The notes under the pieces: generated by a model | What the model was told of the DNA's origin: nothing | The model's database searches: none | The model's input: only the letters and a program-made list of their open reading frames with translations | Translations under genes and position numbers: made by a program | Shown: piece after piece, positions 1-64,000 of the stretch | Layout: each line of letters opens with the position of its first letter | Position numbering within the stretch: the first letter of the stretch is position 1 | Assembly: GCA_041651055.1 (NCBI GenBank) | Contig: JBAZJW010000001.1 | Span: forward strand, 536,506-600,505 | DNA: 64,000 nucleotides | Reading direction: 5' to 3' | Source of the DNA: Minisyncoccota bacterium | Lineage (GTDB): Bacteria > Patescibacteriota > Minisyncoccia > Phycocordibacterales > UBA5272

Positions 1-7
1 AAAATAT

Positions 8-80
8 GTCCCTATAGCTCAGTCGGTAGAGCAGCTGCCTTTTAAGCAGACGGTCGAAGGTTCGATCCCTTCTGGGGGCA
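8..80 (+). tRNA. tRNA-Lys (anticodon UUU)
   Basis: Cloverleaf folded by eye. Acceptor stem GTCCCTA/TGGGGGC (two G-U pairs). D-arm GCTCAGTCGGTAGAGC. Anticodon loop CTTTTAA with TTT at positions 34-36. T-arm GAAGG-TTCGATC-CCTTC, discriminator A, CCA not encoded. Confidence 0.85.
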
Positions 81-137
81 CAGCAAATACAAAAAGCAGA
101 ATCAAATGATTCTGCTTTTTGTATTTGCTGTGCCCCC
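74..137 (+). terminator. 30-bp perfect palindrome (GGGGGCACAGCAAATACAAAAAGCAGAATC / GATTCTGCTTTTTGTATTTGCTGTGCCCCC) with a 4-nt loop. The inner hairpin plus T-run acts as the tRNA terminator.
   Basis: Read directly. The left arm includes the last 7 nt of the tRNA acceptor stem; the inner stem GCAGAATC/GATTCTGC is followed by TTTTT. Confidence 0.6.
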
Positions 138-242
138 AGAGAAAGTGACCTTCGTCACTTTCGTAAGGGATCGAATAGGGGTCGCAAAGTCTTATATTTT
201 TGTAATCAAAAATAGACTTTGTGACCGATCCCTTCTGACACC

Positions 243-878
243 CTACACCCCCAAAATAACCCCCTCCAACTTCCCCTTCAAATCCCCCTCACCCCTATGT
301 GCCTCGATACTCGCTCGAAGCAATTTCCCCCCGACACGCTCACATTCATCCTTACTCCACTTTGTAGCTTTTCCGTTTAAGGTATCTTCCCATATTGTTT
401 TCATTTTCCACCACAAGGCTCCGTGAATTGCTTCTGCACTATCTAAATCACGTATCCTCATCCACTCTACCCACGCCCCTTTTTTATCTTTTCTGGCAAA
501 GAGATTACACAACGTAAATACATCGACATCCCGTTCTTTTTGTTCACGAGCGTCGAATATTTTTTCAGAATATTTTTCTAACCGTTTCAGCCTGTTCGCA
601 TCGGCAAAAGGTTCATCGATAATAAAAATATTCGCAGACTCTTTCATGTCTGGAAAAAGTCGAATCACTTCATCTCTCGATGCGGCAACATCCATCACCT
701 GGATAAGATTGGCTATAATTTTTTCTCCAAACAATGTAGATGCAGAAACAAACGGTTCAAGCGTAGCAATTTGTTCGCTGTAAATATGTGCTGAAACAGT
801 ACCATGTTTAAGAAGGGCTTCATATGCCTTTTCTCTTCCTTGTATTCCGGTGCCAACGATTGCGTAAATCATAAGCAT
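243..878 (-). CDS. Hypothetical protein, unrecognised; N-terminus IYAIVGTGIQG without a canonical Walker A lysine. Its C-terminal end lies in an odd pyrimidine-rich stretch (243-430).
   Basis: ORF of 211 aa. A TATACT -10-like hexamer lies 2 nt upstream of the ATG, so the mRNA may be leaderless. No family recognised. Confidence 0.4.
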   Translation of the reverse strand: MLMIYAIVGTGIQGREKAYEALLKHGTVSAHIYSEQIATLEPFVSASTLFGEKIIANLIQVMDVAASRDEVIRLFPDMKESANIFIIDEPFADANRLKRLEKYSEKIFDAREQKERDVDVFTLCNLFARKDKKGAWVEWMRIRDLDSAEAIHGALWWKMKTIWEDTLNGKATKWSKDECERVGGKLLRASIEAHRGEGDLKGKLEGVILGV

Positions 879-966
879 AGTATACTATGCTTCAATTTTT
901 AATTTGAAATTTTTAATTTTTATTGAAAATACAGGAATAACACCTTCTCCATGAATCCTGTTTCCC

Positions 967-1045
967 GTGTCGTTCCAGGCTTGATCCACCAGCTGGCGGA
1001 GGAATCCAAGTGGACACTGGGGGCCAATTTTCATTGGGGCGACAA
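967..1045. promoter_or_regulatory. Diverged copy A of a three-palindrome / cloverleaf-like element (see 8786-8852 and 9485-9547).
   Basis: 3' half ...AATCCAAGTGGACACTGGGGGCCAATTTTCATTGGGGCGACA matches the other copies. The closing helix TGTCG/CGACA differs from TGTCA/TGACA by a compensatory pair. Confidence 0.45.
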
Positions 1046-1103
1046 AGCTAAATACGAACGTTTTGTATATCTAACCTCTAAAGTCTAATATCTAAAATCT
1101 GCC

Positions 1104-3455
1104 TTATATTGCTTGAAGATTCGCCCCGAGGGATCGTGAAGCTTTAATAGGAAGCTTAGAAAGATTTCTTTTTGATAAAACCTGTTCAAGAACATCCACA
1201 ATATCGTCCGCCACTTTCTCAGCAATGTCAGCCTCAATTTCAAACACAAGTTCATCATGAATTTGAAGCGCAAGCTTCACACTTTTTTCGAGATTGTTTT
1301 TTACAATATACTCATTCGCATCAATCATGGCCAACTTCAAAATATCTGCTGCCGTTCCTTGTATCGGGGCATTGATAGCAATACGTTCTCCTTGTGCACG
1401 TAAAAATGGTAAAGGACTTTTGAGTAACGGAACCTCTCGTCGTCTTCCGAGCAACGTCTCGGTATACCCTTGCTTCCAAGCTGCAGCTTTCACCTCTTCA
1501 AGGTAGTCCATCAATCGGACAAACGTCGCTTTGTATTGATCATAAAATTCCTGAGCTTCTTTTCTTTCAACCTTCATTCCTTCTTTAAGTGCGGTCACTC
1601 CCATGCCGTAGAGGATGCCGAAGTTGATGGCTTTCGCCTTTCGTCTCATGTCTGGTGTGACATCATTTTCAGATACACCAAAGACGCGAGCAGCCGTTCC
1701 TGTGTGAACATCAATTCCTTTTTCAAAAATCTCTACGAGATTCTTATCACCTGATAAAATCGCCGCCGCACGCAAGTCTATTTGGGCATAGTCACATGAA
1801 AGAAGTACTGTACCTTTTCCTGCAACAAAGGCCTCTCGCACTTTTCTTCCCAGCTCACTTTTTATCGGAAGGTTTTGTAGGTTCGGTTCTTCACAACTAA
1901 ACCGCCCCGTGCCTGCCCCTGTCTGCACAAAGTGCGCATGTATTCTTCCGTCGTCTTTCACATACGTCGGTAATAAATCAATGTACGTCGAAAGTAATTT
2001 TGTTAATTCTCGGTACTCCAAAATAAGTGGAATAGATGGATGCTCATCACGAATCTTTTCAAGCTCGCTGACATTTGTACTCTTCTGTCCGGTTTTTGTT
2101 TTTTTGATTTTGATACCAAGGTTAAGCTTTTCATAAAGCACCTCCCCGAGCTGTTTTGGTGATGCGATATTAAATTCACTTCCCACCATTTCGTAAATGT
2201 TCGTCTCAAGAATTTTCACCTTCGCATGAAGCTCTTCACTCATCACTGACAACTTGTGCACATCAAGCGTGATACCGTTTTCTTCCATCTGTTTAATGAT
2301 CGCCATGAGTGGCTGTTCCACAGTTTCAAAAAGATGCCACAAATTTTCTTTCTTTAATTCTTCCTCAAGAAATGTACGCATTTCCGCGGCCGTTTTCTTT
2401 CCCGTGATATTTTGAATCTCGTTTACGGGGGCGTTTGTCATTTCGCTGTGAAGCAAGTGCACCATCACACGTAACTCTTCGAGAGTCTCATGGTCAATGT
2501 CTTCTTCAATTTCTTTTTCTTCTGTCTCTACTGTGTGACCGTTTGCCTTCATGCTGTGAAGACGACTTCTAAGAGATCTGAATTCATACAAGTCACACGC
2601 CGCTTGATACTTTTCAATATCCAAACTTTCCAACCATTCTTTTTCTGGTGGCACATATACACTCGGCGCATCGCGTCTGATGGTTGCCAATGTTTTTGAA
2701 AACAGTGCATCCTCCTCCCCTTCTTCGAGTAATTTCACCATACGTTCCTTGAACCCATCATCAATAAGTTGCTGTGGGTTTTTCTTAATCACATCGTACA
2801 TCTTTTCTATGGTTCCGTACTTCTTGATAAGCTCTGTGGCCGTCTTGTCGCCTATGCCTTTGATACCAATAATATTATCCGATGGATCACCGGCGAGGCC
2901 TTTGTAGTCCGGAATATGGTGTGGACCAAAACCAAAACGCTCTTCTACTTTTTTCTCTGTGTACCACACACCTTCATTTCCTTTCTTCAGTGTAAAGACT
3001 GTTACTTGTTCGTCGTCGACAAGTTGCAACGTATCCATATCGCCACTCGCTATCACTACACGCATACCCTTGTCCTTTTTTATTTGCTCTGCGAGTGTTC
3101 CGAGCAAGTCGTCCGCTTCGAATCCTTCACAGGTATAGACCGGAATAGAAAGTGATTCACATAATTTGTACGATTCTTTTATCTGCTCCACGAGAGCGTC
3201 GTCTGACTTTTGTCTCCCCGCTTTGTATCCATCATAACTTGTGTGACGAAAGGTTGGCTTTGGTAAATCAAAACACGCCGCGATGTAATCCGGTTTTATT
3301 TCTTCATATATTTTGAGCACCATGGTAATGAATCCATAGAGCGCTCCTGTCGGTCTACCGTCCTTGGTAGAAAATCCCTGCATGGCATGATACCCACGAT
3401 GAAGTATCGCGTGTGCATCGAGCAAGACCACTGTTTTTAGATTACTTTTTTTCAT
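1104..3455 (-). CDS. polA: DNA polymerase I (5'-3' nuclease domain plus polymerase domain; 3'-5' exonuclease region appears reduced).
   Basis: 783 aa. N-terminal FEN-like motifs (LLDAHAILHRGYHA, GFEADD); C-terminal family-A motifs (DYAQIDLR, KAINFGILYG, QIHDELVFE). Confidence 0.93.
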   Translation of the reverse strand: MKKSNLKTVVLLDAHAILHRGYHAMQGFSTKDGRPTGALYGFITMVLKIYEEIKPDYIAACFDLPKPTFRHTSYDGYKAGRQKSDDALVEQIKESYKLCESLSIPVYTCEGFEADDLLGTLAEQIKKDKGMRVVIASGDMDTLQLVDDEQVTVFTLKKGNEGVWYTEKKVEERFGFGPHHIPDYKGLAGDPSDNIIGIKGIGDKTATELIKKYGTIEKMYDVIKKNPQQLIDDGFKERMVKLLEEGEEDALFSKTLATIRRDAPSVYVPPEKEWLESLDIEKYQAACDLYEFRSLRSRLHSMKANGHTVETEEKEIEEDIDHETLEELRVMVHLLHSEMTNAPVNEIQNITGKKTAAEMRTFLEEELKKENLWHLFETVEQPLMAIIKQMEENGITLDVHKLSVMSEELHAKVKILETNIYEMVGSEFNIASPKQLGEVLYEKLNLGIKIKKTKTGQKSTNVSELEKIRDEHPSIPLILEYRELTKLLSTYIDLLPTYVKDDGRIHAHFVQTGAGTGRFSCEEPNLQNLPIKSELGRKVREAFVAGKGTVLLSCDYAQIDLRAAAILSGDKNLVEIFEKGIDVHTGTAARVFGVSENDVTPDMRRKAKAINFGILYGMGVTALKEGMKVERKEAQEFYDQYKATFVRLMDYLEEVKAAAWKQGYTETLLGRRREVPLLKSPLPFLRAQGERIAINAPIQGTAADILKLAMIDANEYIVKNNLEKSVKLALQIHDELVFEIEADIAEKVADDIVDVLEQVLSKRNLSKLPIKASRSLGANLQAI

Positions 3456-3891
3456 AGGTAAGCGTTACATCGCGAGTGTCTTCATCGATCACATCAAATT
3501 CCATCTCCATGTCTGACTGCAAGTATTTCATTTTTGATGGCCACTCGATGGCGATGAGTGTTTGAGGTTCGAGAAGATCTTCTTCCAAACGCAAAACCTT
3601 CGCCTCTTTCGGATGGGTAAATCGATACGCATCGATATGTACCAACTTCGTAAAATGAGGATGTTTCGTTTTGTATTCTTTTTTAAGAATAAAAGTTGGA
3701 CTGTGCACTTCTTCTTTTTCTATACCGAGAACTGAGGCAAGTTCTTTAGTAAAGGTAGTTTTACCAGCACCCAAACCTCCTTCCAAAAGAAGAACCTTTG
3801 CTCGTGGTGTTTCCATGGAAGAAAGCAATCCTGCAACCTTCTCTGCGAGCGTGCGAAGGTCGTCAATGTGTATGGTTACTGTCTCTTTCAT
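3442..3891 (-). CDS. tsaE: tRNA threonylcarbamoyladenosine biosynthesis ATPase TsaE (YjeE).
   Basis: 149 aa; P-loop LEGGLGAGKTTF and overall TsaE length and shape; overlaps the polA start. Confidence 0.8.
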   Translation of the reverse strand: MKETVTIHIDDLRTLAEKVAGLLSSMETPRAKVLLLEGGLGAGKTTFTKELASVLGIEKEEVHSPTFILKKEYKTKHPHFTKLVHIDAYRFTHPKEAKVLRLEEDLLEPQTLIAIEWPSKMKYLQSDMEMEFDVIDEDTRDVTLTYEKK

Positions 3892-3964
3892 ACCGGAAGT
3901 GTACCATGAAAAACCGCCCTTTTTCGGGGCGGTTTTTCTTCTTCAGCTCACATAAGGCATTAAT

Positions 3965-6862
3965 TTAGTGAGAAACGTGTCCGTCATCTTTGTACGAAGC
4001 GTAAATACTACGCGCAAGAATAAAGATAATGAAAAGGATTGCAATAAGTGCGAGCCATTCCACGAGGCTATTAGGAAGGAATCCACTTCCTGCTCCGGCT
4101 CCGATAACATGCTTTGCACCAGTGTCTGTATTATTGACACTCTCATTTGGAAGAATAGATCCGACAACATATGCGGTTACTTCATCCTGCACTTGTGTAC
4201 CAGGAACAGAGTATGCGACATATGCCGTAGTCACGATTGTCTTTCCGAGTGGAGCGTCATTATTCACATTTCCGTTCCATACGATGACACCTTCTGTAAA
4301 TGCGTCGAGTGACCCCTGCATGAAAGTGAGCGTGTGTGTCGCACTGTCGTATGTTCCGGCAAGAGATGACACGAATGTAATTTCTTGTGGAACAGTAATT
4401 CTCATGATCACATTATCAAGACGAGTGTTTGAAAGATTCTTGTAGGTCAATTTATAGGAAACATTTGAACCTGTAGAAAGATTTCCATTTGTCTTTTCCA
4501 TTTGAAGTGCGATCAACTTCTGACCCTGATTAAGGAGTGTGGCGGTTGATTGCCCTACGGTAATAACAGAACCATCTGAACAAGTAATCTGATTTTGTTT
4601 CACTGTTGTTACAGCCTTAACGGTCGTCGTCTTTTTGATAACGGTTATAGGCTTCACGTAGGTGACAGCTTTTGTCTTTGTTGTGAAGTGAACGATTTCA
4701 CCTTTCACGAGTCCGTACTGATTTTGCATCACTGCTCGGCAGTAGTATGTCGTCTGTGGCTTGAGGCTTGCGAGAACATTTGAGAATGGTGACGTAAGTG
4801 CAGATCCAATAGACGCAGTAGCTGTCTGACGACCAAGGTTCGCAGTTTCTCCGTACTCAAACCATCCTGTTGATGGTGCACCTTGCGCAATGAGTCCGAT
4901 ACCATTACAGCGAGCACTTGTGTTTGTAATTTCTGTTACAGCACTTGTAACCACGTTGTTGAACTTCACAACTTGTGGTGGTACGTATGGTGCATATGGA
5001 ACACCAACATAACATGTTTGATATACAGGAACACTCGTTCCATTCGCACACACTTTGTACTGTGAAGGGCAAATTGACGTGTGGGGAATAACACTTCCAT
5101 CCCAACATGATTGTGTTGTGATAACTGGAGGTGTATATGTCGTAGCGTACTGTGAATAATTGTATGTTGGGTACGTGTAGTTTACGTTTGTGTTTGAAAT
5201 AACATTCGTAATCGTACAAGCTCCATTACTGTAGGTTGTGTTCACAGGACATGATGTACTGTTAATAGTACAGACACCATTGATCAGCGTTGTCCCAGTA
5301 GGACATGCAGTGATGTTGATCTGACAGATATTGTTGATGAGCGTTGTGCCTGATGGACACATTGTCGTCCCCTGACCAAGACAGGTGCCATTTGTAAAGG
5401 TTGTTCCTGATGGACAAACCACAGGTGCCTGACATACGCCATTGATAAGCGTTGAATTGGTTGGGCACTGTGCTGGGTACTGACATGTTCCATTTGTAAG
5501 TGTGGTTCCTGAAGGGCAGGCTGTCTGATTGATCTGACATGTACCATTCACCATACTTGAACCTGCTGGACATGAAGTTGTGTTGATCTGACATGTGCCA
5601 TTGATTCTTGTTGTACCTGATGGACACGATGTTGAGTTAACCACACATGATCCAAGAAGAAGTGTTGTTCCCGCTGGACATACTGTTGTGTTCACCTGAC
5701 ATGTTCCATTGATGAGCGTTGTACCTGATGGACATACGGTCTGATTGATCTGACAAGTGCCATTTATCATGGTCGTGCCGGATGGACAGATAGTGGTGTT
5801 CACCTGACAAACATTGTTAATTAATGTTGTGCCAGTTGGACACTGAGTATTGGGTACACAGGTATTTCCAGAAAGAGTTTGACCTGCTGGGCACTGTGTT
5901 GTTGGCACACAAACATTATTTATGAGTGTTTGGCCGTTTGGACATTGAGTGGTTGGTACGCAAACATTTCCCGACAATGTCTGACCAGACGGACATTGGG
6001 TTATTGGCTGACAATCATTTGGATAAGTTACTGTGGTTCCATTTGAACAATGCTTTACACAAGCACCCCCGCTTACTAGCGCGTAACCTGGGTAAACACA
6101 TTGACCTGGCATTATTGTTATTTGACATGAGCCGTTTATATATGAAGAACCCGTTGGACAGGTTTGTGTGTGCACTGGACACTGAGAAGAATACATCACG
6201 GTCGTACCGTCGGCACAATAGTAATATGACGGGTTAACAGTTGTGTTCGTAGTGTACCCTGTTCCTCCTGTGTACGTAGACCCAACCCAGCTCGTGCCAG
6301 AATTATATGTTGATCCTGTATAAAGATTGTCTGTGTAAACAGGTGCAGTGGAGTAAGTTGGAGAGGTGTATGAGTACGAAGGAGAGTATAAATATGAGGG
6401 GTACGTTGGTGATGTATAAATTCCAGAAGTTGATGGACTTGTGTAGATTCCCCCTGTTGTATCACTTGTATAAACACCCGAAGATGGGTACGAAGTATAG
6501 ATACCTGAAGTAGGGTCGCTTGTATAAACACCACTTGTTGGATATGAAGTATAGAGTCCTGATGTTGGATCAGATGTATAAATGCCTGAAGATGGGTCAG
6601 AGGTATAAAGACCAGCAGAAGGGAAAGAGGTATATATGCCGGCAGTTGGGTCACTTGTATAAACACCTGAAGATGGATACGAAGTATAGATTCCAGCAGT
6701 TGGGTCAGAAGTATAAATACCTGTGGATGGGTCGCTCGTGTAGATACCTGAAGATGGGTCTGATGTGAAGATACCGTAGTCATCGGCAGACACAATTTGC
6801 GGAAGAATTATGTTTGAACACAAAACTGCAAGAACGAGTGTTGTAAATATATTTTTTTTCAT
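3965..6862 (-). CDS. Large cell-surface repeat protein: signal peptide, about 14 copies of a 9-aa repeat (SGIYTSDPT), about 20 Cys/Thr-rich 18-aa repeats (CPSGTTLINGTCQVNTTV), C-terminal TM anchor.
   Basis: The ORF track extends to 7534, but that N-terminus is frame read-through. Start taken at the MKKNIFTTLVLAVLC signal peptide (ATG at 6862). C-terminal hydrophobic LVEWLALIAILFIIFILA. Confidence 0.75.
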   Translation of the reverse strand: MKKNIFTTLVLAVLCSNIILPQIVSADDYGIFTSDPSSGIYTSDPSTGIYTSDPTAGIYTSYPSSGVYTSDPTAGIYTSFPSAGLYTSDPSSGIYTSDPTSGLYTSYPTSGVYTSDPTSGIYTSYPSSGVYTSDTTGGIYTSPSTSGIYTSPTYPSYLYSPSYSYTSPTYSTAPVYTDNLYTGSTYNSGTSWVGSTYTGGTGYTTNTTVNPSYYYCADGTTVMYSSQCPVHTQTCPTGSSYINGSCQITIMPGQCVYPGYALVSGGACVKHCSNGTTVTYPNDCQPITQCPSGQTLSGNVCVPTTQCPNGQTLINNVCVPTTQCPAGQTLSGNTCVPNTQCPTGTTLINNVCQVNTTICPSGTTMINGTCQINQTVCPSGTTLINGTCQVNTTVCPAGTTLLLGSCVVNSTSCPSGTTRINGTCQINTTSCPAGSSMVNGTCQINQTACPSGTTLTNGTCQYPAQCPTNSTLINGVCQAPVVCPSGTTFTNGTCLGQGTTMCPSGTTLINNICQINITACPTGTTLINGVCTINSTSCPVNTTYSNGACTITNVISNTNVNYTYPTYNYSQYATTYTPPVITTQSCWDGSVIPHTSICPSQYKVCANGTSVPVYQTCYVGVPYAPYVPPQVVKFNNVVTSAVTEITNTSARCNGIGLIAQGAPSTGWFEYGETANLGRQTATASIGSALTSPFSNVLASLKPQTTYYCRAVMQNQYGLVKGEIVHFTTKTKAVTYVKPITVIKKTTTVKAVTTVKQNQITCSDGSVITVGQSTATLLNQGQKLIALQMEKTNGNLSTGSNVSYKLTYKNLSNTRLDNVIMRITVPQEITFVSSLAGTYDSATHTLTFMQGSLDAFTEGVIVWNGNVNNDAPLGKTIVTTAYVAYSVPGTQVQDEVTAYVVGSILPNESVNNTDTGAKHVIGAGAGSGFLPNSLVEWLALIAILFIIFILARSIYASYKDDGHVSH

Positions 6863-7013
6863 AGTAAGTAATACTTTTTTCCCAACTGTAATAAAAGAAA
6901 AAGAGTTATTAAAGTATACTACATATAATAATAATGTCAATAGTAGTGTGGAAAAGAAAAACCCCGCGTTGCGAAATGCAAAGCGGGGTGCCCATGCGGG
7001 ACTTTGTGAAAAA

Positions 7014-7979
7014 TCAGTTTCCGGAAATCTTCCGGTATGACTTGAAGCCATAGCTTTTACGGGTCTGTTCGACGAAGTCGGAGCAGGATCCGTTGAAACT
7101 TGCAGGCTTGTCGAAGCGCTTGCCAGCGAGGGTGCCGGCAGAACTCTGGTCATCCTTCGTTGCCGGATGAATCCATGCACATTCGACATTCGAGGTAGAA
7201 CTGAAGACTTGAGCCGCAGAAGAAGAAGGGGCTTGGGTCGTCGTTGGGTCGGACGTCGTAATGGTCGCCGTTGCCACAGCCTGGGGCTGTGAACGGGCGA
7301 GCATCGCGAGTGCGATTGCCACCGCACTGTTGCCGTTGTCGGCCGGCGAGACTTTTGCAACTGCCTTGTGGGCCGTTGCATGAGCCTTCTTGGCTGTCGC
7401 CTTTGCATCGTCTGCCGTTTGCACGGCGGACGATGCTGATGCAAGTGCTGCTGTCGCTTTCTCGTCAGCTGCACTTGCCAAAGCTTTCGCCTTCTCGGCC
7501 TTGTCCTTGGCGGCGGCGGCAGTATTGCCCGCAACCTTCGCCTCAGTCATCGCCAAATTAGCCGTCTGCGCAACCGGGACGAGTTCGCTCCGGTCAGGCT
7601 TGAACCAGGCCAAGGCAACGAGCAGTCCAATCAGCAGTGCAGCCATGATGGCCGCAGCGACGATCCATCCGGTCCGGTTTTGACTCGGGGCCGGCATGTA
7701 AACCACTTGAGGCTGTTGTGCGGGCGGCGGGCTGGCGGGGTATTGCGCTGGACGCAAACCCCCTCCACCCGCTGCAGCCAAGGAACGGGCAGCGTTTGCC
7801 TCCTCAGCCTCGCGCTTGTGTGCGGCAGCCAACGCGTCAGCGTTAGCTACTTCAGCAGCGGCCTCAGCTGCGATTTGTTTTTTCCTGGCAGCCTCTGCCA
7901 GGTCTTCTGCAAAAGCAGCGTCTCGGAGGGTGTTCCCTCCAGAGCTTTGCTGTACTACCGGGGGACGAACGGTTGCCAT
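7014..7979 (-). CDS. Ala/Lys-rich single-pass membrane protein with a C-terminal 2-Cys domain shared with the 8189-8635 protein.
   Basis: AGGAGG ribosome-binding site 6 nt upstream of the ATG. One TM (WIVAAAIMAALLIGLLVALAWF). C-terminus ECAWIHPATKDD...RFDKPASFNGSCSDFVEQ parallels VCAWINPDTKERFDKPASHKGSCPSFVKE. GC-rich. Confidence 0.65.
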   Translation of the reverse strand: MATVRPPVVQQSSGGNTLRDAAFAEDLAEAARKKQIAAEAAAEVANADALAAAHKREAEEANAARSLAAAGGGGLRPAQYPASPPPAQQPQVVYMPAPSQNRTGWIVAAAIMAALLIGLLVALAWFKPDRSELVPVAQTANLAMTEAKVAGNTAAAAKDKAEKAKALASAADEKATAALASASSAVQTADDAKATAKKAHATAHKAVAKVSPADNGNSAVAIALAMLARSQPQAVATATITTSDPTTTQAPSSSAAQVFSSTSNVECAWIHPATKDDQSSAGTLAGKRFDKPASFNGSCSDFVEQTRKSYGFKSYRKISGN

Positions 7980-8063
7980 GATGGCCTCCTGTGGGTTAAT
8001 GGGTTAATTGACAAAAAACACCGTGTCTCGTTAAGGTTATTAACCCTTTCAAAACATATGCAT

Positions 8064-8091
8064 AGTATACATGAAAATATAGATTTGTCAA
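8064..8091 (-). promoter_or_regulatory. Sigma70-like promoter TTGACA-N16-TATACT for the 7014-7979 gene (duplicate of the module at 8715-8742).
   Basis: Read on the minus strand: cTTGACAaatctatattttcatgTATACT; about 39 nt is identical to the second copy. Confidence 0.55.
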
Positions 8092-8124
8092 GGGCTTTAC
8101 TTTTACTCTTAACTTATCAGGTTT

Positions 8125-8160
8125 GTATAAAAACAACCCCTTTCCGCGAAAAGCGTAAGG
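8125..8160 (-). terminator. Rho-independent terminator of the 8189-8635 gene.
   Basis: Minus strand AACCCCTTacgcttttcgcggAAAGGGGTT followed by GTTTTTAT. Confidence 0.6.
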
Positions 8161-8188
8161 GGTTGGGTGGCCAATATGGCCTGACACG

Positions 8189-8635
8189 CTATTGGCGCGT
8201 CGCGATGGAGAATCCAAAGCGACCCGCCACCTCTTTCACAAAAGAGGGGCAGCTGCCTTTGTGGCTGGCAGGCTTGTCGAAACGCTCCTTCGTGTCTGGA
8301 TTGATCCATGCACATACGTTCGCAATTGGGCGACCGGTTGTGGAGTCGACCTTCACGTCGTCAGCCTTTACTGCGGCGCGGGGCGCTTCCTGAGCGCGCC
8401 TGTAGATATCGGCTTTGATGGCCGATTCCTTGGCTCGACAAGCAGCGTCGCTACTTGCGTGTTCGGGGTAGTTCACCCCGCCGATAATGCATTGGGGAGC
8501 CCTGGAAACAGTGCCCCCTTGTTGCATCTGGCCACTCATCTGTTGATTTTGCTGGGGAGGCACCGAGGTGCAACCGGTCAGCAGGACAGCAACAGCAACC
8601 AGGGTAACGGAGACGAGGCGGGAGAAGTTGGACAT
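8189..8635 (-). CDS. Small lipoprotein with the shared C-terminal 2-Cys domain.
   Basis: Start moved to MSNFSRLVSVTLVAVAVLLTGC (lipobox LLTGC), with AAGGAGG 6 nt upstream. C-terminal CAWINPDTKERFDKPAS..GSC motif. GC-rich. Confidence 0.7.
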   Translation of the reverse strand: MSNFSRLVSVTLVAVAVLLTGCTSVPPQQNQQMSGQMQQGGTVSRAPQCIIGGVNYPEHASSDAACRAKESAIKADIYRRAQEAPRAAVKADDVKVDSTTGRPIANVCAWINPDTKERFDKPASHKGSCPSFVKEVAGRFGFSIATRQ

Positions 8636-8714
8636 AATGTCCTCCTTAAAAATGAAAAAGTGCGGAAGAAACTCCTGATACATCAAGGTTAGTCGATGAA
8701 TGAGGATCGAATAC

Positions 8715-8742
8715 AGTATACATGAAAACAGAGATTTGTCAA
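8715..8742 (-). promoter_or_regulatory. Sigma70-like promoter TTGACA-N16-TATACT for the 8189-8635 gene.
   Basis: Minus strand cTTGACAaatctctgttttcatgTATACTgtattcg. Confidence 0.55.
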
Positions 8743-8785
8743 GGCCTTAGTAGGGACACGGACCTCCAGCCGTCATCCATTTTCT

Positions 8786-8852
8786 TGTGTCATTCCAAAT
8801 TTAATTTGGAATCCAGTGAACACTGGACCCCAATTTTCATTGGGGTGACACC
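8786..8852. promoter_or_regulatory. Copy B of the three-palindrome / cloverleaf-like element, about 40 bp upstream of the -35 of promoter 8715-8742.
   Basis: TGTGTCA-ATTCCAAATTTAATTTGGAAT-CCAGTGAACACTGG-ACCCCAATTTTCATTGGGG-TGACACC: three different palindromes or hairpins enclosed by a closing helix. Confidence 0.5.
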
Positions 8853-8887
8853 TTAAAGGTGTCGATTATTTAGAGCTAGTATAATAA

Positions 8888-8925
8888 AAAGCTGCCGGCG
8901 GATGCTGGCAGCGGGGTTGGCACTT
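8888..8925 (-). terminator. Rho-independent terminator of the 8935-9357 gene.
   Basis: Minus strand GCTGCCagcatccgccGGCAGC followed by TTTTTATTA. Confidence 0.55.
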
Positions 8926-8934
8926 TCGTGCAGA

Positions 8935-9357
8935 TCAGAATGAGTTCTCGGCCTTCATTGCGGAGAAAAGCTCCGGGGGTTCCGCGGGCGGCGGCAAGTA
9001 CAGAACGAACTCGAAAGTTCCGTCTGAATTTAGCTTGCCCCAAGTGCGCCCTTGGCAGACCCAGCCGACACCTTTAATCAACTGATATCCAGCTGAGCAT
9101 CCGCCGCCCGGCTGATACAGTGGCGGAGTTTGCGGATACAGAACCGGTGGGATGTATTGCTGTTGGTATTGTTGGTTCGGCTGAATGTAAATCGGCCTCA
9201 CCTGCTGAGGCTGTGTTTGCTGTGCACCCCCTCCTCCTCCATTGAAACAAACATGCCCTCCGTCACCACGAGGGATGCACCCCGACAAGTTGAGAGCACA
9301 TCCGTGCAAGGCAAGGGCTGCAAGCAGTGCTGCTGCCCAGAAAACAAAACGTCTCAT
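8935..9357 (-). CDS. Small Gln/Pro-rich lipoprotein.
   Basis: MRRFVFWAAALLAALALHGC lipobox; AAGGAG ribosome-binding site; GC-rich. Confidence 0.65.
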   Translation of the reverse strand: MRRFVFWAAALLAALALHGCALNLSGCIPRGDGGHVCFNGGGGGAQQTQPQQVRPIYIQPNQQYQQQYIPPVLYPQTPPLYQPGGGCSAGYQLIKGVGWVCQGRTWGKLNSDGTFEFVLYLPPPAEPPELFSAMKAENSF

Positions 9358-9484
9358 GAGATTCTCCTTGAATAAGGTTAATGAAAAGGTGGAATAAATT
9401 CCACCGGACTTACGAATATAAATCTACAGTATTTTTCACTTTTGTCAAGAGTTGTAATTCTACACGTCAAATTCTTTTTGTATC

Positions 9485-9547
9485 TGTCATTCCAAATTTA
9501 ATTTGGAATCCAGTGGACACTGGACCCCAATTTTCATTGGGGTGACA
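9485..9547. promoter_or_regulatory. Copy C of the three-palindrome / cloverleaf-like element, upstream of the 8935-9357 gene.
   Basis: TGTCA-TTCCAAATTTAATTTGGAAT-CCAGTGGACACTGG-ACCCCAATTTTCATTGGGG-TGACA; about 97% identical to copy B. Confidence 0.5.
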
Positions 9548-9644
9548 AATACGAAGATTACTTTACAAACTTTATGAACTTTTTAAACTTTCGACTCCTC
9601 TGTATCCACTCATCACTAATGCCGAATGCCTATATACTGTCTCT

Positions 9645-11345
9645 ATGCCCCTCACGTTTGATGACGCTCTACAAAATCATACGCTCGACGAACTTCGCAA
9701 AGACGAAGAAGAAGAACTCGTAAAACAAATGTCCGATAAATACGGACTACCGTATATCGACTTGCGTGGACTCGCCCCTGAGCCAGACGCTATGCAATAC
9801 ATCAAAGAAGAAGATGCTCGCGAGGCAGGACTTGTTCCTTTCAAAATCGTCGGACGAAAATTGTACATTGCCACCCTCTCCCCTGACAACACACGTCTTG
9901 AAGAATTACTTCGCCCTATCGAAACTCGCGGAACAGAGCTATTACTTTTCTTGTGCTCACATGCGTCACTCAATCATGTGCTTACACGCTACGCAGATCT
10001 CAACCAAGGAGCGAAGGTGGAGAGTGGAATGCTCGAGCTCACCAAAGACAAAATGATGATGCTCATGGAAAGCTTCGACAATATGGATGAATTAAAAGCA
10101 GTCTTTGATGAACTCGCCGCTTCACACGTGCTCTACAAAACAACACGCATGATGGAACTCATTGTCGCTGGTGCGCTTAAATTCGACGCGAGTGATATTC
10201 ATATTGAGCCAGAAGAAGAGCATGTGCGTTTGCGATATAGACTAAATGGCGTATTGGACGATGTTGCTTTCTTTGACTTTAATGATTTGAAAAATCTCAC
10301 CAGTCGTCTCAAATTACTCTCTGGACTAAAACTTTCTACGAGTGCAAATGCTCAGGACGGACGATTCAGTATTAATCTCGGTGAAGTAGAGGTTGAAGTG
10401 CGTGTGTCTATTATTCCTGGGAACTACGGCGAATCGTTCGTAATGCGACTTCTCGACCCCCGTCATGCTATGTCTAACTTGGATAACATTGCCTTTCCTA
10501 AAAAGCTTCGCGAACTTATTGATTACGCCCTCAGTAAACCAAACGGTCTCATTCTCACTACGGGTCCGACGGGGTCAGGAAAGACGACGACGCTCTATGC
10601 CTTCCTTCATAAGATGTATACACCGGAAGTAAAAATTATTACGATTGAAGACCCTGTCGAATACCATCTCGAAGGAATTACACAGACACAGGTGGAAGAA
10701 GAAAAGGGCTACACGTTTATTTCTGGACTTCGTGCCGCACTGCGACAAGACCCGGATATTATTATGGTGGGAGAAATCCGTGACTCCGATACGGCAAAAG
10801 TAGCCATCAACTCTGCCCTCACGGGTCACTTGGTGTTCTCAACACTGCACACCAACAACGCGGCCGGTACCATTCCTCGACTCATTGATCTTGGCGTGAA
10901 TCCAAAAGTTATTGCAGGAGCGCTTTCACTCGCCCTTGCTCAACGTCTCGTGCGAACACTGTGTCCAGAGTGTAAAGAAGCCTATGCGGCTAATGAAAAA
11001 GAGTCTCGTATTATCACCAACATTTTAGGTGAGATGAAAATTTCTGGCAAAGAAGAATCAATGCTGGGACATACTCCGGATATAACGTATAAGCTATATC
11101 GTCCAGTTGGTTGTGAACACTGTAGTGGCACGGGGTACGATAATCGTATTGGAATATTCGAAGCTGTTATGATGAATGCGGAGATTGAAAAGATTTTGAT
11201 AACGAATCCAAGTGAGCGAGAAATACACGAAGCGGCAAAAGGCCAAGGAATTCCAAGCCTTCGTGAGGATGCTATACTTAAAGTATTGGATGGGATTACA
11301 TCCTTTGAGGAGGTTTCTCGTGTTGTCGATTTGATCGCGGAATAG
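9645..11345 (+). CDS. pilB: Type II secretion / type IV pilus assembly ATPase (GspE/PilB family).
   Basis: 566 aa. Walker A GPTGSGKTTTLYA, Asp box IIMVGEIRD, His box LVFSTLHTNNAAG, C-terminal CxxC...CxxC, N-terminal GSPII_E-like domain. Confidence 0.9.
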   Translation: MPLTFDDALQNHTLDELRKDEEEELVKQMSDKYGLPYIDLRGLAPEPDAMQYIKEEDAREAGLVPFKIVGRKLYIATLSPDNTRLEELLRPIETRGTELLLFLCSHASLNHVLTRYADLNQGAKVESGMLELTKDKMMMLMESFDNMDELKAVFDELAASHVLYKTTRMMELIVAGALKFDASDIHIEPEEEHVRLRYRLNGVLDDVAFFDFNDLKNLTSRLKLLSGLKLSTSANAQDGRFSINLGEVEVEVRVSIIPGNYGESFVMRLLDPRHAMSNLDNIAFPKKLRELIDYALSKPNGLILTTGPTGSGKTTTLYAFLHKMYTPEVKIITIEDPVEYHLEGITQTQVEEEKGYTFISGLRAALRQDPDIIMVGEIRDSDTAKVAINSALTGHLVFSTLHTNNAAGTIPRLIDLGVNPKVIAGALSLALAQRLVRTLCPECKEAYAANEKESRIITNILGEMKISGKEESMLGHTPDITYKLYRPVGCEHCSGTGYDNRIGIFEAVMMNAEIEKILITNPSEREIHEAAKGQGIPSLREDAILKVLDGITSFEEVSRVVDLIAE

Positions 11346-11698
11346 TATAAAAATATTCAATAAAACAATATTCAATATGTAGACAAAAGCTTTCGTGTTT
11401 TTGAATATTGATTATTTATCATATTGAATATTCAACTTTTGTCACACAACAAAAGAAAAAGACCTTAGAAAAATCTAAAGTCTTTATCTGTCTCCTGCCA
11501 AAACATATGTACCTCTAAGCAACCCCTTGGTGAAGAACGTTCCTTCATAAGGATAGGCACAGTACGTAACGAGTACGACCAGACCGTCCTTCGAAATAGA
11601 AGGTGAGAATAAATTCCCGATTGTTTAGAGATATATAGGTTCTGACAAGCAACCGCACAAGATAGACCAACTTCTAGATTATATCACATATAAAACTT

Positions 11699-12700
11699 TT
11701 GTCAAATCCCCCTTTCATGCCGCCTCTTGACCATATTATTGAAGTAGAAGAAACCAGACACTTAGACAGCACACTTCGTCCTGAGAAATTTTCGGATTAT
11801 ATTGGCCAAGAAGTCATAAAAAAGAATCTCGACATACTTCTCACTGCTGCAAAAGAAAGAGGAACTCCTCCCGAGCACATCCTTTTGTATGGACCACCAG
11901 GACTTGGTAAGACCACACTTGCGCATTTGATTGCGAAAGAATTAAATGCGAATTTGAAACTCTCAAGCGGGCCAGCGATTATGAAGGTCGGAGACCTGGC
12001 AGCAATACTAACCAATCTTACCCCTGGAGATATTCTTTTCATTGATGAAATACATCGCCTTAATAAATTAATTGAGGAAGTGCTCTATCCAGCGATGGAG
12101 TCCGGCAAGCTCGATATCATTATCGGAAAAGGTCCGTCTGCACGGACCATACAACTCGACCTTCCACCCTTCACCCTTATTGGTGCAACGACGCGTATAT
12201 CATTATTGTCATCCCCTCTTCGTTCTCGTTTCTCGGGAGGTGTGTACCGTTTGCAATATTATACAGAACCAGAAATCGCAACGATCGTAAAAAACAGTGC
12301 GAAGATTTTGGGCGCCACGGTGCCAGACGATGCCGCATATGAAATAGCAAAGCGTTCTCGCTTCACACCGCGTATCGCAAACTACTATTTGAAACGCGCT
12401 CGCGACTATGCACAAGTACACAAAACTATTATCGACAAAGATGTGGTTGATATTTCTTTGGCCCTGCTCGAAATTGATGAGTTCGGTATCGGCGTTTCGG
12501 AGAGAATGGTCTTAGACGCACTCGTGAACACCTTTAATGGTGGACCTGTCGGAGTGGGAACACTCGCTGCTGCCACAGGAGAAGAAGAGGCTACCATCGA
12601 AGACGTGACCGAACCCTACCTTATTCAAATAGGAATGCTCGAGAGAACGCCTCGAGGGAGAAAGGCTACAGAGAAAGCAATAACGCATTTCAAAAAATAA
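11699..12700 (+). CDS. ruvB: Holliday junction branch-migration helicase RuvB.
   Basis: 333 aa; LLYGPPGLGKTTLA, DEIHRL; typical length. Confidence 0.93.
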   Translation: MSNPPFMPPLDHIIEVEETRHLDSTLRPEKFSDYIGQEVIKKNLDILLTAAKERGTPPEHILLYGPPGLGKTTLAHLIAKELNANLKLSSGPAIMKVGDLAAILTNLTPGDILFIDEIHRLNKLIEEVLYPAMESGKLDIIIGKGPSARTIQLDLPPFTLIGATTRISLLSSPLRSRFSGGVYRLQYYTEPEIATIVKNSAKILGATVPDDAAYEIAKRSRFTPRIANYYLKRARDYAQVHKTIIDKDVVDISLALLEIDEFGIGVSERMVLDALVNTFNGGPVGVGTLAAATGEEEATIEDVTEPYLIQIGMLERTPRGRKATEKAITHFKK

Positions 12701-12701
12701 T

Positions 12702-13199
12702 ATGTCTGCCGTTCGCATTTTAGGAATAGATCCTGGATTTGATCGACTCGGTGTATGCGTGCTCGATAAAGAAGGGAATAAAGAAACCCTCGTTCATTCA
12801 CGGTGTATCGAAACATCCAAAAAAGAAAGCTTCGAGAAGCGTTTGAGTGACATTGGAAAAACACTCACGCTTATCCTAGAAGAATATAAACCTGAGGAGC
12901 TCGCGATTGAAAAATTATTCTTTGCGAAGAATCAGACAACGGCCATCAATGTGGCAGAGGTTCGTGGTGTCGTTCTCTACCTCGCCTTTACCCACGGACT
13001 GACCATTCACGAGTATTCCCCTCCTGAAATAAAACTGGCAGTGGCAGGACATGGTCGGGCGACGAAGAATGACATTGCTCACATGGTTCCCAAAATACTT
13101 CCAAATCAAGTAAAGAAAGGGCTTTTGGACGATGAGGTGGACGCAATCGCTATCGCGCTGACCCATTCAGCGTGCCGAAACATGCGAAACCTTGCGTGA
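12702..13199 (+). CDS. ruvC: Crossover junction endodeoxyribonuclease RuvC.
   Basis: 165 aa; ILGIDPGFDRLGVCVLD catalytic N-terminus; directly follows ruvB. Confidence 0.88.
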   Translation: MSAVRILGIDPGFDRLGVCVLDKEGNKETLVHSRCIETSKKESFEKRLSDIGKTLTLILEEYKPEELAIEKLFFAKNQTTAINVAEVRGVVLYLAFTHGLTIHEYSPPEIKLAVAGHGRATKNDIAHMVPKILPNQVKKGLLDDEVDAIAIALTHSACRNMRNLA

Positions 13200-13320
13200 A
13201 ATTGATGCGTATTATTTGAATATTGAGTATTGTTTTATTGTAGATTTTGCTCCTCTTTCACTATTCTCTTGCATTACCCATAAACCCGTGGTATCTTTGC
13301 ATACATTAAACGATATTTCA

Positions 13321-13500
13321 TATGCTTATTGAAGAGGAAGACCCAAAACCAAGTGGAGAAATAAACCCAGACGCTCTCGAGGCCGTCTTTGAAGAAGATG
13401 TGCTTGTTGAGGAAGAAATTATTGTGTTTGGAAAAGAAGAAGACGAGGAGGCTGATGAAATCGATATCGCTTTCGCAGCAAACGATGAGGGATATTGGTA
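13321..13500 (+). CDS. Possible small acidic protein (59 aa, Glu/Asp-rich).
   Basis: ATG...TAA ORF MLIEEEDPKPSGEINPDALEAVFEEDVLVEEE...; not in the ORF track (<60 aa); no ribosome-binding site. Confidence 0.2.
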
Positions 13501-13502
13501 AA

Positions 13503-13604
13503 GAGTTAGGAGCTAACAGTTAGGGGTTAGGAGAAGTTACTAATACATAAAAAGAGGGCACCTTTGGTGTCCTCTTTTTACTCCTAACTGTTAACTCCTA
13601 ACTC
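13503..13604. repeat. GTTAGG/CCTAAC palindromic module around a bidirectional terminator hairpin (family also at 49640-49764 and 51676-51745).
   Basis: GAGTTAGGAGCTAACAGTTAGGGGTTAGGAG ... AAAAAGAGGGCACCtttgGTGTCCTCTTTTT ... ACTCCTAACTGTTAACTCCTAACTC. Confidence 0.65.
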
Positions 13605-14791
13605 ACAACAATTTTGACAAATCTCTTCTTTCCGATTTTCAATGTTACGTTGTACGCTTTTACTTTTGTGTCTGTAATCTTCACACCTTCCGTATCCGCT
13701 ACAGCACCGTCTTCTACGAGTCTCCTCCAGTCAGTTTTGGAAGAAACAATACCGTTCTCAATTAAAACGTCTGCCAATTCTTTTTCACCCGTCGTTACAA
13801 TTTCAGGAATTGATTCTGGTACACCTCCTTTTGAAAACGTTTCTATCCACGACATCTTTGCAAGCGACGCCGCCATATCTGAATGGTACATGGTGACGAT
13901 TTCTGTTGCGAGACGCATTTTTATATCACGAGGATTTACTCCATCTTTCATTTCTTGTTCAATAGCAGCAATATCAGAAAGTGAAATATCCGTACAGAGT
14001 GTAAAATATTTTACGATAAGATCGTCGCGCACTGACATCAGCTTTCCAAACATATCAAACGGCTCATCAACAACCGTAATCACATTTCCCCAACTCGTCG
14101 ACATCTTTCTTCCATCTGTTCCTTCAAGCATTGAGAACGTAATAATATTTTGTTTTGGCATTCCAAAATGCTCCTGAATAATTCTCCCTGCCTTAAGGTT
14201 GAACAGTTGATCAAATCCTCCAATCTCAGCATCGGCTTTTACCGCAACAGAATCATACCCTTGCATGAGCGGATACAAAAATTCTCGAAGTGATATTTCT
14301 GTCCCCTGATCAAATCTATCTTTGAAGTTACGACGTGCGAGCATCTGCTGTACAGAGAAACATTCGGCAAGAGTAGACACTTCGCCGAAAGTAAGTTTTG
14401 ATAACCAATCATTATTGTAAACAAATTCTGTTTTTGAAAGATCAAGAATCTTTGAAATTTGACTCTTGTAGTCTTTAAGATTTTCATCAATCTGCGCACG
14501 AGTTACCCCTGGACGTTTTTCTGTTTTATCAGAAGCGTCTCCAATCTGGGCAGTAAAGTCTCCCACAATAAAAACAACCTGGTGTCCTAGTTTTTGAAAT
14601 TCACGAAGTTTACGAAAAGGAATGGCTCGACCAAGGTGAATCTTTGGACCTGTCGGATCTACTCCGAGTTTAATACGAAGGACTTTCCCCGACATGAGTT
14701 CTTTCTTAAATTCTTCCTTAACGATAATATCTTCCACCCCTCGTGTGAGGAGCTCGTCTATTTTTGCTTCATCAATTATTACTTTATCCAT
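13598..14791 (-). CDS. tyrS: Tyrosyl-tRNA synthetase (with C-terminal S4-like domain).
   Basis: 397 aa; class I motifs GVDPTGPKIHLG and KMSTS; YPLMQGYD Tyr-binding motif. Confidence 0.85.
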   Translation of the reverse strand: MDKVIIDEAKIDELLTRGVEDIIVKEEFKKELMSGKVLRIKLGVDPTGPKIHLGRAIPFRKLREFQKLGHQVVFIVGDFTAQIGDASDKTEKRPGVTRAQIDENLKDYKSQISKILDLSKTEFVYNNDWLSKLTFGEVSTLAECFSVQQMLARRNFKDRFDQGTEISLREFLYPLMQGYDSVAVKADAEIGGFDQLFNLKAGRIIQEHFGMPKQNIITFSMLEGTDGRKMSTSWGNVITVVDEPFDMFGKLMSVRDDLIVKYFTLCTDISLSDIAAIEQEMKDGVNPRDIKMRLATEIVTMYHSDMAASLAKMSWIETFSKGGVPESIPEIVTTGEKELADVLIENGIVSSKTDWRRLVEDGAVADTEGVKITDTKVKAYNVTLKIGKKRFVKIVVS

Positions 14792-14916
14792 AGAGATAAT
14801 ACTAGCATAGACAGACTTTAGACTCTAGATAGTAGACTAAAGCAGTTCTCTTCCCTTATTTTTGTTTTTGGGATTACTCTATAAAAAGAGATACTATTCC
14901 ATGGTAGAATACACTC

Positions 14917-17094
14917 ATGTCAACCTCTCAACAAACACGTAAAACAAAGGCAAAACGTTCATTCTTCCGTGAATTATTTTTAATAGCCATTTCTTTAGGG
15001 GTTATTGCCTTCGCAGCTATTTTAGTATGGATGGCAAGTATTCAACTTCCTGACTTTAATAATTTTGAAAACAGAGCAATTGCAAACTCCACAAAAATCT
15101 ATGATCGTACAGGGAAAATAGTTCTCTATAACATACATGACAACGTGAGGCGCACCGAAATTCCTTTTTCTGAAATGAGTCCATACATTCGCCAGGCAAC
15201 AATTTCAATTGAAGATTCTCATTTTTATGAACATAATGGATTTCGTCCGACGTCGTTTCTTCGCGCGGTTCTGGCAAATATCACAACAGGAGGATATTCA
15301 CAAGGAGGGTCTACTATCGATCAACAGGTTGTCAAAAACGCACTTCTTACTCGAGAAAAAACAGTCACACGAAAAGTAAAAGAAATAATTCTTTCTCTCA
15401 AACTAGATAAAGAAGTCCCTAAGGATACTATTTTACAAATTTACTTAAATGAAAGTCCTTACGGCGGAACTCTTTACGGTGTAGAAGAGGCCTCTCTCAC
15501 CTATTTCAACAAACACGCTAAAGATGTCACACTTACAGAAGCCGCGTATTTGGCAGCTCTTCCTCAGTCACCAACGTACTATTCTCCTTATGGAAAACAT
15601 CGTGACGAATTAGAAAAAAGAAAAAATTTAGTGTTACAAAGAATGTTTGAACTTGGTTACATTACAGAAGCTGAAAAAAATAACTCACAGAAAGAATCTG
15701 TATCCTTTGAAAAAGATGTTTCAAACAGTGGAAAAGCGCTTCATTTCGTAATGTACATACGAGAATACTTGGAACAAAAATATGGAGCAGATATCGTCCT
15801 AAACGGAGGACTTAAAGTTGTAACAACGATTGACTACGAATTACAAAAGCAACTTGAAGACATTGTAAAAGAAGGAGCTCTTCAGAACACCATCAAGTAC
15901 AAAGCAACCAATGCGGCACTTGTCGCAATAGACCCTCGTACAGGACAAATTATTTCCATGGTTGGTTCTCGTGATTTCTTTGATACAGCAATTCCTGGAC
16001 AATACAATATTGCAACGGCTTCTCGTCAGCCAGGGTCATCCATTAAGCCGATTATTTATGCATCAGCCTTTAACTTGGGGTACACACCTGAGACGGTTCT
16101 CTTTGATGTGCCGACACAATTCAGTACGAGATGTGACGCTTATGGTAAACCAAACAATGGAACAGACTCTTCTGTTTGTTATATGCCGGACAATTATGAT
16201 GGTAAGTTCCGTGGACCGATGACGCTGCGCGATGCGCTTGCTCAATCAATCAACGTCCCTGCTGTGAAACTTCTCTATCTCACAGGTATTCAAACTGCAG
16301 TAAACACCGCTCAAGCCATGGGACTTTCTACTATCAATGATGCAGCACGTTATGGTCTATCTCTTGTTCTGGGAGGAGGAGAAGTTACCCTTCTTGAACT
16401 TACAAATGCGTACGGGGTATTCGCAAACAACGGTGTCTACAACAAACCGCAAGGAATCCTTGAGGTGAGAGATGGGGACAATACTATTCTTGAAAAATTC
16501 ACACCACAAGAATCTGACGCTCTTCCTGAATCAGTCACATCACTTATCTCTAGTGTTCTTTCTGATAATGTCGCCAAGATTCCTGGGTATGGGGCAATCT
16601 CATCCTCCCCTTTCTATTTCGGAGACAGACCTGTAGCAGCAAAGACAGGAACGACAAACGATTATCGAGATGTGTGGGTGGTTGGATATACACCTTCTAT
16701 TGTTGTCGGTATGTGGGGAGGAAACAATGATAATACTCCGATAGATAAAAAGGTGGCAGGTCTCGTACTTGCCCCTATTTGGCACAAAGCTATGGCTGCA
16801 TCCTTCGGAACATCATCAGTTGAGTATTTCCCTGATCCACTTCCTAATACCTCCTCAAAACCGATTTTACACGGAGAGTACTGTTCTCCGATGGGTGTTC
16901 ATACTATTCTTGCGTCTGTCATAAAAAATAATCCAGATGGGCCATATCCATCTGACCCAACAAATGATTCTCAGTATTCATTATGGGAAACAGGTATTCA
17001 AAATTGGCTAAGCAATCACACAACAATGTGCCAAACAGTGGAACCTCTCGTCTCAACGTCATCTGTTCAAATTGCAACAACAACGGTACAGTAA
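14917..17094 (+). CDS. Class A penicillin-binding protein (bifunctional glycosyltransferase/transpeptidase, PBP1A family).
   Basis: 725 aa; N-terminal TM; GT51 motifs (ISIEDSHFYEHNG, GGSTIDQQ); transpeptidase SIKP, SxN and KTGT motifs. Confidence 0.9.
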   Translation: MSTSQQTRKTKAKRSFFRELFLIAISLGVIAFAAILVWMASIQLPDFNNFENRAIANSTKIYDRTGKIVLYNIHDNVRRTEIPFSEMSPYIRQATISIEDSHFYEHNGFRPTSFLRAVLANITTGGYSQGGSTIDQQVVKNALLTREKTVTRKVKEIILSLKLDKEVPKDTILQIYLNESPYGGTLYGVEEASLTYFNKHAKDVTLTEAAYLAALPQSPTYYSPYGKHRDELEKRKNLVLQRMFELGYITEAEKNNSQKESVSFEKDVSNSGKALHFVMYIREYLEQKYGADIVLNGGLKVVTTIDYELQKQLEDIVKEGALQNTIKYKATNAALVAIDPRTGQIISMVGSRDFFDTAIPGQYNIATASRQPGSSIKPIIYASAFNLGYTPETVLFDVPTQFSTRCDAYGKPNNGTDSSVCYMPDNYDGKFRGPMTLRDALAQSINVPAVKLLYLTGIQTAVNTAQAMGLSTINDAARYGLSLVLGGGEVTLLELTNAYGVFANNGVYNKPQGILEVRDGDNTILEKFTPQESDALPESVTSLISSVLSDNVAKIPGYGAISSSPFYFGDRPVAAKTGTTNDYRDVWVVGYTPSIVVGMWGGNNDNTPIDKKVAGLVLAPIWHKAMAASFGTSSVEYFPDPLPNTSSKPILHGEYCSPMGVHTILASVIKNNPDGPYPSDPTNDSQYSLWETGIQNWLSNHTTMCQTVEPLVSTSSVQIATTTVQ

Positions 17095-17328
17095 TCACAT
17101 TCTCACTCGGTATCCTTTTTCTTTAAGAATTTCTTCAACCTTTTTCTGAATAAGAATGCTTTTTTTCACTGAAGAAGTTTGGAATACTACTTCTTTTTTA
17201 GAAATAATAAATTCATCTTCTTCTAAAATGATTCCTGTTTTTTCTTGTATAAGCACTACTATTTCCTCTTTGTTATTTTTTCGTTTACGAATCTGAAAAA
17301 GATGTTTTGCAAAAAGACCTTCATCCAT
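17095..17328 (-). CDS. Small hypothetical protein immediately downstream of dnaN (position typical of YaaA/DUF721-type small proteins; not recognised by sequence).
   Basis: 77 aa ORF tightly following dnaN. Confidence 0.35.
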   Translation of the reverse strand: MDEGLFAKHLFQIRKRKNNKEEIVVLIQEKTGIILEEDEFIISKKEVVFQTSSVKKSILIQKKVEEILKEKGYRVRM

Positions 17329-17331
17329 ACA

Positions 17332-18423
17332 TTACCTGTTAAGGGGCATGAGGAGGTATGTAAAACTTACATCCTCCTTACTTCTGATAAACATCGGGCG
17401 ATTCGAGGTGGTGAATAGGCATGTCACTGTCCCTCCCACAAGCTTAGGAAGAACTTCAAGGAAGTATTTATTATTATATTTAACTTCTATATCCTCCCCT
17501 TCTTTTTTGATTGGCACGGTGTGTGTCACTTGTCCTACTGATTCATTTTTACTATGAAGGGTTAGTTTTTCTCCTGTGAAAATACATTCCACTTGAGAAT
17601 ACTGTTCATTAAAAAATGTAGTGAGCGTGAGAGCTTTTTGAAGATCTTCTTTTATGAGTGTGACGGTGGTCGTAAACTCTTTTGGAAACAATTGCTGATA
17701 ATCTGGAAACTGACCAGTTACGGTATGAATAGAAAGAGTAAGATTGTCTGACGAGAACGATAGAATGCTTTCGTTAAGAGAGAGTGTAAGCAACCCCTCT
17801 TCTTCGTTTAAAATCTGTAACATATCTCCGATATGTTTTTGAGGAATAAGAAGAGAACAGTCTAATCCACTTTCGTTTGGAATTGTTTTTTCTGCAAGGC
17901 GATAGGAGTCCGTCGCGACAGCATAAATAAAATTATTTTTTGTATATAGATAAAGAGAAGCGATTTCTGGTTTTATTTCTGTAGTAGCTGCACAGAAAGA
18001 AACTTCTTTACAAAGAAGTGTGAGAGACTCTTTTGAGAGAGTTCCAATGGTCTCACCTTGCGCTGGAAGCGTCGGAAAGTCCTCATACGGTGTTGTTTTT
18101 ATTTCGATGACACCTTTGTCGGTAGTGATAGAGAACACCCCTTCATGGACCTCACAGACGAGCGTCGTATCATTTGATTGAAAGGTAGAGAGAATACGGA
18201 GGAATGTTTCTCCTTGTAAAATACATGTACCGTTCGTGAGACCTTTTACAGAAATACTTTTTTCACAAAACAATTCTAGATTGGTCGCACGAAGTGTAAG
18301 AAGATGAGTATCTAATTCTAAGTGAATGTCTTGAAGGTAACTTTGAGATTGTTGTTTACTACGAGCACGAGCTACTTGCTGTACTGCTTTAATGAACACT
18401 TCTCCTTTGCATTCGAATTTCAT
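17332..18423 (-). CDS. dnaN: DNA polymerase III beta sliding clamp.
   Basis: 363 aa; three-domain length; directly downstream of dnaA. Confidence 0.88.
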   Translation of the reverse strand: MKFECKGEVFIKAVQQVARARSKQQSQSYLQDIHLELDTHLLTLRATNLELFCEKSISVKGLTNGTCILQGETFLRILSTFQSNDTTLVCEVHEGVFSITTDKGVIEIKTTPYEDFPTLPAQGETIGTLSKESLTLLCKEVSFCAATTEIKPEIASLYLYTKNNFIYAVATDSYRLAEKTIPNESGLDCSLLIPQKHIGDMLQILNEEEGLLTLSLNESILSFSSDNLTLSIHTVTGQFPDYQQLFPKEFTTTVTLIKEDLQKALTLTTFFNEQYSQVECIFTGEKLTLHSKNESVGQVTHTVPIKKEGEDIEVKYNNKYFLEVLPKLVGGTVTCLFTTSNRPMFIRSKEDVSFTYLLMPLNR

Positions 18424-18626
18424 AGTACTTAGTATATATAAAATATAATACTAAGTATAGGTCTGTGGATGGTGTGAACTTCCAGAAATCACTTTGTAAA
18501 TTAAAGGGATTTCTGGAAAAATAAATAAACAACAAACGAAAGATGTTACATGAGTTTGTGTACAAGAACAAAGAAACATTCTTAGAGTGAGGATAGTGAG
18601 GTCTTTATCCAAAGGTTGTTCATTGT

Positions 18627-18647
18627 TTATCCACAAAGTTTTCCACA
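18627..18647. promoter_or_regulatory. Two tandem DnaA boxes (TTATCCACA and TTTTCCACA) in the dnaA-dnaN intergenic region; candidate oriC.
   Basis: TGTTTATCCACAAAGTTTTCCACAGAGG read directly. A third near-box TTTATCCAA lies at about 18604. Confidence 0.7.
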
Positions 18648-18699
18648 GAGGGGTAGATATTAGATGTTAGGGGCTAATCTCGGGTTATCTAACATCTAA

Positions 18700-20037
18700 C
18701 TAAACCAACATTGCTCGGATGTCTTCAATCTCACGACTTAGTTGTGGATTATCTTTTAGTATTCCTTTTATTTTTTCGTATGAGTGAATTACCGTTGTAT
18801 GATCACGACCACCTAATCTGTCCCCTATCATTGGATAAGAAATATCAAAATCTTCTCGTAAAATATACATAACTATTTGTCGTGGCTTAACAACATCTTT
18901 GCGACGAGTTTTGTTGTAGATATAAACGTCAGGAATATGATAGTAATCCGCAATCATTTTTACGATTTCAGGAATAGAAATACTTTTCTTTGCGCGCACA
19001 CTATTCTTGAGAAGGTTTTTTACATCAAGCAACGTGATTGCTTGATTCTTTATTTGTATATGACCAAGAATAGAAGTCATAACTCCTTCTAGCTCACGGA
19101 TATTCCCAGAAACTGTCTCAGCAATGAATTCAAGAACTTCAAAAGGAATCTTTTCTCTATAATCTTTTGTTTTTGATTGCAAAATAGCGAGACGTGATTC
19201 CACAGAAGGAATGTTCACATCAACTATCATTCCTTGATTGAAACGTGAACGTAGACGGTCTTCTAGTCCAATGATGAGATTTGGATGTTTATCAGAAGAA
19301 AAGATAATTTGCTTATTCATTTCATAAAGAGAGTTGAAAAGATGAAAGAGTTCATCTTGTGTTCTTTCTTTTCCGTTAATGAATTGTATATCGTCCATAA
19401 TAAAGACATCATACTTTCTATATTTTTCTTTAAAGCTATTTATTTTATTTAGATTCGTCGCATTCACATAGTCCATATAGAACTTTTCAAGCGATGTATA
19501 AAAAACCTTTCGGTCTGGATACTTTTTCTTTACAGTATTTCCGATGGCCTGCATCATGTGTGTTTTTCCTAATCCTGTATTTCCGTATACAAAGAGTGGA
19601 TTATAGACAATACCGAGATTATTGATTACTGCTTGAGAACACGCATACGCAACTTCATTAAATGATCCAACAATAAAAGTGTCGAAGGTGTACCGTGGGT
19701 TAAGTCCATCATCTTTGTTGATATATAAATCTTGAAGAGGAAGAGGTTGTCCTGTTATAGCAATATTCTGAGCTTTCTTTTGTAATGTTTCTGGTTTTAC
19801 AACAGCGAACACAACAGAGCGTACCCCTTCATGAATTGTACGAAGAATACGAAGAATAAATTTGTGATACTTTTGATTGAGCCAATCTTTTACGAACTCG
19901 TTAGGAACACCAATAGTCACCTCCCCCTCTTTGTAATCAATGATGCGTGTATTTTTAAACCACGTATTGAAGTTAACCCGAGATAGCTCTATCTCGATTT
20001 GAGACAAGGCACTATTCCAAAGTTGTTGGTAATCCAT
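18700..20037 (-). CDS. dnaA: Chromosomal replication initiator DnaA.
   Basis: Walker A GNTGLGKTHMM, sensor and box VII motifs, C-terminal HTH (DRLGGRDHTTVIHSYEKI). Start taken at MDYQQLWNSALSQ; the track's upstream start adds 25 aa. Confidence 0.93.
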   Translation of the reverse strand: MDYQQLWNSALSQIEIELSRVNFNTWFKNTRIIDYKEGEVTIGVPNEFVKDWLNQKYHKFILRILRTIHEGVRSVVFAVVKPETLQKKAQNIAITGQPLPLQDLYINKDDGLNPRYTFDTFIVGSFNEVAYACSQAVINNLGIVYNPLFVYGNTGLGKTHMMQAIGNTVKKKYPDRKVFYTSLEKFYMDYVNATNLNKINSFKEKYRKYDVFIMDDIQFINGKERTQDELFHLFNSLYEMNKQIIFSSDKHPNLIIGLEDRLRSRFNQGMIVDVNIPSVESRLAILQSKTKDYREKIPFEVLEFIAETVSGNIRELEGVMTSILGHIQIKNQAITLLDVKNLLKNSVRAKKSISIPEIVKMIADYYHIPDVYIYNKTRRKDVVKPRQIVMYILREDFDISYPMIGDRLGGRDHTTVIHSYEKIKGILKDNPQLSREIEDIRAMLV

Positions 20038-20269
20038 AATTGTCTGTAGTATACACTCGTCACACACGAGAGCAACTTGACGGAAAGGTAAACAGTAAGC
20101 ATTTAGAAACATATAACATGTTTATTTAAATTTTTAATTTTAAATTTTTAATTTTTAAAAAAATACTAAAAAAGAGAAGAATTCTCTCTTTATTTTTTTG
20201 AAATTTGTTTAATGAAAACTAAAATCGAGCCTATTGATTTTCTTCGTTTTTTGATGTAGAATAGCCTCC

Positions 20270-20404
20270 ATGTCTATAACATATAATCCAAAGCGAAAGA
20301 AGCGTGGAACAACGCACGGATTCCTCGTCCGTATGGCTACAAAAGATGGACGCAGAGTGATTGCACGTCGCCGATCAATCGGACGTAAGAAGCTTTCTGT
20401 TTAA
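20270..20404 (+). CDS. rpmH: 50S ribosomal protein L34.
   Basis: 44 aa [44 protein letters not shown]; not in the ORF track; classic position upstream of rnpA. Confidence 0.9.
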
Positions 20405-20415
20405 TCTGTATCTAT

Positions 20416-20727
20416 ATGCTTCCGAAATCGGAACGCCTCACAAAACAAGACTTTACAACCTTTAGACCAAAAGGTATGTTTCGTGGCACCTATGTTGATA
20501 TTGCCTCTACCCCTTCCCCCTCCTCTAAATTTTCTTGTGTCATTGCAAAAAAAAGAATTAAACGTGCCGTTGATCGAAATCGTGTAAGTCGAAAAGTCTA
20601 TGCGATTCTTGAAGAAGTAAAACCCTCAACCCCTCGTCTCATTGTTGTTTATCCAAAGGTTTCCGTTCTTACGGGAAATAAAAATCTCATACAAGAGGAA
20701 ATACGTGCCGCATTTGCTACACTATAA
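20416..20727 (+). CDS. rnpA: RNase P protein component.
   Basis: 103 aa, basic; rpmH-rnpA-yidC synteny. Confidence 0.8.
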   Translation: MLPKSERLTKQDFTTFRPKGMFRGTYVDIASTPSPSSKFSCVIAKKRIKRAVDRNRVSRKVYAILEEVKPSTPRLIVVYPKVSVLTGNKNLIQEEIRAAFATL

Positions 20728-20732
20728 CAACT

Positions 20733-21449
20733 ATGTTCCACACATTCTTTTACGAACCGGTTTACAACCTTCTTGTTGCTGTTCTCACCTATACGCCACT
20801 TCATGATATTGGTGCGGCTATTGTTATTGTGACTCTTCTTGTGAAAGGACTTCTTCTTCCTCTTAATCTTTCCGCACTTCGTAGTCAATATGTAATGAAG
20901 CGTCTTGAACCAGAAATGAATAAGATTAAAGAGCTTCAAAAGATAAACCCACACGATGCTTCAAAACAAATGGTGGAACTTTACAAACGTGAAAAGATAA
21001 ATCCTTTCGCGAGTCTCTTCGTTGTGGTTATTCAAATTCCAGTATTCTTTGCCCTTTACTTCGTGTTTTCAAAAGGGCTTCACAATGACCCTTCTTCCCT
21101 TTATTCCTTTTTTACCTTCCCTGAAACTCTACACACGAATGCCTTTGGTTTATTTGATGTAACAAAAAAGAATATTGTTGTAGCGATATTAGCAGGTATA
21201 TCATCATATTTTCTTGCCCGAAGACAAACTGCAACAATGGTTTCAAAAAAAGAAGCACATGAAGAAAATTTTCAAGATCAGTTTATGAAGTCAATGAAGA
21301 TTCAACTTCTCTATGTTCTTCCTGTTATTATTGCGGTGTCTGCAGCAGTGCTCCCTTCTGCCCTTGCCCTCTATTGGTTCATTAGTAACTTGGTTGGCTA
21401 CGCGCAAGACGTCTATATGAAAAATAAGCTTGCACACTTGCAATCGTAA
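20733..21449 (+). CDS. yidC: Membrane protein insertase YidC/Oxa1 (short form).
   Basis: 238 aa, 5 predicted TMs; synteny with rnpA. Confidence 0.8.
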   Translation: MFHTFFYEPVYNLLVAVLTYTPLHDIGAAIVIVTLLVKGLLLPLNLSALRSQYVMKRLEPEMNKIKELQKINPHDASKQMVELYKREKINPFASLFVVVIQIPVFFALYFVFSKGLHNDPSSLYSFFTFPETLHTNAFGLFDVTKKNIVVAILAGISSYFLARRQTATMVSKKEAHEENFQDQFMKSMKIQLLYVLPVIIAVSAAVLPSALALYWFISNLVGYAQDVYMKNKLAHLQS

Positions 21450-21660
21450 AGTTTTTTCTTACTTGGGAGAAGTAAAACCTCCTTTTAGATTCCAAATTTC
21501 TTTCTCCTAATTTAAAATCTCTTTTTCTTTTTCAAGTAACCCCTAAAACCAAACGATGTATCCGCCTGCTGGCGGATCATCTCACTCTCGCCTCGTCAAG
21601 CTCCGAGAGTTGGTTTGTAGGGGTTACTTGAGGGTGGTGAATACGGATGCGTATCAAACT

Positions 21661-21776
21661 ACTCCTCACCTAACCTTTTATATCAACTCACGGACCGCGA
21701 CGGCGGGAGTGGGAGGCAACTTTTCAGCAGAAAAGTATGTCGTTTGATATAAAGGGTTGAGGTGAAAAAAGAGAAA
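21661..21776 (+). repeat. Copy L of a 115-nt hairpin-forming repeat (inverted partner at 36108-36255).
   Basis: ACTCCTCACCTAACCTTTTATATCAACTCACGGACCGCGACGGCGGGAGTGGGAGGCAACTTTTCAGCAGAAAAGTATGTCGTTTGATATAAAGGGTTGAGGTGAAAAAAGAGAA. The ends form a stem of about 22 bp (CACCTAACCTTTTATATCAA / TTGATATAAAGGGTTGAGGTG). Confidence 0.8.
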
Positions 21777-21840
21777 ATTTGAATCTAAAAAAGAAACTTT
21801 GAATTTAGAAAAAAGAAAGAAGTTTGAGTCTATCAACTAT

Positions 21841-22827
21841 TTATAGTCCATTTAAAGAAGGATCGGAAAGACACGCATTTGCTTCGCAGGCATAATTTTT
21901 TACGAAGGTCATGTTTGTGGCGGAAGGTCCTGGATTAATTGGGCAGGCCCATTTTGGAATCGCACTTGTAAAGCCTGTAGAAGTATTACAATCAGCACTG
22001 GGATCATTTGAATTCATTCCAACTGTTCCGCAGCAGTTGTATGCCGCGAACACGCTTGCAGGAGCAGGAACATTGCCATAGGTTTGTGCTCCCATTTTCC
22101 CAGCCAATAGCTGTGCTCCTCGTGAGATGTTGGTTGCTGGGTCAAGAATAGAACCACTGCATGCACCAGGTTGGTTTATTTGCATGAGACCGCAGTCATG
22201 TGACTGGTTGTCATTCACATGATCAGCATTAACATCTAAAGAGCGATTCTCTTTACATAAAAGAACAATAAGCATCTTTACGTCGACCCCATTATTTGCG
22301 GCTGCTGTTTTTAGGAGGGGTAAATATCGAGTGTAATTACAACCACTAAGAGCACTGCATGTTGCTGCGCCACAAACATTTCCAGAACTAAGAGATGAAA
22401 GAGTGCTTTGGACAGTTGCTGCCGGCACCGCACCCGTCGCAGCCACCCCTCCCGTTCCCGCGGCCCCACCTGTTACCATCGCTCCCCCCTTCACTCCCTC
22501 CGTCTTTAATACCGCAAGCCCAACATCTCCATTAAGTAAATCCTTATTAAACGTATAGATAACAATAAACATAGAAAACACACCAAGTAATCCAACCGTT
22601 ACCCTTTTAAACTCTTCATTCGACATCTTTACATACTTCTCAGACGCAGCCATTCTCCATATACCTGCTAATGCATATCTATAAAAAGCAGCAGCTACAA
22701 TTGCCACAAACAACAACGTATACAAAAACTTAGACGTTGCAAGAAAAGACCCTGTAATCTGTGTAGTGGGAGACACAGCTGCTCCGGTGATTTGGGAGAC
22801 GATGGAGGGTTCGAGGTTTTGGTACAT
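21841..22827 (-). CDS. Membrane-anchored peptidoglycan lytic transglycosylase (2-TM N-module plus SLT-like domain; VirB1-like role).
   Basis: N-terminal two TM helices. C-terminal ENRSLDVNADHV...SHDCGLMQINQ resembles the SLT E...GLMQ catalytic motif. The 5' 320 bp is nearly identical to 24201-25031. Confidence 0.6.
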   Translation of the reverse strand: MYQNLEPSIVSQITGAAVSPTTQITGSFLATSKFLYTLLFVAIVAAAFYRYALAGIWRMAASEKYVKMSNEEFKRVTVGLLGVFSMFIVIYTFNKDLLNGDVGLAVLKTEGVKGGAMVTGGAAGTGGVAATGAVPAATVQSTLSSLSSGNVCGAATCSALSGCNYTRYLPLLKTAAANNGVDVKMLIVLLCKENRSLDVNADHVNDNQSHDCGLMQINQPGACSGSILDPATNISRGAQLLAGKMGAQTYGNVPAPASVFAAYNCCGTVGMNSNDPSADCNTSTGFTSAIPKWACPINPGPSATNMTFVKNYACEANACLSDPSLNGL

Positions 22828-22829
22828 AG

Positions 22830-24146
22830 TTATTCAACGCTAATGAGATTCGTTCGAAGTAACCACAGAGAACCGTTTTGTTTTTGAATAAATCCCATAG
22901 AAACATTGTCTGGAGAAAGAACAGGGTTAGTTATATCCATTTCCCCATCTGATTCATTGAATGAATATAAAGGGTATGTGGCTCCTGATGTCGTATCAAC
23001 AATTTTTAATGTATCGGTGAAGTGCGTTCTTCCTTGGAACCAATCATCAGGCAGGCCCTCTTCGGCAATCGGTATCATAACGGGAACGGCACATAGAAGA
23101 AAATCTCTAACACCCCAGACACATTTCGAAGCAAGTGTTGGAGAAGAAAGGACTATTTCTTTTTGTGATTGAGAAATAAAAGCAACAAGACCTCTGTCTG
23201 TCCACACACTACTTAAAAAAGTTCCTTTCTCTCCAGGATTACTCATGAGTCCAGTCTTATCACCAGTGCGATACTCAAAAGAAGGAAGAGAAACAGTCAT
23301 TCCTAAAACATAAGCTGAAGGATTGCTTGTAGCATAGAGCGTGTCTCCACCATATGAAAGAGACCATTCTTTGAAAGGAGATGTTGAGACCAAGCCTCCT
23401 CCTTTTGCTGTAATGGTATAGATGGCACTTCCGTTTGTCGATGGGACAAGATAAGAAAGAAGTGTTCCTTTTTTATTGGTGGCAATTGAGGTTATTCCAA
23501 GAGGAAGTGATGTCATTTTTGTAAGTGACTGAGGGCTTCCGTTTGGAAGAGAGTTCGGAATTATTGCTAGTACTGTTGTTATGACTTGCTTGTCTTGGTC
23601 GAAAGAACGTATGGCAACGCGTGTCCCATTTTCAAAAATGTATGCATCATGAACTCCCAAGACTGTGGTGTTGGTTACCTGTCTAGTTACTCCTTCTTTT
23701 AGATCTTGCTCATAAATATATCCTGTCGCCCTATCGACAAACATGAATATGGTTGAAGTTGCTCTAATCGTCTTCTTTACCATAAGAGGTGTAGTTGTTC
23801 CTTTTGTTGTCGTTGTAGAAAACACATCAAGAAGTATTTGTCGTGTCACAAAAGTCTGTCCTGTTGCTGGTTTGTCCCACACTTTAGTTAAAGCTTGGAG
23901 AGTGGTCGGTACAGACGTTGTCCCTGTTGTTTGGTTTGATCCCGTAGATGCATTGTTAGTATCAGGACCCCCTCCTCCAAAAATAAATTGAAAACCCTTC
24001 GTTAAAGGAGAGGTCGGAAGTGAATTTGTTGGTTTCGCAAGCGAGGGTGTTATGGCCGGTGTTACATAAACGAAATACCACACAAGAATGACAATAGAAA
24101 AAAGAAGAACGAGTCCGACGATAAAAAGTAAACGACGATTATTCAT
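22830..24146 (-). CDS. N-terminally anchored extracytoplasmic protein of unknown function.
   Basis: 438 aa; single N-terminal TM then Thr/Ser-rich linker. Confidence 0.5.
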   Translation of the reverse strand: MNNRRLLFIVGLVLLFSIVILVWYFVYVTPAITPSLAKPTNSLPTSPLTKGFQFIFGGGGPDTNNASTGSNQTTGTTSVPTTLQALTKVWDKPATGQTFVTRQILLDVFSTTTTKGTTTPLMVKKTIRATSTIFMFVDRATGYIYEQDLKEGVTRQVTNTTVLGVHDAYIFENGTRVAIRSFDQDKQVITTVLAIIPNSLPNGSPQSLTKMTSLPLGITSIATNKKGTLLSYLVPSTNGSAIYTITAKGGGLVSTSPFKEWSLSYGGDTLYATSNPSAYVLGMTVSLPSFEYRTGDKTGLMSNPGEKGTFLSSVWTDRGLVAFISQSQKEIVLSSPTLASKCVWGVRDFLLCAVPVMIPIAEEGLPDDWFQGRTHFTDTLKIVDTTSGATYPLYSFNESDGEMDITNPVLSPDNVSMGFIQKQNGSLWLLRTNLISVE

Positions 24147-24200
24147 ACAGAAAGTATAGCATCCTCTTCTGCAAGAGGATGGGTTAAAAAAGTTTTATTA

Positions 24201-25031
24201 CTAGTGTCCACTAAATGAAACATGAAAGTGTTCCGTTGTTGTTAAGGAATCACACCCTGGAGATTCGTCCCAGAATTTAAATCCTCCCCAGGCATACCGT
24301 ATATCACACCCTGTCATCGATCCTGCTGCTGTACCATTTGTTTTAATAAAATTTAAAAGACCAGAAGACAGACTCAAATCCACAGCTTCTTTCCCTACTC
24401 CGTGATTAGAGTTAGCGCTGTGAGGTTCTGTTCCTCCTGTTATGAGAAGGCTGCAGGTTGGACAGGCTGTCCTTAGCTTTTGAAGCATAGTAATGGTTGC
24501 TGGGTTAAGGCCAGCCACATTTGTACACCCTGTGGTTTGTGCTCCAGAACAAGGGTCGTGGTTGATGGATATCCCCGCTAATTGTGCACGAACATCGGCT
24601 TCTGAAGTGCTCGCCCCTGCCGGTACCGCACCCGTTGCCCCAGTCGCCCCTCCTCCACCAAAAACTACAGCCCCTCCACTCACCCCCTCCGTCTTTAATA
24701 CCGCAAGCCCAACATCTCCATTAAGTAAATCCTTATTAAACGTATAGATAACAATAAACATAGAAAACACACCAAGTAATCCAACCGTTACCCTTTTAAA
24801 CTCTTCATTCGACATCTTTACATACTTCTCAGACGCAGCCATTCTCCATATACCTGCTAATGCATATCTATAAAAAGCAGCAGCTACAATTGCCACAAAC
24901 AACAACGTATACAAAAACTTAGACGTTGCAAGAAAAGACCCTGTAATCTGTGTAGTGGGAGACACAGCTGCTCCGGTGATTTGGGAGACGATGGAGGGTT
25001 CGAGGTTGGAATATGATACAGAGGATGCCAT
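24201..25031 (-). CDS. Membrane-anchored peptidase M15-like peptidoglycan hydrolase (same 2-TM N-module as 21841-22827).
   Basis: C-terminal LITGGTEPHSANSNHGVGKEAVDLS and TTEHFHVSF resemble the M15/VanY zinc-binding motifs (SxHxxGxAxD ... EpWH). Confidence 0.55.
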   Translation of the reverse strand: MASSVSYSNLEPSIVSQITGAAVSPTTQITGSFLATSKFLYTLLFVAIVAAAFYRYALAGIWRMAASEKYVKMSNEEFKRVTVGLLGVFSMFIVIYTFNKDLLNGDVGLAVLKTEGVSGGAVVFGGGGATGATGAVPAGASTSEADVRAQLAGISINHDPCSGAQTTGCTNVAGLNPATITMLQKLRTACPTCSLLITGGTEPHSANSNHGVGKEAVDLSLSSGLLNFIKTNGTAAGSMTGCDIRYAWGGFKFWDESPGCDSLTTTEHFHVSFSGH

Positions 25032-25037
25032 GGATGA

Positions 25038-26012
25038 CTATTGTTTACGAGTATCAAACACAAGATCAATATCAACCTGTGCTTTTTGTAATCTCCTTAC
25101 ACTGTTGTCGACACTGATAGAAAGAGGTCGAGATCCGTAGCTATCTTTCTTTGGTGAAAGTGAAAGAAGTGTCCCTCCTATTGGGGTGATAGGCATACCG
25201 TCTAGTGACCAGTCATATGAAACAGTAGATCCGAGAGATCCTCGAGATGAAAGGAAGAAAGGAACAAGACTTAATGTAAAATCTTTTGTTGTTTCAAATC
25301 GTCGAGTGATAAGGTTTGTAAAATCTGTCCCCAAAACAGCATCATACGTATAAAGAAGAGGCATTACTTTGTGTGGATATATCTCTATGGTGTTTTCTGC
25401 TTTTGTACCATAGGGTGCCGTTGCTATAACTTTTACGGTTGTTGAATCTCTTACATACTCAAGAGGAATGGGTACGGATTGTTTTCCTGCTCCGGAAAGA
25501 GATTCGAGCAGTTCGTCGTTTGCATACCATGTATATGAAATAAGATCTGCCGGAACTTTCTTTCCATTCTCACTCATTGCGGGAATAGCGGAAACACGCG
25601 CTGTTGACCCTTCGCTTCCAAGAGACCTCCCCTCATAAAAAGGAGGAACATATCCTTCGGAGGATTCGTAGAGAAGAGAGACAGATTCAGGAACAAGGCT
25701 TACAGAGGCTTCGAGCGTTGTGCCATTTGCGGTGACTGCTTTCGCACGAAGAGGTAACACTTCACCAGAAGCACCTGTTCGCACGGTTATTTCTTTTTTA
25801 CCAAAACCTGAAAGAATTTGTTTTGTTCCAGAATACCAGGTGATCATCGCAGTAGAAACGTTAAATGAATAACTTGAAAGGGTGAGTGTTACAGAAGAAT
25901 ACGGTGCTGGGCTCGTAGGATTTATATCGATGGTGCCATCTACACTTGACGCAGACGCCACAAAAGGCGTTGTTAAAAAAAGAACAGTTAAAAAGATGTG
26001 GGTTATTTTCAT
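25038..26012 (-). CDS. Secreted protein of unknown function.
   Basis: 324 aa with signal peptide MKITHIFLTVLFLTTPFVASA. Confidence 0.5.
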   Translation of the reverse strand: MKITHIFLTVLFLTTPFVASASSVDGTIDINPTSPAPYSSVTLTLSSYSFNVSTAMITWYSGTKQILSGFGKKEITVRTGASGEVLPLRAKAVTANGTTLEASVSLVPESVSLLYESSEGYVPPFYEGRSLGSEGSTARVSAIPAMSENGKKVPADLISYTWYANDELLESLSGAGKQSVPIPLEYVRDSTTVKVIATAPYGTKAENTIEIYPHKVMPLLYTYDAVLGTDFTNLITRRFETTKDFTLSLVPFFLSSRGSLGSTVSYDWSLDGMPITPIGGTLLSLSPKKDSYGSRPLSISVDNSVRRLQKAQVDIDLVFDTRKQ

Positions 26013-27826
26013 AGACCTCTTGATTGTGCTACTTCATCTTTCATGGCTTTTATTTGAAGAAGTTGAGACGGATCACTTGTGATAATTTGATCTTCTGTAT
26101 ACGATGCTACAATTTTGATTGCTACATGTTTGAGTCCTGCAAAGAATATTCCCTCCCCTACACCAGATTCGAGAAGTAGGAACTTTTCTTCATCAGTTAA
26201 ATTGAAGGTCTTTTGTACAAGGTCGATAGATGAAGGAGATTGTTTGAGGAGAAGTTGAATGGAAGAGTTTGTGATAATAGGAAGACCATAGGGTGACTTC
26301 AAAAAGTCTCCAACATCTTGGGTTATTGTCGCAAGTCCTAGGTAATATTTTCGTCCACGCTTTGCAAGACCGAAAAGGAAAGATGCAGTGTCATCATTTT
26401 TCATCATAATCCACGCTTCATCCACCACGAGAAGTCGTTTTTTGATGACTTTACGAACGGAATTCCAAATATAATGCGTGATAATGTACATTGCTACCGG
26501 CTTCAGTTCTTCCTCCATGTCTCGAATAGAAAAACATACAAGTTTTTTATTGATGTCTACGTTTGAGGGTTGGTTGATAAAGCCAGACCATGTCCCTTTC
26601 GTGTATTTTGAAAGACGCTGAATTAAGTCTGTTGAACCATCGATTCCACCGAGAACTGTTTCGAAGTCTGAAAGAAGAGGTGGCTCAAGTTTTGTGAAAT
26701 CAACATCACCACTAATATCCTTGAGGGCATAGGTCTCTGTAATTGCCTGGTCAATGATTGCGTCTTCGGCTGGTGTGAGACCTCCTAGCATCACACGGAA
26801 CAATCCCACGAGGTTAACGATGTTTGAACGAAGAACTTCAGACGGAGACTCGTCTTCTGTTGGATGAGGAAGATCAAAAGGATTGATATGGTGCTCACTT
26901 GTAAGTGAAATGTCGAAATATCTACCTCCAACAGACTCTGCGAGATATTCGTATTCACGTTCTGGGTCGATAATAATAACTTCCGTGTCGAACATCAATG
27001 TGCGGAGAATTTCCAATTTTGTAAGATAACTTTTTCCAGATCCAGACTTGGCGAATACGATGGAGTTATAGTTTTCAAGAGAAAAACGATCAAACAAAAT
27101 AAGCGAACCGTTGTGACGGTTAAGTCCGTAGAGTATCCCCCTATCAGAAGAAAGGTCAAAAGATACGAAAGGAAAGAATGATGAAAGAGGAGATGTGTTT
27201 AATTTATTTTTGATGCCGAGCAAGTCTTGTCCAAGAGGAAGCGTTGAAAGAAAACCTGTGTCTTGCTGAAAGAGCGCTGGCTTCACATAAATAAGACGAC
27301 TTTCGAGAATATTTTTGATTTCACTTTCTACCTTGTCCACCTCATCTTCACTGCCACCGTAAATAGAAATATACAAAGAGACTTCAAACATTTTTTCCTG
27401 AGCCTGTGTTAATCCGTCACGCAAATCTTCGAGGTCCTTGTAGGCAACATCAAGCGAAGGGTCTCGTACAAGTCCCTTTTCTTCACGTGTCATGATTTGA
27501 CTCTCTACTTCAGCTACCTTGCGTTGAAATTTTTTCATTACATCACCGGTATCAAGCGGTGTCACGTGAATGGCAACGTCGAATACTTTGTCTAAGTTGA
27601 TGATGGGACTCAACCAATTCTCAGAAAGATATCTCGGATATGAAATGACAAAGTAAGAACGTACGATACTTGTGCCTAAGTTGAGTGATTTCGGTTGTAC
27701 ACCAAGAGCACTTGGTGCGATGATGTCTTTCAATTGCATTTCGGCAACTTTGTACACCTGCTCTGGAAGAAGTGGGGATACCGGAGAGTCTTGTTTTTTT
27801 GAATTGAGAAAATCGAAAAGTCCCAT
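26009..27826 (-). CDS. virB4: Type IV secretion ATPase, VirB4/TrbE/CagE family.
   Basis: 605 aa; Walker A FAKSGSGKSY, Walker B LLVVDEAW; length and motif spacing of Gram-positive-type VirB4 (TcpF/PrgJ-like). Confidence 0.85.
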   Translation of the reverse strand: MGLFDFLNSKKQDSPVSPLLPEQVYKVAEMQLKDIIAPSALGVQPKSLNLGTSIVRSYFVISYPRYLSENWLSPIINLDKVFDVAIHVTPLDTGDVMKKFQRKVAEVESQIMTREEKGLVRDPSLDVAYKDLEDLRDGLTQAQEKMFEVSLYISIYGGSEDEVDKVESEIKNILESRLIYVKPALFQQDTGFLSTLPLGQDLLGIKNKLNTSPLSSFFPFVSFDLSSDRGILYGLNRHNGSLILFDRFSLENYNSIVFAKSGSGKSYLTKLEILRTLMFDTEVIIIDPEREYEYLAESVGGRYFDISLTSEHHINPFDLPHPTEDESPSEVLRSNIVNLVGLFRVMLGGLTPAEDAIIDQAITETYALKDISGDVDFTKLEPPLLSDFETVLGGIDGSTDLIQRLSKYTKGTWSGFINQPSNVDINKKLVCFSIRDMEEELKPVAMYIITHYIWNSVRKVIKKRLLVVDEAWIMMKNDDTASFLFGLAKRGRKYYLGLATITQDVGDFLKSPYGLPIITNSSIQLLLKQSPSSIDLVQKTFNLTDEEKFLLLESGVGEGIFFAGLKHVAIKIVASYTEDQIITSDPSQLLQIKAMKDEVAQSRGL

Positions 27827-27830
27827 AGAA

Positions 27831-28469
27831 TTATTCTTGTGTTATTTTAGGTGCCGAACGATCTTGCTCGCTTGGGTTGAAGAGTTTATAGAAAAGCTCT
27901 ACAACCTCTTCTGTGCCAAGCTTTTGTGCACGAATACCGAAACGGGAAAGCCCTTGCACTACGGTCGCAATGCGTTGCTCGAGTTGTATACGAGCTGCGG
28001 TGAAGGATGCTTGATTTTCGGCGGAAGTATTATTTCCAAGGCCAAACGAAAGCAGTGACGATGTACCTGAAGGCTTTGCGTTTTCTTGGAAATATGGAAT
28101 GACAATAAAGAAATGCTTGGTCATAATGTTTGTCTCGTCTGCAAATTTTTTAATGAACCCCATGTACTCATGGATTTGTATTTTCAAAAGGTCTTCTTTG
28201 ATTTCGGAACTGCGAGATTGAAGTAGTTCCATGTAGGGTTTGATGTTGAGTCTGCGAGATTGAATGAAAAATTCCACAGGGAAATCAAGTGAATTGAGGA
28301 GGGTTTGGAATTGTAGCAAAATAGCCTGTTGTTCGTCCTCGCTCTTAAGAGCGAGGTTGAGTGAATTGGTGATGAGCACTGCACGAAGTTCCCCTGTTTT
28401 GAGTACGACGACACCATCACGAACTCTTTCGATTGGTACAAATTGTTGTGTTGCTGTTCCGACTGCCAT
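27831..28469 (-). CDS. T4SS-cluster hypothetical protein (no TM).
   Basis: 212 aa; 5 nt downstream of virB4. Confidence 0.45.
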   Translation of the reverse strand: MAVGTATQQFVPIERVRDGVVVLKTGELRAVLITNSLNLALKSEDEQQAILLQFQTLLNSLDFPVEFFIQSRRLNIKPYMELLQSRSSEIKEDLLKIQIHEYMGFIKKFADETNIMTKHFFIVIPYFQENAKPSGTSSLLSFGLGNNTSAENQASFTAARIQLEQRIATVVQGLSRFGIRAQKLGTEEVVELFYKLFNPSEQDRSAPKITQE

Positions 28470-28594
28470 GTGAACCTAGTATATCAGACAAGAGAGAAGA
28501 GACGTGTGAGAAAGTACACAAAAGAGAAGAGGCTACTCTTCTCAATATTCAATGAATTTAATAATCAATATTCAAAAGTGATCCAAATACTAGA

Positions 28595-28615
28595 ATTACA
28601 ATGACCGTCATTGCA
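28595..28615. promoter_or_regulatory. Operator-like palindrome ATTACAATGACCGTCATTGCA (also a perfect 49-bp inverted pair at 33133-33181).
   Basis: CAATGACCGTCATTG is self-complementary. Located in the 180-bp gap between operon segments and preceded by AATATTCAA motifs at 28541-28578. Confidence 0.45.
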
Positions 28616-28649
28616 AAAAAACACAATCAACCACCACATAGCTCTCCCC

Positions 28650-29078
28650 CTACTCTTTTTCTTCTTGATTGTGATCAAACACATCTAATCCAAGAGCTAC
28701 ATCGTGTAATCTGTCTTTGTTTGCTTTTGAAAAAATAACTTCTTTAGTTGTGTCTGCTACCACCTTATCGATATGATCATCCCCCACCGCAGGTGTCTCA
28801 GGCTGCTTCCATGTGTAAATCTTTGCACCAGTGTAATATGCGAAAGCACTTTCTAGTATTTCTCCAAAAGAGCGATTATTTATTTTAACAAAAGCGAGCG
28901 CAAGGAAAAGTCCCGCCACAGGAACGATAAGAATAATGGCAATAATTTTAATGGAAACGAATGTCCAAATAAGAAATGAGAAACCTCCAGCTCCGAGCAG
29001 ATACCCGAACTGTTTTAACGTAAGAGGGCCGACGACTTTGTCTTCTGTATCGATGAATTGTGGTACGCGGAATTGCAT
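28650..29078 (-). CDS. VirB3/PrgI-like small membrane protein.
   Basis: 142 aa, two adjacent TMs, N-terminal FIDTEDKVVGPLTLKQFGYL; position next to virB4. Confidence 0.45.
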   Translation of the reverse strand: MQFRVPQFIDTEDKVVGPLTLKQFGYLLGAGGFSFLIWTFVSIKIIAIILIVPVAGLFLALAFVKINNRSFGEILESAFAYYTGAKIYTWKQPETPAVGDDHIDKVVADTTKEVIFSKANKDRLHDVALGLDVFDHNQEEKE

Positions 29079-29152
29079 ATATTTTAGTATACCTCACTTT
29101 ATTGTTTCCTCGTAAAGAGCTAAACAAGAGAAGGAATGTCTTGATTTTTTGT

Positions 29153-29234
29153 AAAATATTCAATAAAACAATAATCAATATTCAGAATTATGCGAAAATG
29201 CTAGTAGATATTAAATATTGTTTTATTGAATATT
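29153..29234. repeat. Inverted pair of the AATATTCAATAAAACAA motif (AATATTCAATAAAACAATAATCAATATTCAG ... AAATATTGTTTTATTGAATATT).
   Basis: The same 17-mer occurs at 11351-11377 and inverted at 13216-13243; TTGAATATTCAA is a 12-bp palindrome. Confidence 0.6.
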
Positions 29235-29985
29235 ACTCTGAGATTTCCCTATACGGATCCACATTGTACTTCGTCGGCGCGGTGCTGTAGGTCGCAGCTT
29301 GAAGTTTTGGCTTCGCCGTTGTCACCCCCTGATCACCGAACATATAGTCTTCCAGTGCGACGGTTTGATCAAGAGAAACATCTTCCTTTTTTTCTATCGA
29401 AGCGATTTGCTCTTGTATATGAGAAAGTCTAGCCTCCACCTCCTCATCATTTGGAATAGATCCTAAGATTTGTAATTGTTCGAGAAGTTGTGAGCGTGAT
29501 CCAGGTGTAAGAACGAAAGGTTTTTTCTGAGCCGGCTTAACCCCTTTCGATACCTCTGACTGATCTTTTACCATTCCTGACTCGCGTTTTGTGGTATCGA
29601 GAATTTCTTTTCGTAATTCGTCGGGAGATCTTTCTCCTTGAAAGACAAGCTCCTTGACCCCACCTTCTGCTTTTCCAAGAATAGAAATGCGGGCCTTTTC
29701 GAGAATACTTTTTTCTAGGTCGGTTGCAATTTTATATGCGTCTTCTGGGGAGACTTTTACAAGATCTTGAAGTGCAAGAAGAACATCTTTAGGCTCAAGT
29801 GCTCCGATAAGAATAAAAGAAATGACATTTGAGAGCGCGACGTATGCGTTTACGGGAAGATTATATGTCTTTCCTAAAATTGCTGTTGCCTTATTAACCT
29901 CATCTCCTTCGATGAGATGTTGAACATCTGCTGGGGCTGCATCGAACAATTCATCTAAGTTTTTTGCTATGTATGGAGGGTTCAT
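29233..29985 (-). CDS. Hypothetical protein of the T4SS-like cluster.
   Basis: 250 aa; hydrophobic segment NVISFILIGAL. Confidence 0.45.
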   Translation of the reverse strand: MNPPYIAKNLDELFDAAPADVQHLIEGDEVNKATAILGKTYNLPVNAYVALSNVISFILIGALEPKDVLLALQDLVKVSPEDAYKIATDLEKSILEKARISILGKAEGGVKELVFQGERSPDELRKEILDTTKRESGMVKDQSEVSKGVKPAQKKPFVLTPGSRSQLLEQLQILGSIPNDEEVEARLSHIQEQIASIEKKEDVSLDQTVALEDYMFGDQGVTTAKPKLQAATYSTAPTKYNVDPYREISE

Positions 29986-29988
29986 AGA

Positions 29989-32961
29989 TTATACAGTTGC
30001 TGCGGCTCCTGCGGGAGAGGGTGTAACAGTTGGAGGCCGTGTTATGGTTTCACCTGATGAGGAAGATCCTCCTTGGGCTTTTTTAATTGTTTCCACCGCA
30101 AGGTCTTCAAAAGGAACAAAGTTGTCTGCTCCTCCACTCTTTGGAGAAGGGCTTGTTGGTGGTGTTGTTATTGAACCTTCTTCCGCCGCATCATCTCCTT
30201 TTTGAGCTCTGGCAATAGTTTCTGCTGCAAACTGTTCTGATGCCTGTTGCTGTTCGTGTGTTTGAGTATCAATAAGATTTATTGCACTTTTTTGTTTTTC
30301 TTCACGTCTCTTCGCTGTTCTTTCAGAAAAAGATTCTATTTGTGGATTAAATGAAGAAGAATTAAAAGTCTTCTGCATGTTCACGACATCGCTTGCCGAC
30401 ATTACAGACGGAGGGTTTGTGATTCCGTTTGGATTTGTCCGTTGAGCATTATTTGGAGGAGGTGTAACACCTCGCACAGGGGCGACGAAGGAATTATTTC
30501 CTACGGCGCCACGTACTCTAGGAGTATTTTGTCTAAAGATTGCAGGTTGTTGATTTGGTTGCCATGGAGTTCTCGGAGTTCCTGCTGGAACATTTCCTGT
30601 CGGTGCAACAAAAGGAGTTCCGGGTGTTGTTGGGTTTGTCGTTTGGTTTTGTGCATTAACTGCCTGAGCTGTCATAACCGCTTGAGTTGCGGCGCTCGGT
30701 TGCCCTTGAAGGTTTGTAGCCATTGTTCCGAAAGCTGAAACTCCAGGACTTACCGTATTTGCTTGCGATGTAATTTGATCTCGAAGACTTTTTGGCAAGC
30801 TTTCAAAAAAGGCATCTTTTCTGTCTCCGTCTTTCATGCTATTGTACTTTTTCACCTGATCTCCTTCCTCTTCTTTTATTTTTGCTGCAGTTATTTGCCC
30901 ATCAGTACGAATTCCTCCGATGTTGGCACCTTGTAATTGCCCTCCACTTGATTTTTGTGTCAGATATTTTTCACGAGCATCTCCATCTTTAATGCTTGCA
31001 TACTTCGAGCGCATTGCCTTATCTTTTTCAGCGAAGGTTTTATCATATGTCGCATCTGATCCTTTGCTCATACCTCCCATGCCCATGATTCCAGCGCCCA
31101 TGCCAGCCTTGGTCAGACCCTTATTCACTGCTCCAATATTTCTCGCGTCATATGTGCTCGTTGCAAGAGAATTCGTGAGAGAATAAAGGCCTCGCCCTGT
31201 TCGACTGCCTTGCATCTTATCCATCCATCCACTGTCTCGTGCGCTCGCCGCGATCTTTCCTGCTGTTCCTCGTGCGAGGAATCCTGCACCCCCTGTCGCC
31301 ACACCGAGACCGAATCCTCCGACTTTACCCATCGCATCTGTGGCAAAGGTTCCTGCTTCTCCTGCGATTTTCTTGGTAACTTTCATTGTAATATTGAGCA
31401 TGATGAGCATCATCGCAAGGTTGAAGAATGTCACGATTGTCCCCTCGCCTGTACCAGAAAGCCCAGATAAAGAACCTGCACTTTGTTGCAAAAGTCCTGG
31501 CTTATTAAACACGTCCATAAATTTTAGAGAAAGCGCAAGCATTATCATAAACACAGGAGCCACAACAAGTTGTTCAAAGAATAGTTTTCGAAGCGTTTTT
31601 GCTTTTTCTCCAAGAGCAGGAATCACACTGTCTACGAAAAGTATAGGAGAAGCGACAGTGAGAAATATTAAAAGTGCCGTACGTACAATTATTATTCCAG
31701 CTGCCATAAAGAATATGTATGCGGCATACAAAACAAAGACGACGGCCATAAGGGCTCCTGCGGTGGTATTGATTCCGCCAACAAGCCCTTTTGACGAAGA
31801 GTCTCCTGCCACTTTAGTGGCGCTCATTACAAGGTCTTGCAGTCCAAGCTTATTCATAATAAGTGCCCCCGGGGTACTCTTTCCTGCGCTAAACAAATCA
31901 GCAAGACTTCCTGAGAGTGCATCTGGACCTACAGCACTTGAGTATATATTTAGTGCAACTATATTAGAGACATCAATGAGCGTGCGCGTGAGCGGGTATG
32001 AAAAGTTTACGAAAAGTGCGAAGATGATAAGCCATGGGAAAAAAGCTTCAAAGGTTTTTTCTCTTCCAATGATATACATGAAACCAAGATACAGCCCCGC
32101 GAACACAATGAAGAGCGATACGATTTGCCGTACAATGGCCCAAATAGGATAAAGGTCGGATGTTGCCCATTTGCTGAAATTAAGAATACCGAGCTGCACT
32201 CCATAGTTGAGAACGTTTGCCCCGAACCACACAAGGAATCCCGCAATCTGAAGGAGTGTGTTTTTAATAATCCACCCAATGAGTGAGTCAATACAGGCAA
32301 CAAGGTTTCCTGAGGCGAGACTACAGTCACTTGGACGAGTGTCACGAACTACCGCCGGAGTGTTTGTGTTTCCTGCAGCTGCTGCAGTAATTGTTGAAGG
32401 GTTGTTTTGAACATTGGCCAGATCGCTTCCCGCAGTAGTATTTCCTGATTTTATTTGTAGAGCAGTTAATAGTGCTCCAGTTTGTATTTCTTTTGTGTAC
32501 TGATCATACGCACCTCTTTGAGGTGCACTTGCACTGTATTTATTGATTAAATTTTTACTAGCTGCACCGTCAACAGAGCTTTGCCAAGCTTGGATGGCTT
32601 TAATTTGAGCATCTACAGCCGGAGTTGCTTTTTGTTTTTCTGCTTCAAAAACAGAGGAGTAAGCGCTAAAACTTAAAAGTTCGGCACTTTTAAAGTCTAA
32701 GGTCGCCTGTCTTTGAATGGTATAAGTTGGAGAGTTTGCGTCTACGGTGAGAAGCTTGTCATCAAGAGCTTTTATGAAGGCATCATGATCAGATTTTACA
32801 ATCCCAAAAAAATAGTCATAAGTTCCTTGAGAATTAAGTGCATTCCCCGTTGCTGTTTGACTGTCTGTCGCTTGTGCAAAAGCTCTCTCCGGCATCACAA
32901 ATCCACCCAACACGCCGACAAACATGAGAGAAATAACAGCATACAACCCTAGTCTTTTCAT
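29989..32961 (-). CDS. VirB6/TrbL-like polytopic membrane protein with large N-terminal periplasmic region and Pro/Thr-rich C-terminal tail.
   Basis: Start set at the MKRLGLYAVISLMFVGVLGG signal (track start 33099 is read-through). At least 8 TM helices in the middle; low-complexity C-terminus. Confidence 0.6.
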   Translation of the reverse strand: MKRLGLYAVISLMFVGVLGGFVMPERAFAQATDSQTATGNALNSQGTYDYFFGIVKSDHDAFIKALDDKLLTVDANSPTYTIQRQATLDFKSAELLSFSAYSSVFEAEKQKATPAVDAQIKAIQAWQSSVDGAASKNLINKYSASAPQRGAYDQYTKEIQTGALLTALQIKSGNTTAGSDLANVQNNPSTITAAAAGNTNTPAVVRDTRPSDCSLASGNLVACIDSLIGWIIKNTLLQIAGFLVWFGANVLNYGVQLGILNFSKWATSDLYPIWAIVRQIVSLFIVFAGLYLGFMYIIGREKTFEAFFPWLIIFALFVNFSYPLTRTLIDVSNIVALNIYSSAVGPDALSGSLADLFSAGKSTPGALIMNKLGLQDLVMSATKVAGDSSSKGLVGGINTTAGALMAVVFVLYAAYIFFMAAGIIIVRTALLIFLTVASPILFVDSVIPALGEKAKTLRKLFFEQLVVAPVFMIMLALSLKFMDVFNKPGLLQQSAGSLSGLSGTGEGTIVTFFNLAMMLIMLNITMKVTKKIAGEAGTFATDAMGKVGGFGLGVATGGAGFLARGTAGKIAASARDSGWMDKMQGSRTGRGLYSLTNSLATSTYDARNIGAVNKGLTKAGMGAGIMGMGGMSKGSDATYDKTFAEKDKAMRSKYASIKDGDAREKYLTQKSSGGQLQGANIGGIRTDGQITAAKIKEEEGDQVKKYNSMKDGDRKDAFFESLPKSLRDQITSQANTVSPGVSAFGTMATNLQGQPSAATQAVMTAQAVNAQNQTTNPTTPGTPFVAPTGNVPAGTPRTPWQPNQQPAIFRQNTPRVRGAVGNNSFVAPVRGVTPPPNNAQRTNPNGITNPPSVMSASDVVNMQKTFNSSSFNPQIESFSERTAKRREEKQKSAINLIDTQTHEQQQASEQFAAETIARAQKGDDAAEEGSITTPPTSPSPKSGGADNFVPFEDLAVETIKKAQGGSSSSGETITRPPTVTPSPAGAAATV

Positions 32962-33132
32962 GGGTTTAGTGTACCACAAGAATCTTGGCAAATTAGTGCA
33001 CAGAGGGTAAGAGAAAGCTAGAAGTTGGAAGCTAAAGGCTAGAAGCTTACACGGGGGAATATTCAACCTGCCTGCGCAGGCAGGTGAAACAATTTTCAAT
33101 ATTCAAACATTATTCAAAATTCAAACGCCGCA

Positions 33133-33181
33133 ATTACAATGACCGTCATTGCACAGGGCCCGCAATGACGGTCATTGTAAT
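33133..33181. promoter_or_regulatory. Perfect 20-bp inverted repeat ATTACAATGACCGTCATTGC / GCAATGACGGTCATTGTAAT with a 9-nt spacer; candidate operator or terminator.
   Basis: Read directly. Preceded by the palindrome ACCTGCCTGCGCAGGCAGGT (33068-33090) and AATATTCAA motifs. Confidence 0.5.
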
Positions 33182-33308
33182 GTGTAATTGTATGTATCTG
33201 TATTTCTCTAAACTTTACACTTTATTTCTTTACACCTTCACCCAGCCCTCCCATCTCTTACCTTTTCACCCTCCCCTTTATTCCTTTACACTCTTATCTT
33301 GTACACTT

Positions 33309-35063
33309 TTACCACATCTCTAGTCGTTGACGTGTAGACGCGCAGTCGGCTTGGTACGTTGTGAGAGCCCCTCCTTCAAGCGAAGCTGTCTCAGCCTCTC
33401 CTTTGTATGTCTGGTAATCCCCTTCTCTTGATATTCCTGAAGTAAGGCTTGGTAATTTTTGAGAATCGACTTGGTTTTGATATGCATTAAAGGTATTTAG
33501 AATTTCTTCACTAGAAAGAGATGCTTCTATTTTGTTCTGTGTGTTTGTTACCAGTGTTTTTGTTGTTCCTATTAGAGAAATTTCTGCTCTAAGTTTTACA
33601 ATAAGTGCGTCATTACTTGCCTTCTTCCCTGTGTAGTAGTTTGTAAATGAAGCCTGTGTCGCGCTCGCTTGTGACTGAGGGTAATCTGCTACAAGCTTGT
33701 CATAACACGCCTTTACGGTATCTATTTGACCTTGAAAGACTTGAACACTAGAAATGAAGCTTTGATCTGTTGTTTCTAGTGTTGCAAGGGACTCTGCGTG
33801 CATAGCGAGCTGGTCTTTTGTCGGCTTGGTTAGTGTTGTCTTTGCTGTAGGGTTGTTCGTTAAATCTTTTACAGGAACTGTCGTAGATGTCGTCGTTGTG
33901 TTATTCGGAGTAACAGCAGTGACGGTGGTCGTTTGTCCACCAACGGTTGCCTGTGCCGTAGAAGCCCCTCCGCCAGAACCTCCTCCACTAAGAGGACTCA
34001 TTATGCCGTTAATAAGACCGATTGTTGTGAAAGCTGTACTGATAAGTGATCCCGCCCCTTTTCCGAATCCTGCAAGTGCAACTTTTGTTGGTCCATCGAT
34101 TGCTCCTTTGAATGAATTATTGAGCACACTCGCTGCTTGCTGTATTTCTTCTTGAATACAAGGAAGGCTTAGAGCGGCTGCCCCCGTTACCGTTACTCCA
34201 TTGGCATCAGTCGTCGTTCTTTTCGTACACACGGTTTTACTTTTTATTCCACCTCCTGCCGCTGTGTCTGCTTTGGCAAGTTCTACTTTATCTGCCGCCG
34301 CCTTATCTATTACTTGCTGAGAGAGTACGGATTTTGTGTATGCGTTATCCCCTCCTGTTGTGGCAAGCCAGTTGTCCCATGAAGGATTTATTGCTGACAC
34401 TGCTTTGATTGCAGCGAGTGTTTTCGGATCTGACAAGCTTCCGCAGAGAGCGTTGTTGAGCTCTGTTTTGCGTGCCGTATATTGTGCTTGTGTATAGTTC
34501 GGATTGACTGACATTACGTCGAGCTTCGCCTGGGCAGAGAGGGCTGCGTCGGTGCACCTGGTTTTCTGTTCTGCCGCCGGAATACCGGAGGCTCCAAGTA
34601 TTGCAAGCTTTGTAGAAAGTGGAGCTGCGTCGAATTTTGTGGTTGCAATAACAGAACCCAAAATACTATTACTATATACGCCATTTTGTTTTGCGATATC
34701 GCCAAGACTTGCGTTTACTACTGCAAGTGTTTTGTTTTGAAGGTATAACTCTGGATTCTTAATGAGAAGTGCCTCTGTCCCAAGAGATCCTTTAATAAGA
34801 TTTTGAATAGCGTCCCCTGACTGCATAATACTGATGAGCGTCATCGCGTCTCTCATTGGAATGAGGACGTTATCATTTATTGTGGCAAGGGTTTGCTGTG
34901 TTGCTGTTATCGGTGTTGCAAAAGCCGTGATGGTTTCTTTCACTGCATCGAACCATCCCTGTACTACATTTTTACAGTTGGAACAATAAATAGCATTTAC
35001 CTGTTGAGGTGTGGAAGAATAGAGAATCGTTGTAAAGAGAACACTGAGAATAATTTTTTTCAT
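33309..35063 (-). CDS. Large secreted protein of unknown function.
   Basis: 584 aa with signal peptide MKKIILSVLFTTILYSS; Ala/Thr-rich. Confidence 0.5.
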   Translation of the reverse strand: MKKIILSVLFTTILYSSTPQQVNAIYCSNCKNVVQGWFDAVKETITAFATPITATQQTLATINDNVLIPMRDAMTLISIMQSGDAIQNLIKGSLGTEALLIKNPELYLQNKTLAVVNASLGDIAKQNGVYSNSILGSVIATTKFDAAPLSTKLAILGASGIPAAEQKTRCTDAALSAQAKLDVMSVNPNYTQAQYTARKTELNNALCGSLSDPKTLAAIKAVSAINPSWDNWLATTGGDNAYTKSVLSQQVIDKAAADKVELAKADTAAGGGIKSKTVCTKRTTTDANGVTVTGAAALSLPCIQEEIQQAASVLNNSFKGAIDGPTKVALAGFGKGAGSLISTAFTTIGLINGIMSPLSGGGSGGGASTAQATVGGQTTTVTAVTPNNTTTTSTTVPVKDLTNNPTAKTTLTKPTKDQLAMHAESLATLETTDQSFISSVQVFQGQIDTVKACYDKLVADYPQSQASATQASFTNYYTGKKASNDALIVKLRAEISLIGTTKTLVTNTQNKIEASLSSEEILNTFNAYQNQVDSQKLPSLTSGISREGDYQTYKGEAETASLEGGALTTYQADCASTRQRLEMW

Positions 35064-35068
35064 AGATA

Positions 35069-36001
35069 TTATTTAGGAGTATATCCTACGGTGAAGACGT
35101 ACCCTTTTTCTTTTGATGTAAAGCTTATATTTTTTGAATCAAAATAATGAGAAAGTTCTTGGTGAATACGAAGCACAGACATTGTGCTATTTTGATATTT
35201 TTGAAAAGCAAGTGTTGCACGAAGTGGGTCCGTGGAGGCGTGTGAAAGGTCTCCTAATGTGTCTCTATATAACGCTATACGGTTAATTGCCAGTAAATGG
35301 TATGCAGAAGCCGACAAAGGAACAGGTAACGCTAGCAACTTTTTTAATTTTGCATCAACTCGAGTGTAATTCTTTGCCAAAGGTGCAAGATCCTCTGCTT
35401 TTTTTGTATCTGTGAAATTTTGTACTGCAGTAAGGTCTTCCAGTGCTGCTTGCTCTGTAATAACATCATCCAGAATTACAGCAACTGCATTTCCATACAC
35501 CCGCACAGTTTCGTTTGCTTCATTTTTTACAACGTTGAGATCTTTAAAAGAATACGTTGTCGGAACCATTTTTGCGGCTTCTTCTGCCATTAATTGATTC
35601 ACGACATTTTGTTGTGATGCTTCATCGGTAATGTTGTTGCTTTCGAGGTATGTCGAAGCAACATAGAGATTTTTTGAAAATGATGAGGTAAGGTTGTTCG
35701 GATCATTAAGTGCCGCTATGGCTTTCGGGTCTGGTTGCGAATTTTGCAATTCTTGAGCCGCTGCAGCACCTCCTTCAGAACTTAGAATAAGTTCTTTCCA
35801 GCTTATTTGTCCGTTGCCATCCGCATCTTTTGCGAAATCATTCACCGTGGTCAACTTATTGAAGTCCACAGGTGTGTAATTGCTTACTTGCGGCTTGACT
35901 CCTATCCACCTTGCAGGAACAAAAGCACTCATAATTAAAAGCATAACGATACCTCCGATAATAAGGAGAGGTTTTGAAGGTGAGACAGGTTGGGGATTCA
36001 T
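35069..36001 (-). CDS. N-terminally anchored extracytoplasmic protein; first gene of the minus-strand block.
   Basis: Start set at MNPQPVSPSKPLLIIGGIVMLLIMSAF (TM); the track's longer N-terminus is leader read-through. Confidence 0.5.
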   Translation of the reverse strand: MNPQPVSPSKPLLIIGGIVMLLIMSAFVPARWIGVKPQVSNYTPVDFNKLTTVNDFAKDADGNGQISWKELILSSEGGAAAAQELQNSQPDPKAIAALNDPNNLTSSFSKNLYVASTYLESNNITDEASQQNVVNQLMAEEAAKMVPTTYSFKDLNVVKNEANETVRVYGNAVAVILDDVITEQAALEDLTAVQNFTDTKKAEDLAPLAKNYTRVDAKLKKLLALPVPLSASAYHLLAINRIALYRDTLGDLSHASTDPLRATLAFQKYQNSTMSVLRIHQELSHYFDSKNISFTSKEKGYVFTVGYTPK

Positions 36002-36107
36002 ATCTGTCAGTATACATTGAAAAAGAATACAAAAGATTGGTATGTTAACATTCTTTCTCCTTGAGACCAGGCTGGTCTTTTTTTGTTTTAAATATTTTTT
36101 TAAAGTC

Positions 36108-36255
36108 TTCTCTTTTTTCACCTCAACCCTTTATATCAAACGACATACTTTTCTGCTGAAAAGTTGCCTCCTACTCCCGCCGTCGCGGGTCGACTGGTGA
36201 TTAGCCGACACCTGTAGACGGTCCGTGAGTTTATATAAAAGGTTAGGTGAGGAGT
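36108..36255 (-). repeat. Copy R of the hairpin repeat, inverted relative to 21661-21776; carries a 32-nt insertion flanked by a GACC microhomology.
   Basis: The reverse complement matches copy L over about 115 nt at 96-98% identity apart from the insertion GTCTACAGGTGTCGGCTAATCACCAGTCGACC. Confidence 0.8.
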
Positions 36256-36287
36256 ATTGGGTTCAATATAGTACTCTCAAGCACACT

Positions 36288-36341
36288 GCAAGGCGAGGCC
36301 TTGTGGCCACAAGGCCTCGCCTTGCAGCCCCCCTTTTTTTT
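36288..36341 (+). terminator. Strong hairpin GCAAGGCGAGGCCTTGTGG/CCACAAGGCCTCGCCTTGC followed by AGCCCCCC-TTTTTTTT; its T-run overlaps the ksgA stop.
   Basis: Read directly: 19-bp stem plus T8. No plus-strand gene lies upstream, so it may be bidirectional, or it may terminate a plus-strand transcript of the repeat element. Confidence 0.6.
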
Positions 36342-37140
36342 ATTTCACCAGATCTTTCACAAGTTTCGAAAGCGAAAGCCATTCCGAAAGCGGCACATCT
36401 TCTGCGCGGACTTTTTCGGAAAGAGAGAGCGACTGAAAAAGAGAAAGAAAGTCCACCTTAGGAACCCCCTCTTTTAAGTTTGAAATGAGGAACTTTCTTT
36501 TGTGAGCAAAGCCGGATTTTACGATTGTAAAAAATAGATCTTCATGAGCACGAGAGTCAAAGTTTTTACGTGAAATGTTTTCTACGGAAAGCACAGCGCT
36601 GTCGACGGTAGGAATCGGATTGAAGCTTCCTTTGTTCACACGATAGACAAGCTTCGGGTCGCCGTAGGCTTTTACAGCAAGCGAAAGAATGGATTCCTTG
36701 CCGTCACGCGCTACGATGCGCTCTGCTACTTCTTTTTGTACGAGCACCACCATGTGTGTCGGCTGAAGCACATCAGAAAGATACCGCCTGAGAATTGCCC
36801 CTGTGATGTAGTATGGAATATTAGCGATAAGCTTGTAGCCTTTGGCGAGTGACTTGTGGTCCGCTGGGTCAAAGGTGAGAGCGTCCCCTTCCACGAGAAG
36901 CAACTTCTCATTTTGTAATTCAGATGGGAAGTTTTCAGTAAGTAATGGGAGTAATTCTTGGTCCTTTTCAAGAGCGACGACAGTGGCTCCGGCTTCTAGA
37001 ATACCCTTAGTGAGAAAGCCTTTTCCAGGTCCAATCTCAAGAACTGTATCGGTCGGTAAAAGGCGACCGGCGGCAACGATAGCCATACGGGCTGGAATTG
37101 ATGTCAGGAAGTTTTGACCGAGAGATTTTTTGGGAAGCAT
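36340..37140 (-). CDS. rsmA: 16S rRNA (adenine1518/1519-N6)-dimethyltransferase RsmA/KsgA.
   Basis: 266 aa; LGQNFL, SAM-binding motif LEIGPGKGFLT. Confidence 0.88.
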   Translation of the reverse strand: MLPKKSLGQNFLTSIPARMAIVAAGRLLPTDTVLEIGPGKGFLTKGILEAGATVVALEKDQELLPLLTENFPSELQNEKLLLVEGDALTFDPADHKSLAKGYKLIANIPYYITGAILRRYLSDVLQPTHMVVLVQKEVAERIVARDGKESILSLAVKAYGDPKLVYRVNKGSFNPIPTVDSAVLSVENISRKNFDSRAHEDLFFTIVKSGFAHKRKFLISNLKEGVPKVDFLSLFQSLSLSEKVRAEDVPLSEWLSLSKLVKDLVK

Positions 37141-37172
37141 GATAAGACTCTACCACAGAGAAGTAAAAAGAT

Positions 37173-38117
37173 TTAATTAGTATACTGTGCGTCTTTAGGA
37201 AAAAGGTCCCCATTCCCTTTTGGTAGACTTTTAAGCATATTGATGCCTCCCATAAGAATAGCAGCATGTGGCACGAGAGACGCTATAGACATAAAAACTT
37301 TTCCTACTGTAATCTCCTCCCCTTTGTTAAGGCTTTCTTTTGCGTCCATTGCTTTTCCTGCCAGTTTTACAAGTCGAACAAAGCTACTTCCTACAGGAAA
37401 CGTTCCGACCACATCCATCAGCTTTCTTGTGTCTGCAAACGAAAGGTCTTCGCCTTTTTCGTGTACTGCCCTAAGTGTGTCATAAGATGTTTTTGTATAG
37501 TTGGCCATTTTACCGAGCGCGCCAACAGATCCTCCAAGTTTTGAGGCAAGGCTTGCAAGTGTCGCAGGGTTCTTCATATCAACAGTGCTTACTAGAGTGC
37601 TTACTAGACCCGTCGGAAGATCTGCTGCTTCATATTGAGAATCCTCGTCTTCATTCAAAGGTGTTTCGTTATTCGAAGATTCTTCTCTGCTTAGTTTTTC
37701 CGCCTCCTCTTCGATGGCTTCTCCCGTTGCAACAAGTGTCGTATCAATAGCCTCCATTATTTCTTTTTTTGATTCTGGTGAAACTTTTTCAGTGCTCATA
37801 CTTGCTTCTGCTATGGGCCCTTCGTGCAATGTTTCGACGTCCAAGCTTTTCATTTCTGTTCCAAAGGCGCCGCTAGTTGCTCCCATAAGGGTTAAGTACG
37901 CAAGCGCATTCTTCCCGACCGTTCCTACATTTTTTAATCTTTCTCGTAGTTCGTTTCTCTTTGAAGAGTCAGCTACCCCTATAAGAGAAGTCTCTAGTGA
38001 GGCATTTTTATTTTCTATAGCATTTCTATAAGCACGGATGCTGTCTAATGTGTTTGGCTTTCCTTCTTTTTCCTGCACAATAATAGGTTCTGTTTCCGTT
38101 GTAAGTTTTTCCGTCAT
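37173..38117 (-). CDS. Hypothetical protein.
   Basis: 314 aa; acidic, no recognised motif. Confidence 0.45.
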   Translation of the reverse strand: MTEKLTTETEPIIVQEKEGKPNTLDSIRAYRNAIENKNASLETSLIGVADSSKRNELRERLKNVGTVGKNALAYLTLMGATSGAFGTEMKSLDVETLHEGPIAEASMSTEKVSPESKKEIMEAIDTTLVATGEAIEEEAEKLSREESSNNETPLNEDEDSQYEAADLPTGLVSTLVSTVDMKNPATLASLASKLGGSVGALGKMANYTKTSYDTLRAVHEKGEDLSFADTRKLMDVVGTFPVGSSFVRLVKLAGKAMDAKESLNKGEEITVGKVFMSIASLVPHAAILMGGINMLKSLPKGNGDLFPKDAQYTN

Positions 38118-38275
38118 ATCGTTCCCAGCTTATGTTTAAGCTCCTCTATTCTTTGGGTGTCTCTCGCCACTTGTTCCTTTTTCTTTACTTGCTGTATCTC
38201 CCTCTCTATTGCAGCATATTCTTCATTGAGTATTTCTTGTATTTCGTTAAGTGTGGGAAGGAGAGGCTCTGTCAT
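38114..38275 (-). CDS. Small coiled-coil protein (53 aa), start overlapping the downstream gene's stop (ATGA).
   Basis: Start trimmed to MTEPLLPTLNEIQ; speculative. Confidence 0.3.
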   Translation of the reverse strand: MTEPLLPTLNEIQEILNEEYAAIEREIQQVKKKEQVARDTQRIEELKHKLGTI

Positions 38276-38344
38276 GAGATAAGTATACCTTGAAAATAGA
38301 AACACCAAAATATACACATGAAAATTTTCCTACCCCCCTTTTTT

Positions 38345-40282
38345 TTATATGTATACGATATTTCCGCTGCCGTGCTGTTTGTAATATAAATCGTGCAGCT
38401 CCTTAATATCTTCTGGTACATCTTCCAAGAATTCACTCGGGGCATTGATTTGTTTTTGTCCGAAAATAGTACGAAGCTCAGCATGGGTGAGATAGAGATG
38501 TTTACGAGCTCGCGTGACCGCCACATAAAAGAGGCGACGCTCTTCCTCCTCCTCTTCTTTACTTCGTTTACGGTTGCCAATATTTTTGTGAGGGAATAAA
38601 TCCTGCTCAAGACCCACGACAAAGACATGGTCAAACTCAAGACCTTTACTTGCATGTATGGTCATCAAACGTACACCTTTCTTTTCTTCGTTGTCATTGT
38701 CTTGATCTGACTGAAGGGATGTTTCTTCGAGGAATTGTTGCAAGGCTTCTTCTCCGATTTGAGAATCATACCTGATGGTGAGAGATACCAGTTCGCGAGC
38801 GTTCTCGAGACGCTCTCTGTCTTCACTGGAGCCTTCGAGCATTTCCTTTTCCATGCCAGAGTCGACAATAATCATTTGCATGACATGCGATAGCGGCTCG
38901 TTCTCAAGTGTTTCAAGAATGAGATCTAGGAAATCGTACACTTTGCCGATCTTTGCCGCAGCAGATGCTGGCACATCTTCTCCTGCAAATATTTTTGCAA
39001 CGGTTACCTTGCCTATGCCCCTCTTCGGTGTTTCAAAGACACGTTTCAGGTCTGGTTGTGAGGCGCGGTTCACAGCAGCACGCAAATAGCTCATCACATC
39101 TTTCACTTCTTTTCTTTCGAAGAATTTTGTGCCGAGAAGATTGTAGGTGACATTCGCTCTGATGAACGCTTCTTCGAGAATTCGTGACTGGAAATTCGCA
39201 CGGTACAGTACCGCTATACTTTCGGGATCTTGTCCGACGTCGATAAGTTCTTTACATTTTCCCGCGAGCCACTCAGCTTCAGACCCTTCATCCCAACACG
39301 GCACGACATCTATTTTCTCCCCTTGCCCTTGTGATGTGAAAAGGTTTTTGTCCTGACGAACGGTATTTTTTTTGATAGCAACGTTTGCCAGTGTGAGAAT
39401 ATTTCCTGTGGAACGGTAGTTTTCTTCAAGCATCACAATGTATGTCCCAGGGAAATCTTTTTCGAAATTCATAATGTTTCGCAAATTCGCTCCACGCCAA
39501 CTATAAATATTTTGGTCAGTATCTCCAACAGCACAAATATTATTGTTGAGAGGATTGATGAGAAGTTTTACAAAGGCGTACTGCGAGCCGTTGGTGTCTT
39601 GATACTCATCGACATGCACATACTTGAAGCGACGCTGATATGCTTCACGAATATCTGAGTGGTCCTCGAGCATGTGTACGGCGCGCACGATGAGGTCGTC
39701 GAAATCAACCGCCTTTTGGCGCTTTAATTCTTCATCATAAATTCTCCACACGGAAGCGACAATGTCCATTTGAGCAGTGGCCACTTTTTTCCTATAGTCT
39801 TCAAGCGATGTGAAGTCCCCCTTCTCACGACTGATGATGGAGCGGATTTTCGAAGGGTCGTTTATTTTCGGGTCGATACCAAGTTGCTCGATTGCTTTTT
39901 TAATAATAGAAAGTGAATCTGATGAATCGAGAATGGTGGGGTGACGATGAAGGCCGAGCCGTTCGCCGTATTCTCCGAGCATCATGAGGCCGAGGGAGTG
40001 GAAGGTTTTAATTACTGGTGTGTGGTGAAAAGGGTTTTCTTTTTCGATAACACGTTCTTCTTCGAGTCGTGAAATAATTCGTTCACGCATTTCTTTGGCG
40101 GCTTTATTAGTGAAGGTAACCGCGAGAATTGCTCGTGGGTCCGTTCCTTGTTTTATGATTTCTACGATTCTTTCGGTGATGGTTTTGGTTTTGCCTGCTC
40201 CTGCCCCAGCCAAAATAAGAAGCGGCCCCTCTGTGTGAAGGACTGCTTCTTTTTGTTTTTGATTAAGGAGAACTGAATTCAT
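38345..40282 (-). CDS. uvrD: ATP-dependent DNA helicase UvrD/PcrA (superfamily 1A).
   Basis: Start at MNSVLLNQKQKEAVLHTEGPLLILAGAGAGKTKT (Walker A); motifs VDEYQDTN, TIHASKGLEFD. Confidence 0.9.
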   Translation of the reverse strand: MNSVLLNQKQKEAVLHTEGPLLILAGAGAGKTKTITERIVEIIKQGTDPRAILAVTFTNKAAKEMRERIISRLEEERVIEKENPFHHTPVIKTFHSLGLMMLGEYGERLGLHRHPTILDSSDSLSIIKKAIEQLGIDPKINDPSKIRSIISREKGDFTSLEDYRKKVATAQMDIVASVWRIYDEELKRQKAVDFDDLIVRAVHMLEDHSDIREAYQRRFKYVHVDEYQDTNGSQYAFVKLLINPLNNNICAVGDTDQNIYSWRGANLRNIMNFEKDFPGTYIVMLEENYRSTGNILTLANVAIKKNTVRQDKNLFTSQGQGEKIDVVPCWDEGSEAEWLAGKCKELIDVGQDPESIAVLYRANFQSRILEEAFIRANVTYNLLGTKFFERKEVKDVMSYLRAAVNRASQPDLKRVFETPKRGIGKVTVAKIFAGEDVPASAAAKIGKVYDFLDLILETLENEPLSHVMQMIIVDSGMEKEMLEGSSEDRERLENARELVSLTIRYDSQIGEEALQQFLEETSLQSDQDNDNEEKKGVRLMTIHASKGLEFDHVFVVGLEQDLFPHKNIGNRKRSKEEEEEERRLFYVAVTRARKHLYLTHAELRTIFGQKQINAPSEFLEDVPEDIKELHDLYYKQHGSGNIVYI

Positions 40283-40386
40283 GGTGGGTAGTTTACCACA
40301 AGGCGAGATAGAGAAAAGGTCAGAGGTGAGAGTGTAAAGGAGAGAGGGAAACCAGACGAGAGAGCTGGGTGAAAGTGTAAAGTTTA

Positions 40387-40430
40387 GAGAAAATACAGAT
40401 ACACACAATTGTGTGTATCTGTATTTTCTC
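40387..40430. repeat. 44-bp perfect palindrome GAGAAAATACAGATACACACAA|TTGTGTGTATCTGTATTTTCTC.
   Basis: Read directly; lies inside a 120-nt element (40300-40440) whose inverted relative sits at 33190-33310. Confidence 0.75.
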
Positions 40431-40464
40431 TCTCCTTTATTTCTCTACACTCTTCCCTTCCCAA

Positions 40465-40755
40465 CTACTCTCCTTTCTTAAACGCAGCTACCACTTTTCC
40501 GCGTGCCTCTTGGAACATTGTTTCGTACTCTGGAACGAGATGTTTGAGTGTTGTCGCATAAAAATCTTCCCCCATATTTGCAGAAGCTTGAAGTGCATCA
40601 AATTTTTCTTTTCCCAAAAAGTCATACACATCGAGAAGGAATTGTTTTTGTATTGTCTTCCCTGCTTCAATGAGCATCTCTTCTCGTTCTTCCTCGCTCA
40701 AATCTTTGAGGTTAAAATCTTCTACGAGCTGATTGTATAGTTGTGTGTAGTCCAT
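40465..40755 (-). CDS. Small hypothetical protein (96 aa).
   Basis: ORF downstream of the giant protein gene. Confidence 0.4.
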   Translation of the reverse strand: MDYTQLYNQLVEDFNLKDLSEEEREEMLIEAGKTIQKQFLLDVYDFLGKEKFDALQASANMGEDFYATTLKHLVPEYETMFQEARGKVVAAFKKGE

Positions 40756-40761
40756 AGAGGT

Positions 40762-43700
40762 TTAAGGTTTTGGTTGTACGAGTAATTCGAGTTTTCTTAT
40801 TCGGTTGTCATAGTCACGAAAAGTCATATCTGTTCCATCTTCTTTTTTTGCAGGAACACTTTGAAGACGTAGAGCTTCTAGATATTCTGCACTATTATTT
40901 GCAACACCTTTTCTTTCTAAGTATTGTGCAATATTCTTGGCTATAATTTGATTATTTTTTAGAATGTCAGAAATTTCTTTCCGGTAATCTTTTCTGTTTT
41001 CATCCATTGTGCCGAGAGGTATCTTTCCGCTATTATCGTAAAGCATTGGACGCGCTGGAGAGTCAAGGGCTACCGCTGCAAATGAAGAGTCTTTTGGAAG
41101 TTTTAAGGTTTTGGTAATTTTTTCCTCAAGGGTTTCTTTACCTGAAAACCACTCTGCGTAGTATGTCGAAGCATCTTCTGGAAGCATACTTTGCCACGGT
41201 GTTACGGATGGTTTCGGCATTGCTTGAGTGGTTGTTTGAGGATTTTCAAGTGCTGCCACGCCCTTCTTTTGATTGTTATCTGAATGAATTCCGATGCTTG
41301 CGGCTCCGGATGCCAGAGCTATTGCTGCAATTACACTACGTAAAGGTATTTTACTTCCAAAACTTTTGAAGCGCGCAAGAAGAACGTTCTCGACAGCCTT
41401 TGCTCTTTCTGTTCGTGCTGCAGCCTCAAGAATTTCCAGTTCTCCTTTTGGTAAAGCAAAAGGTTTTCCATTTTCAATAGTTGGAGTGACCATTCCATCA
41501 GTCCCTGCCTCTTGTTCCGCCAGAAGTTCTTTAACTTTTTCTTCTTCTGTGCGAGTGTCGGGTTCTTCTTTCTTAGTGAAGATGTTTTTTACTGCCGCTT
41601 TGGCAATACTTCTGCGTGTTACTTCTTCCTCTTCTTTTATTATTTCTGTCGCTGGTTTGTACACTTCCTTACGTGTCATTGGGTTGTCCGCCCTTTCCTT
41701 TTCACTTCTCTTTTTATATTCTTCGTCACTTTCTACAACAAGTCTTATCTCCTTGTTTTGATTTTCTGGATAGCGTTCATTGTAAAGAACCGCAAGCGCG
41801 TCGCTTAGTATTTCATTTCCATTCTCATCTTTTTTTGGAGTGAATAACGCTGTAAGTTTCGCAGCGACGACATCACGACGAAAATCACTTTTATCAAAAG
41901 GTCTCATGAAATACACTACTTCTTTTTTACCGTCTGCACTGTATTGTTCGCGTCGTTCGGTGTACGTGTCTAGATATTCACCCACTCTCTTATTTATGGC
42001 TTCCCAGTTCGTTTTCTTTTCTTCCACCCCTTCTATGTCCAGCTCTCCAGACGTGTATTCATTTTTTTCATTGAAGGCTTCCTTTGCTTTCTCATTTTGA
42101 GCCTTATCCGCGGCGACTCTTTTTGCATCGCGTGCGCGCCATTCTTCCGGTGTTTCTTTTTCAAAACCAAAACGACCAGAATGACTTGCTCCAACGGTCT
42201 GACCTTTTGCCGCAAGTCCCTTCTTCCATTCTTCGACAGTTACAGTATCGCCATTGCGAAGTTTTATCATTGCACTACCAGCAGGCTTTGGACGAAGAAC
42301 ATTTTTCTCCCATACATTCGCACGAGTTTCTAGAATCTTAACCTTCTGATCTGTTTTGTTGGCAAAATCTGTCATCAGAGAATAGATTTGTTCAGGAAGA
42401 GCCTTCGCTTCTGTAGAAAGTTCGTTTCCTAAAATGACGAGATCAGCAAGCTCTTTAATTTTGTCATCAGGAGTTTCTTCACGAGCAATTGCCTCGTCGA
42501 TTTCTTTTTGAAGTGCCTTCTTTCTTTCTTCACGTGTCCCTTTTTCTTTGAGTGCAGCATCGAACATATCGATGAGTCTGTGTATGTCCGCTACTTGCTT
42601 GTCGAGGGCTTCCCAGTCTTCCTTCGGCATTATCTTTTTAAGCTGGGCGCTTCTTTCTTCGTATCCTTTTGCTTCCTTGCGAATAATAGGAACCCACTCC
42701 TCAAATGTTTCTGGGCCTTTCGCTGCTTTTATTTTCTTTTCCTGCTCTGCTTTGTAGGCTTTCCATTGTTCCGGCCACGCTTCATTGTGTTTTTTGAGAA
42801 GCTCATCAAGATCTCGACCACGCTCAAATACCAAAGTAACATTTCCTTGTTCAAGAGCGTCCAAGAGATCGTCTTTTTGTTCGATTAGTTCTTCCCCTTT
42901 CTCACGTTTCAGTGCTCTTTGCTCGGCAGTCATTCCTTCTCTAAAGAATTTCTTGTATGCATTAAATGTTCTAGTGACAGAATCCCAAAGACCTCCTTGC
43001 ATTGGCGTTTCTGTAGATGCTCCATTTTTTTCCTTAAACACAAGAACACCTTTTCTTATGTCGTACCTAAACGTTGTCGGGCCGATATCGTCATATGCAC
43101 GCCTAAAGACCTTCTTTTCTATTGTTCCGGGTTCATCTTTTGCTGCGGGTTCTGGTCCTTCTGCCACTTTTGGTTCCACTTTTTCGATAATACCCTCTAG
43201 ATTCTCGATAAGACCGAGGTCTTCAGAATGTTTATATGATTTAACTAAATCTTTAAGATCACTTCTATTATCTTTTCCATCATGTGAGGCCGTCACTATT
43301 CTTGCAAACAGTAGAATATTTCCTTCTATTGTTCTTATTAAATCGGCAGGCAGAGTTTTTCCTTCCGAACGAAGGAGTAGCATTTTCTTGTAAAGACTTA
43401 ATATTTTTAGTGTGTCGGCTACCTGCGCAGGGCTCACCTTAATGTTTCCGAACTCTTTTCTGTATTCTTCTATGGCGTTGTTGGTTATCCAGTTATTTTC
43501 CCACTCCAAATACGCTTTGTAGAAGGTCTTGTCATTTCCCCTGTTTTCATATAGAGCTTTTTGGAGTTGTCCTACCGGTGTTTTTGAAAACTTTATACCA
43601 TCAGGAGATATTGCAGCCCGGAGAACTTTTCCCGCCGCCACTTCTTTGGCTTTTACTTCTTCGTATTCTGTAATGGCTTTATCAAGATCCACGAAGTTCA

Positions 43701-45162
43701 TTGTAATTTCACGTTTTTTTTCGCCTACTTCTCCAAGAGTAACCCCCTCATTCCCTCCACTGAGAATGTTCCACACACCTTTATTTACTCCGTCAGGAAT
43801 AGTAAAGTGTCTTCCTGGAGGGAACTTTTCAAACAGTTCTTTTGGGGATAATTTTTTAAGAGCAAGGGCACGAGCGGCATCCTCCGGTGTTGTGATTGTA
43901 GGTGCTGGAGCCGCCGCAGCTTTTGTTGCTTCGAATTCCGAAAAAGCCTTTTCAAGTTCTGCAAGGCTTATTTCTCTTGTTTCCGTCCCCGGAGCTCTTT
44001 TAAGTGTGAAGGTGTCACCTTTTTGGGCTTCAATTGACCAGACTTCTTTTTTGTCACCATTGAGAATGGTTACAAGCGTATTTATTTTGAATTTTGATTC
44101 ATTCTCTTTTTTATTAAACGCTTCTCGTAAAATTCTTTTGAGGTCACCAAAAGGAATCTCTTCATCTCTCGGTGCTCCTTTTTTATCTAACTGTCTTATC
44201 GTTAATCCTTCTTTTCCAATACCCGCCACTTCCCAGTGAGCTTCTTCACTGATGTGGTCTGCTGGCAAGAGAAATATTTGCCCTTTTTCAAAACGAGAAG
44301 GAACAGAAGTCTCTACTTTGAAAGAAGGTGCAGGTGCCGCAGTGGGTGTTGTGATTGTAGATGTTGGAGCCGCCGCAGGTGTCGCCACGGTTGGAGTTGC
44401 GGCCACCGCAGGTGCAGAGGTCGCAATTGGTCCAGCAATGGTGGGCGCAGGTGCCGGAGTGGCTGGTCGTACTGAAAGCTTAAGCTGCTCTACGTGTTGT
44501 TTGTAAAAAGCAAGAAGAGCTTCTCCTTTTCGCAGTAGTTCTGTCTTTTCTGTATCGTTTTTCGTTTCCGCTATTGATTTAAAAAGAGTAAATAATTCCC
44601 CCTCTTCTCCAATAGCAAAATCAAACCAACTTTTGTCATCAGTCCTACCGTAAAGATCTTTACGCTCACCATACACAGTATCAAATGCCGTTAAAAGTTT
44701 TTTATAGTTTTCGTGATTGACGGTTGGCTCTCCTTTTTCTAAGGCCTCAAATAAACGCAAGGCATCATCCGCGTCAAAAAGCTCCTCATGTTTTAAAAGC
44801 TCGTCCCCTAAATTTTTCGCCAGCTTATCCTCGGGCAGAAGGGCTTTTGACCTGACCTCACCACCAACTTTTTTTGCTTTAGGAACAGTTCGTGGTTCGG
44901 GTGTTTTGGGAACAGAAGGATCTATTCCTTTGGGAGGTTGAACTAAATAAGGATCTTCGCCCTTTGACGAAGGGAAAGAGCCCGGAGTTGGTTTGCTAAG
45001 ACCTAAGTCTCCAAGTTCATAATAAGGGTCTCCTGGGTTCCTCTTGTTTTTGCGAGGATCTTTTTTAGAAGGAGGTCCTTCTGGTCCGTGACGATTATCT
45101 TTTCCCATAGTAAAGTATCCTAAGTATACTTTATTTACAATACTTTTGCGGTACTTCTCCAC
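40762..45162 (-). CDS. Giant (about 1466 aa) Lys/Glu-rich protein with internal domain duplication, Pro/Ala/Thr linkers and one TM near the C-terminus.
   Basis: Continuous ORF. Two homologous segments of about 120 aa (each starting after an AAPAPTITTP-type linker). Hydrophobic SVIAAIALASGAASIGI about 180 aa from the end. An alternative start at MGKDNRHG (45108) is possible. Confidence 0.65.
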   Translation of the reverse strand: MEKYRKSIVNKVYLGYFTMGKDNRHGPEGPPSKKDPRKNKRNPGDPYYELGDLGLSKPTPGSFPSSKGEDPYLVQPPKGIDPSVPKTPEPRTVPKAKKVGGEVRSKALLPEDKLAKNLGDELLKHEELFDADDALRLFEALEKGEPTVNHENYKKLLTAFDTVYGERKDLYGRTDDKSWFDFAIGEEGELFTLFKSIAETKNDTEKTELLRKGEALLAFYKQHVEQLKLSVRPATPAPAPTIAGPIATSAPAVAATPTVATPAAAPTSTITTPTAAPAPSFKVETSVPSRFEKGQIFLLPADHISEEAHWEVAGIGKEGLTIRQLDKKGAPRDEEIPFGDLKRILREAFNKKENESKFKINTLVTILNGDKKEVWSIEAQKGDTFTLKRAPGTETREISLAELEKAFSEFEATKAAAAPAPTITTPEDAARALALKKLSPKELFEKFPPGRHFTIPDGVNKGVWNILSGGNEGVTLGEVGEKKREITMNFVDLDKAITEYEEVKAKEVAAGKVLRAAISPDGIKFSKTPVGQLQKALYENRGNDKTFYKAYLEWENNWITNNAIEEYRKEFGNIKVSPAQVADTLKILSLYKKMLLLRSEGKTLPADLIRTIEGNILLFARIVTASHDGKDNRSDLKDLVKSYKHSEDLGLIENLEGIIEKVEPKVAEGPEPAAKDEPGTIEKKVFRRAYDDIGPTTFRYDIRKGVLVFKEKNGASTETPMQGGLWDSVTRTFNAYKKFFREGMTAEQRALKREKGEELIEQKDDLLDALEQGNVTLVFERGRDLDELLKKHNEAWPEQWKAYKAEQEKKIKAAKGPETFEEWVPIIRKEAKGYEERSAQLKKIMPKEDWEALDKQVADIHRLIDMFDAALKEKGTREERKKALQKEIDEAIAREETPDDKIKELADLVILGNELSTEAKALPEQIYSLMTDFANKTDQKVKILETRANVWEKNVLRPKPAGSAMIKLRNGDTVTVEEWKKGLAAKGQTVGASHSGRFGFEKETPEEWRARDAKRVAADKAQNEKAKEAFNEKNEYTSGELDIEGVEEKKTNWEAINKRVGEYLDTYTERREQYSADGKKEVVYFMRPFDKSDFRRDVVAAKLTALFTPKKDENGNEILSDALAVLYNERYPENQNKEIRLVVESDEEYKKRSEKERADNPMTRKEVYKPATEIIKEEEEVTRRSIAKAAVKNIFTKKEEPDTRTEEEKVKELLAEQEAGTDGMVTPTIENGKPFALPKGELEILEAAARTERAKAVENVLLARFKSFGSKIPLRSVIAAIALASGAASIGIHSDNNQKKGVAALENPQTTTQAMPKPSVTPWQSMLPEDASTYYAEWFSGKETLEEKITKTLKLPKDSSFAAVALDSPARPMLYDNSGKIPLGTMDENRKDYRKEISDILKNNQIIAKNIAQYLERKGVANNSAEYLEALRLQSVPAKKEDGTDMTFRDYDNRIRKLELLVQPKP

Positions 45163-45391
45163 ATGTACAGGGGGTATTTCAAACTTGTGTCTTCCACCCC
45201 TTTTTGCTAGTATAGAGGGGTACCAATGAGTCAGGTTTTCTTGACAGAATCTATATGTATCGTCTTACAAGGTCACCCTTTGCAGACAGTACACGTGCCC
45301 CAAAGTAAGGAGCCCTAAAACCTCCTTCACTTTCACAACTATCGTAGTATTTATAGTAAAACGTTTACACACAACGTTACATAGCATTACT

Positions 45392-46405
45392 TTGTGCGCC
45401 CTCATTTTTGCGCTTATTACTCCTGTGACAACACACGCGGGCGTTTTTTCTGATTTTACAGGAAAGGTAAAGGATATTTTTTTCGCACCAGATGATGATA
45501 CTGAAGTAGATACATCTGCCACAGCTCAGACTATCCCCCTCTTCAAAGCCGTTGTAATGGATACCACGCTCACGAGCGCAGAATCAAGTGATGACGCTTC
45601 TAGTGAATCTCTCCAGGCAACCACAGGGTCGCTTCGTGTTTCTACGGAAGATATTGATTACCCGGTAGACGATACGATTAGTGTGTATGAAGTAAAGAAA
45701 GGAGACTCTCTTGCAACCGTTGCTAAACTTTTTAATGTTTCAAAAAATACCATTATCTGGGCGAACGATTTGAAATCAGAAAGAATTGTCCCTGGAGACA
45801 CACTGGTTATTCTTCCTATGACGGGGGTTAAATACAGTGCAAAGAAAGGTGATACAGTGACTTCTATTGCAAGAAAGTACAAAGCAGATGCAGATGATAT
45901 CGCGAAGTTTAACGGTATCGCTCGTGATGCAACTCTTTCTGTGGGTGATATTGTGCTCGTACCAGAAGGTGAAATCGCCGTGACTACAACGACAAAATCA
46001 AAAACAGGAAAGGTTACTGTGATAACTAAAGTTCTTGATTCATACGGAAAAGCAGAGCCGAGTGGATACTTTGTTCGTCCTTTGGCTGGTGGTCGTAAGA
46101 CACAAGGGTTGCACGGTCACAATGGTATAGACTTCGGTGCTCCTGTCGGAACTCCAGTGTACGCCTCAGCTTCCGGAAGAGTTATTCTTGCGAGATCTGG
46201 AGGGTATAACGGAGGATATGGAAGTATGGTTATTATTGCGCACGGCGATGATATTCAAACTGTGTATGCCCACTTGAGCCAGGTGAATGTCGTTACAGGT
46301 CAGACGGTTTCTCAAGGTCAGACAATCGGACGTGTAGGAAATACAGGAAGGTCAACCGGTCCACATCTACACTTTGAGGTACGTGGAGCGAAGAATCCCT
46401 TTTAA
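45392..46405 (+). CDS. Secreted LysM-domain M23 family peptidoglycan endopeptidase.
   Basis: TTG start with signal peptide. Two LysM-like segments (YEVKKGDSLATVAKLF.., YSAKKGDTVTSIARKY..). M23 motifs HNGIDFGAPVGTPVYA and GPHLHFEV. Confidence 0.85.
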   Translation: MCALIFALITPVTTHAGVFSDFTGKVKDIFFAPDDDTEVDTSATAQTIPLFKAVVMDTTLTSAESSDDASSESLQATTGSLRVSTEDIDYPVDDTISVYEVKKGDSLATVAKLFNVSKNTIIWANDLKSERIVPGDTLVILPMTGVKYSAKKGDTVTSIARKYKADADDIAKFNGIARDATLSVGDIVLVPEGEIAVTTTTKSKTGKVTVITKVLDSYGKAEPSGYFVRPLAGGRKTQGLHGHNGIDFGAPVGTPVYASASGRVILARSGGYNGGYGSMVIIAHGDDIQTVYAHLSQVNVVTGQTVSQGQTIGRVGNTGRSTGPHLHFEVRGAKNPF

Positions 46406-46611
46406 TAGTTTTCAGTTTTAAGTTTCAAGAAAACACAGTAGGAATTATGTATTCCGTAGCATTAAAAAGATCCACGTGCCCTACCTGTGGATTTTTTGAA
46501 TCTCTTTTAGGGCTATATTCCCCGTCAGCTGACTTAGCAAAGTCAGTGTCTTTTACAGCTGCGAGGAGGTTCATTCTTCTGGAAACTTAAAACTAAAAAC
46601 TTAAAACTGAG

Positions 46612-48168
46612 TTACAGCCTATCCTGATACAATTTCGGTCGATATTGAAATGCTTCCATGATATCGTCGTCGGTAATCTGTGGTGATTGTTTCAGATCTG
46701 CGATGGTACGGGCCAAACGAAGGACACGGTGATATGCGCGAGGAGAAAGAATGTATGAGGTTGCGAGTTCTTTCATGAGCTTGAGTGTCGAAGGAGAAAG
46801 CTCTATGTGTTTGGTGATATCTTTTGCTTTCATATCTTTGTTCTTGGTAATATGTGCATCCCCTCCTTCTGTGAATCGTTTACGTGCAAAGGTTCGAGCT
46901 TTTTCTACACGTATACGCACGTCATTACTTTCTTCCCCGATGCGCGCATGAGAGAGTGTGTCGTAATCGATATGTTGTACCGCCACCCAGATGTCGATAC
47001 GGTCCATGATGGGGCCAGATAATTTTCTTGCGTACCTGTCGATATCAGACGGTTTACAAATGCATCGCTTCAATTTACTTCCCATATATCCGCATGGACA
47101 TGGATTCATGGAGGCCACGAGCGTGCATGATGCCGGAAAGGCATACGTTCCTTTCGCACGAGAGACCGTGATGACACCTTCTTCGAGCGGTTCACGTAAT
47201 GATTCGATAACTCGTTTATCAAATTCTGGAAACTCATCCAAGAAAAGCACACCATGATGTGCGAGCGTCACTTCTCCTGGACGAGGATTCGCACCACCAC
47301 CCACAAGTGAAACGTATGACGATGTATGGTGTGGTGAGCGAAACGTTGGATGTGTGATGAGTGATGTTTTCGTATGTGCTACAGAATGAATACGTGTCAC
47401 CTCTAAGGCTTCATCGCGCGTAAGTGGTGGAAGTATTCCTGTGAAAGCGCGCGCGAGCATGGTCTTCCCTGTTCCTGGTGGTCCGTAGAGTGCGATATTG
47501 TGTCCGCCTGCCGCTGCGATTTCGAGTGCTCGCTTTGCAGTTTCTTGTCCTCGTATATCTTTAAAATCTAAAAATGAATCCGGTCTCACATAAATAATTT
47601 CTGTGTGTGGTTGTGGTTCGAGTGAAACAATATCATTCACACCTTCAATGCTTCCACCAAGGTGGAGAACGATATCCCGGATGTGTGCACACCCATACAC
47701 CGCGAGATCATCCACCAGTGCTGCTTCTTCCACATTCGCACTTGGCACATAGAGCGCCTTCACGCCTTCTTTCTTCGCGCATTCAGCAATAGACAGTACT
47801 CCCATCATGGGAAGTATTTCTCCGGTGAGAGAAAGTTCTCCGACGAACCATCCTACATCTTCAGGCACAGAAAGTTGTTTGGATGCGACGAGGTATGTGA
47901 GCGCAATAGGCACATCGAAATGCGATCCCTCTTTTTTTATATGAGCAGGAGCAAGTGATACTGTCACTTTATGGTTTTCTGTTTTTGGATTACGAAGCCC
48001 TGTATTTTTTAGAGCAGCATTGATTCTGTCTTTACTTTCATCGATAGCTTTATCTGGAAGACCTACAATGGCGAACGCATAGAGTCCTTGAGAAACGTCT
48101 ACTTCTACCGTGATTGGTTCGGCGTGAAGCCCGACGATGTGTGCACTATGTAAGGTGGCGACACTCAT
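46612..48168 (-). CDS. comM: Mg-chelatase-like AAA+ ATPase YifB/ComM.
   Basis: 518 aa; N-terminal Lon-like domain; GPPGTGKTMLA, Walker B LFLDE. Confidence 0.88.
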   Translation of the reverse strand: MSVATLHSAHIVGLHAEPITVEVDVSQGLYAFAIVGLPDKAIDESKDRINAALKNTGLRNPKTENHKVTVSLAPAHIKKEGSHFDVPIALTYLVASKQLSVPEDVGWFVGELSLTGEILPMMGVLSIAECAKKEGVKALYVPSANVEEAALVDDLAVYGCAHIRDIVLHLGGSIEGVNDIVSLEPQPHTEIIYVRPDSFLDFKDIRGQETAKRALEIAAAGGHNIALYGPPGTGKTMLARAFTGILPPLTRDEALEVTRIHSVAHTKTSLITHPTFRSPHHTSSYVSLVGGGANPRPGEVTLAHHGVLFLDEFPEFDKRVIESLREPLEEGVITVSRAKGTYAFPASCTLVASMNPCPCGYMGSKLKRCICKPSDIDRYARKLSGPIMDRIDIWVAVQHIDYDTLSHARIGEESNDVRIRVEKARTFARKRFTEGGDAHITKNKDMKAKDITKHIELSPSTLKLMKELATSYILSPRAYHRVLRLARTIADLKQSPQITDDDIMEAFQYRPKLYQDRL

Positions 48169-48806
48169 TAGTGAAGTATAGCACTGCGAAGTGTAAGTAT
48201 ACCGTCGGTTGATGATGCAATGAGCAATAATTGCGTATTTGCAAAGGCATATACGACAGTGCTTGAAGCCGATGTTCCTACGCGCATGTTTTGATTATTG
48301 ATCGTGACATCAGTGAAGGTAAACGGTGGTGTCGAAGTACTCGTGTCGCGTGGACTGCCTACAGCTTTCGCAAGTTCATCCGCATAGTCTGCCTCTTTCG
48401 TAATCATAAACGCAAAGACAGGAGAATACGTGGTGACTGTCATACTGTATCCGTACGGTGATGGCGTGACATAGGTGATGAATCGTCCGATGCCATCATC
48501 AAGTGTTTGTGAAAGTGTCACGAGAGGAATTCCTTGATTCTGATTTGCTTGCAATCCATCACTTGGAGTAAGGGAAAGTGGTGCAGGCGCATGATTTTTT
48601 GTGTAGTACAAGTATCCTCCGAGAAGCACTGCGATAAGTCCGCAAAGAAAAAGAACACTTGCACCAATAATAAGCGGCCATGATTTTTCGGCAGAAGTAT
48701 TTCCTATTTCGCCAGCCGCAGAAGCAATGTCCCCCATGGAGGCTTCTTTGTGAATTATTTCGTTCGCAATGTCGTGTTCGAAGGTGTCGATATTCGGAGT
48801 GGTCAT
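48168..48806 (-). CDS. Single-pass membrane protein of unknown function.
   Basis: Start trimmed to MTTPNID..; TM LIIGASVLFLCGLIAVLLGGYLYY. Confidence 0.45.
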   Translation of the reverse strand: MTTPNIDTFEHDIANEIIHKEASMGDIASAAGEIGNTSAEKSWPLIIGASVLFLCGLIAVLLGGYLYYTKNHAPAPLSLTPSDGLQANQNQGIPLVTLSQTLDDGIGRFITYVTPSPYGYSMTVTTYSPVFAFMITKEADYADELAKAVGSPRDTSTSTPPFTFTDVTINNQNMRVGTSASSTVVYAFANTQLLLIASSTDGILTLRSAILH

Positions 48807-48912
48807 GGGTACTAGTATACAGTTTATAGCTAAGAGTTTACAGTGAATACAAGAAGAGGGCACCTTACGGTGCCCTCTTCTGTTTGCTGTTAGCTGTGAC
48901 CTGCTAGCTATT

Positions 48913-49521
48913 CTACTCCCCCGTTACGATTCCAAGCGCTTCGTCAGAGTATTCTGTTGCTGCGGATTTCTTCGCAGAACTTTTTCCTTTCTTTGCAGCA
49001 GGACGATGTGCGCGATATCCCATCAAGAATTTTTCTGGGTGGTCACACATATCGATGAAGTCTTCACAGGCTTCGCGAAGTTTACTTGATGATGATCGTC
49101 CGAATGAAATTACTTCCACTTGAACACCGAAATGTTCTTTGAGGAAAATAACAAGAGGCACGAAGTCTCCATCTCCTGTAGCTAAGATAATGGTGTCGAC
49201 TTTTGGTGCGAGACGAATGGCATCTACTGCAAGTCCCACATCCCAGTCGGCTTTCTTGGCTCCACCGTAAAAGATTTGTAGATCTTTTGTTTTGGTTTCG
49301 ATGCCAATTTTTGTAAGTGCTTCGAAGAAGTTGGTTTCATCCCCTGCTTCTGTGGTGATGACGTATGCGAGAGCACGGATAAGCTTACGCTTTCCGACAG
49401 ACTCCTGCATAACGGCACCGAAGTTTACTTTTGTGTTGTATAAATTTTTCGCACTGTGATACAAATTTTGTGTATCGATAAATACTGCGACGCGTTGGTC
49501 GCTGTGTTTGATTACTGACAT
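48913..49521 (-). CDS. NYN/LabA-like domain protein.
   Basis: 202 aa; VAVFIDTQNLYHSAK ... ILATGDGDFVPLV, typical of the NYN fold. Confidence 0.75.
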   Translation of the reverse strand: MSVIKHSDQRVAVFIDTQNLYHSAKNLYNTKVNFGAVMQESVGKRKLIRALAYVITTEAGDETNFFEALTKIGIETKTKDLQIFYGGAKKADWDVGLAVDAIRLAPKVDTIILATGDGDFVPLVIFLKEHFGVQVEVISFGRSSSSKLREACEDFIDMCDHPEKFLMGYRAHRPAAKKGKSSAKKSAATEYSDEALGIVTGE

Positions 49522-49639
49522 AATAGATAGTTGATAGTCATTAGTTGATAGTTTTTAGTTGAATACAAAAATTCAAAACATCTAATGACCATATTGTTTA
49601 TTAAAATAGAAACTATAGTTTAGTATACACCCTGGGCTC

Positions 49640-49764
49640 AGTTAGGAGACGGCAGTTAGGGGTTAGGAGTGAATACAATTCTAAATTCATAAGCGCGCCC
49701 GAAGGGCGCGCTTATGAATTCCCTAACTTCCTAACGAATAACGTCCTAACTACTTAAGTCCTAG
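49640..49764. repeat. GTTAGG/CCTAAC module with a central 15-bp-stem hairpin (AATTCATAAGCGCGCCC-gaa-GGGCGCGCTTATGAATT).
   Basis: CAGTTAGGAGACGGCAGTTAGGGGTTAGGAG ... hairpin ... CCCTAACTTCCTAACGAATAACGTCCTAAC; downstream of rpsO. Confidence 0.7.
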
Positions 49765-50013
49765 CTTTGTTACGATTGAAGTATATCTCTTCTTGTTATT
49801 CGCTTCGAGGTACTTAAGATGAGTACGGCGATCAGCAACCATTTGGATAAGACCACGACGTGAGTGATTATCTTTCTTGTGTTCTTTCAAATGATTTGTA
49901 AGCTCTGTAATTTTCTTACTTAAAATAGACACCTGAACTTCAGGAGATCCTGTGTCAGTGTCATGAATTTGAGCGGTTTTGATGGCAGTAGCCTTTTTTC
50001 GTGCAGAAAGCAT
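49750..50013 (-). CDS. rpsO: 30S ribosomal protein S15.
   Basis: 87 aa; ...HLKEHKKDNHSRRGLIQMVADRRTHLKYL. Confidence 0.9.
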   Translation of the reverse strand: MLSARKKATAIKTAQIHDTDTGSPEVQVSILSKKITELTNHLKEHKKDNHSRRGLIQMVADRRTHLKYLEANNKKRYTSIVTKLGLK

Positions 50014-50229
50014 AAATGTAGCGTATTGATTAACTATTTGTGTATTGTATCACACATTTCCCTAAATTGCAACCCCTTTTGGGCAGATTTTAGACATTAG
50101 GTGTTAGATTTTAGAAAACCCCTCTTTTCCATAGATAATCTAGTATTATTTACATAAAAGAAGGCGGAATGGGTGGTTTTTTTTGGTTTACTGTTGCTGA
50201 CAGCTATGGATATTGGCCCTGGAGAAATA

Positions 50230-50262
50230 AAAAAACTCAGCCAATTGCTGAGTTTTGCTGTT
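50230..50262. terminator. Bidirectional terminator AAAAAAACTCAGCcaattGCTGAGTTTT.
   Basis: Hairpin flanked by an A-run and a T-run; lies downstream of the minus-strand gene 50368-51528. Confidence 0.55.
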
Positions 50263-50367
50263 TAGTACAGATAGATATAAATCTTGTTACAGCAATGACT
50301 ACGAGTCGTCACAACTAGGTAAAACCAGAAGTGTTCGCAGGAAGTCATTGCTGTGATGAAAATCGCT

Positions 50368-51528
50368 TTAATGCCGAAGTTTCATTCGAAAAGGTTTCAC
50401 TGTGTACGTGGTACACCTGAATGCATTAACATTGCAATGCGTTGTTGCATATGCAAACTTTAGGGTGCAGATAGTGGTCCTGGCGCCCTTTTTCAAATTA
50501 CCCTGGTCCGACCGTACTCCGACCAGTCGATGGTCTCCGTTTCGGTCTAACTTTCCAGCTCTCCCGATCATTGTTTTGACGTCCTTTATTTTGACGTCGT
50601 TTGTCTGACCCTCGATGCCACAAATGGCAACAAATCCGGGCCGCTTCCATTCCACGGCAAGGTGGATGGGTTTGTTGGATGAATCCGAACAGGTGACTGT
50701 GAATTGGTATGTTTTGTTCTCAGCCGAAAGCCCGGCGAGCATCGTTTCGAAATCTGGAGGGAAAGAAATATCTTGGAATCCGACAAATTTCTTTATTTGA
50801 GACAGTCCAATGGTTGCCTCGTTGGCAATGGTGCCAGCGACCCTTGCTTCGGCCGTTATCTTGACCGCCGTATCCTTTGCAATATTTCTTGCTAACGTTG
50901 ATACGTTGATTGCTGTTTCGGACCTTGTTTGGTTGTCCGTGGTGATTTCCGTTGTCCGGATCAGGTCTTTTCTCATGCGCCAGACCAAGAAGGAAAGGCA
51001 AAGCATTAACCCGAAAAAAACAACACCAACAGACCAGAGTGCAGTGGATTGGGTTGCAATCAACACCCGCAGACCTGCTTCGGAAATTTTCTGCTGCTCT
51101 TGTGCAGCTTCGAGGGCTTGTATCTTCCCGCCAAGCGCAAGGGCTTGCTGTTGCCCTTCAGTGATTTCCTTTTTCAGGCCTACACTGGTTTTGGTCAGTG
51201 CCGTGTTTGCTTCCGCAAGCTTTTTGTTGACCCTGTTAAGTGACGAGACGGTGTGCTCGAGTTGTTTGGCTGCTTTCTGTGCCTTAAGCGCACTCTCTTG
51301 CATCTTCACCATTTCCTCCTGCGCCTTCACAAGACTCTCCTGCATCTTCAGTGCATCCTTTTGCGCCTTCGCCACATCCTCCTGCATCTTCACAAGATCT
51401 GCGTATGTCAGAACGACGGTGGTTGTTGTGGCTTTTGCTGTTGTTTGCGACCACGACATCTGCGATGAGGCGATCAAAAGAATTGCCAGCAACACTTTCA
51501 CGAGTACAAGTATCGTTTTCATGACCAA
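50368..51528 (-). CDS. Secreted/membrane coiled-coil protein with (V/L)KMQE..LKAQ 11-mer repeats and one internal TM.
   Basis: Signal peptide MVMKTILVLVKVLLAILLIASS; 33-nt DNA repeats at about 51290-51400; TM LWSVGVVFFGLMLCLSFLVW. Confidence 0.5.
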   Translation of the reverse strand: MVMKTILVLVKVLLAILLIASSQMSWSQTTAKATTTTVVLTYADLVKMQEDVAKAQKDALKMQESLVKAQEEMVKMQESALKAQKAAKQLEHTVSSLNRVNKKLAEANTALTKTSVGLKKEITEGQQQALALGGKIQALEAAQEQQKISEAGLRVLIATQSTALWSVGVVFFGLMLCLSFLVWRMRKDLIRTTEITTDNQTRSETAINVSTLARNIAKDTAVKITAEARVAGTIANEATIGLSQIKKFVGFQDISFPPDFETMLAGLSAENKTYQFTVTCSDSSNKPIHLAVEWKRPGFVAICGIEGQTNDVKIKDVKTMIGRAGKLDRNGDHRLVGVRSDQGNLKKGARTTICTLKFAYATTHCNVNAFRCTTYTVKPFRMKLRH

Positions 51529-51675
51529 CTCCTATTAAATTGAAAAGAACCGTTTTACACTACCACATTTTTGTAAAAAATCAAATATCTTCATGAAAGA
51601 ACCCTTCTCTTTCGGTGGTTTTCTTTCCTAACAATAATCCCCACAATATTGTACGACGTTGGTATATACTCAGAA

Positions 51676-51745
51676 CAGTTAGGAGACGGCAGTTAGGAGT
51701 TAGGAAGTTAAACCCCTAACCCACAACCCCTAACCCACAACTCCC
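51676..51745. repeat. GTTAGG x3 / CCTAAC x2 module abutting the xerC start codon.
   Basis: CAGTTAGGAGACGGCAGTTAGGAGTTAGGAAGTTAAACCCCTAACCCACAACCCCTAACCCACAACTCCC-ATG. Confidence 0.65.
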
Positions 51746-52693
51746 ATGCAATCCCTCGATACTCTCAAACAAGATTTCCTCCAATACATCGAAATCGAAA
51801 AAGGACGCTCAGCACTTACGGTGCGTAATTATGAGCACTATCTCAAGCGGTTTTTGGATTTTGTAAAAGTAGAATCCCCTGCGGATATCACTGAGAGCAT
51901 GATGCGTGAGTATCGTGTGTACCTCAATCGTCATCCAGCTCGTGAAGTAAAAAAGGGTCAGGCGGTGGAGACATTAGATAAGAAGACGCAGAATTATCAC
52001 CTCATCGCGCTTCGTGCATTCTTGAAATATATGCGTAAGCGTGGCGTGCAGAGCTATGATCCAGAGAGAATAGAGCTTGCAAAGACTCAGCAGAGAGAGC
52101 TTGACCTTATTTCAGAAAAAGAATTGCATAACCTCATGTCGGCACCGGACATTACTACTATAGGAGGGCTTCGTGATAAAGCGATCTTAGAATTATTTTT
52201 CTCAACAGGGTTGCGTGTTTCGGAATTATGTTCACTTGATCGTGATACTGAATTAAATATGGGAGAAATATCTGTACGCGGAAAAGGTGGCAAGATACGC
52301 GTGGTATTCATTTCTGGATCTGCTCGCGAAGCGGTCAAAAAATATTTAGATAATAGAGTTGATATCGACGAAGCGATGTTCATAGACCACTCCCCTCGCG
52401 CACATGCGAGAATGGTAAAAGAAGAATCAGTGCGCCTTACTCCTCGCTCTGTGGAACGTGTCGTGGAAAAGTACGCAGCCATTGCAGGCATAGCAAAGAA
52501 ATGCACACCGCACGTGATACGACACTCCTTCGCGACAGATCTTTTATATAATGGTGCGGACTTGCGTACTGTGCAGATGATGCTCGGACATGCGTCTATC
52601 GCGACGACACAAATATATACGAACGTGACCAACAAATTCCTTCGTGATCAGTTCGAAAAGTTTCATTCGAAGAGAGATGGAGGCAAAGAATAA
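51746..52693 (+). CDS. xerC: Tyrosine site-specific recombinase XerC/XerD family.
   Basis: 315 aa; R...HxxR...Y catalytic region (VIRHSFATDLL, LGHASIATTQIYTNV). Confidence 0.85.
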   Translation: MQSLDTLKQDFLQYIEIEKGRSALTVRNYEHYLKRFLDFVKVESPADITESMMREYRVYLNRHPAREVKKGQAVETLDKKTQNYHLIALRAFLKYMRKRGVQSYDPERIELAKTQQRELDLISEKELHNLMSAPDITTIGGLRDKAILELFFSTGLRVSELCSLDRDTELNMGEISVRGKGGKIRVVFISGSAREAVKKYLDNRVDIDEAMFIDHSPRAHARMVKEESVRLTPRSVERVVEKYAAIAGIAKKCTPHVIRHSFATDLLYNGADLRTVQMMLGHASIATTQIYTNVTNKFLRDQFEKFHSKRDGGKE

Positions 52694-52700
52694 AGGTTGT

Positions 52701-52729
52701 TGACTTCGTTATCGGCCGCCTGTAGTATT
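52701..52729 (+). promoter_or_regulatory. Sigma70-like promoter TTGACT-N17-TAGTAT.
   Basis: gTTGACTtcgttatcggccgcctgTAGTATttg, about 50 nt upstream of the 52779 ORF. Confidence 0.45.
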
Positions 52730-52778
52730 TGTTTAAACATAAACAGTTCCGTTTGTGTGTTTCTGAAAGGACTTCCCC

Positions 52779-52991
52779 ATGCCGAAACTCATTTGTCCTG
52801 ATCATGGTCCATATTTGATCGAAGGATCGTTTATCGGGGCCTGCCCAGGTTGCTTGCGACTTGAACAGCAACAGTCTTCCACGGAAGATGTGCCAGTTCC
52901 GGAAGCAAAAACCTGCCCTTCGTGCGGGATGACTTCATCCTCGAAATGTTTTTTGCACGGATGTGATTTTCCAGGATCACACGGCGCATGA
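52779..52991 (+). CDS. Small Cys-rich (putative zinc-ribbon) protein.
   Basis: 70 aa with CPDH...CPGC...CPSC...C..HGC; AAAGGA ribosome-binding site; terminator hairpin at about 53015-53055. Confidence 0.4.
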   Translation: MPKLICPDHGPYLIEGSFIGACPGCLRLEQQQSSTEDVPVPEAKTCPSCGMTSSSKCFLHGCDFPGSHGA

Positions 52992-53098
52992 CATGTTTCT
53001 GGTCAGCCCTTTTGCCCAGCTTCCAAGCTCGGGCTTTTCTTTTTTTAGATACCGTAGTAGTGTAGAATGTATCTGTTATTTTTTTGGAGAACGTTTAA

Positions 53099-53403
53099 TG
53101 TCAATGCCGACAACTCTTGATTTGCTGTATGGGGAATGCGCAGGATGTGCCCTTCCTGATATTTCTCACATGAACCATGGGAATACCACGTATGTCAGTT
53201 ACGGGGACGATACTTCAATTGTTATCCGGAGAGACAAGGAAGGAAACGAAACGTATGGAAGGTTTGTGGAAAAGTCTCCCAACAAAGGACCGAAACTTTT
53301 CCATGCGCTTTCTGCAAAAGAAGTCTGCGCACTGATGGAAAAGAAAAAGGCAAATGAAAAAGAAAGGAAACTGAGACACAAGAGGCAACTAACACGAAAG
53401 TGA
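53099..53403 (+). CDS. Small protein with basic C-terminal tail.
   Basis: ATG preceded by GGAGA; ORF-track entry 52963-53403 trimmed to the first ATG; terminator at about 53433-53475. Confidence 0.4.
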
Positions 53404-53485
53404 TAGGGCCCCCTCGGAAAATAGAAACAACAAAGGCTGTCGCGAAACGCGACAGCCTTATTTTTATTTTGGTATACTACAGCAC

Positions 53486-54253
53486 ATGAAATTCATCTCC
53501 TACAATGTAAATGGAATACGGGCGGCGGAAAAGAAGGGTGCGCTCGGGGCATTATTTGCACTTGGAGCGGATGTTATCGGTATTCAGGAAACAAAAGCGA
53601 CACCAGATCAATTAAGCGCGGCGGCTATTTCCCCTTCTGGATACTTTTCATATTTTGATAGTTCGAAAGTTCGTAAAGGGTATTCAGGTGTGGCTGTGTA
53701 TACAAAAGTAAAGCCGGAGAAAGTAGAGTATGGTTTAGGTGATGATGCGCATGATGAAGAAGGAAGATGTCTCACGCTACATTTCAAAGACTTCGTGTTT
53801 GTTACGGCATACTTTCCAAACGGTGGACGTGATGAAGAACATTTTCAATTCAAGCTTCGTTATTATGAGTTGTTTTTGAAACATGTTAAGAAACTAGAGA
53901 AGAAATATGACACGGTTATTTTCTGCGGAGACTTAAATGTAGCACACAATGAAATAGACTTGGCGCGACCAAAAGAAAATAGCAAGCACATAGGATTCTT
54001 GCCGATTGAACGTGCGTGGGTGGATCGTGTGGAAGAAGCAGGATTCGTGGATACATTCCGTTTACTTCATAAAGACACCGTGAAATACAGCTGGTGGGAC
54101 ATGAAGACTGGCGCACGGGCGCGAAACGTGGGATGGAGAATAGATTATTTTTTCGTGAACAAAAAAGCCGAGATGCATGTACAGAAGGCCGATATTTTGG
54201 ACGACTTTTTGGGAAGTGATCATGCCCCGGTGATTTTGGAGATTGGGAAGTAA
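53486..54253 (+). CDS. xthA: Exodeoxyribonuclease III (AP endonuclease).
   Basis: 255 aa; ISYNVNGIRA, GIQETK, C-terminal GSDHAPV. Confidence 0.9.
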   Translation: MKFISYNVNGIRAAEKKGALGALFALGADVIGIQETKATPDQLSAAAISPSGYFSYFDSSKVRKGYSGVAVYTKVKPEKVEYGLGDDAHDEEGRCLTLHFKDFVFVTAYFPNGGRDEEHFQFKLRYYELFLKHVKKLEKKYDTVIFCGDLNVAHNEIDLARPKENSKHIGFLPIERAWVDRVEEAGFVDTFRLLHKDTVKYSWWDMKTGARARNVGWRIDYFFVNKKAEMHVQKADILDDFLGSDHAPVILEIGK

Positions 54254-54311
54254 TGGAGAAAATACTAAAGAGCGGCCGAAGGCCGCTCTTTAGTATTTTG
54301 TAATCGTATTG

Positions 54312-54956
54312 CTAATTTTCTTTTCTTGAAAAGAATGAACGAAATGCATCAAGTCTTTCTTTGAAGCTTTCACGAAGTGTTTTTACTTCTTCCCTCTTTG
54401 CTTCTATTTCAACCTTGTGTTCTTCCTGAAGCGTTTTGATTTCTGCTTTTTTATCAGCAACCATTTCTTTCACTTCTGTTTTCTTTTTTTCTATTTCAAC
54501 TTTCTTTTCTGCTACGATTGCCTTCTTCTCGTCTTGTTTGTACTTGCGGCATCCTTGCATATCTGTTTCAAAACCAGTCCATGCACTTTTGCGCGCAGCG
54601 GTTAATTTTTCTTGAGCTGCAGTGACAGACTTTTTGTAAGCGTCGACAGCAACCTTGATTGCTTCTTTTTTTGCTGTTGCGTCGGTGATTGTTACGGCAT
54701 TCTTCTCAGCTTCCTTGCGTACTGTTAAGGCTGCTGACATTTCTGTATTATAGGTTGTTCGTGCAGTTGCGATAGAGGTGTCACGGTGTTCAATTGATGT
54801 CTGAGAGCATGCAGTGAAAATCTGTGCCTGTGTCGTTGTTGCCATTGCGACGCTTACAGCAGTCCCTGTATCTGTTGTCACAGAAGTTTCGGCAGATACG
54901 AAAGCTGGAACAAAGAGTGCAAGTGCAAATAATGATGTTGTAAAAGTTTTTTTCAT
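54312..54956 (-). CDS. Secreted coiled-coil protein downstream of the ECF sigma/anti-sigma pair.
   Basis: Signal peptide MKKTFTTSLFALALFVPAFVSA; Lys/Glu/Ala-rich. Confidence 0.5.
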   Translation of the reverse strand: MKKTFTTSLFALALFVPAFVSAETSVTTDTGTAVSVAMATTTQAQIFTACSQTSIEHRDTSIATARTTYNTEMSAALTVRKEAEKNAVTITDATAKKEAIKVAVDAYKKSVTAAQEKLTAARKSAWTGFETDMQGCRKYKQDEKKAIVAEKKVEIEKKKTEVKEMVADKKAEIKTLQEEHKVEIEAKREEVKTLRESFKERLDAFRSFFSRKEN

Positions 54957-54992
54957 AAAGAATAAAATAGTTTGTAAATAAGGATGGTGACG

Positions 54993-55358
54993 TTACATTG
55001 TATAGTCTACCAGTATTGCTTGGTAATCCGCCTCATTTATCCCCGCCTCAAAAGTTTCTACTTGAGTATCGGTGGCATAAAAAGGACTGTTGTTGTACGA
55101 GTCTAGTGCCTGTGGTGTTGTGATGAACGAAGGAAGTATGGCGATAGCTATGACACACACGGATACAAGCTGTGTGACCGCTACCCATATATAAGGGGAT
55201 CGTATCGCACGTCTGTCATGTGCAGTTGGTTCTTTCTCTGGTATTTGATTAAGAATATTTACAAGCATATCTCTAGACGGCGACACGGTCTCCGTATACA
55301 TGAAAAGCGCTTTTGCTATTCCTTCTTCTGATTCTGTTGTTGATTTAATGTCCTTCAT
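54993..55358 (-). CDS. Putative anti-sigma factor (single TM).
   Basis: 121 aa overlapping the sigma-factor gene end; TM IWVAVTQLVSVCVIAIAILP. Confidence 0.45.
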   Translation of the reverse strand: MKDIKSTTESEEGIAKALFMYTETVSPSRDMLVNILNQIPEKEPTAHDRRAIRSPYIWVAVTQLVSVCVIAIAILPSFITTPQALDSYNNSPFYATDTQVETFEAGINEADYQAILVDYTM

Positions 55359-55938
55359 GGAGATGGTGTGTGAGCGCTCGAAGCTTTTTGAGTGCGCGCT
55401 CTTTTATTTTGCGAACGGCCACTTCTTCTTTTTCTATAATATCCGATATCTCCTTGTAACTACGCTCTCCATAAAAATAGAGGCGTATCACCTCTTGTTC
55501 ATCCTGTGTGAGTGCTGGCAAGAACGTGTCTATCGTTTCGGCGAGCAGTCGCACATGTGCGTCGTCAAGCGTGTCGACGGAGTCATCTTTTGTCGTTTCG
55601 AAGAGTGTTTCGTCAAAAGAGATAGAGGACTTCTTTTCCGCGTGATTGATGAGCAGCCTCTTTCCTATTGTAAAAAGATAGGCAAGAGGAGACTTCTCAG
55701 GTTCATACGAAGGAAGGGCTTTATAGAAATTAAGAAAGGACTGTTGGCAAATATCTTGGGCAAGCTCTTTATCGTGACATTTTGAAAAAATGTAACGAAA
55801 GAGTGGGGCATACAAAAGCTCGTACACCACTTCAAAAGACTTCGCGTCCCCGTTTTTAGCGGAATATATAAGCTTTCTCAGTGATTCTGTATCCCCCACA
55901 CCATATATAACCGGCGTTTCTTTATTTTGTGACAGCAT
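55345..55938 (-). CDS. ECF-type RNA polymerase sigma-70 factor.
   Basis: 197 aa; region 2 (FEVVYELLYAPLFRYIF) and region 4 (GERSYKEISDIIEKEEVAVRKIKERALKKLR) recognisable. Confidence 0.8.
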   Translation of the reverse strand: MLSQNKETPVIYGVGDTESLRKLIYSAKNGDAKSFEVVYELLYAPLFRYIFSKCHDKELAQDICQQSFLNFYKALPSYEPEKSPLAYLFTIGKRLLINHAEKKSSISFDETLFETTKDDSVDTLDDAHVRLLAETIDTFLPALTQDEQEVIRLYFYGERSYKEISDIIEKEEVAVRKIKERALKKLRALTHHLHEGH

Positions 55939-57064
55939 CTATACCGACCAGTGTACCAGAAGCGAGGAAGTCGAGCATTGCCCCGCCACCGAGTGAAACA
56001 AAGGAGAATTTTCGAAGCAAATGAAGTGAATGAGCCACAGACACAGTGTCCCCTCCTCCGACATACGAAGTTACTTCTCTATTTGCAAGCTTGGTGAGAA
56101 TTTGTTCGCTGCCATGAAGCCATCCTTTTTCATAAAGTCCGAGTGGTCCGTTTAAGATGACGGTTTTTGATGTTGCAAAAAGTTCATCTACCATCGCTAC
56201 GGTTTCGTTACCACAGTCCACTACCACACCATCCGGAGGTATAGATGAGACGGAAACAGTTTCACCTGTTGAGAGTACGACATCTTTCGGTGTGAGAAGG
56301 AGTGGGTGATTGATAAGTGTTTCAGACAGAAGAAATTTCGGATCGTACAAACTTTTTCCAATTTCAAAACCTTTTTGTCTCCAAATATTGTGCACCATCG
56401 CTCCACCCACAAAGACCCTTACACCTTTATCAAGGTAATGTTCTATGAGAGAAAGCTTTGTCGAAATTTTCGCACCACCCACCACAAGGAGTGCTGGCTT
56501 TTCTGGCGTGAGAGCGCGAGTGAGATTTTCTAATTCACGCGTGAAGGTCGGCCCAAAATAACAGAGCATGTGCTCGGCAATGCCGACGACGCTCGCATGT
56601 TCTCTGTGCGAAACCGAAAAGGCTTCATTAATAAAAATACCACCAAGAGTAGCGAACGATCGTGCAAGCGATGGAAGGTTTTCTGTTTCACCTTTCCACA
56701 TACGCACATTCTCCAATAGCATCCCCTCTCCGCGATTGAGTGCGTGTGCATGATTTTTTAGAACATTAAAATCAAGAGATGTGTCAAAGGTGATGTATGG
56801 AAGTGCTCGCGTCACATGGTCTGCGATGGGCTGTAGACTTTCCCCTTTTTCTCCGAAATGTGTCAGGAGTATTATTTTTGCTCCAGCAAAAGAAAGTTCT
56901 TGAAGAAGTGGAACGGTGACATCGAACCTGCTCGTATCAGTGATTTTGCCGTTTGTTATGGGCATATTCCAGTCGACACGCACAATAACGCTTTTATCTT
57001 TGAAGGTTTTTATGTCAGGGAGAAGATGGTTTTTCCACAAAGTGTTCATAGAAAGTTGAGTCAC
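55922..57064 (-). CDS. pgk: Phosphoglycerate kinase.
   Basis: 380 aa; VIVRVDWNMP, GGGDTVS; followed by tpiA. Confidence 0.9.
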   Translation of the reverse strand: MTQLSMNTLWKNHLLPDIKTFKDKSVIVRVDWNMPITNGKITDTSRFDVTVPLLQELSFAGAKIILLTHFGEKGESLQPIADHVTRALPYITFDTSLDFNVLKNHAHALNRGEGMLLENVRMWKGETENLPSLARSFATLGGIFINEAFSVSHREHASVVGIAEHMLCYFGPTFTRELENLTRALTPEKPALLVVGGAKISTKLSLIEHYLDKGVRVFVGGAMVHNIWRQKGFEIGKSLYDPKFLLSETLINHPLLLTPKDVVLSTGETVSVSSIPPDGVVVDCGNETVAMVDELFATSKTVILNGPLGLYEKGWLHGSEQILTKLANREVTSYVGGGDTVSVAHSLHLLRKFSFVSLGGGAMLDFLASGTLVGIDAVTK

Positions 57065-57849
57065 TAAGCGCTATGACACGAAATGATAATATCAGAAAAT
57101 GTAGTGACATCTTGCGACGCTCTCCCGATGAGAAGGCCGTCAACACCTCCTTCTTCGAGATATACTTTTGCATTTTCCTTGGTCACTGTTCCGCCATAGA
57201 GAATGTGAACTTTCTTTGCATGGTCGATACCCACAAGCGACGCGAGTGCGCGACGAAGCGCAATAACCACCTCGAAACATTCAAGCGGTGTTGCAGGAGT
57301 GTTGCCCCCTATTGCCCATACAGGTTCATAGGCAATGATGAGATTGGTAAAGAGAGTACGAGCGACAAGTGAGAGAGATTCTTTAATATCTTCTTCAAGT
57401 TCTGCTAAATAATTTCCTTCTTTGTCTCGTGTGTGTTCGCCGACGCACAGAATAGTGGTGAGTTTTGATTGCAGGGATAGTGCGACTTTGTGGGCTCTGT
57501 CGTCCCCTGTTTCGCCACGAGCACGCACCTCACTGTGTCCGATGATGGTGAAGTCTGCGCCGGCTGAAATGAGTTGTGAAGGAATAGTCACACCCGTTTC
57601 TTGTCCAAGTGTGACGCCAGAAACGTTTTGTGATCCGATAAAACCGGAGGCAATGGTTTCGTTTAGATGTGGAATGAAAATATCCGGCACCGCGAGGTAA
57701 TAGGATTTTTTTGGAAGAGCAACTTTATGTTTTGTTTTTGCGGTGTCGCACTTTTTGTCGAGCTGCTTAACGAACTTCATCGCTTCAGCAAGTGTGGCTG
57801 GTGTTGTTTTCCAGTTGCCAACGATGATGGGGGTACTGCGTTTAATCAT
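57064..57849 (-). CDS. tpiA: Triosephosphate isomerase.
   Basis: Start trimmed to MIKRSTPIIVGNWK; AYEPVWAIGG, YGGTV. Confidence 0.9.
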   Translation of the reverse strand: MIKRSTPIIVGNWKTTPATLAEAMKFVKQLDKKCDTAKTKHKVALPKKSYYLAVPDIFIPHLNETIASGFIGSQNVSGVTLGQETGVTIPSQLISAGADFTIIGHSEVRARGETGDDRAHKVALSLQSKLTTILCVGEHTRDKEGNYLAELEEDIKESLSLVARTLFTNLIIAYEPVWAIGGNTPATPLECFEVVIALRRALASLVGIDHAKKVHILYGGTVTKENAKVYLEEGGVDGLLIGRASQDVTTFSDIIISCHSA

Positions 57850-58206
57850 AGAAAAAGTATACCATAAGAGAAAAGTCATAATTTACTTCATCTGCTTTGT
57901 TGCGGAAGATTTTTGCTCCCGCAATGTACTACTCGTACATCTTAGTCACAAAAATCTTCCGCGCCTCGCATCTCGAGTCAGCTTGGCTGCGAAGATGTTC
58001 GAAGCTAGAAAGCTGAGAACTAAGCAAATTCTTAATTTTCTCAACAATCGTATTGGCGCGCGTCATTTTTTCAATTTCTAAAAATTCTCAAATTCTGTGT
58101 ATCTGGTATCTTGGGTAATTTCTGGAATTTTCGCACCGTGTTCACGTAATGTTTTAAAAACGAGAAATAAAAAAGCGGACGCAGCACAGCTGCGTCCGTC
58201 TTGGTT

Positions 58207-58800
58207 TTACCCTTCTTCTGCTGGGTCGTAAGACAGCATTCGCCAGCCACGTTTGTACTTGGTGTACAAATTGAGGAAGACAGAATGAAAGTACAGAGCA
58301 GGTTCGTATCGACTTTTTTCGATGATACGCAAAACTTCCTTGTCCTTCGAAAGGTTACCCCCTCCATAAACTGTTATGTGGGGGCGATATTCATCTGGAA
58401 TTGCTTCACGAGGAAATATTCCAGCCGAGATAAGGTTTTCGCGCACCCTCTTTACGTAAACCTCCCAACTTTCTCGAGAAGATGAAGCCTCTACAGGGAA
58501 ATGGAGGAATTCCATTCCTTGAAATTCCATAATCGCCAATCCTCGTATCGAAAAAAGGGTTGTGTTTATTGGGTGACTCGAAAGAAGTCCAGCAAAACAT
58601 CCTCCCAAGTTGAGGTCTGAGGCTTCCTCGTAGGAGGCCATGAATGGTGGCATGACCGTAATATGTCGATCCTGCCTTTCCTCATGTTTTTTCCCGAACG
58701 ATGAAAAGACAAGCTTTTCATAGGCATCTATTCGGCTGAGAGCTTGACGAGAGGCGACCGCTGCCCCTAGGAAATATTTGGACCGAGTCGTTGTTGTCAT
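58207..58800 (-). CDS. 2H phosphoesterase / 2'-5' RNA ligase family protein (LigT/ThpR-like).
   Basis: Two H-x-T-x motifs (RHITVMPPF, PHITVYGGG). Start trimmed to MTTTTRSKYF, with GGGGAGA ribosome-binding site. Confidence 0.65.
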   Translation of the reverse strand: MTTTTRSKYFLGAAVASRQALSRIDAYEKLVFSSFGKKHEERQDRHITVMPPFMASYEEASDLNLGGCFAGLLSSHPINTTLFSIRGLAIMEFQGMEFLHFPVEASSSRESWEVYVKRVRENLISAGIFPREAIPDEYRPHITVYGGGNLSKDKEVLRIIEKSRYEPALYFHSVFLNLYTKYKRGWRMLSYDPAEEG

Positions 58801-59031
58801 GTTCTTCTCCCCTCTGAAATTGTTAACGAACAGTGTTTGCTGCAATCCTACACAAAGATATGAAGAGGTGCAAGAAAAAGCTTGCTTTTCATTGTGAATA
58901 TGGTATAGTAAAGAGGTATACGGATGTGCGTGTGAGTCGGCCTAGGGCCGGCCATTTTTTTATCAAAATTGTAAAGTTTCAGTTCAAAGTATCGGTGAAT
59001 ATCCTTGTATTTCAATGTATTTTGTATTTTC

Positions 59032-59070
59032 ACTAAAAACTAAAAACTAAAAACTAAAAACTAAAAACTA
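59032..59070 (+). repeat. Tandem heptamer (ACTAAAA) x about 5 immediately upstream of nusA.
   Basis: CACTAAAAACTAAAAACTAAAAACTAAAAACTATTTACC-ATG; related AAAACT(T/A)AAAACT inverted blocks at 46408-46430 and 46583-46612 and near ppa (60440-60465). Confidence 0.7.
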
Positions 59071-59076
59071 TTTACC

Positions 59077-60417
59077 ATGTTAGACATCAAAGCGTTAAAG
59101 ATTGCCCTCGAGCAACTTGAACAAGAAAAGAAAATTGGTCATGAAAAGGTTGTGGATGCAGTAGAAAAATCTCTTGCAGCAGCGTACCAGAAGGAATACG
59201 GAAAGCGCGGACAGATAGTTCGTTGCCAAATAAACTTCGAAACAGGTGAAACTCAGTTCGAACAGGTGAAAATTGTTGTTGATGAAACAACAGTACGCAT
59301 GCCAGTTGAAGGCGAAGAAGAAGTCTTCGAGCCGACAAATGCTGCTCTTGAAGCAGAAACGGCAGAAGGATTGCTCCCTCGTTACAACGAAGAGCGTCAT
59401 ATTTTGCTTTCAACAGCGAAGCTTCTCAAGAAGAATGCTGAGCTCGAAGAAGAAATCGTATTCCCGCTAGATAATCAGGATGACTTCGGTCGTATCGCTG
59501 CACAAACGGCGAAGCAGGTTATCGTACAGAAGCTTCGTGAAGCGGAACGCGAATCAATCGTAGGAGAATTTACCGATAAAGAAAACACTATCGTATCCGG
59601 TGTCGTTCAGCGTGTTGAACGTGGAACGGCATTCATCGATCTCGGTCGTACAACAGCTATTCTTCCCTTTGAAGAACAAATTCCTTCAGAGAGACTTCGT
59701 CCTGGTGAGCGTGTGCGTGCGTACCTCTTCTCTATCGAAGAAGGTTTCCGCGGACTCTCTATCCGTCTCTCACGAACACATCCGAAATTCTTGATTGAAC
59801 TTTTCAAAAATGAAAGTGCAGAAATTGCAGCTGGTACGGTAGAAATCGTAGCCGTTGCTCGTGAACCAGGATCCCGTTCGAAGATTGCTGTGAAGTCAAA
59901 CGATGAACGTATCGATCCGATCGGAGCCTGTGTCGGTCAGCGTGGTGTGCGAGTATCTGCCATTACAGATGAACTTTCTGGTGAAAAGATTGATGTTATC
60001 GAATGGTCAGACGACTCTCGCCGCTTCATCGCGACAGCACTTTCTCCTGCAAAGGCTCTTTCTATTGAATTAAATGAAAGCGAAAAGAAGGCAGTTGTAA
60101 CCGTTGCTCCAGAAGAACAGTCTCTCGCTATCGGTAAAGGTGGACAGAACGTTCGTCTTGCCGCGAAGCTTACTGGTTGGAAAATCGATATCGTTTCTGG
60201 TGGTGAAATGATTGCCGAAGCAGACCAGGAAGGTGCTTTCACCGATCAGAGTGGTGTTGTTGATGAAACAATCGATGAACAAGCAGAAGAAGTTCTTGCG
60301 GCCTTGAATGTTATTGAAGAAGTAACACCAAAGAATGCAGAACTCGATAAAGAATCCATGCCAGAAGTTGCTGAAGAAGTAGTTGCAACCGCAGAAGTAG
60401 TTGAAGAAGTTAAATAG
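59077..60417 (+). CDS. nusA: Transcription termination/antitermination factor NusA.
   Basis: 446 aa; S1 and two KH regions (GACVGQRGVRV, IGKGGQNVRLAAKLTGWKIDI); acidic C-terminal tail. Confidence 0.88.
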   Translation: MLDIKALKIALEQLEQEKKIGHEKVVDAVEKSLAAAYQKEYGKRGQIVRCQINFETGETQFEQVKIVVDETTVRMPVEGEEEVFEPTNAALEAETAEGLLPRYNEERHILLSTAKLLKKNAELEEEIVFPLDNQDDFGRIAAQTAKQVIVQKLREAERESIVGEFTDKENTIVSGVVQRVERGTAFIDLGRTTAILPFEEQIPSERLRPGERVRAYLFSIEEGFRGLSIRLSRTHPKFLIELFKNESAEIAAGTVEIVAVAREPGSRSKIAVKSNDERIDPIGACVGQRGVRVSAITDELSGEKIDVIEWSDDSRRFIATALSPAKALSIELNESEKKAVVTVAPEEQSLAIGKGGQNVRLAAKLTGWKIDIVSGGEMIAEADQEGAFTDQSGVVDETIDEQAEEVLAALNVIEEVTPKNAELDKESMPEVAEEVVATAEVVEEVK

Positions 60418-60471
60418 TATTTGTAATTTGTATTACTACAACCTAAAACCTATACACTAAAAACTATACCT

Positions 60472-61005
60472 ATGAATTTACTCCACGATATTACCCCTGG
60501 TTCAAATGTGCCAAATGAAATCAACGTTATTATTGAAATCAACAAAGGTTCAAAAAATAAGTATGAGATCGATAAGGCTACAGGGCTTATCAAGCTTGAT
60601 CGTGCAATGAAAACATCTCAGGACTATCCATTTGATTATGGGTTCGTTCCTCAGACACATTGGCACGATGGAGATCCTCTTGATGTTGTTCTTCTTACAA
60701 CATATCCACTTATTCCTGGTATCCTAGTGGACGCGCGCCCTGTTGCTGTCATGGATATGATTGATGGTGGCGAGAGTGATGCCAAGATTATCGCGGTCCC
60801 TGTAAACGATGTTCGTTTCAAAAATGTGAAAGATATCGGAGACCTCAACGAGCACACACTTAAAGAAATTGAACATTTCTTTTTGACATATAAGTCAATC
60901 GAAAACAAAGTTGTAACTATCCCTACAATACGTGACGCAAAAGCTGCAATGGAAGTGGTTATCGAAGGTGTAGAGCTTTACAAAAAAGAATTTAACAAGA
61001 ATTAA
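60472..61005 (+). CDS. ppa: Inorganic pyrophosphatase (family I).
   Basis: 177 aa; DYGFVPQT, DGDPLDVV. Confidence 0.9.
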   Translation: MNLLHDITPGSNVPNEINVIIEINKGSKNKYEIDKATGLIKLDRAMKTSQDYPFDYGFVPQTHWHDGDPLDVVLLTTYPLIPGILVDARPVAVMDMIDGGESDAKIIAVPVNDVRFKNVKDIGDLNEHTLKEIEHFFLTYKSIENKVVTIPTIRDAKAAMEVVIEGVELYKKEFNKN

Positions 61006-61077
61006 TCATTTAGTTTCCTGCTACGGTCATTAGTATTTTACTAAAGGCTACGAGCTATAAGCTAACAGCTATCCCCT

Positions 61078-62154
61078 ATGAAGATTGAAAAAAAAGATTT
61101 ACCAAAGTCAGAAGTAGAATTTAAAATTATCGTTGATGCAGACGAATTCGCCGCACATCACGCGAAAGCGCTTGCAAGTATTCAGCAAGTTGTAGAAGTT
61201 GATGGTTTCCGAAAAGGAAATGCGCCTGAAGATCTTATCGTAAAGAAATACGGTGACATGATTATTCTCGAAGAGATGGCGAACATCGCTCTCCGTGAGG
61301 CATATGTGAAAGCTGTTGAAGAACACAAGGTCTCCCCTATTTCAGACCCACAGGTGACCATTACGAAGATCGCGAAAGGAAACCCTCTCGAACTCACCAT
61401 CGTTGTTCCTGTTATCCCAGAGCTTACGCTTCCTGCATACAAGAAACTTGCGAAGGAAGTGAGTGCCGGTGATGAGAAAATAGAAGTGACAGACAAAGAC
61501 ATTGAAGATGTTCTCGAAGAGCTTCGCAAAGGACGTGCTACACAGCACACCCACGAGCACAACGAGAATTGTAATCATGTTGAGGAAGCGAAGGAGGGCG
61601 ATGCTGCAGAATCTAAAGACGAGACAGTGTTACCAGAACTAAACGATGAGTTCGCTCAGAGTTTTGGTTCTGATTTCAAGAATCTTGTAGAGCTTAAGTC
61701 AAAAGTTGGTGAAAATCTTAAACTTGAGAAAGAACAGAAGCTTCGCGAAAAGCGCCGCAGCGCAATTATGGAAAAGTTGATAGCTGAAACAAAAGCCGAA
61801 CTTCCAGAAGTGATTGTTGAAGATGAGCTTCGTACCATGCTTGCACAAATGAAGCAGGACATCACTCGTTTCGGTGGAACATGGGAAGAGTATCTCGCGC
61901 ATGCCAAGAAAACAGAAGAGCAGTTGAAGGATGATTGGCGAAATGACGCGGTGAAGCGTGCAATGAGTCAGCTTATCTTGCACAAGATTGCTCAGGCGGA
62001 AAAGCTTTCTGCAACCGATGAGGAAATCGAAGTGGAACTTGTGCGTGTGCTAGCAACGGTGCAGGATGCGGATGAGGAACGAGCAAAGTCGTACCTGTTC
62101 CAGGCGCTCACCAACGAAAAGGTATTGAAATTCTTGGAGAACACCGAGGCATAA
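61078..62154 (+). CDS. tig: Trigger factor (short form; PPIase domain apparently reduced).
   Basis: 358 aa; N-terminal ribosome-binding domain (GFRKGNAP); long C-terminal helical domain. Confidence 0.75.
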   Translation: MKIEKKDLPKSEVEFKIIVDADEFAAHHAKALASIQQVVEVDGFRKGNAPEDLIVKKYGDMIILEEMANIALREAYVKAVEEHKVSPISDPQVTITKIAKGNPLELTIVVPVIPELTLPAYKKLAKEVSAGDEKIEVTDKDIEDVLEELRKGRATQHTHEHNENCNHVEEAKEGDAAESKDETVLPELNDEFAQSFGSDFKNLVELKSKVGENLKLEKEQKLREKRRSAIMEKLIAETKAELPEVIVEDELRTMLAQMKQDITRFGGTWEEYLAHAKKTEEQLKDDWRNDAVKRAMSQLILHKIAQAEKLSATDEEIEVELVRVLATVQDADEERAKSYLFQALTNEKVLKFLENTEA

Positions 62155-62317
62155 ATTGGCGTACTTCTCGTTGTGTTTGCAAAAATACTTCTCATCGTAC
62201 AAGTTAGTACGCCTCGTAGCATTTTTGCAAATACAACTTCGAATTACACCCAATTTCTGCCTCGGCTGACGTGAGCATTTCTTGTGTAAGTAAAAAAATA
62301 CAAACACGAAACACAAT

Positions 62318-62350
62318 ACAAAAGCGAACCCTTACGGGTTCGCTTTTGTA
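62318..62350. terminator. Bidirectional terminator AAAAGCGAACCCttacGGGTTCGCTTTT.
   Basis: Read directly between tig (+) and doxX (-). Confidence 0.6.
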
Positions 62351-62390
62351 TTTGCTTTAAGCTTTTAACTTCAAGCCTCCAGCTGTCCCC

Positions 62391-62828
62391 TTACGCCTTT
62401 GGATTAAGTGTATAGCATCGTCCACAACTGCACGCTCCTGTCGTAGCCAAGATACCACCGATGATTGCGATATTCTTGAGTGCCATAACGAGGTTCATGC
62501 CTGAGTTGATATCACGGTGAACGAGAACAGTTGCCACCACAGTGAAGGCAACGAGTATTCCCCCTGTAATACAGACACGGTATCCCCATGCGTAGGCGAT
62601 TGCCACAGGAATTTCGATAATAATAACAAGCGCTGTAACGAGAGAAACAAGAGGAATACCAAGTGTTCCAATTGCTACAGCAGTATTATTGAACGATTCC
62701 CCAATGCTTCCCAATGAAGAAAGTATTGTTGAAGGTGCGAAAATATTGATGCCTAGTTTTTGTAAACCTGCAACTACGAAAAGTAGTGCAATAAGAATTC
62801 GTGAGGTAAGAGCGTAATTGAATTTCAT
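62391..62828 (-). CDS. DoxX family membrane protein.
   Basis: Start trimmed to MKFNYALTSRILIALLFVVAGLQKL; 4 TM helices. Confidence 0.7.
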   Translation of the reverse strand: MKFNYALTSRILIALLFVVAGLQKLGINIFAPSTILSSLGSIGESFNNTAVAIGTLGIPLVSLVTALVIIIEIPVAIAYAWGYRVCITGGILVAFTVVATVLVHRDINSGMNLVMALKNIAIIGGILATTGACSCGRCYTLNPKA

Positions 62829-62884
62829 AAAAATTGACGATAAAGCCCTTTCGGGATGACTAAAGTGTAACACGCTACAGGTTC

Positions 62885-63589
62885 TTATTGTAAAACGAAT
62901 GCACAGGCGACTATCGCCGCCGTTTCAGCACGAAGTACTGTTTCCCCTAGTTTTACAGTCTTGACTTCTTTTGATGCGAAAAGTTCTTCTTCTTTTTCAC
63001 TCCACCCTCCTTCGGGCCCAATGAATAGTCCTATACTTTTCGCATCACGAAGTTCTTTTTTGACAGTTTCATTGTTCAATGAAACGCCACCCATCTGTAA
63101 AAGGTATGAAACATCGTGAACGAAAGGTATCTCGCACACCTGTGCAAGTGAAACAATGGGCATAATTGTTGGAATATCCCCTCGTCCGCATTGCTCTGCG
63201 GCTTCGGTCACTATTTTGTGTAATCGTTCTTCGTTTAATCCTTTCTTTTCTGATCGTTCTGAAACGATAGGCACGATAGTGGAAACGCCAAGCTCCGTTG
63301 CTTTTTGTGCAACGAGTTCGAAGTTATCTTTCTTGATAAGAGAAAGGTACAGTGTCACAGAAGTCTGTGGCATGTATGAAGGGGTAAGCTTACTACGAGT
63401 AAGAATTACTTCTTGTGGCGAAAGAGATTCAATGGCACACGTGTAATCATTACCATCCCCATTAAAGAGGATAACAAAATCACCTTGTGTATATCGGAAA
63501 ACTTTTGCCCACTGTTTTATGAGAGAAACGTCATCAATGACAACATCTTCACCAAGAGGTTGTTCTACGTAAAAGCGATGTAATCGCAT
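62885..63589 (-). CDS. rsmE: 16S rRNA (uracil1498-N3)-methyltransferase RsmE.
   Basis: 234 aa; MRLHRFYV N-terminus; C-terminal FIGPEGGWSEKE. Confidence 0.85.
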   Translation of the reverse strand: MRLHRFYVEQPLGEDVVIDDVSLIKQWAKVFRYTQGDFVILFNGDGNDYTCAIESLSPQEVILTRSKLTPSYMPQTSVTLYLSLIKKDNFELVAQKATELGVSTIVPIVSERSEKKGLNEERLHKIVTEAAEQCGRGDIPTIMPIVSLAQVCEIPFVHDVSYLLQMGGVSLNNETVKKELRDAKSIGLFIGPEGGWSEKEEELFASKEVKTVKLGETVLRAETAAIVACAFVLQ

Positions 63590-64000
63590 AAGTAAACACT
63601 ACAGCGAGCAAAAAGACATTGCAATACAAACGAAGAGACAATATTTATGAAGGACAAATGAAGACATTAAAAAGTAAAAGACAGTTATCCACACCCTACC
63701 CCTTGCATATAAAAGACATCGTAGTATTATTAAGGACAGGGAAGATTTAAAGACAGATTGACGTGACCGGCTACGCTCCTCCGAAGCATCAACATCGGTT
63801 TTCAAGGCTCGCGCACTCACATCTCTCTCACATCTTGCCCAGAATTGTTCTTTACACAGTGTACGTTACGGTTGATCACTAATATCCGTAACACAATAGA
63901 CCCCTTAGGTCTTGCATGGTTCCTCTTTTGTTGGATCTCCTCTAGTTTGTGAAAACTATATGTAGTAACAATAACTCTCTTTTATGAGAATCCCCTGCCT

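Follow-up and report, generated by a model that had tools for sequence, protein, structure and literature searches.

Three consecutive minus-strand genes, here called P1, P2 and P3, lie in the 64,000-nucleotide stretch of DNA that we analysed (the window), which belongs to the genome of an uncultured ultra-small CPR/Paceibacteria bacterium. They encode small secreted or membrane-anchored proteins. The locus is 100% identical in three assemblies from the population of the window genome, and the identical 321-residue P1 product is annotated on two assemblies. The genes and the C-terminal domain shared by P1 and P2 are as follows.

7014..7979, minus strand: P1 ("type B"), 321 aa, from the open reading frame and its translation
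8189..8635, minus strand: P2 ("type A"), 148 aa, from the open reading frame and alignment with homologues
8935..9357, minus strand: P3, 140 aa, from the open reading frame
7017..7184, minus strand: C-terminal 2-Cys domain of P1, type B, with an 11-residue insert, ending ...YRKISGN
8192..8317, minus strand: C-terminal 2-Cys domain of P2, type A, ending ...IATRQ

The long plus-strand open reading frames that overlap these genes were rightly dismissed as artefacts in the initial annotation. The frame at 7680-8393 is the codon-aligned antisense frame of P1, in which a stop needs a sense TTA, CTA or TCA codon; these codons are rare in P1-P3, hence the long antisense frames.

From its N-terminus on, P1 has a cytoplasmic Ala-rich region, a single transmembrane helix at residues 104-126, a stalk rich in Ala and Lys outside the cell, a Ser/Thr/Pro linker and finally the 2-Cys domain, and its earlier description as a single-pass membrane protein holds. 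P2 starts with a signal peptide and the lipobox LLTG/C, followed by a middle Cys-pair module (CIIGGVNYPE...C) and then the 2-Cys domain; the lipobox pattern [LVI][ASTVI][GAS]C is present as MSNFSRLVSVTLVAVAVLLTG/C, and the prediction that P2 is a lipoprotein and a substrate of signal peptidase II holds. P3 is secreted and rich in Gln, Pro and Gly, with two Cys pairs and a lipobox-like LHG/C. The His at position -2 of its ALHG/C is atypical for a lipobox and makes its lipoprotein status uncertain, so that of the two lipoproteins originally proposed only P2 stands firmly. All three are probably envelope proteins.

A C-terminal motif common to P1 and P2, assignable to no known family, had been proposed from the outset, and both parts of this proposal were confirmed. 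The two C-terminal domains align by BLASTP with 21/46 identities (E=2e-11), and P2 aligned with seven homologues at 36-44% identity. The AlphaFold2 model of P2 contains two beta-hairpin-plus-helix modules (pLDDT 85-90), and the shared domain is predicted to be a beta-hairpin-plus-helix of ~45-55 aa with two conserved cysteines. Searched exhaustively with a P1+P2 profile, 1.84 billion cluster representatives yielded 11 relatives, all of which carry the domain C-terminally, whereas Pfam, NCBIfam, the PDB and fold comparison gave no match for the family. Judged by these searches, the family, built of Cys-pair hairpin-helix modules, is new, undescribed and very rare. Its members are presumably located at the surface and disulfide bonded, and the shared domain may be a common docking or binding module; secreted and anchored proteins with the same C-terminal domain are candidate components of the Paceibacteria cell surface, about which little is known.

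Two candidate assignments were rejected. Type A homologues gave recurrent weak matches to glycine-zipper lipoproteins (PF13441 Gly-zipper_YMGG, PF05433 Rick_17kDa_Anti, PF13488 Gly-zipper_Omp and NCBIfam YiaD_Gzip_OmpA), and P0006, P0007, P0009, P0011, P0012, P0014 and L004_A carry a Gly-rich segment of the GxxxG type that follows their signal peptide. The homologues scored 13-19 bits against cut-offs of 24-29 (Pfam gathering threshold), and P1-P3 gave no match; P2 has no Gly-rich segment, and the Cys-pair modules and C-terminal domain are without counterpart in these families. Nor is the domain a sorting signal of the LPXTG, PEP-CTERM or GlyGly-CTERM type, in which a short motif precedes a hydrophobic helix and a basic tail, since it is hydrophilic, ends in ...ATRQ or ...RKI(x) and lacks a hydrophobic helix.

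The three genes are richer in GC than their surroundings, as first reported, with values of 0.598 (P1), 0.584 (P2) and 0.556 (P3) compared with 0.429±0.027 for the 47 other genes of the window (z = 4.7-6.2), and positions 7001-8000 (GC 0.592) form the sole 1-kb segment above 0.51 in 64 kb. The DNA is not GC-rich as a block, however: the spacers have a GC of 0.40 (7980-8188), 0.43 (8636-8934) and 0.34 (9358-9644), the same as background intergenic DNA, and the excess is bounded by the start and stop codons. At third codon positions, GC3 reaches 0.593, 0.651 and 0.553 for P1, P2 and P3, respectively, versus 0.371±0.056 in the background. Codons ending in C (GAC 0.87 versus 0.40, TTC 0.79 versus 0.44) and in G (AAG 0.69 versus 0.32, CTG 0.32 versus 0.06) are both raised.

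The simplest account of this excess would be that low-complexity proteins rich in Ala, Gly and Pro force the use of GC-rich codons and that nothing else is unusual. Ala makes up 18.8% of P1-P3 compared with 8.2% for background genes, Pro and Gln are more frequent too, and GC1 and GC2 lie above background (z = 1.4-2.9). Amino acid composition combined with background codon usage predicts a GC3 of just 0.35-0.36, compared with the observed 0.55-0.65, while background genes deviate from their own expectation by 0.005±0.057 and at most by 0.167. The initial suggestion that the GC excess is partly driven by Ala codons was thus correct for a part, and a GC3 excess beyond the amino acid expectation remains. 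This comparison refutes amino acid composition as a sufficient explanation. Relatives show the same GC3 excess, composition cannot explain the ribosome-binding sites described below, and we consider this reading very improbable.

Each gene forms a separate unit with a near-consensus promoter, a leader of 55-90 nt, a strong Shine-Dalgarno (SD) site and an intrinsic terminator.

8064..8092, minus strand: P1 promoter, TTGACA-spacer-TATACT, 11/12 consensus matches
7990-7985, minus strand: SD of P1, AGGAGG, 5-nt spacer to ATG
6950..6988, minus strand: P1 intrinsic terminator, GC-rich hairpin followed by a T-run
8715..8743, minus strand: P2 promoter, TTGACA-spacer-TATACT, 11/12 consensus matches
8648-8641, minus strand: SD of P2, TAAGGAGG, 5-nt spacer to ATG
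8129..8164, minus strand: P2 intrinsic terminator, AACCCCTT...AAGGGGTT followed by a T-run, read from the sequence
9421..9448, minus strand: P3 promoter, TTGACA-spacer-TAGATT, 10/12 consensus matches
9369-9364, minus strand: SD of P3, AAGGAG, 6-nt spacer to ATG
8886..8912, minus strand: P3 intrinsic terminator, GCTGCC...GGCAGC followed by TTTTT, read from the sequence

The promoters of P1 and P2 are 91% identical, and the surroundings of the P3 TTGACA (9441-9463, repeat D4) resemble the corresponding region of the P1 promoter. The promoter of a neighbouring gene, which encodes a surface protein of 965 aa, is just as good, and this gene also has a leader, but its GC3 is 0.37 and it has no SD.

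The strong SD reported for each of the three genes was found 5-6 nt from the ATG, within the 4-9 nt expected of a GGAGG-type motif, and all orthologues show the same. Tabulating the other genes of the window upheld the claim that nearly all housekeeping genes lack such a site: an SD core of at least 5 nt at usable spacing precedes only 1/47, against 3/3 for P1-P3 (Fisher exact ~2e-4). The one exception, 50368-51522, has a GC3 of 0.54, the top value among background genes. For ~11/47 of the other genes a TATACT-type -10 hexamer ends 6-9 nt, most often 6-7 nt, upstream of the ATG, which suggests that their mRNAs are leaderless; most genes outside P1-P3 thus appear to be largely SD-less or leaderless. 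No rRNA gene lies within the 64-kb window, and a 16S anti-SD would have to be encoded outside it. The locus gives a view of a CPR lineage in which most genes would be SD-less or leaderless and a small minority SD-led.

We then compared the locus with that of related genomes. The order pilB, secreted A, anchored B recurs at the same place in three other genomes (L083/84, L085 and L086/87), with P1 orthologues P0016 (L083), P0010 (L085) and P0004 (L087) at the same position, and these A/B genes show a GC3 excess, SD and promoter like those of the window. The CTTGACAAA...TGTATACT promoter arrangement of P1 recurs in the relatives, and the succession of promoter, leader, SD and terminator is also found in L003, L004, L083, L085, L086 and L087. 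GC3 of A/B is 0.51-0.52 in L083 (neighbouring genes 0.14-0.30) and 0.71-0.74 in L085 (neighbouring genes 0.53), and in none of the genomes carrying the family does the composition of A/B match the host. PilB is 68-81% identical across the window and its relatives, while A and B share just 25-51% in local alignments. L003 and L004, whose PilB (79-81%) is as near as that of family carriers, nevertheless have unrelated proteins at the locus, indicating gene turnover. These unrelated genes are GC-rich and SD-led too, with a GC3 of 0.69-0.76 in L003 (neighbours 0.27-0.39) and 0.52-0.59 in L004 (neighbours 0.19-0.37). L003 contains one further SD-led, GC-rich open reading frame.

These comparisons bear on the horizontal acquisition suggested in the initial annotation. 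Spelled out, this reading derives P1-P3 from a donor of higher GC that uses SD sites, with too little time since for their composition to approach that of the host. P1-P3 are indeed strong outliers in composition and codon usage, with translation signals that look foreign for the window genome; P3 is unique to this genome, where it lies between 63-nt direct repeats, and with unrelated genes in its place in L003 and L004, the locus is subject to turnover. As in genomic islands defined by composition, atypical GC and codon usage mark a cluster of uncharacterised surface-protein genes. The P1/P2 locus, unlike such islands, is fixed in position across relatives, with the atypical composition limited to the reading frames and the spacers and promoters of host type, and P1-P3 come without mobility genes, a donor or a homologue elsewhere. 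The PilB proteins of the three A/B-bearing genomes differ by 21-26% from that of the window, a divergence at which, assuming saturation of synonymous sites, a passive foreign signature should have faded, and the GC3 excess is still present in all three. The offset extends to L085, the carrier with the highest GC, so that no carrier is a compositional home for the genes. Homologues were confined to short CPR-like contigs (5.8 billion proteins word-indexed, 1.84 billion searched exhaustively), and no mobile-element or donor homologues of P1-P3 were found in viral contigs, JGI metagenome contigs, plasmids or phages. The locus contains neither an integrase nor a tRNA gene; the one tyrosine recombinase found in the window, XerC-like (51746-52693), is 42 kb away, and the 63-nt direct repeats border P3 alone rather than the whole three-gene set. 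For two of the three genes, relatives are unusual in the same way at the corresponding site, which argues that the feature was inherited and maintained, not recently imported. Recent horizontal transfer is thus not supported for P1 and P2, being largely refuted by the syntenic orthologues, and as an origin for the three genes it is unlikely. As atypical GC or codon usage is routinely read as horizontal transfer, P1 and P2 caution against composition-based island calling in CPR genomes.

A second possibility is that the locus is a hotspot of recombination or gene conversion, between strains or between paralogues, for variable surface proteins, at which GC-biased gene conversion, a process proposed to operate in bacteria (PMC4450053), has lifted GC3. 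Fast protein evolution and turnover at the locus would fit this, as would the sharing of a C-terminal domain by A and B of one genome, both in the window and in L003, where A and B have another such domain in common (E=1e-10); the favouring of both G- and C-ending codons also resembles a general compositional force. Conversion tracts should be blind to reading frames, yet the 209-299-nt spacers are not enriched. Moreover, type A C-terminal domains are nearer to type A domains of other genomes than to the type B domain of the same genome, so that A and B are not undergoing homogenisation in the family. The GC3 offset of +0.2 to +0.35 also exceeds the effects usually ascribed to GC-biased gene conversion. 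We therefore regard this explanation as doubtful.

A distinct expression regime, which had been offered alongside horizontal acquisition, is the better reading, supported by separate leadered SD units with near-consensus promoters in a genome that is otherwise largely SD-less. We propose, with moderate confidence, that P1 and P2 are native, vertically inherited and fast-evolving envelope proteins made from SD-led units, that their GC3 shift is maintained by expression-linked selection and that P3 is an added unit. In this model P2 would be a secreted lipoprotein and P1 would be anchored in the membrane, its N-terminus facing the cytoplasm; both belong to a narrow clade of Paceibacteria (CPR). 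Each gene would be read from a sigma-70-type promoter through a 55-90-nt leader and strong SD to its own intrinsic terminator, and such stand-alone units argue for SD-dependent initiation of P1-P3. The shift to G- and C-ending codons is confined to the three coding sequences, and its recurrence in orthologues over background GC3 values from 0.14 to 0.53 argues for active maintenance through selection linked to the expression of these mRNAs. Inherited at a fixed locus over this range and ending at start and stop codons, the signature must be kept up by something, and the locus is a well-defined natural example in which to study the selection of GC at synonymous sites.

High or separately controlled expression of P1-P3 is what these signals would imply. 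In their architecture (a monocistronic unit, strong promoter, leader, strong ribosome-binding site and efficient terminator) the units may be likened to E. coli lpp (Braun's lipoprotein), ompA and S-layer genes, which are stand-alone, strongly expressed genes for envelope proteins. The products are likewise small lipoproteins or anchored envelope proteins, P1 with an Ala/Lys-rich coiled-coil stalk. There is no similarity in sequence or fold, and lpp and ompA show neither the contrast to an SD-less genome nor the coding-confined GC3 excess that are features of the P1-P3 locus. In the window, the genes for trigger factor, PGK, TIM, pyrophosphatase and NusA, which as a rule are expressed well, have a GC3 of 0.34-0.44 and no SD, indicating that high expression alone does not give the signature here. 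The sole Lys tRNA in the window has a UUU anticodon, and the preference for G-ending Lys and Glu codons in P1-P3 is unlike the prediction of simple tRNA adaptation.

It is tempting to speculate, though we think it rather improbable, that the cell runs two translation regimes: a housekeeping class of SD-less or leaderless genes with AT-rich codons, and a small envelope or host-contact class with a leader, strong SD and GC-rich codons, its GC excess limited to the reading frame and retained through long evolution. The idea is supported by the unrelated locus genes of L003 and L004 and the additional L003 frame, which share the signature, and more weakly by 50368-51522. If so, the condition of ribosomes or initiation factors could allow the cell to raise or lower the envelope class jointly, and the GC-rich codon set would belong to this joint control. 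That signals and codons are instead adapted to being expressed within a host cell that is richer in GC and uses SD sites strikes us as scarcely credible.

P3 remains distinct from its two neighbours. Among 5.8 billion proteins it matched only itself, it is not similar to P1 or P2 or to the homologues of either, and it alone of the three genes is missing from the A/B loci of L083/84, L085 and L086/87. The P3 unit is flanked by two copies of a 63-nt direct repeat, spaced by 697 nt, and a diverged third copy lies elsewhere in the window.

8788..8850, no strand assigned: copy A, between the P3 terminator and the P2 promoter (repeat D1)
9485..9547, no strand assigned: copy B, upstream of the P3 promoter, 62/63 identical to copy A
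966..1046, minus strand: diverged third copy, between polA and the gene at 243-878

The repeat consists of TGTCA, three abutting hairpins and TGACA, and can form a perfect, cloverleaf-like four-way junction. Copy A has a fold energy of -31.7 kcal/mol (z=-5.0), with a similar result for the opposite strand, and no Rfam family matched at gathering score. In the proposed model, P3 would be an additional unit built on the same plan and specific to this lineage, having come into the locus between the two structured repeats, and its acquisition from elsewhere is possible. A ~700-bp single-gene unit with strongly folding 63-nt direct repeats on both sides recalls the cassettes of integrons. An attC site is a single imperfect hairpin with a GTTRRRY/RYYYAAC core and R''/R' boxes next to a promoterless gene, with IntI and attI nearby. 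The integron assignment was rejected because the repeat is a three-hairpin four-way junction without this core and P3 has its own promoter; there is also no integron integrase or cassette array beside P3. That the four-way-junction repeats are recombination sites of a new type of single-gene cassette seems to us quite unlikely. The third copy was recognised by a covariance model (38.3 bits, E=2e-7) and has kept its sequence more than its structure.

Three consecutive minus-strand genes, referred to here as P1, P2 and P3, were compared with the 47 other genes of the window. In the initial annotation they had been described as a GC-rich island whose composition and Shine-Dalgarno (SD) sites suggested either horizontal acquisition or a distinct expression regime.

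7014-7979, minus strand: P1, 321 aa
8189-8635, minus strand: P2, 148 aa
8935-9357, minus strand: P3, 140 aa

The described GC richness was confirmed, as windowed GC, gene GC, GC at third codon positions (GC3) and codon choice were all outlying. The 1-kb windows at 7001-8000 and 8001-9000 gave GC values of 0.592 and 0.502, whereas the remaining windows of the 64 kb ranged from 0.345 to 0.475. Gene GC was 0.598, 0.584 and 0.556 for P1, P2 and P3, compared with 0.429±0.027 for the other genes (n=47), and GC3 was 0.593, 0.651 and 0.553, compared with 0.371±0.056 (n=47). The P1-P3 proteins contain 18.8% Ala, against 8.2% in the background, and the GC3 predicted for them from their amino acids and the genome's usual codon choice is 0.35-0.36; background genes depart from this kind of expectation by just 0.005±0.057. 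Both C-ending codons (GAC 0.87 versus 0.40, TTC 0.79 versus 0.44) and G-ending codons (AAG 0.69 versus 0.32, GAG 0.59 versus 0.25, CTG 0.32 versus 0.06) are raised. The GC excess is limited to the three reading frames and the island is not one block of GC-rich DNA: the spacers at 7980-8188 (0.40), 8636-8934 (0.43) and 9358-9644 (0.34) fall inside the range of other intergenic regions (0.23-0.50). The overlapping plus-strand ORFs, previously dismissed as artefacts, are indeed by-products. ORF 7680-8393 runs antisense to P1 in the codon-aligned frame, where stops arise only from the sense codons TTA, CTA and TCA, which are rare here.

Each of the three genes has its own leader, SD site and terminator (a hairpin followed by a T-run). 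The promoters of P1 and P2 are of the TTGACA plus TATACT type, match the consensus at 11 of 12 positions and are 91% identical across 34 nt; that of P3 matches at 10 of 12. The SD sites are AGGAGG (P1) and TAAGGAGG (P2), both 5 nt before the ATG, and AAGGAG (P3) at 6 nt. The reported SD contrast holds: nearly all genes of the window are without an SD, and among the 47 others a comparable site precedes only 50368-51522. Instead, about 11 of the 47 show a TATACT-like hexamer whose end lies 6-9 nt upstream of the ATG. Leaderless mRNAs have this geometry, which suggests that they are widespread in this CPR lineage. Examples of this -10 element precede the starts at 9645, 14917, 18423, 24146, 28469, 29078, 48168 and 53486, and the same SD-poor pattern with TATACT before the ATG is seen in three related contigs (L083, L003 and L004). 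Literature searches turned up nothing relevant to the use of SD sites or leaderless mRNAs in Patescibacteria. No leader RNA structure is kept across the genes of P2-like proteins (RNAalifold -0.07 kcal/mol, four weak pairs). Within the P3 leader, directly upstream of the SD, a hairpin resembling a terminator (GGTGGAATTTATTCCACC, then TTTT; 9388-9405, minus strand) may act as an attenuator. The further SD-led gene at 50368-51522 (minus strand, site TAGGAG) has a GC3 of 0.54, the top of the background genes, and encodes a protein with signal peptide, coiled coil and transmembrane helix. The gene of a XerC-like tyrosine recombinase (51746-52693) is transcribed divergently from 50368-51522, and the 846 nt downstream of the latter (49522-50367) are without ORFs.

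P2 is a lipoprotein with the lipobox LLTG-C, as read from the translation. P1 is without a signal peptide; its single hydrophobic helix (residues 104-126) precedes an Ala/Lys-rich stalk, which leads through a Ser/Thr/Pro linker to the C-terminal domain. P3 has a signal peptide and an atypical lipobox, LHG-C. Judged by their signal peptides, lipobox, membrane anchor, Cys pairs and low-complexity stalks, these are probably extracytoplasmic proteins of the envelope. The 321-aa product of P1 is encoded identically on an ENA contig and a Logan contig, whose shared DNA is 100% identical to the window. Gene starts are called differently on this identical DNA: the NCBI start of P1 lies inside the transmembrane helix and gives 210 aa, whereas ENA and Logan call P2 from an upstream TTG, with a length of 164 aa. 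Both the SD positions and the homologues favour 321 aa for P1 and 148 aa for P2.

The C-terminal motif proposed as common to P1 and P2 was recovered by BLASTP (E=2e-11). Word-indexed searches of 5.8 billion proteins with P1, P2 and P3 gave self hits only. Exhaustive HMMER searching of 1.84 billion cluster representatives with a profile of the P1 and P2 C-terminal domains yielded 11 true relatives, all on short Logan or ENA contigs and every one with the domain at its extreme C-terminus. The family occurs in two forms. Type A (P2-like) proteins have a signal peptide, between one and three Cys-pair modules and a domain that terminates in ...ATRQ, with a Gly-rich zipper-like stretch in most members that gave sub-threshold Pfam hits only. 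Type B (P1-like) proteins have an anchor, either membrane or lipid, and a coiled-coil stalk; the same domain follows, enlarged by an insert of 11-13 residues and terminating in ...RKI(x). For P2, an AlphaFold2 model from eight sequences shows two beta-hairpin-plus-helix modules (residues 48-83 and 109-139, pLDDT 85-90), each with a conserved Cys pair; the single-sequence model is poor (pLDDT 56). Against PDB and BFVD, Foldseek found no match to the eight-sequence model with E <1. Searches of Pfam, NCBIfam and PDB sequences gave no significant match, the family was not found in JGI metagenome contigs or IMG/VR, and the locus DNA had no match among plasmids and phages. The P1/P2 proteins belong to an undescribed, rare, clade-restricted family.

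The same locus is present in three related genomes (contigs L083/84, L085 and L086/87), in exactly the window's order of pilB, a divergent type A gene and a type B gene; L083 also carries the window's dnaA, dnaN, PBP, tyrS, ruvC and ruvB. In each genome the A/B pair is GC-rich compared with its own neighbours, with GC3 of 0.51-0.52 versus 0.14-0.30 for neighbours in L083, and 0.71-0.74 versus 0.53 for pilB in L085. Promoter, leader and terminator are arranged as in the window, and the A/B genes have AAGGAG or AGGAGG sites, whereas pilB and other genes have a TATACT box directly upstream of the ATG. PilB is 68-81% identical across these genomes, compared with 25-51% for A and B (local alignments).

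The window's PilB-type ATPase is 79-81% identical to PilB of L003, a 'Candidatus Nomurabacteria' MAG, and L004, an unclassified MAG. The organism belongs to the small-genome CPR bacteria of the Paceibacteria/Parcubacteria group. At the same spot, L003 and L004 each have two GC-rich (GC3 0.52-0.76), leadered, monocistronic genes whose Cys-containing products are secreted or anchored; three of these genes have a clear SD-like motif. Membership of these proteins in the C-terminal domain family was rejected, as the best scores against the family HMM were below 2 bits and the motif likeness seen by eye was unsupported. The two proteins of L003 have in common a C-terminal domain of another kind (E=1e-10). 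Thus, in two genomes with differing C-terminal domains, the same domain occurs on the secreted and the anchored partner within each genome, which suggests that it is a docking or binding module, either mutual or for a shared envelope or host ligand. The adjacency to pilB is not evidence for a pilus role of A/B, because the whole dnaA-to-polA stretch is syntenic in the clade and the genes are divergent, separate units. A further L003 ORF (2-397, minus strand; GC 0.585, AAGGAG site), which stays open up to the end of the available sequence and whose product does not resemble an exported protein, indicates that GC-rich SD-led genes occur beyond the pilB locus.

These comparisons bear directly on the proposed horizontal acquisition. 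PilB differs by 19-32% between the genomes, and if synonymous sites are assumed to be saturated at this distance, a passive foreign signature should have drifted to host composition. GC3 of the pair lies about +0.2 to +0.35 above the background of every carrier genome, and no genome carrying the family is compositionally a home for A/B. On sequence evidence, recent transfer of P1 and P2 is not tenable because of this persistent offset, the host-type spacers and promoters and the lack of an outside homologue. The acquisition claim therefore falls for P1 and P2, whose orthologues occupy the same site with the GC3 offset in each relative, but may hold for P3, which has no relatives and lies between repeats. 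A distinct expression regime for P1-P3, the other reading offered at the outset, is supported by the sequence signals, which are those of stand-alone, leadered SD units amid SD-less genes. The observation is more general than the initial annotation could see: a reading-frame-limited, conserved composition and translation signature mimics an island without being one.

We infer that the GC-rich codons of the P1-P3 mRNAs would be kept by selection tied to making, keeping or translating them; selection favouring GC in bacterial genes has reportedly been proposed earlier. In the window, the genes for trigger factor, PGK, TIM, pyrophosphatase and NusA show ordinary GC3 and are without an SD. The comparison with highly expressed genes covers these five, since no ribosomal protein or elongation factor was among the 35 products scanned against Pfam; about 15 ORFs lie outside the scan. 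A strong promoter and a leader also precede the neighbouring gene for a 965-aa surface protein, yet it has no SD and normal GC3. Neither high expression nor export alone therefore predicts the GC3/SD signature. Gene conversion with a GC bias, at a surface-protein locus prone to recombination, is the main rival to selection (PMC4450053); the lack of GC enrichment in the spacers and of A/B homogenisation within the family speaks against it.

P3 has the same unit design as P1 and P2 without any relatives, and is not present in the pilB-A interval of L083, L085 or L086. It lies exactly between two direct repeats of a 63-nt element that are identical at 62 of 63 positions.

8788-8850: first copy of the 63-nt element
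9485-9547: second copy of the 63-nt element
966-1046: third, diverged copy, between polA and gene 243-878, found with a covariance model

The element consists of TGTCA, three directly abutting hairpins and TGACA, and forms a perfect four-way junction on either strand (-31.7 and -29.7 kcal/mol on the two strands, z about -5). In the third copy sequence is better kept than pairing. No Rfam family matched at gathering thresholds, and the core pattern (22 specified bases) had no exact match in viral or JGI metagenome contigs. The element did not qualify as an integron attC site. It may be a mark left by an insertion or recombination through which P3 was gained. An origin of P3 as the detached N-terminal half of an ancestral type A protein was rejected: BLASTP found nothing, and P3 scored -5.0 bits against the type A N-terminus profile, a value equalled or exceeded by 499 of 500 shuffled controls.

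Several other features of the window were recorded. Besides a signal peptide and a C-terminal membrane anchor, the 965-aa surface protein (3965-6862, minus strand; 965 or 1028 aa depending on the gene caller, on identical DNA) has a DUF11-like region, about 20 'GIYTSDP'-type repeats and many copies of a CPxGxTLxNGxC repeat (a weak Pfam EB-module match). A palindrome of about 70 nt (71-140) overlaps the 3' end of tRNA-Lys(UUU) (8-81), and some 160 nt downstream, at about 224-242, part of that 3' end is repeated (GATCCCTTCTG); together they may represent an integration-site scar. The region 26009-29078, which includes a PrgI-family gene (28650-29078), looks like a Patescibacteria type IV secretion cluster, and the window presumably holds a virB4 gene, as placed by the initial annotation. 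An ECF-type sigma factor gene is located at 55345-55938.

Follow-up and report, generated by a model that had tools for sequence, protein, structure and literature searches.

Two copies of a short element made of three adjacent palindromes lie upstream of the promoters of small secreted-protein genes, next to pilB, in a member of the Patescibacteria/CPR. Is the element a regulatory site of these promoters, or is the property that its copies have in common to be found elsewhere? The stretch of DNA analysed, which is 64,000 nt long and is called the window here, comes from an organism that lies near 'Candidatus Nomurabacteria' MAGs and has a genome of roughly 0.77 Mb. Its PilB is 79-90% identical to the PilB proteins encoded in the relatives' loci L003, L004 and L083. 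The left 22.6 kb of the window is the contig k141_1044737 of ENA ERZ27247363, which ends at about position 22636, and the right part is k141_936812. The window bridges both contigs and thus stems from a more contiguous assembly of the same organism.

The core of the repeat is 63 nt long and is found at 8788-8850 (copy B, minus strand) and at 9485-9547 (copy C). The interval 8786-8852, in which the element was originally marked, consists of the copy B core and 2 flanking nt on each side. The first-pass annotation had put the identity of B and C at about 97%. They are indeed near-identical repeats, but the figure is 98.4% (62/63); the sole difference, A versus G, is in the loop of the middle palindrome. 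The plus strand of both copies reads TGTCA / ATTCCAAATT-T-AATTTGGAAT / CCAGTG-RA-CACTGG / A / CCCCAAT-TTTC-ATTGGGG / TGACA, so that the three adjacent palindromes and the TGTCA...TGACA closing helix are present exactly as first described. The minus strand of copy B, which is the sense strand of the neighboring genes, reads TGTCA / CCCCAAT-GAAA-ATTGGGG / T / CCAGT-GTTC-ACTGG / A / TTCCAAAT-TAA-ATTTGGAA / TGACA. Palindrome 1 is perfect and AT-rich in both copies, with a 10-1-10 arrangement. The hairpin loops are 3-4 nt long and the stems have 5, 7 and 8-9 bp. Copy C, together with its flanks, occupies 9480-9552 on the minus strand, where its closing helix is lengthened to 10 bp by GTATc/aATAC and is kept unbroken by a U·G pair. 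The element is ~75 nt long when this GTAT/ATAC extension is counted in. A 38-nt core has 2 matches in the window, compared to 0.00 expected in shuffled sequences.

Copies B and C are within a GC-rich stretch at 7.0-9.4 kb, in which the GC content of 1-kb bins is 46-59%, compared to about 42% elsewhere. The stretch contains three minus-strand orphan genes, which encode proteins of 321, 148 and 140 aa. None of the three proteins has a Pfam match. The 148-aa protein is also encoded on a 775 kb JGI contig, and a search for its homologs returned the protein itself as the sole match. Each of the three genes has its own TTGACA-N16 promoter, with TATACT as the -10 box at two of them and TAGATT at the third. 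Terminator hairpins, read from the sequence, follow the 148-aa and the 140-aa genes; that of the 140-aa gene, an intrinsic terminator with a GC-rich hairpin and a T-run (8884-8912, minus strand), is absent from the consensus-scan listing. The element had been placed about 40 nt upstream of the -35 regions, and this spacing is borne out for B and C, the two promoters being on the minus strand. That of the 148-aa lipoprotein gene (TTGACA-16-TATACT, 8715-8742) has its TTGACA box at 8742-8737, 45 nt from copy B, and that of the 140-aa gene (TTGACA-16-TAGATT, 9421-9448) has its box at 9448-9443, 36 nt from copy C.

The locus between the large surface-protein gene and pilB is variable. It spans 7014-9357 in the window, 7573-9644 in L003, 4652-6338 in L004, 8104-9830 in L083, 8208-9809 in L084 and 8177-9802 in L088. 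Every relative has two or three GC-rich minus-strand orphan genes here, the number and identity of which differ between the genomes. At the variable locus every gene is preceded by a near-consensus TTGACA-N16/17-TATACT promoter of its own, and several are followed by terminator hairpins. A C-terminal domain is common to the 321-aa and 148-aa proteins. The 965-aa surface protein (5200-6800) contains tandem arrays of 27-nt (9-aa, GIYTSDPSS-like) and 54-nt (18-aa, Cys-containing) repeats. A TATACT -10 box is positioned 0-8 nt before the start codons of pilB (9632-9647) and of a 209-aa gene at the left end of the window (870-886), and the arrangement at pilB is conserved in L003 (9985-10003), L004 (7259-7273) and L083 (9988-10003). 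This suggests that the pilB and 209-aa gene mRNAs are leaderless.

A search of the genome and its relatives for further copies, which had been proposed in the first-pass annotation, added two in this genome, a decayed copy A and an intact copy D, and none in the relatives. The covariance model R1 was built from B, C and D and was run on the window with filters off, on 20 kb of flanking DNA from the same genome, and on eight loci of relatives. It recovers just four copies, A to D, in about 84 kb of this genome. The minus strand of copy B scores 97.9 bits, and its plus strand 53 bits. The element is quasi-symmetric because palindromes 1 and 3 resemble each other, and the plus strand accordingly reaches 50-53 bits against the minus-strand model.

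All four copies were recovered by blastn and by the covariance model. Copy D is located at 9394-9456 of contig L089, corresponding to window positions ~64134-64196, about 135 nt past the right end of the window, and is oriented in the sense of the minus-strand genes. The Logan contig L090 also carries this copy. A 339-aa gene ends in an intrinsic terminator 20 nt before copy D, an arrangement that was detected by the consensus scan, and the same type of scan gave no promoter-like site within the surrounding 800 nt. Hairpin 1 of this copy has a 5-nt spacer and arms that are mismatched on one strand, and the closing helix, which includes a bulge, reaches about 10 bp. One Logan contig begins inside copy C, which is typical assembler behavior at repeats.

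Copy A (966-1046, minus strand) is degenerate and scores 37 bits on the minus strand (E about 1e-6) and 13 bits on the plus strand. Two pairs of hairpin 3 are broken, hairpin 2 has a 1-nt bulge, and a 16-nt replacement has altered hairpin 1. The GAAA loop persists, and compensatory changes (TGTCG/CGACA) maintain the closing helix. The predicted fold of copy A is no better than that of shuffled sequence (z = 0 to -1.2); having lost much of the fold, the copy shows that any local function is dispensable. It lies 58 nt past the polA stop codon, in a spacer of ~230 nt between polA (1104-3455) and the 209-aa gene (243-872). The spacer also contains a promoter-like site, TTCAAA-18-TATACT (879-908, minus strand), which would make the 209-aa gene leaderless. 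In L003, L083, L084 and L088, the four distinct relatives whose loci reach this junction, polA and the 209-aa gene either overlap or are separated by 0-3 nt. The spacer with copy A is missing from all four, which points to an insertion in the present lineage.

Searches beyond this genome gave a uniformly negative result. No copies were found by blastn or the covariance model in about 140 kb of syntenic DNA from the relatives (eight loci, five distinct contigs), and a run of the model on about 1 Mb of unrelated loci returned nothing. The exact pattern CACTGGNNNCCAATTTTCATTGGGG has no match in GTDB species genomes; neither the exact pattern CCAATTTTCATTGGGGNGACA nor a pattern degenerate for B, C and D has one in IMG/VR. 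Blastn searches of phage and plasmid collections gave no match. A six-frame peptide search of 5.8 billion predicted proteins, aimed at gene calls that overlap other copies, gave no candidates. Two weak signals were put down to chance. The single match of CCAATTTTCATTGGGGNGACA in JGI metagenomes is in a phage-like coding region that lacks the rest of the element, and a weak covariance-model match in L084, L085 and L087 (14.7 bits, E = 0.6) comes from a TTCCAG...CTGGAA hairpin next to a terminator. To the extent of these searches, the element family is restricted to one species-level lineage.

The first-pass annotation had anticipated that the element as RNA would fold into a four-way junction. 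A structure of three hairpins and a closing helix is the minimum-energy fold of both strands of copy C and of the plus strand of copy B, but on the minus strand of copy B an extra flanking hairpin takes the place of the closing helix. This hairpin is formed by the palindrome GACACCTT-A-AAGGTGTC (8847-8863), which overlaps the 3' half of the closing helix and competes with it in the predicted fold. B and C give z-scores of -5.4 to -6.8 as RNA on both strands and of about -6 as DNA; the minus-strand RNA fold of copy C has an energy of -36.1 kcal/mol (z = -6.8).

C and D differ at 8 positions, and all of the changes are transitions. Four of them make up two fully compensated pairs in hairpin 1, where A-U is replaced by G-C and the arms change from AA/TT to GG/CC. 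Three others give G·U pairs on the gene-sense strand, equivalent to A·C mismatches on the plus strand, and one is in a loop. No pair is broken on the gene-sense strand, compared to three on the plus strand. Counted as cells of the alignment, 78/78 are paired on the gene-sense strand, with three pairs changed on both sides and three changed on one side to G·U, whereas 4 cells are unpaired on the plus strand. Eight random substitutions leave every pair intact in 0.04-1.2% of trials (0.0004-0.012), depending on the transition bias. These substitution statistics are thin, as they come from four copies of which three are intact, and the strand-specific wobble argument alone amounts to about p = 0.06.

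The folding energies show the same asymmetry. Copy D folded as RNA has -39.5 kcal/mol in the gene sense (z = -6.8), compared to -25.4 kcal/mol in the antisense (z = -1.3); with DNA parameters the asymmetry is weaker (z = -4.8 in the gene sense versus -2.8). The loop of hairpin 3 on the gene-sense strand is GAAA, a GNRA tetraloop, and is kept in 4/4 copies including the decayed copy A. The GTAT/ATAC extension of the closing helix is common to C and D, and in C it is continuous only on the gene-sense strand. Between copies, the fold of three hairpins closed by a fourth helix is preserved, and on the gene-sense strand only. Arms that change in sequence with their pairing kept, and in a way that is compatible with G·U pairs on one strand only, are expected of a folded single strand and not of a duplex to which a protein binds. 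Alternatively, the compensated palindrome arms could result from hairpin-templated repair at the DNA level and not from selection on RNA.

All four copies are co-directional with the flanking minus-strand genes. A co-oriented gene precedes three of them: A comes after the polA stop codon, B some 35 nt beyond a terminator and D beyond the terminator of the 339-aa gene. Three DnaA boxes, one of them perfect, are found within 43 nt at 18605-18647, between dnaN and dnaA, and mark the likely replication origin. Copies A, B and C are on one side of this cluster and copy D is on the other. Since the orientation is the same on both sides, it tracks the direction of transcription rather than that of replication. 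Copy C has no co-oriented gene upstream, and a scan for promoters and terminators found no recognizable promoter for it. The element is not itself a terminator, there being no T-run after it on either strand; the real terminators are 20-35 nt before B and D. The scan did list two minus-strand terminator sites inside B and C, but these were rejected because they represent an alternative, 12-bp stem containing G-T pairs, the 'tail' of which is hairpin-1 sequence.

Taken together, these properties make it probable, though not by much, that the element is a small, young and lineage-specific family of dispersed structured intergenic repeats, of the REP/BOX/ERIC/MITE kind, which probably acts as RNA. 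Copying or insertion would have dispersed the family. No target-site duplication is evident in the flanks of A to D, and no transposase was seen in about 84 kb. A transcribed copy would form an RNA four-way junction of high stability in untranslated sequence past the end of a gene, transcription reaching it by read-through past the upstream terminator (B and D) or as part of the polA 3' UTR (A). The junction would then block 3'-to-5' exonucleases and insulate neighboring transcription units. Roles of this kind, as exonuclease barriers or insulators, have been reported for REP/BIME, ERIC and BOX repeats. A role at the RNA level and in the gene sense is favored because of the wobble pattern, the GNRA loop and the orientation of the copies. 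Against such a role, B and D are downstream of good terminators and C has no evident source of gene-sense transcripts, so that the transcription of the element is presumptive. A plain dispersed repeat, the outcome that the first-pass annotation had set against its own proposal, comes close to what is found, except that the fold and the orientation are conserved.

The resemblance to known repeat families is partial. Like REP/BIME and REPIN sequences of Enterobacteria and Pseudomonas, the element is short, extragenic, palindromic and repeated in one genome. REP/BIME are also often found just after genes, are oriented with transcription and lack target-site duplications, and their hairpins are reported to stabilize the upstream mRNA. 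However, a REP is a single imperfect hairpin or an inverted doublet, carries a conserved 5' tetranucleotide and has a cognate RAYT and a high copy number, whereas the present element has three different hairpins inside a closing helix and 4 copies in 84 kb, in which no RAYT was seen. BOX of Streptococcus pneumoniae, ERIC/IRU of Enterobacteria and Correia/NEMIS of Neisseria are likewise small repeats, restricted to a species or genus, with strong predicted RNA folds and terminal inverted repeats. They are co-transcribed with their neighbors and can change how adjacent transcripts are expressed or how stable they are, as the element might. The element differs from them in the lack of a target-site duplication and of any sequence similarity, in its size of 63-75 nt compared to about 100-160 nt, and in being a four-way junction instead of one long hairpin or a modular array. 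The terminal inverted repeats TGTCA...TGACA of B, C and D are also reminiscent of MITEs, but no direct repeat is common to the flanks of A to D, whether the boundary is set at 63 nt or at ~75 nt. No parent insertion sequence or transposase with matching ends was found in about 84 kb of this genome. Among the small structured intergenic repeats, we regard the element as a new family, which stands out for its shape, a four-way junction, and for its CPR host.

The main rival places the function of the fold in single-stranded DNA. The element would then be a non-autonomous substrate of a hairpin-recognizing enzyme encoded at another site in the genome, such as a REP/RAYT system, an IS200/IS605 Y1 transposase or a recombinase acting on an attC-like site, and B and C would be junction copies that flank a 634-nt cassette with a single gene. 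Perfect palindromes with very small loops suit such an enzyme, as does the absence of target-site duplications, which are likewise not known from REP and IS200/IS605 elements. The strand specificity of the fold is also accounted for, G·T being tolerated in DNA folds, and copy A's spacer is missing in the relatives. B and C, as 98% identical direct repeats, bracket exactly one unit of promoter, gene and terminator in a locus of which the gene content varies among the relatives. Integron attC sites offer the closest parallel, since they too are strand-specific sites of folded single strands and bracket single-gene cassettes as direct repeats, as B and C do around the 140-aa gene. Nevertheless, the element lacks the R''/R' core sites of attC (RYYYAAC/GTTRRRY) and its extrahelical bases, the 140-aa cassette has its own promoter and terminator, and A and D are not at cassettes. 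Pfam scans and gene tables covering about 84 kb, neighboring genes included, contain no transposase, RAYT or integrase. A lagging-strand mechanism predicts that the orientation flips across the likely origin, and it does not. The strand asymmetry is much stronger with RNA than with DNA parameters, and the GNRA loop is an RNA-type feature. On this evidence an enzyme substrate at the DNA level appears unlikely, if still deserving of serious attention.

A further reading, which we put forward as speculative and rather improbable, is that the element represents a new class of compact four-way-junction RNA in CPR bacteria, which is mobile or copied via its folded single strand and seeds the boundaries of transcription units. 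The split of the abutting polA/209-aa gene pair, with the gain of a leaderless promoter by the downstream gene, would fit such boundary seeding. The element might also mediate the gain and loss of the variable GC-rich surface-protein cassettes beside pilB.

It is quite doubtful that the copies are separate small RNA genes of about 65-75 nt whose products act in trans or bind a protein. A compact, very stable and strand-specific fold with a GNRA loop would be appropriate to such an RNA, and with no Rfam match it would constitute a new class. The best match of Rfam 15 over the element is WsnRNA46, at 24.0 bits compared to a gathering score of 65.3 (E = 0.17); at copy D there is nothing, and only spurious weak matches appear at E <= 10. 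However, neither strand has a conserved promoter upstream of the copies or a terminator downstream, scarcely any nucleotides remain unpaired that could pair with a target or bind a ligand, conservation does not extend past one species, and one copy is decaying. The statement in the first-pass annotation that the element is not a tRNA was correct: ARAGORN finds a tRNA-Lys at 8-81 only, and no match of the Rfam tRNA clan is obtained at E <= 10. The element does have three hairpins closed by a terminal helix, like a tRNA or tRNA-like cloverleaf, but differs from these in its loops of 3-4 nt, its stems of 5, 7 and 8-9 bp, and in having no anticodon or T-loop.

The interpretation originally offered, an activator, UP-type or composite operator site for secreted-protein promoters, fares worse. 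It holds that dimeric regulators bind the three palindromes in double-stranded DNA and control the small secreted-protein genes. The palindromes are perfect, B and C are at a suitable distance upstream of strong -35 boxes of two lipoprotein-like genes, and A is ~57 nt upstream of the weaker promoter-like site at 879-908. The relatives, however, keep the layout of the locus, with the surface-protein gene, two or three GC-rich minus-strand genes, the divergent leaderless pilB and the strong promoters, and yet the element is missing at the same TTGACA-N16-TATACT promoters in all eight of their loci (L003, L004, L083, L084 and L088 among them). Within the window, the paralogous promoter at 8064-8091 is 91% identical to the promoter next to B and has no element, and there is no promoter near copy D. 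What the copies have in common is thus not a promoter-bound regulatory site. Furthermore, with three unrelated palindromes and an outer inverted repeat (53 nt apart), a genome of this small size would have to supply several regulators, the arm sequences vary between copies with their pairing kept, and the mismatches in the arms of copy D are G·U on one strand only. We regard an operator as highly improbable. Perfect palindromes upstream of promoters need not be operators, and here both the comparison with the relatives and the substitution pattern speak for a folded single strand instead. A mobile promoter unit, consisting of the element and its promoter, was also rejected, because, in the sequence that separates element from promoter, similarity among the copies ends after about 15 nt, and because D has no promoter.

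Least credible of all is a cruciform of duplex DNA that absorbs supercoiling or binds a nucleoid protein between transcription units, for although palindrome 1 of B and C is perfect and AT-rich and the element is situated between tandem or divergent transcription units, a cruciform is strand-symmetric by nature and the substitutions are not, hairpin 1 of copy D has its 5-nt spacer and arms mismatched on one strand, and relatives with the same gene layout lack the element. Several other candidates were discarded. A micro-ORF of 16 codons in the gene sense, MKIGVQC(P/S)LDSKLNLE, lacks a Shine-Dalgarno sequence, starts with an ATG buried inside hairpin 3, and is not kept in A. No short over-represented k-mer of the kind expected of a DNA uptake sequence derives from the element. 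On the basis of anatomy only, a ribozyme or riboswitch (no unpaired core), a CRISPR or TIGR array (the copies are dispersed, not tandem), a DGR (no TR/VR pair) and parS or dif sites were set aside.

Patescibacteria/CPR genomes are usually described as tiny, streamlined and repeat-poor. A young family of structured repeats that is private to one of them is a small counter-example to this description. The element is found at gene boundaries, one copy coincides with the split of an abutting gene pair, and B and C bracket a gene in a variable surface-protein locus. It offers a handle on the remodeling of intergenic regions in CPR genomes.

Several other repeats and palindromes were observed in and around the window. 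At 63613-63755, seven direct A(A/G)GACA repeats are present within 140 nt (39 in 73.6 kb overall). They form an iteron-like array in the 680-nt intergenic region upstream of rsmE, with a perfect DnaA box, TTATCCACA, at 63685. A possible non-coding unit of ~300 nt on the plus strand extends from about 63700 to 64000 and on to about 64045 (L089 9540-9860, minus strand). It starts with a promoter-like site, TTGCAT-N16-TATTAT, which was read by eye and is absent from the consensus-scan listing, and ends with a 17-bp hairpin followed by a T-run (fold z = -5.3). The unit has no convincing ORF and no Rfam match.

The palindrome TACAATGACCGTCATTGTA occurs next to AATAATCAATATTCAAA at 28560-28615, 29153-29197, 33091-33168 and 11350-11410, and also ~470 nt to the left of position 1. 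The copies are mostly intergenic in a type IV secretion-like cluster (TraG/VirB4-like gene at 26009-27826, PrgI-like gene at 28650-29078). This motif is a more plausible candidate for an operator plus promoter than the three-hairpin element. A 300-nt direct repeat, 92% identical, is located at 22438-22737 and 24627-24926, inside two neighboring, functionally unassigned genes of the secretion-like cluster. Simple intergenic repeats of the types (AACTAAA)n and CAGTTAGGAG..GTTAGGA are found upstream of genes at 59025-59071, 46578-46610 and 60435-60467, and also at 13503-13532, 49639-49668 and 51676-51705.

Follow-up and report, generated by a model that had tools for sequence, protein, structure and literature searches.

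A small structured repeat family, possibly mobile, in the spacers flanking an ancestral T4SS-like operon of Paceibacteria

REP sequences and REPINs, which are mobilized by RAYT transposases (IS200/IS605-like, Y1), are intergenic, non-coding, structure-forming palindromes without target-site duplications. A REP is a simple hairpin of 20-40 nt with a conserved GTAG head, REPINs are inverted doublets with a short spacer, and the family persists across diverged genomes with its structure maintained. The bacterial MITEs ERIC (IRU), Correia/NEMIS, RUP, and RPE, which are proteobacterial, pneumococcal, or rickettsial, are intergenic, lack coding capacity, measure about 100-160 nt, and possess a long terminal stem. 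Correia elements come in a long and a short form, distinguished by an internal indel, and, like most MITEs, have TA or other target-site duplications and terminal inverted repeats (TIRs) matching those of known insertion sequences (IS). The IS200/IS605-derived palindrome-associated transposable elements (PATEs) lack both a TIR-type cleavage signature and a target-site duplication, fold in a strand-specific manner, and depend on hairpins in single-stranded DNA; in IS200/IS605 the left-end and right-end hairpins are alike, and insertion occurs 3' of a fixed tetranucleotide. Finally, integron attC sites are imperfect palindromes of about 100 nt with a bulged base in the stem, arranged in arrays of the same orientation beside an integron integrase and with R''/R' boxes at the crossover point. 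Patescibacteria have very compact genomes with few recognized mobile elements or regulatory RNAs.

The element analyzed here, E, was found in a 64,000-nt window of a Paceibacteria genome, where two inverted copies bracket a T4SS-like gene block. Copy L (21658..21776, plus strand; covariance-model match of 140 bits) and copy R (36107..36258, minus strand; 120 bits) are each supported by their fold and by their mutual alignment. In the MAFFT alignment, 21660-21789 (+) and 36256-36100 (-) are identical from TACTCCT to GAGAA save for two mismatches and a 33-nt insertion, and identity is 98% without the insertion. The repeat search resolves this similarity into two pairs of L/R arms (21682-21783 / 36100-36201 and 21660-21697 / 36219-36256), and BLAST yields an E-value of about 1e-40, far beyond chance. 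These three results confirm that L and R are reverse-complement copies, as proposed in a first-pass annotation made from the sequence alone. The element is about 115-120 nt long, and 152 nt in R with the insertion included. The distances to neighboring genes had also been stated more or less correctly (52-65 nt between the end of L and the stop codon at 21841, and about 100 nt between the end of R and the ATG at 36001), and the ORFs overlapping both copies had rightly been regarded as spurious: the ENA assembly calls no gene over either copy.

The R-specific insertion (36189..36221, minus strand) lies within the GGA/GA internal loop described below, on its 5' side, and has GACC microhomology on both sides, in agreement with the first-pass annotation; the two GACC are 32 nt apart, and the insertion spans 33 nt in the alignment. 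It is missing in four other copies (U, both L050 copies, and L051; see below), so a gain in R accounts for the difference better than a loss from L. The L075 copy has its own unaligned insert columns in this region.

The claim that no other copy exists in the 64 kb proved wrong, as a diverged copy, U, lies beside L on the minus strand (21522..21638). It is about 65% identical to L but has the same four helices and conserved loops, with 13 compensatory pairs relative to L/R. It is supported by alignment, by a fold of -53.4 kcal/mol, and by a covariance-model match of 118 bits (E about 4e-33, with U itself included in the alignment of the model). As delimited by covariance-model matches, U and L stand head-to-head, their 5' ends separated by a 19-nt spacer (21639..21657). 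Local alignment of the halves reveals a large imperfect palindrome (21460..21839, center near 21648) that takes up nearly the whole spacer between yidC and the last T4SS gene, its arms (21460-21645 and 21650-21839) being formed by U and L with their A/T-rich tails.

Covariance-model searches detected seven copies in four genomes. In addition to L, R, and U, there are two copies in locus L050 (8548-8661, minus strand, and 8680-8794, plus strand; both scoring about 54 bits at E about 3e-13 when the model contains the window copies only), one in L051 (18-130, plus strand; 50.5 bits), and one in L075 (1516-1639, minus strand; 25.6 bits), the latter conserved in the core only. The L050 copies are again paired head-to-head, with a spacer of 18 nt, and the R, L051, and L075 copies appear single, that of L051 being cut by the locus end. 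Genomes possessing E are deeply diverged (VirB4 about 72% and DnaA about 55% identical), and the family is sporadic in Paceibacteria (CPR), occurring in 4 of about 85 T4SS neighborhoods, too few to demonstrate a multi-copy mobile element. Three copies lie within 73.6 kb of the 775-kb genome. Exact-pattern scans of GTDB genomes, JGI metagenomes, and IMG/VR revealed no further copy, and no called ORF among 5.8 billion protein clusters coincides with one; one Logan contig breaks off exactly 30 nt inside U, a possible sign of one more copy.

The first-pass annotation had described each copy as a long hairpin. The folds of L on the plus strand (-49.8 kcal/mol, z = -6.7) and of R on the minus strand (-55.9 kcal/mol, z = -5.8) agree with a long hairpin, though not a simple one: E forms a Y-shaped three-way junction with two inner hairpins, and this fold is common to U and the four copies in three other Paceibacteria genomes. 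The structure is closed by stem P1 of about 21 bp, preceded on the 5' side by a short lead (AAYAC) and followed on the 3' side by an A-rich tail (AAAAAGA). This terminal stem, CACCTAACCTTTTATATCAAC / GTTTGATATAAAGGGTTGAGGTG (21 bp), is a terminal inverted repeat as in a classical MITE, a derivative of an IS with a DDE transposase. Stem P2 leads through the GGA/GA internal loop to P2a, a 4-bp GC-rich stem with a GACG loop, and P3 consists of a 7-bp and a 4-bp stem with an AGCA loop. Covariation, a check suggested by the first-pass annotation together with folding, is strong. In the seven-copy alignment, 36 of 41 base pairs have changed on both sides, 94.1% of cells are paired (64% in shuffles, 41-51% with the partner slid), and the covariation values were reached by none of 500 shuffles. 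In all seven copies the E strand folds more stably than the opposite strand, by 1.1 to 14.3 kcal/mol, and G.U cells outnumber A.C cells by 10 to 3. At the gathering threshold, Rfam 15 matches only tRNA-Lys in the whole window and nothing at E; E-value scans of 21400-21900 and 36000-36400 gave sub-threshold matches only, mostly to microRNA and snoRNA families.

Loops and junctions conserved across deeply diverged genomes are seen more typically in functional RNAs than in decaying MITEs. Judging from these sequence features, E could be a functional ncRNA family, whether a separately promoted small RNA or a structural RNA that is processed and encoded by several paralogous genes, the E strand being the transcript. 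Such an RNA would fit the very strong covariation, the strand asymmetry of folding energy, the excess of G.U over A.C, and the insertion in R, which occupies a structurally tolerant position like the variable arms of RNA families; weak promoter-like hexamers are present just upstream of R. The GGA/GA, GACG, and AGCA loops would then be putative protein- or RNA-binding sites, and the GGA/GA loop possibly forms tandem sheared G.A pairs. However, no intrinsic terminator follows E, its strand ending in the A-rich tail, and the 18-19 nt between head-to-head copies leave no room for separate promoters. Moreover, the orientation of E relative to neighboring genes is inconsistent (sense for R and L051; antisense for L075 and one copy of each pair), and its positions are non-orthologous between genomes and empty in closer relatives, which is unusual for a conserved RNA gene. 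An ncRNA family is less likely than not, yet a serious rival explanation.

Like REP/REPIN sequences, E is an intergenic, non-coding, structure-forming palindrome without a target-site duplication, it persists with maintained structure across diverged genomes, and the U(-)/L(+) and L050 (-)/(+) pairs, with spacers of 19 and 18 nt, resemble inverted REPIN doublets. It differs from REP in being a three-way junction of about 115 nt with an AAYAC lead and no GTAG, in the lack of a RAYT or Y1 transposase in the window, and in the low copy number seen. Similarly, E shares length, long terminal stem, intergenic position, and absence of coding capacity with ERIC, Correia, RUP, and RPE elements, and the long and short forms of Correia have a parallel in R and L. 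On the other hand, E is unrelated to these families in sequence, shows neither a target-site duplication nor TIRs matching a known IS, and differs from ERIC/Correia-type elements by conserved inner hairpin loops and strong covariation across distant genomes. In particular, neither a direct repeat nor a target sequence is common to the surroundings of L (..ATCAAAC / AATTTGA..) and R (..AACCCAA / GACTTTA..). The PATEs resemble E in the lack of a TIR-type cleavage signature and of a target-site duplication and in the strand-specific fold, and the function of E would likewise depend on hairpins in single-stranded DNA; but E has two dissimilar inner hairpins, L and R have different 5' flanks (AAAC and CCAA, respectively), and no orientation bias is seen.

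An integron attC site was also considered, since E is an imperfect palindrome of similar length with a bulged base in the stem, and its ends contain RYYYAAC-like (ACCTAAC) and GTTRRR-like (GTTGAGG) boxes, a match low in information content. This candidate was rejected: the copies are inverted rather than arrayed in the same orientation, the window encodes no integron integrase (IntI), the homology between L and R continues outside the stem at its two ends, by 7 nt and 15 nt, past the would-be crossover, and the "cassette" would be a 14-kb conserved operon.

Analysis of the orthologous spacers in relatives points to the arrival of E by insertion. The distance from ksgA to the first T4SS gene is 339 nt here and 37-157 nt in relatives, and that from the last T4SS gene to yidC is 391 nt here and -4 to 146 nt in relatives; in close relatives the junction spacers measure 0-150 nt and contain no E. 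In L099, whose VirB4 is 94% identical, the junctions are 47 nt and a 4-nt overlap, both without E. The other genomes give the same picture: the L050 spacer with E has 488 nt, compared with 115 nt in L049 (VirB4 97% identical to L050), and uvrD abuts ksgA in L043 (95% identical to L051), whereas L051 holds E at this place. Thus filled and empty states of orthologous sites, expected for a MITE and proposed as a check by the first-pass annotation, are observed between the window and L007, L011, L012, L099, and others, between L050 and L049, and between L051 and L043, in each case as a comparison between species rather than strains.

The same comparisons bear on another proposal of the first-pass annotation, that L and R mark the ends of a mobile or invertible segment, such as a composite transposon, an ICE-like island, or a recombinase-flipped unit of 14.6 kb. 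The T4SS-like block (21841..36001, minus strand; identified by Pfam matches, gene calls, and synteny) comprises 11 genes, including an SLT-domain protein, VirB4, a TraC-like protein, and PrgI. L and R are inverted, 98% identical, and flank this block exactly, and 130 nt of near-identity could in principle support RecA-mediated inversion. Nevertheless, the gene order uvrD-ksgA-T4SS-yidC-rnpA-dnaA-dnaN is kept, with unchanged orientation, by about 60 species that lack the L/R repeats, an outcome that the annotation itself had held to speak against mobility. The GC content of the block is that of its surroundings, Pfam detects no relaxase, integrase, or transposase domain in or next to it (several block genes have no Pfam match), both assemblies of this genome show a single orientation at both junctions, and the other members of the E family are not tied to block ends. 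Pfam and gene tables reveal no transposase among about 50 window ORFs; the sole recombinase in the 64 kb is a XerC/D-like gene (51746-52693), 15 kb from the block and syntenic in a relative. A published survey likewise describes the T4SS of Patescibacteria, Paceibacteria included, as chromosomal, without relaxase, and close to dnaA and the origin (PMC12102498). The mobile or invertible island is thus largely refuted and very improbable. The T4SS-like locus is ancient, vertically inherited chromosomal content, fixed in place and separate from E, and can be considered settled as an ancestral, origin-proximal operon. The 130-nt inverted repeats nonetheless are the only obvious substrate for rearranging this locus in this genome.

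The U-L pair occupies the spacer in which yidC and the last T4SS gene converge, and R the spacer between ksgA and the T4SS operon. In the latter, a perfect 42-nt palindrome (36286..36327) directly adjoins the stop codon of ksgA, with C6T9 behind it on the plus strand, and is probably the ksgA terminator; R is situated between it and the T4SS start. A TATACT box (36009..36014, minus strand) 7 nt upstream of the first T4SS ATG recurs at this place in the R-less relatives L007, L011, L012, L022, L027, L030, and L099, which points to an operon promoter downstream of R. The box is, judging by its recurrence, the probable T4SS promoter. Copies of E apparently lie between the terminator of one transcription unit and the promoter of the next.

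This arrangement bears on the possibility that E copies are selected operon boundaries, large hairpins that would insulate, terminate, or stabilize transcripts where the 14-kb operon begins and ends. REP, ERIC, and similar hairpin repeats are known to stabilize the mRNA upstream of them. The two insertion loci are exactly the two operon ends, a coincidence with a rough chance of 1-2% among about 55 spacers, so a functional link to the boundaries deserves to be kept in mind; an unrelated repeat family also occupies both T4SS junctions in L024. However, the same conserved operon has spacers of 0-50 nt without such hairpins in most relatives, and the probable promoter would leave R outside the operon mRNA. 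In addition, A-runs rather than U-runs follow the hairpins on the E strand, no terminator-like site was detected at L, and the L050, L051, and L075 copies are located away from the T4SS block ends. A selected boundary role is unlikely.

We consider it somewhat probable that E is a previously undescribed family of small structured intergenic repeats, apparently mobile and of the MITE / REPIN / ERIC class, whose bracketing of the operon is incidental. The MITE-like or REP-like reading of the first-pass annotation is broadly supported in this respect, E being small, non-coding, intergenic, repeated, closed by a terminal stem, and absent from orthologous sites; what differs from that picture is the lack of a target-site duplication or visible transposase and the greater age of the family, which extends to other genomes. 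According to this scenario, the U-L pair and R would have been inserted into the spacers on either side of the T4SS block, L and R would be related by very recent copying or gene conversion, and the bracketing would be a by-product of where tolerable spacers exist. The element would be mobilized in trans. Because its loops are conserved, copies occur as dimers, and target-site duplications are lacking, a folded single strand (DNA or RNA) may be recognized in the manner of IS200/IS605 or REP/RAYT. At its sites E would be selectively near-neutral.

A covariation-supported family of about 115 nt absent from Rfam would add a new type of element to a poorly known lineage, and the seven-copy alignment with its covariance model is a ready probe for surveys of CPR genomes. 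E would merit experimental follow-up if it proved to be an RNA or to rely on a new transposase. More tentatively, and with a smaller though real probability, E may represent a new class of structured nucleic acid specific to CPR/Paceibacteria, either an ncRNA with a three-way junction or a REPIN-like element moved by an enzyme that recognizes the folded strand. If so, E and an unrelated "TGTCA...TGACA" family would imply that populations of small structured repeats are maintained in ultra-small streamlined genomes, repeatedly settling at the edges of the origin-proximal T4SS locus and possibly modulating those edges. Separately, the different small repeat family of L024 occurs in the inner spacers of the block as well as at both T4SS junctions, and provides an independent precedent.

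The copies of the Y-shaped element E at the two ends of the T4SS-like block, L at 21658-21776 (plus strand) and R at 36107-36258 (minus strand), form a real inverted pair, as the first-pass annotation had proposed. A repeat search of the window recovered reverse-complement arms at 21682-21783/36100-36201 and 21660-21697/36219-36256, and the alignment of L(+) with R(-) from TACTCCT to GAGAA (21660-21789 versus 36256-36100) is identical throughout except for two substitutions (one C-to-A, one G-to-A) and one insertion, with a BLAST E-value inside the window of about 1e-40. The stable folding ascribed to each copy was also borne out (L(+), -49.8 kcal/mol, z = -6.7; R(-), -55.9 kcal/mol, z = -5.8), the distances to the neighbouring genes were about right, and in the ENA assembly of the same genome neither copy lies under a called gene. 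A template/variable repeat pair of a DGR was rejected, since L and R differ by a C-to-A change, a G-to-A change, and an indel, none of them in coding DNA.

The same annotation had seen no other copy in the 64 kb; comparison of the junction spacers revealed one. Directly to the left of L lies a hairpin, U (21522-21638, minus strand), whose minus-strand reading aligns over its full length with L and R. It shares their architecture and differs from them in many places by compensatory changes: in the outer stem CACC..GGTG is replaced by CAAG..CTTG and CCTTTTATAT..ATATAAAGGG by CCCCTACAAA..TTTTAGGGG, and in the inner stems CCGC/GCGG is replaced by GCTT/AGGC with the GACG loop kept, and CTTTTC/GAAAAG by TCCGCC/GGCGGA with the AGCA loop kept. 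When a covariance model made from L, R, and U was searched against the window with filters off, only these three came up as copies, the next-best match (29 bits) being a generic terminator hairpin. Run over 1.44 Mb of related loci, this model detected two copies in locus L050 (8548-8661, minus, and 8680-8794, plus; each about 54 bits, E about 3e-13) and one in L075 (1544-1609, minus; 23 bits), the latter with the core ACGGA-GCGC-GACG-GCGC-GAG ... UUUUCAGCAGAAAA, and a second-round model added a copy in L051 (18-130, plus; 50.5 bits). A borderline match in another relative (L017:2143-2226, 19.9 bits) was unconvincing and was set aside, and nhmmer with --max and two motif scans gave no copies beyond the covariance-model set. 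The family in the available sequence, that is, the window and the related loci, comprises seven copies in four genomes. L050, L051, and L075 come from genomes of a distant clade, with VirB4 about 72% identical, and the T4SS neighbourhoods of about 25 closer relatives contain no copy of E.

The insertion that distinguishes R from L is 33 nt long (36189-36221) and lies on the 5' side of the GGA/GA internal loop. Since U, both L050 copies, and the L051 copy lack this stretch, the length difference points to a gain in R, not a loss in L; the L075 copy has its own unaligned insert columns in the matching region.

The common fold consists of helices P1 (21 bp), P2 (5 bp), P2a (4 bp, with a GACG loop replaced by GGCG or GCCG in two copies), and P3 (7 bp plus 4 bp, with an AGCA loop). 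Conserved unpaired positions include an AAYAC lead and an A-rich tail on the flanks and, inside the element, the GGA/GA internal loop between P2 and P2a and GAG and CGU at the junctions. The Y-shape is reproduced in the minimum-energy fold of each of the seven copies. In the seven-copy alignment, 94.1% of pair cells are standard pairs, compared with 64% after shuffling of columns and 41-51% after the 3' partner had been shifted by 1-3 columns, and both-side changes occur at 36 of the 41 pairs; for any measure, none of 500 shuffles reached the observed value. The alignment was fitted to the covariance model, so these figures are somewhat inflated, but the margin is large. In all seven copies the E strand folds more stably than its complement (by 1.1-14.3 kcal/mol), and G.U cells outnumber A.C cells by 10 to 3. 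Both asymmetries suggest that the folded species is one particular strand, as RNA or single-stranded DNA; with about five independent lineages this is suggestive only. A functional RNA would be a natural reading of such a fold, and we consider it possible though rather unlikely; the copies occupy different positions in different genomes, lying at the block ends in the window, inside the block in L050, and in the uvrD-ksgA gap in L051 and L075.

The structured, Y-shaped repeats of family E have not been described before and have no counterpart in Rfam. Neither the Rfam search of the window at the gathering threshold nor E-value scans around L and R gave a family for it, and it was unmatched in tRNA and tmRNA scans. 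Resemblances to 5S, SRP, Y-RNA, and ribozyme cores were rejected by eye and had no supporting model match, the hammerhead reading lacks the CUGAUGA core, and the element did not qualify as an integron attC site. An E 22-mer had no matches in GTDB genomes and a 20-mer none in IMG/VR; in JGI metagenomes the 20-mer had a single match (contig L005), 22 nt exact and up to about 25 nt with mismatches, which was treated as chance, there being no partner arm or other similarity. A structure-aware pattern matched IMG/VR six times, all by chance and all rejected by the covariance model. BLAST against phage and plasmid collections found none, and six-frame translations, searched against 5.8 billion proteins for copies miscalled as ORFs, had no matches. 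About 9.6 kb added to the right of the window (L091) contain no further copy, which leaves three in 73.6 kb. The Logan assembly graph uses k = 31, and the Logan contig covering rnpA-yidC (L002) ends at window position 21551, exactly 30 nt into U; since such an end matches a k = 31 graph entering a repeat, it hints at further U-type copies elsewhere in the sample.

The first-pass annotation offered two readings of the flanking pair, a MITE- or REP-like element and the ends of a mobile or invertible segment carrying the T4SS genes. The second was examined by a VirB4-centred search with one genome per GTDB species, which gave 80 loci with 10-kb flanks, their gene order being read by tblastn with the window proteins as far as the contigs reach. 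In the window, dnaN and dnaA (minus strand) are followed by rnpA and yidC (plus strand, up to 21449), U and L, the T4SS-like block (21841-36001, minus strand), with genes for an SLT-domain protein, VirB4, a TraC-like protein, PrgI, and large unknown proteins, then R, and finally ksgA, a hypothetical gene, and uvrD (minus strand). The arrangement uvrD-ksgA-T4SS genes-yidC (convergent)-rnpA-dnaA-dnaN has the same order and orientation in about 60 genomes, in which VirB4 identity ranges from 93% down to 70% and that of DnaA falls to about 50%. The block is kept in relatives whose junctions are short and free of the element, which is the outcome that the first-pass annotation had named as counting against a mobile or invertible segment; BLAST, nhmmer, and the covariance model found no L/R-like sequence in any relative's locus apart from the diverged L050, L051, and L075 copies. 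Inverted repeats at both ends are what a mobile or invertible T4SS unit would have, and given this fixed order we regard such a unit as very improbable. Nor is the block a compositional island, its GC content being equal to that of the flanks.

Among the matches listed (120 relatives; 8000 candidates at E <= 1e-30), VirB4 is 88-95% identical, whereas the best non-self match of ksgA is 74% identical, which marks the T4SS locus as a strongly conserved core feature. A survey of Paceibacteria likewise describes the T4SS as chromosomal, usually without a relaxase, and near dnaA, dnaN, rnpA, and ksgA (PMC12102498). The other genes of the block are just 25-60% identical, and since VirB4 (26009-27826) stands far above both them and ksgA (36340-37140), VirB4 in this clade is, judging by these identities, under unusually strong constraint.

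Gene content upstream of ksgA differs among relatives (L007:9589-9948 and ERZ1426853 contig 475-3631 among the loci examined). The uvrD/ksgA gap of one contains a bAvd/23S-rRNA-IVP-like gene, and another has a large serine recombinase beside a CD-NTase (CBASS-like) gene upstream of ksgA. In four loci (L008-L010 and L013) an LNT_N-domain gene lies between ksgA and the T4SS block. If oriC adjoins dnaA, it would be the AT-rich spacer 20113-20415; the T4SS block, ksgA, uvrD, and a 1466-aa gene would then read towards the origin (20113-45162), placing about 25 kb of genes head-on to replication, in an orientation kept in all relatives examined. Inside the block, a 300-nt direct repeat (22438-22737 and 24627-24926, 92% identical) lies within the genes 21841-22827 and 24201-25031, whose N-terminal parts are therefore paralogous; both ENA MEGAHIT contigs of this genome stop in this repeat, at 22636 and about 24867, so that it evidently broke the assembly.

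Orthologous sites lacking E were sought and found for both sites in the window, for L050, and for L051. The distance from ksgA to the first T4SS gene is 339 nt in the window versus 37-157 nt in relatives where no extra gene intervenes, and that from the last T4SS gene to yidC is 391 nt versus -4 to 146 nt in the closer clade. The clearest case is the L099 locus (GCA_023267595.1; VirB4 94% and DnaA 95% identical), with identical synteny from uvrD to the PBP gene, where the junctions measure 47 nt and a 4-nt overlap and contain no E. Similarly, the spacer upstream of PrgI is 488 nt in L050 versus 115 nt in its close relative L049 (VirB4 97% identical), and E lies directly upstream of ksgA in L051, whereas uvrD and ksgA abut in L043 (95% identical). 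Exact insertion boundaries could not be drawn for L049 versus L050, where the spacers are unalignable and coding DNA is 73-79% identical. These comparisons show signs of insertion of E into spacers. The flanks of L and R revealed no target-site duplication and no common target, and there is no fixed target of the IS605 type at the insertion sites. No transposase domain was found in the window; its sole recombinase is a XerC/D-like gene (51746-52693), syntenic in L008.

The copies appear to be located between transcription units. R is flanked by a perfect 42-nt palindrome 3' of ksgA (36286-36327) and by a TATACT box that precedes the ATG of the first T4SS gene by 7 nt; in relatives without R, a TATACT-type box likewise stands directly before the start of that gene. 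In L050, the two copies have a terminator hairpin (8469-8493) on one side and, on the other, a TGATATAAT box also conserved in L049. Both boxes are putative promoters. Hairpins selected at operon boundaries, for instance as 5' or 3' UTR stabilisers of the T4SS mRNA, would suit the position of L and R at the block ends; such a role is weakened by the TATACT box, which lies downstream of R near the first gene's start and recurs in relatives, and we hold it to be unlikely. Within 36001-36064 (minus strand), the placement of the box (36009-36014) suggests a leaderless or near-leaderless operon mRNA. A 14-codon ORF (36051-36007; MLTYQSFVFFFNVY) with a strong AAGGAG site overlaps the box and ends 5 nt before the ATG. 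Hairpin stems of 17-34 perfectly complementary base pairs, probable intrinsic terminators, occur at many gene ends; the long gene-end hairpins are at 71-140 (overlapping the 3' end of tRNA-Lys), 33133-33181, 36286-36327, 49684-49720, 54259-54299, and 62315-62352.

The MITE- or REP-like alternative fared better. U(-) and L(+) are arranged head-to-head with a 19-nt gap, and the yidC/T4SS spacer (21460-21839) consists almost entirely of a single imperfect palindrome with its centre near 21648; the L050 copies are arranged in the same way with an 18-nt gap, and in both pairs the members have diverged from one another. L is 98% identical to R and about 65% identical to U, which links L and R through a recent copying or gene-conversion event with 21660-21789 as its unit. 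On balance we lean towards a selfish or mobile repeat. In L024 (Nomurabacteria UBA11704), a small structured repeat unrelated to E occupies the two T4SS junction spacers as well as spacers inside the block, so that small structured repeats land repeatedly in the spacers of this locus. This fits an incidental bracketing of the T4SS block by L and R and leaves some room for a boundary function.

The L024 repeat belongs to a second family, TGTCA...TGACA, in which two or three small hairpins, TCCAGTG...CACTGGA and TTCCAAAT...ATTTGGAA among them, sit inside a closing stem of 5-6 bp; at the gathering threshold no Rfam family matched it. It is multi-copy and common to several species, with copies in the window (8788-8850, 9485-9547, and, weaker, 982-1044), just past its right end (L091:9389-9458), in L024 (827-970, 4388-4421, 9183-9247, and 16516-16605), and in two further loci (L021:1557-1620 and L022:9264-9293). 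The copies at 8788-8850 and 9485-9547 are direct and 98% identical, and lie on either side of a 140-aa ORF (8935-9357); this stretch, upstream of a PilB-like ATPase gene, is rich in GC. Several different multi-branch hairpin elements crowd the 900-nt uvrD-ksgA gap of L075 (1075-1985). Among them are units of the TGTCA type, the degenerate copy of E, and a Y-shaped element TTTTGACTGA...TCAGTCAAAA whose inner hairpins are GTATCCGC..GCGGATAC and GTAAAAT..ATTTTAC. An ORF of 1189 aa in the window (3965-7534) carries long tracts of repeats with periods of 27 nt and 54 nt (families D1 and D2; 4000-7500). GC content at about 6-9 kb is 0.50-0.55 versus about 0.42 elsewhere. The small ORFs at 6000-9000 have no Pfam matches; since a T2SSE ATPase gene (9645-11345) adjoins, the ORFs at 6-9 kb may be pilin-like genes.
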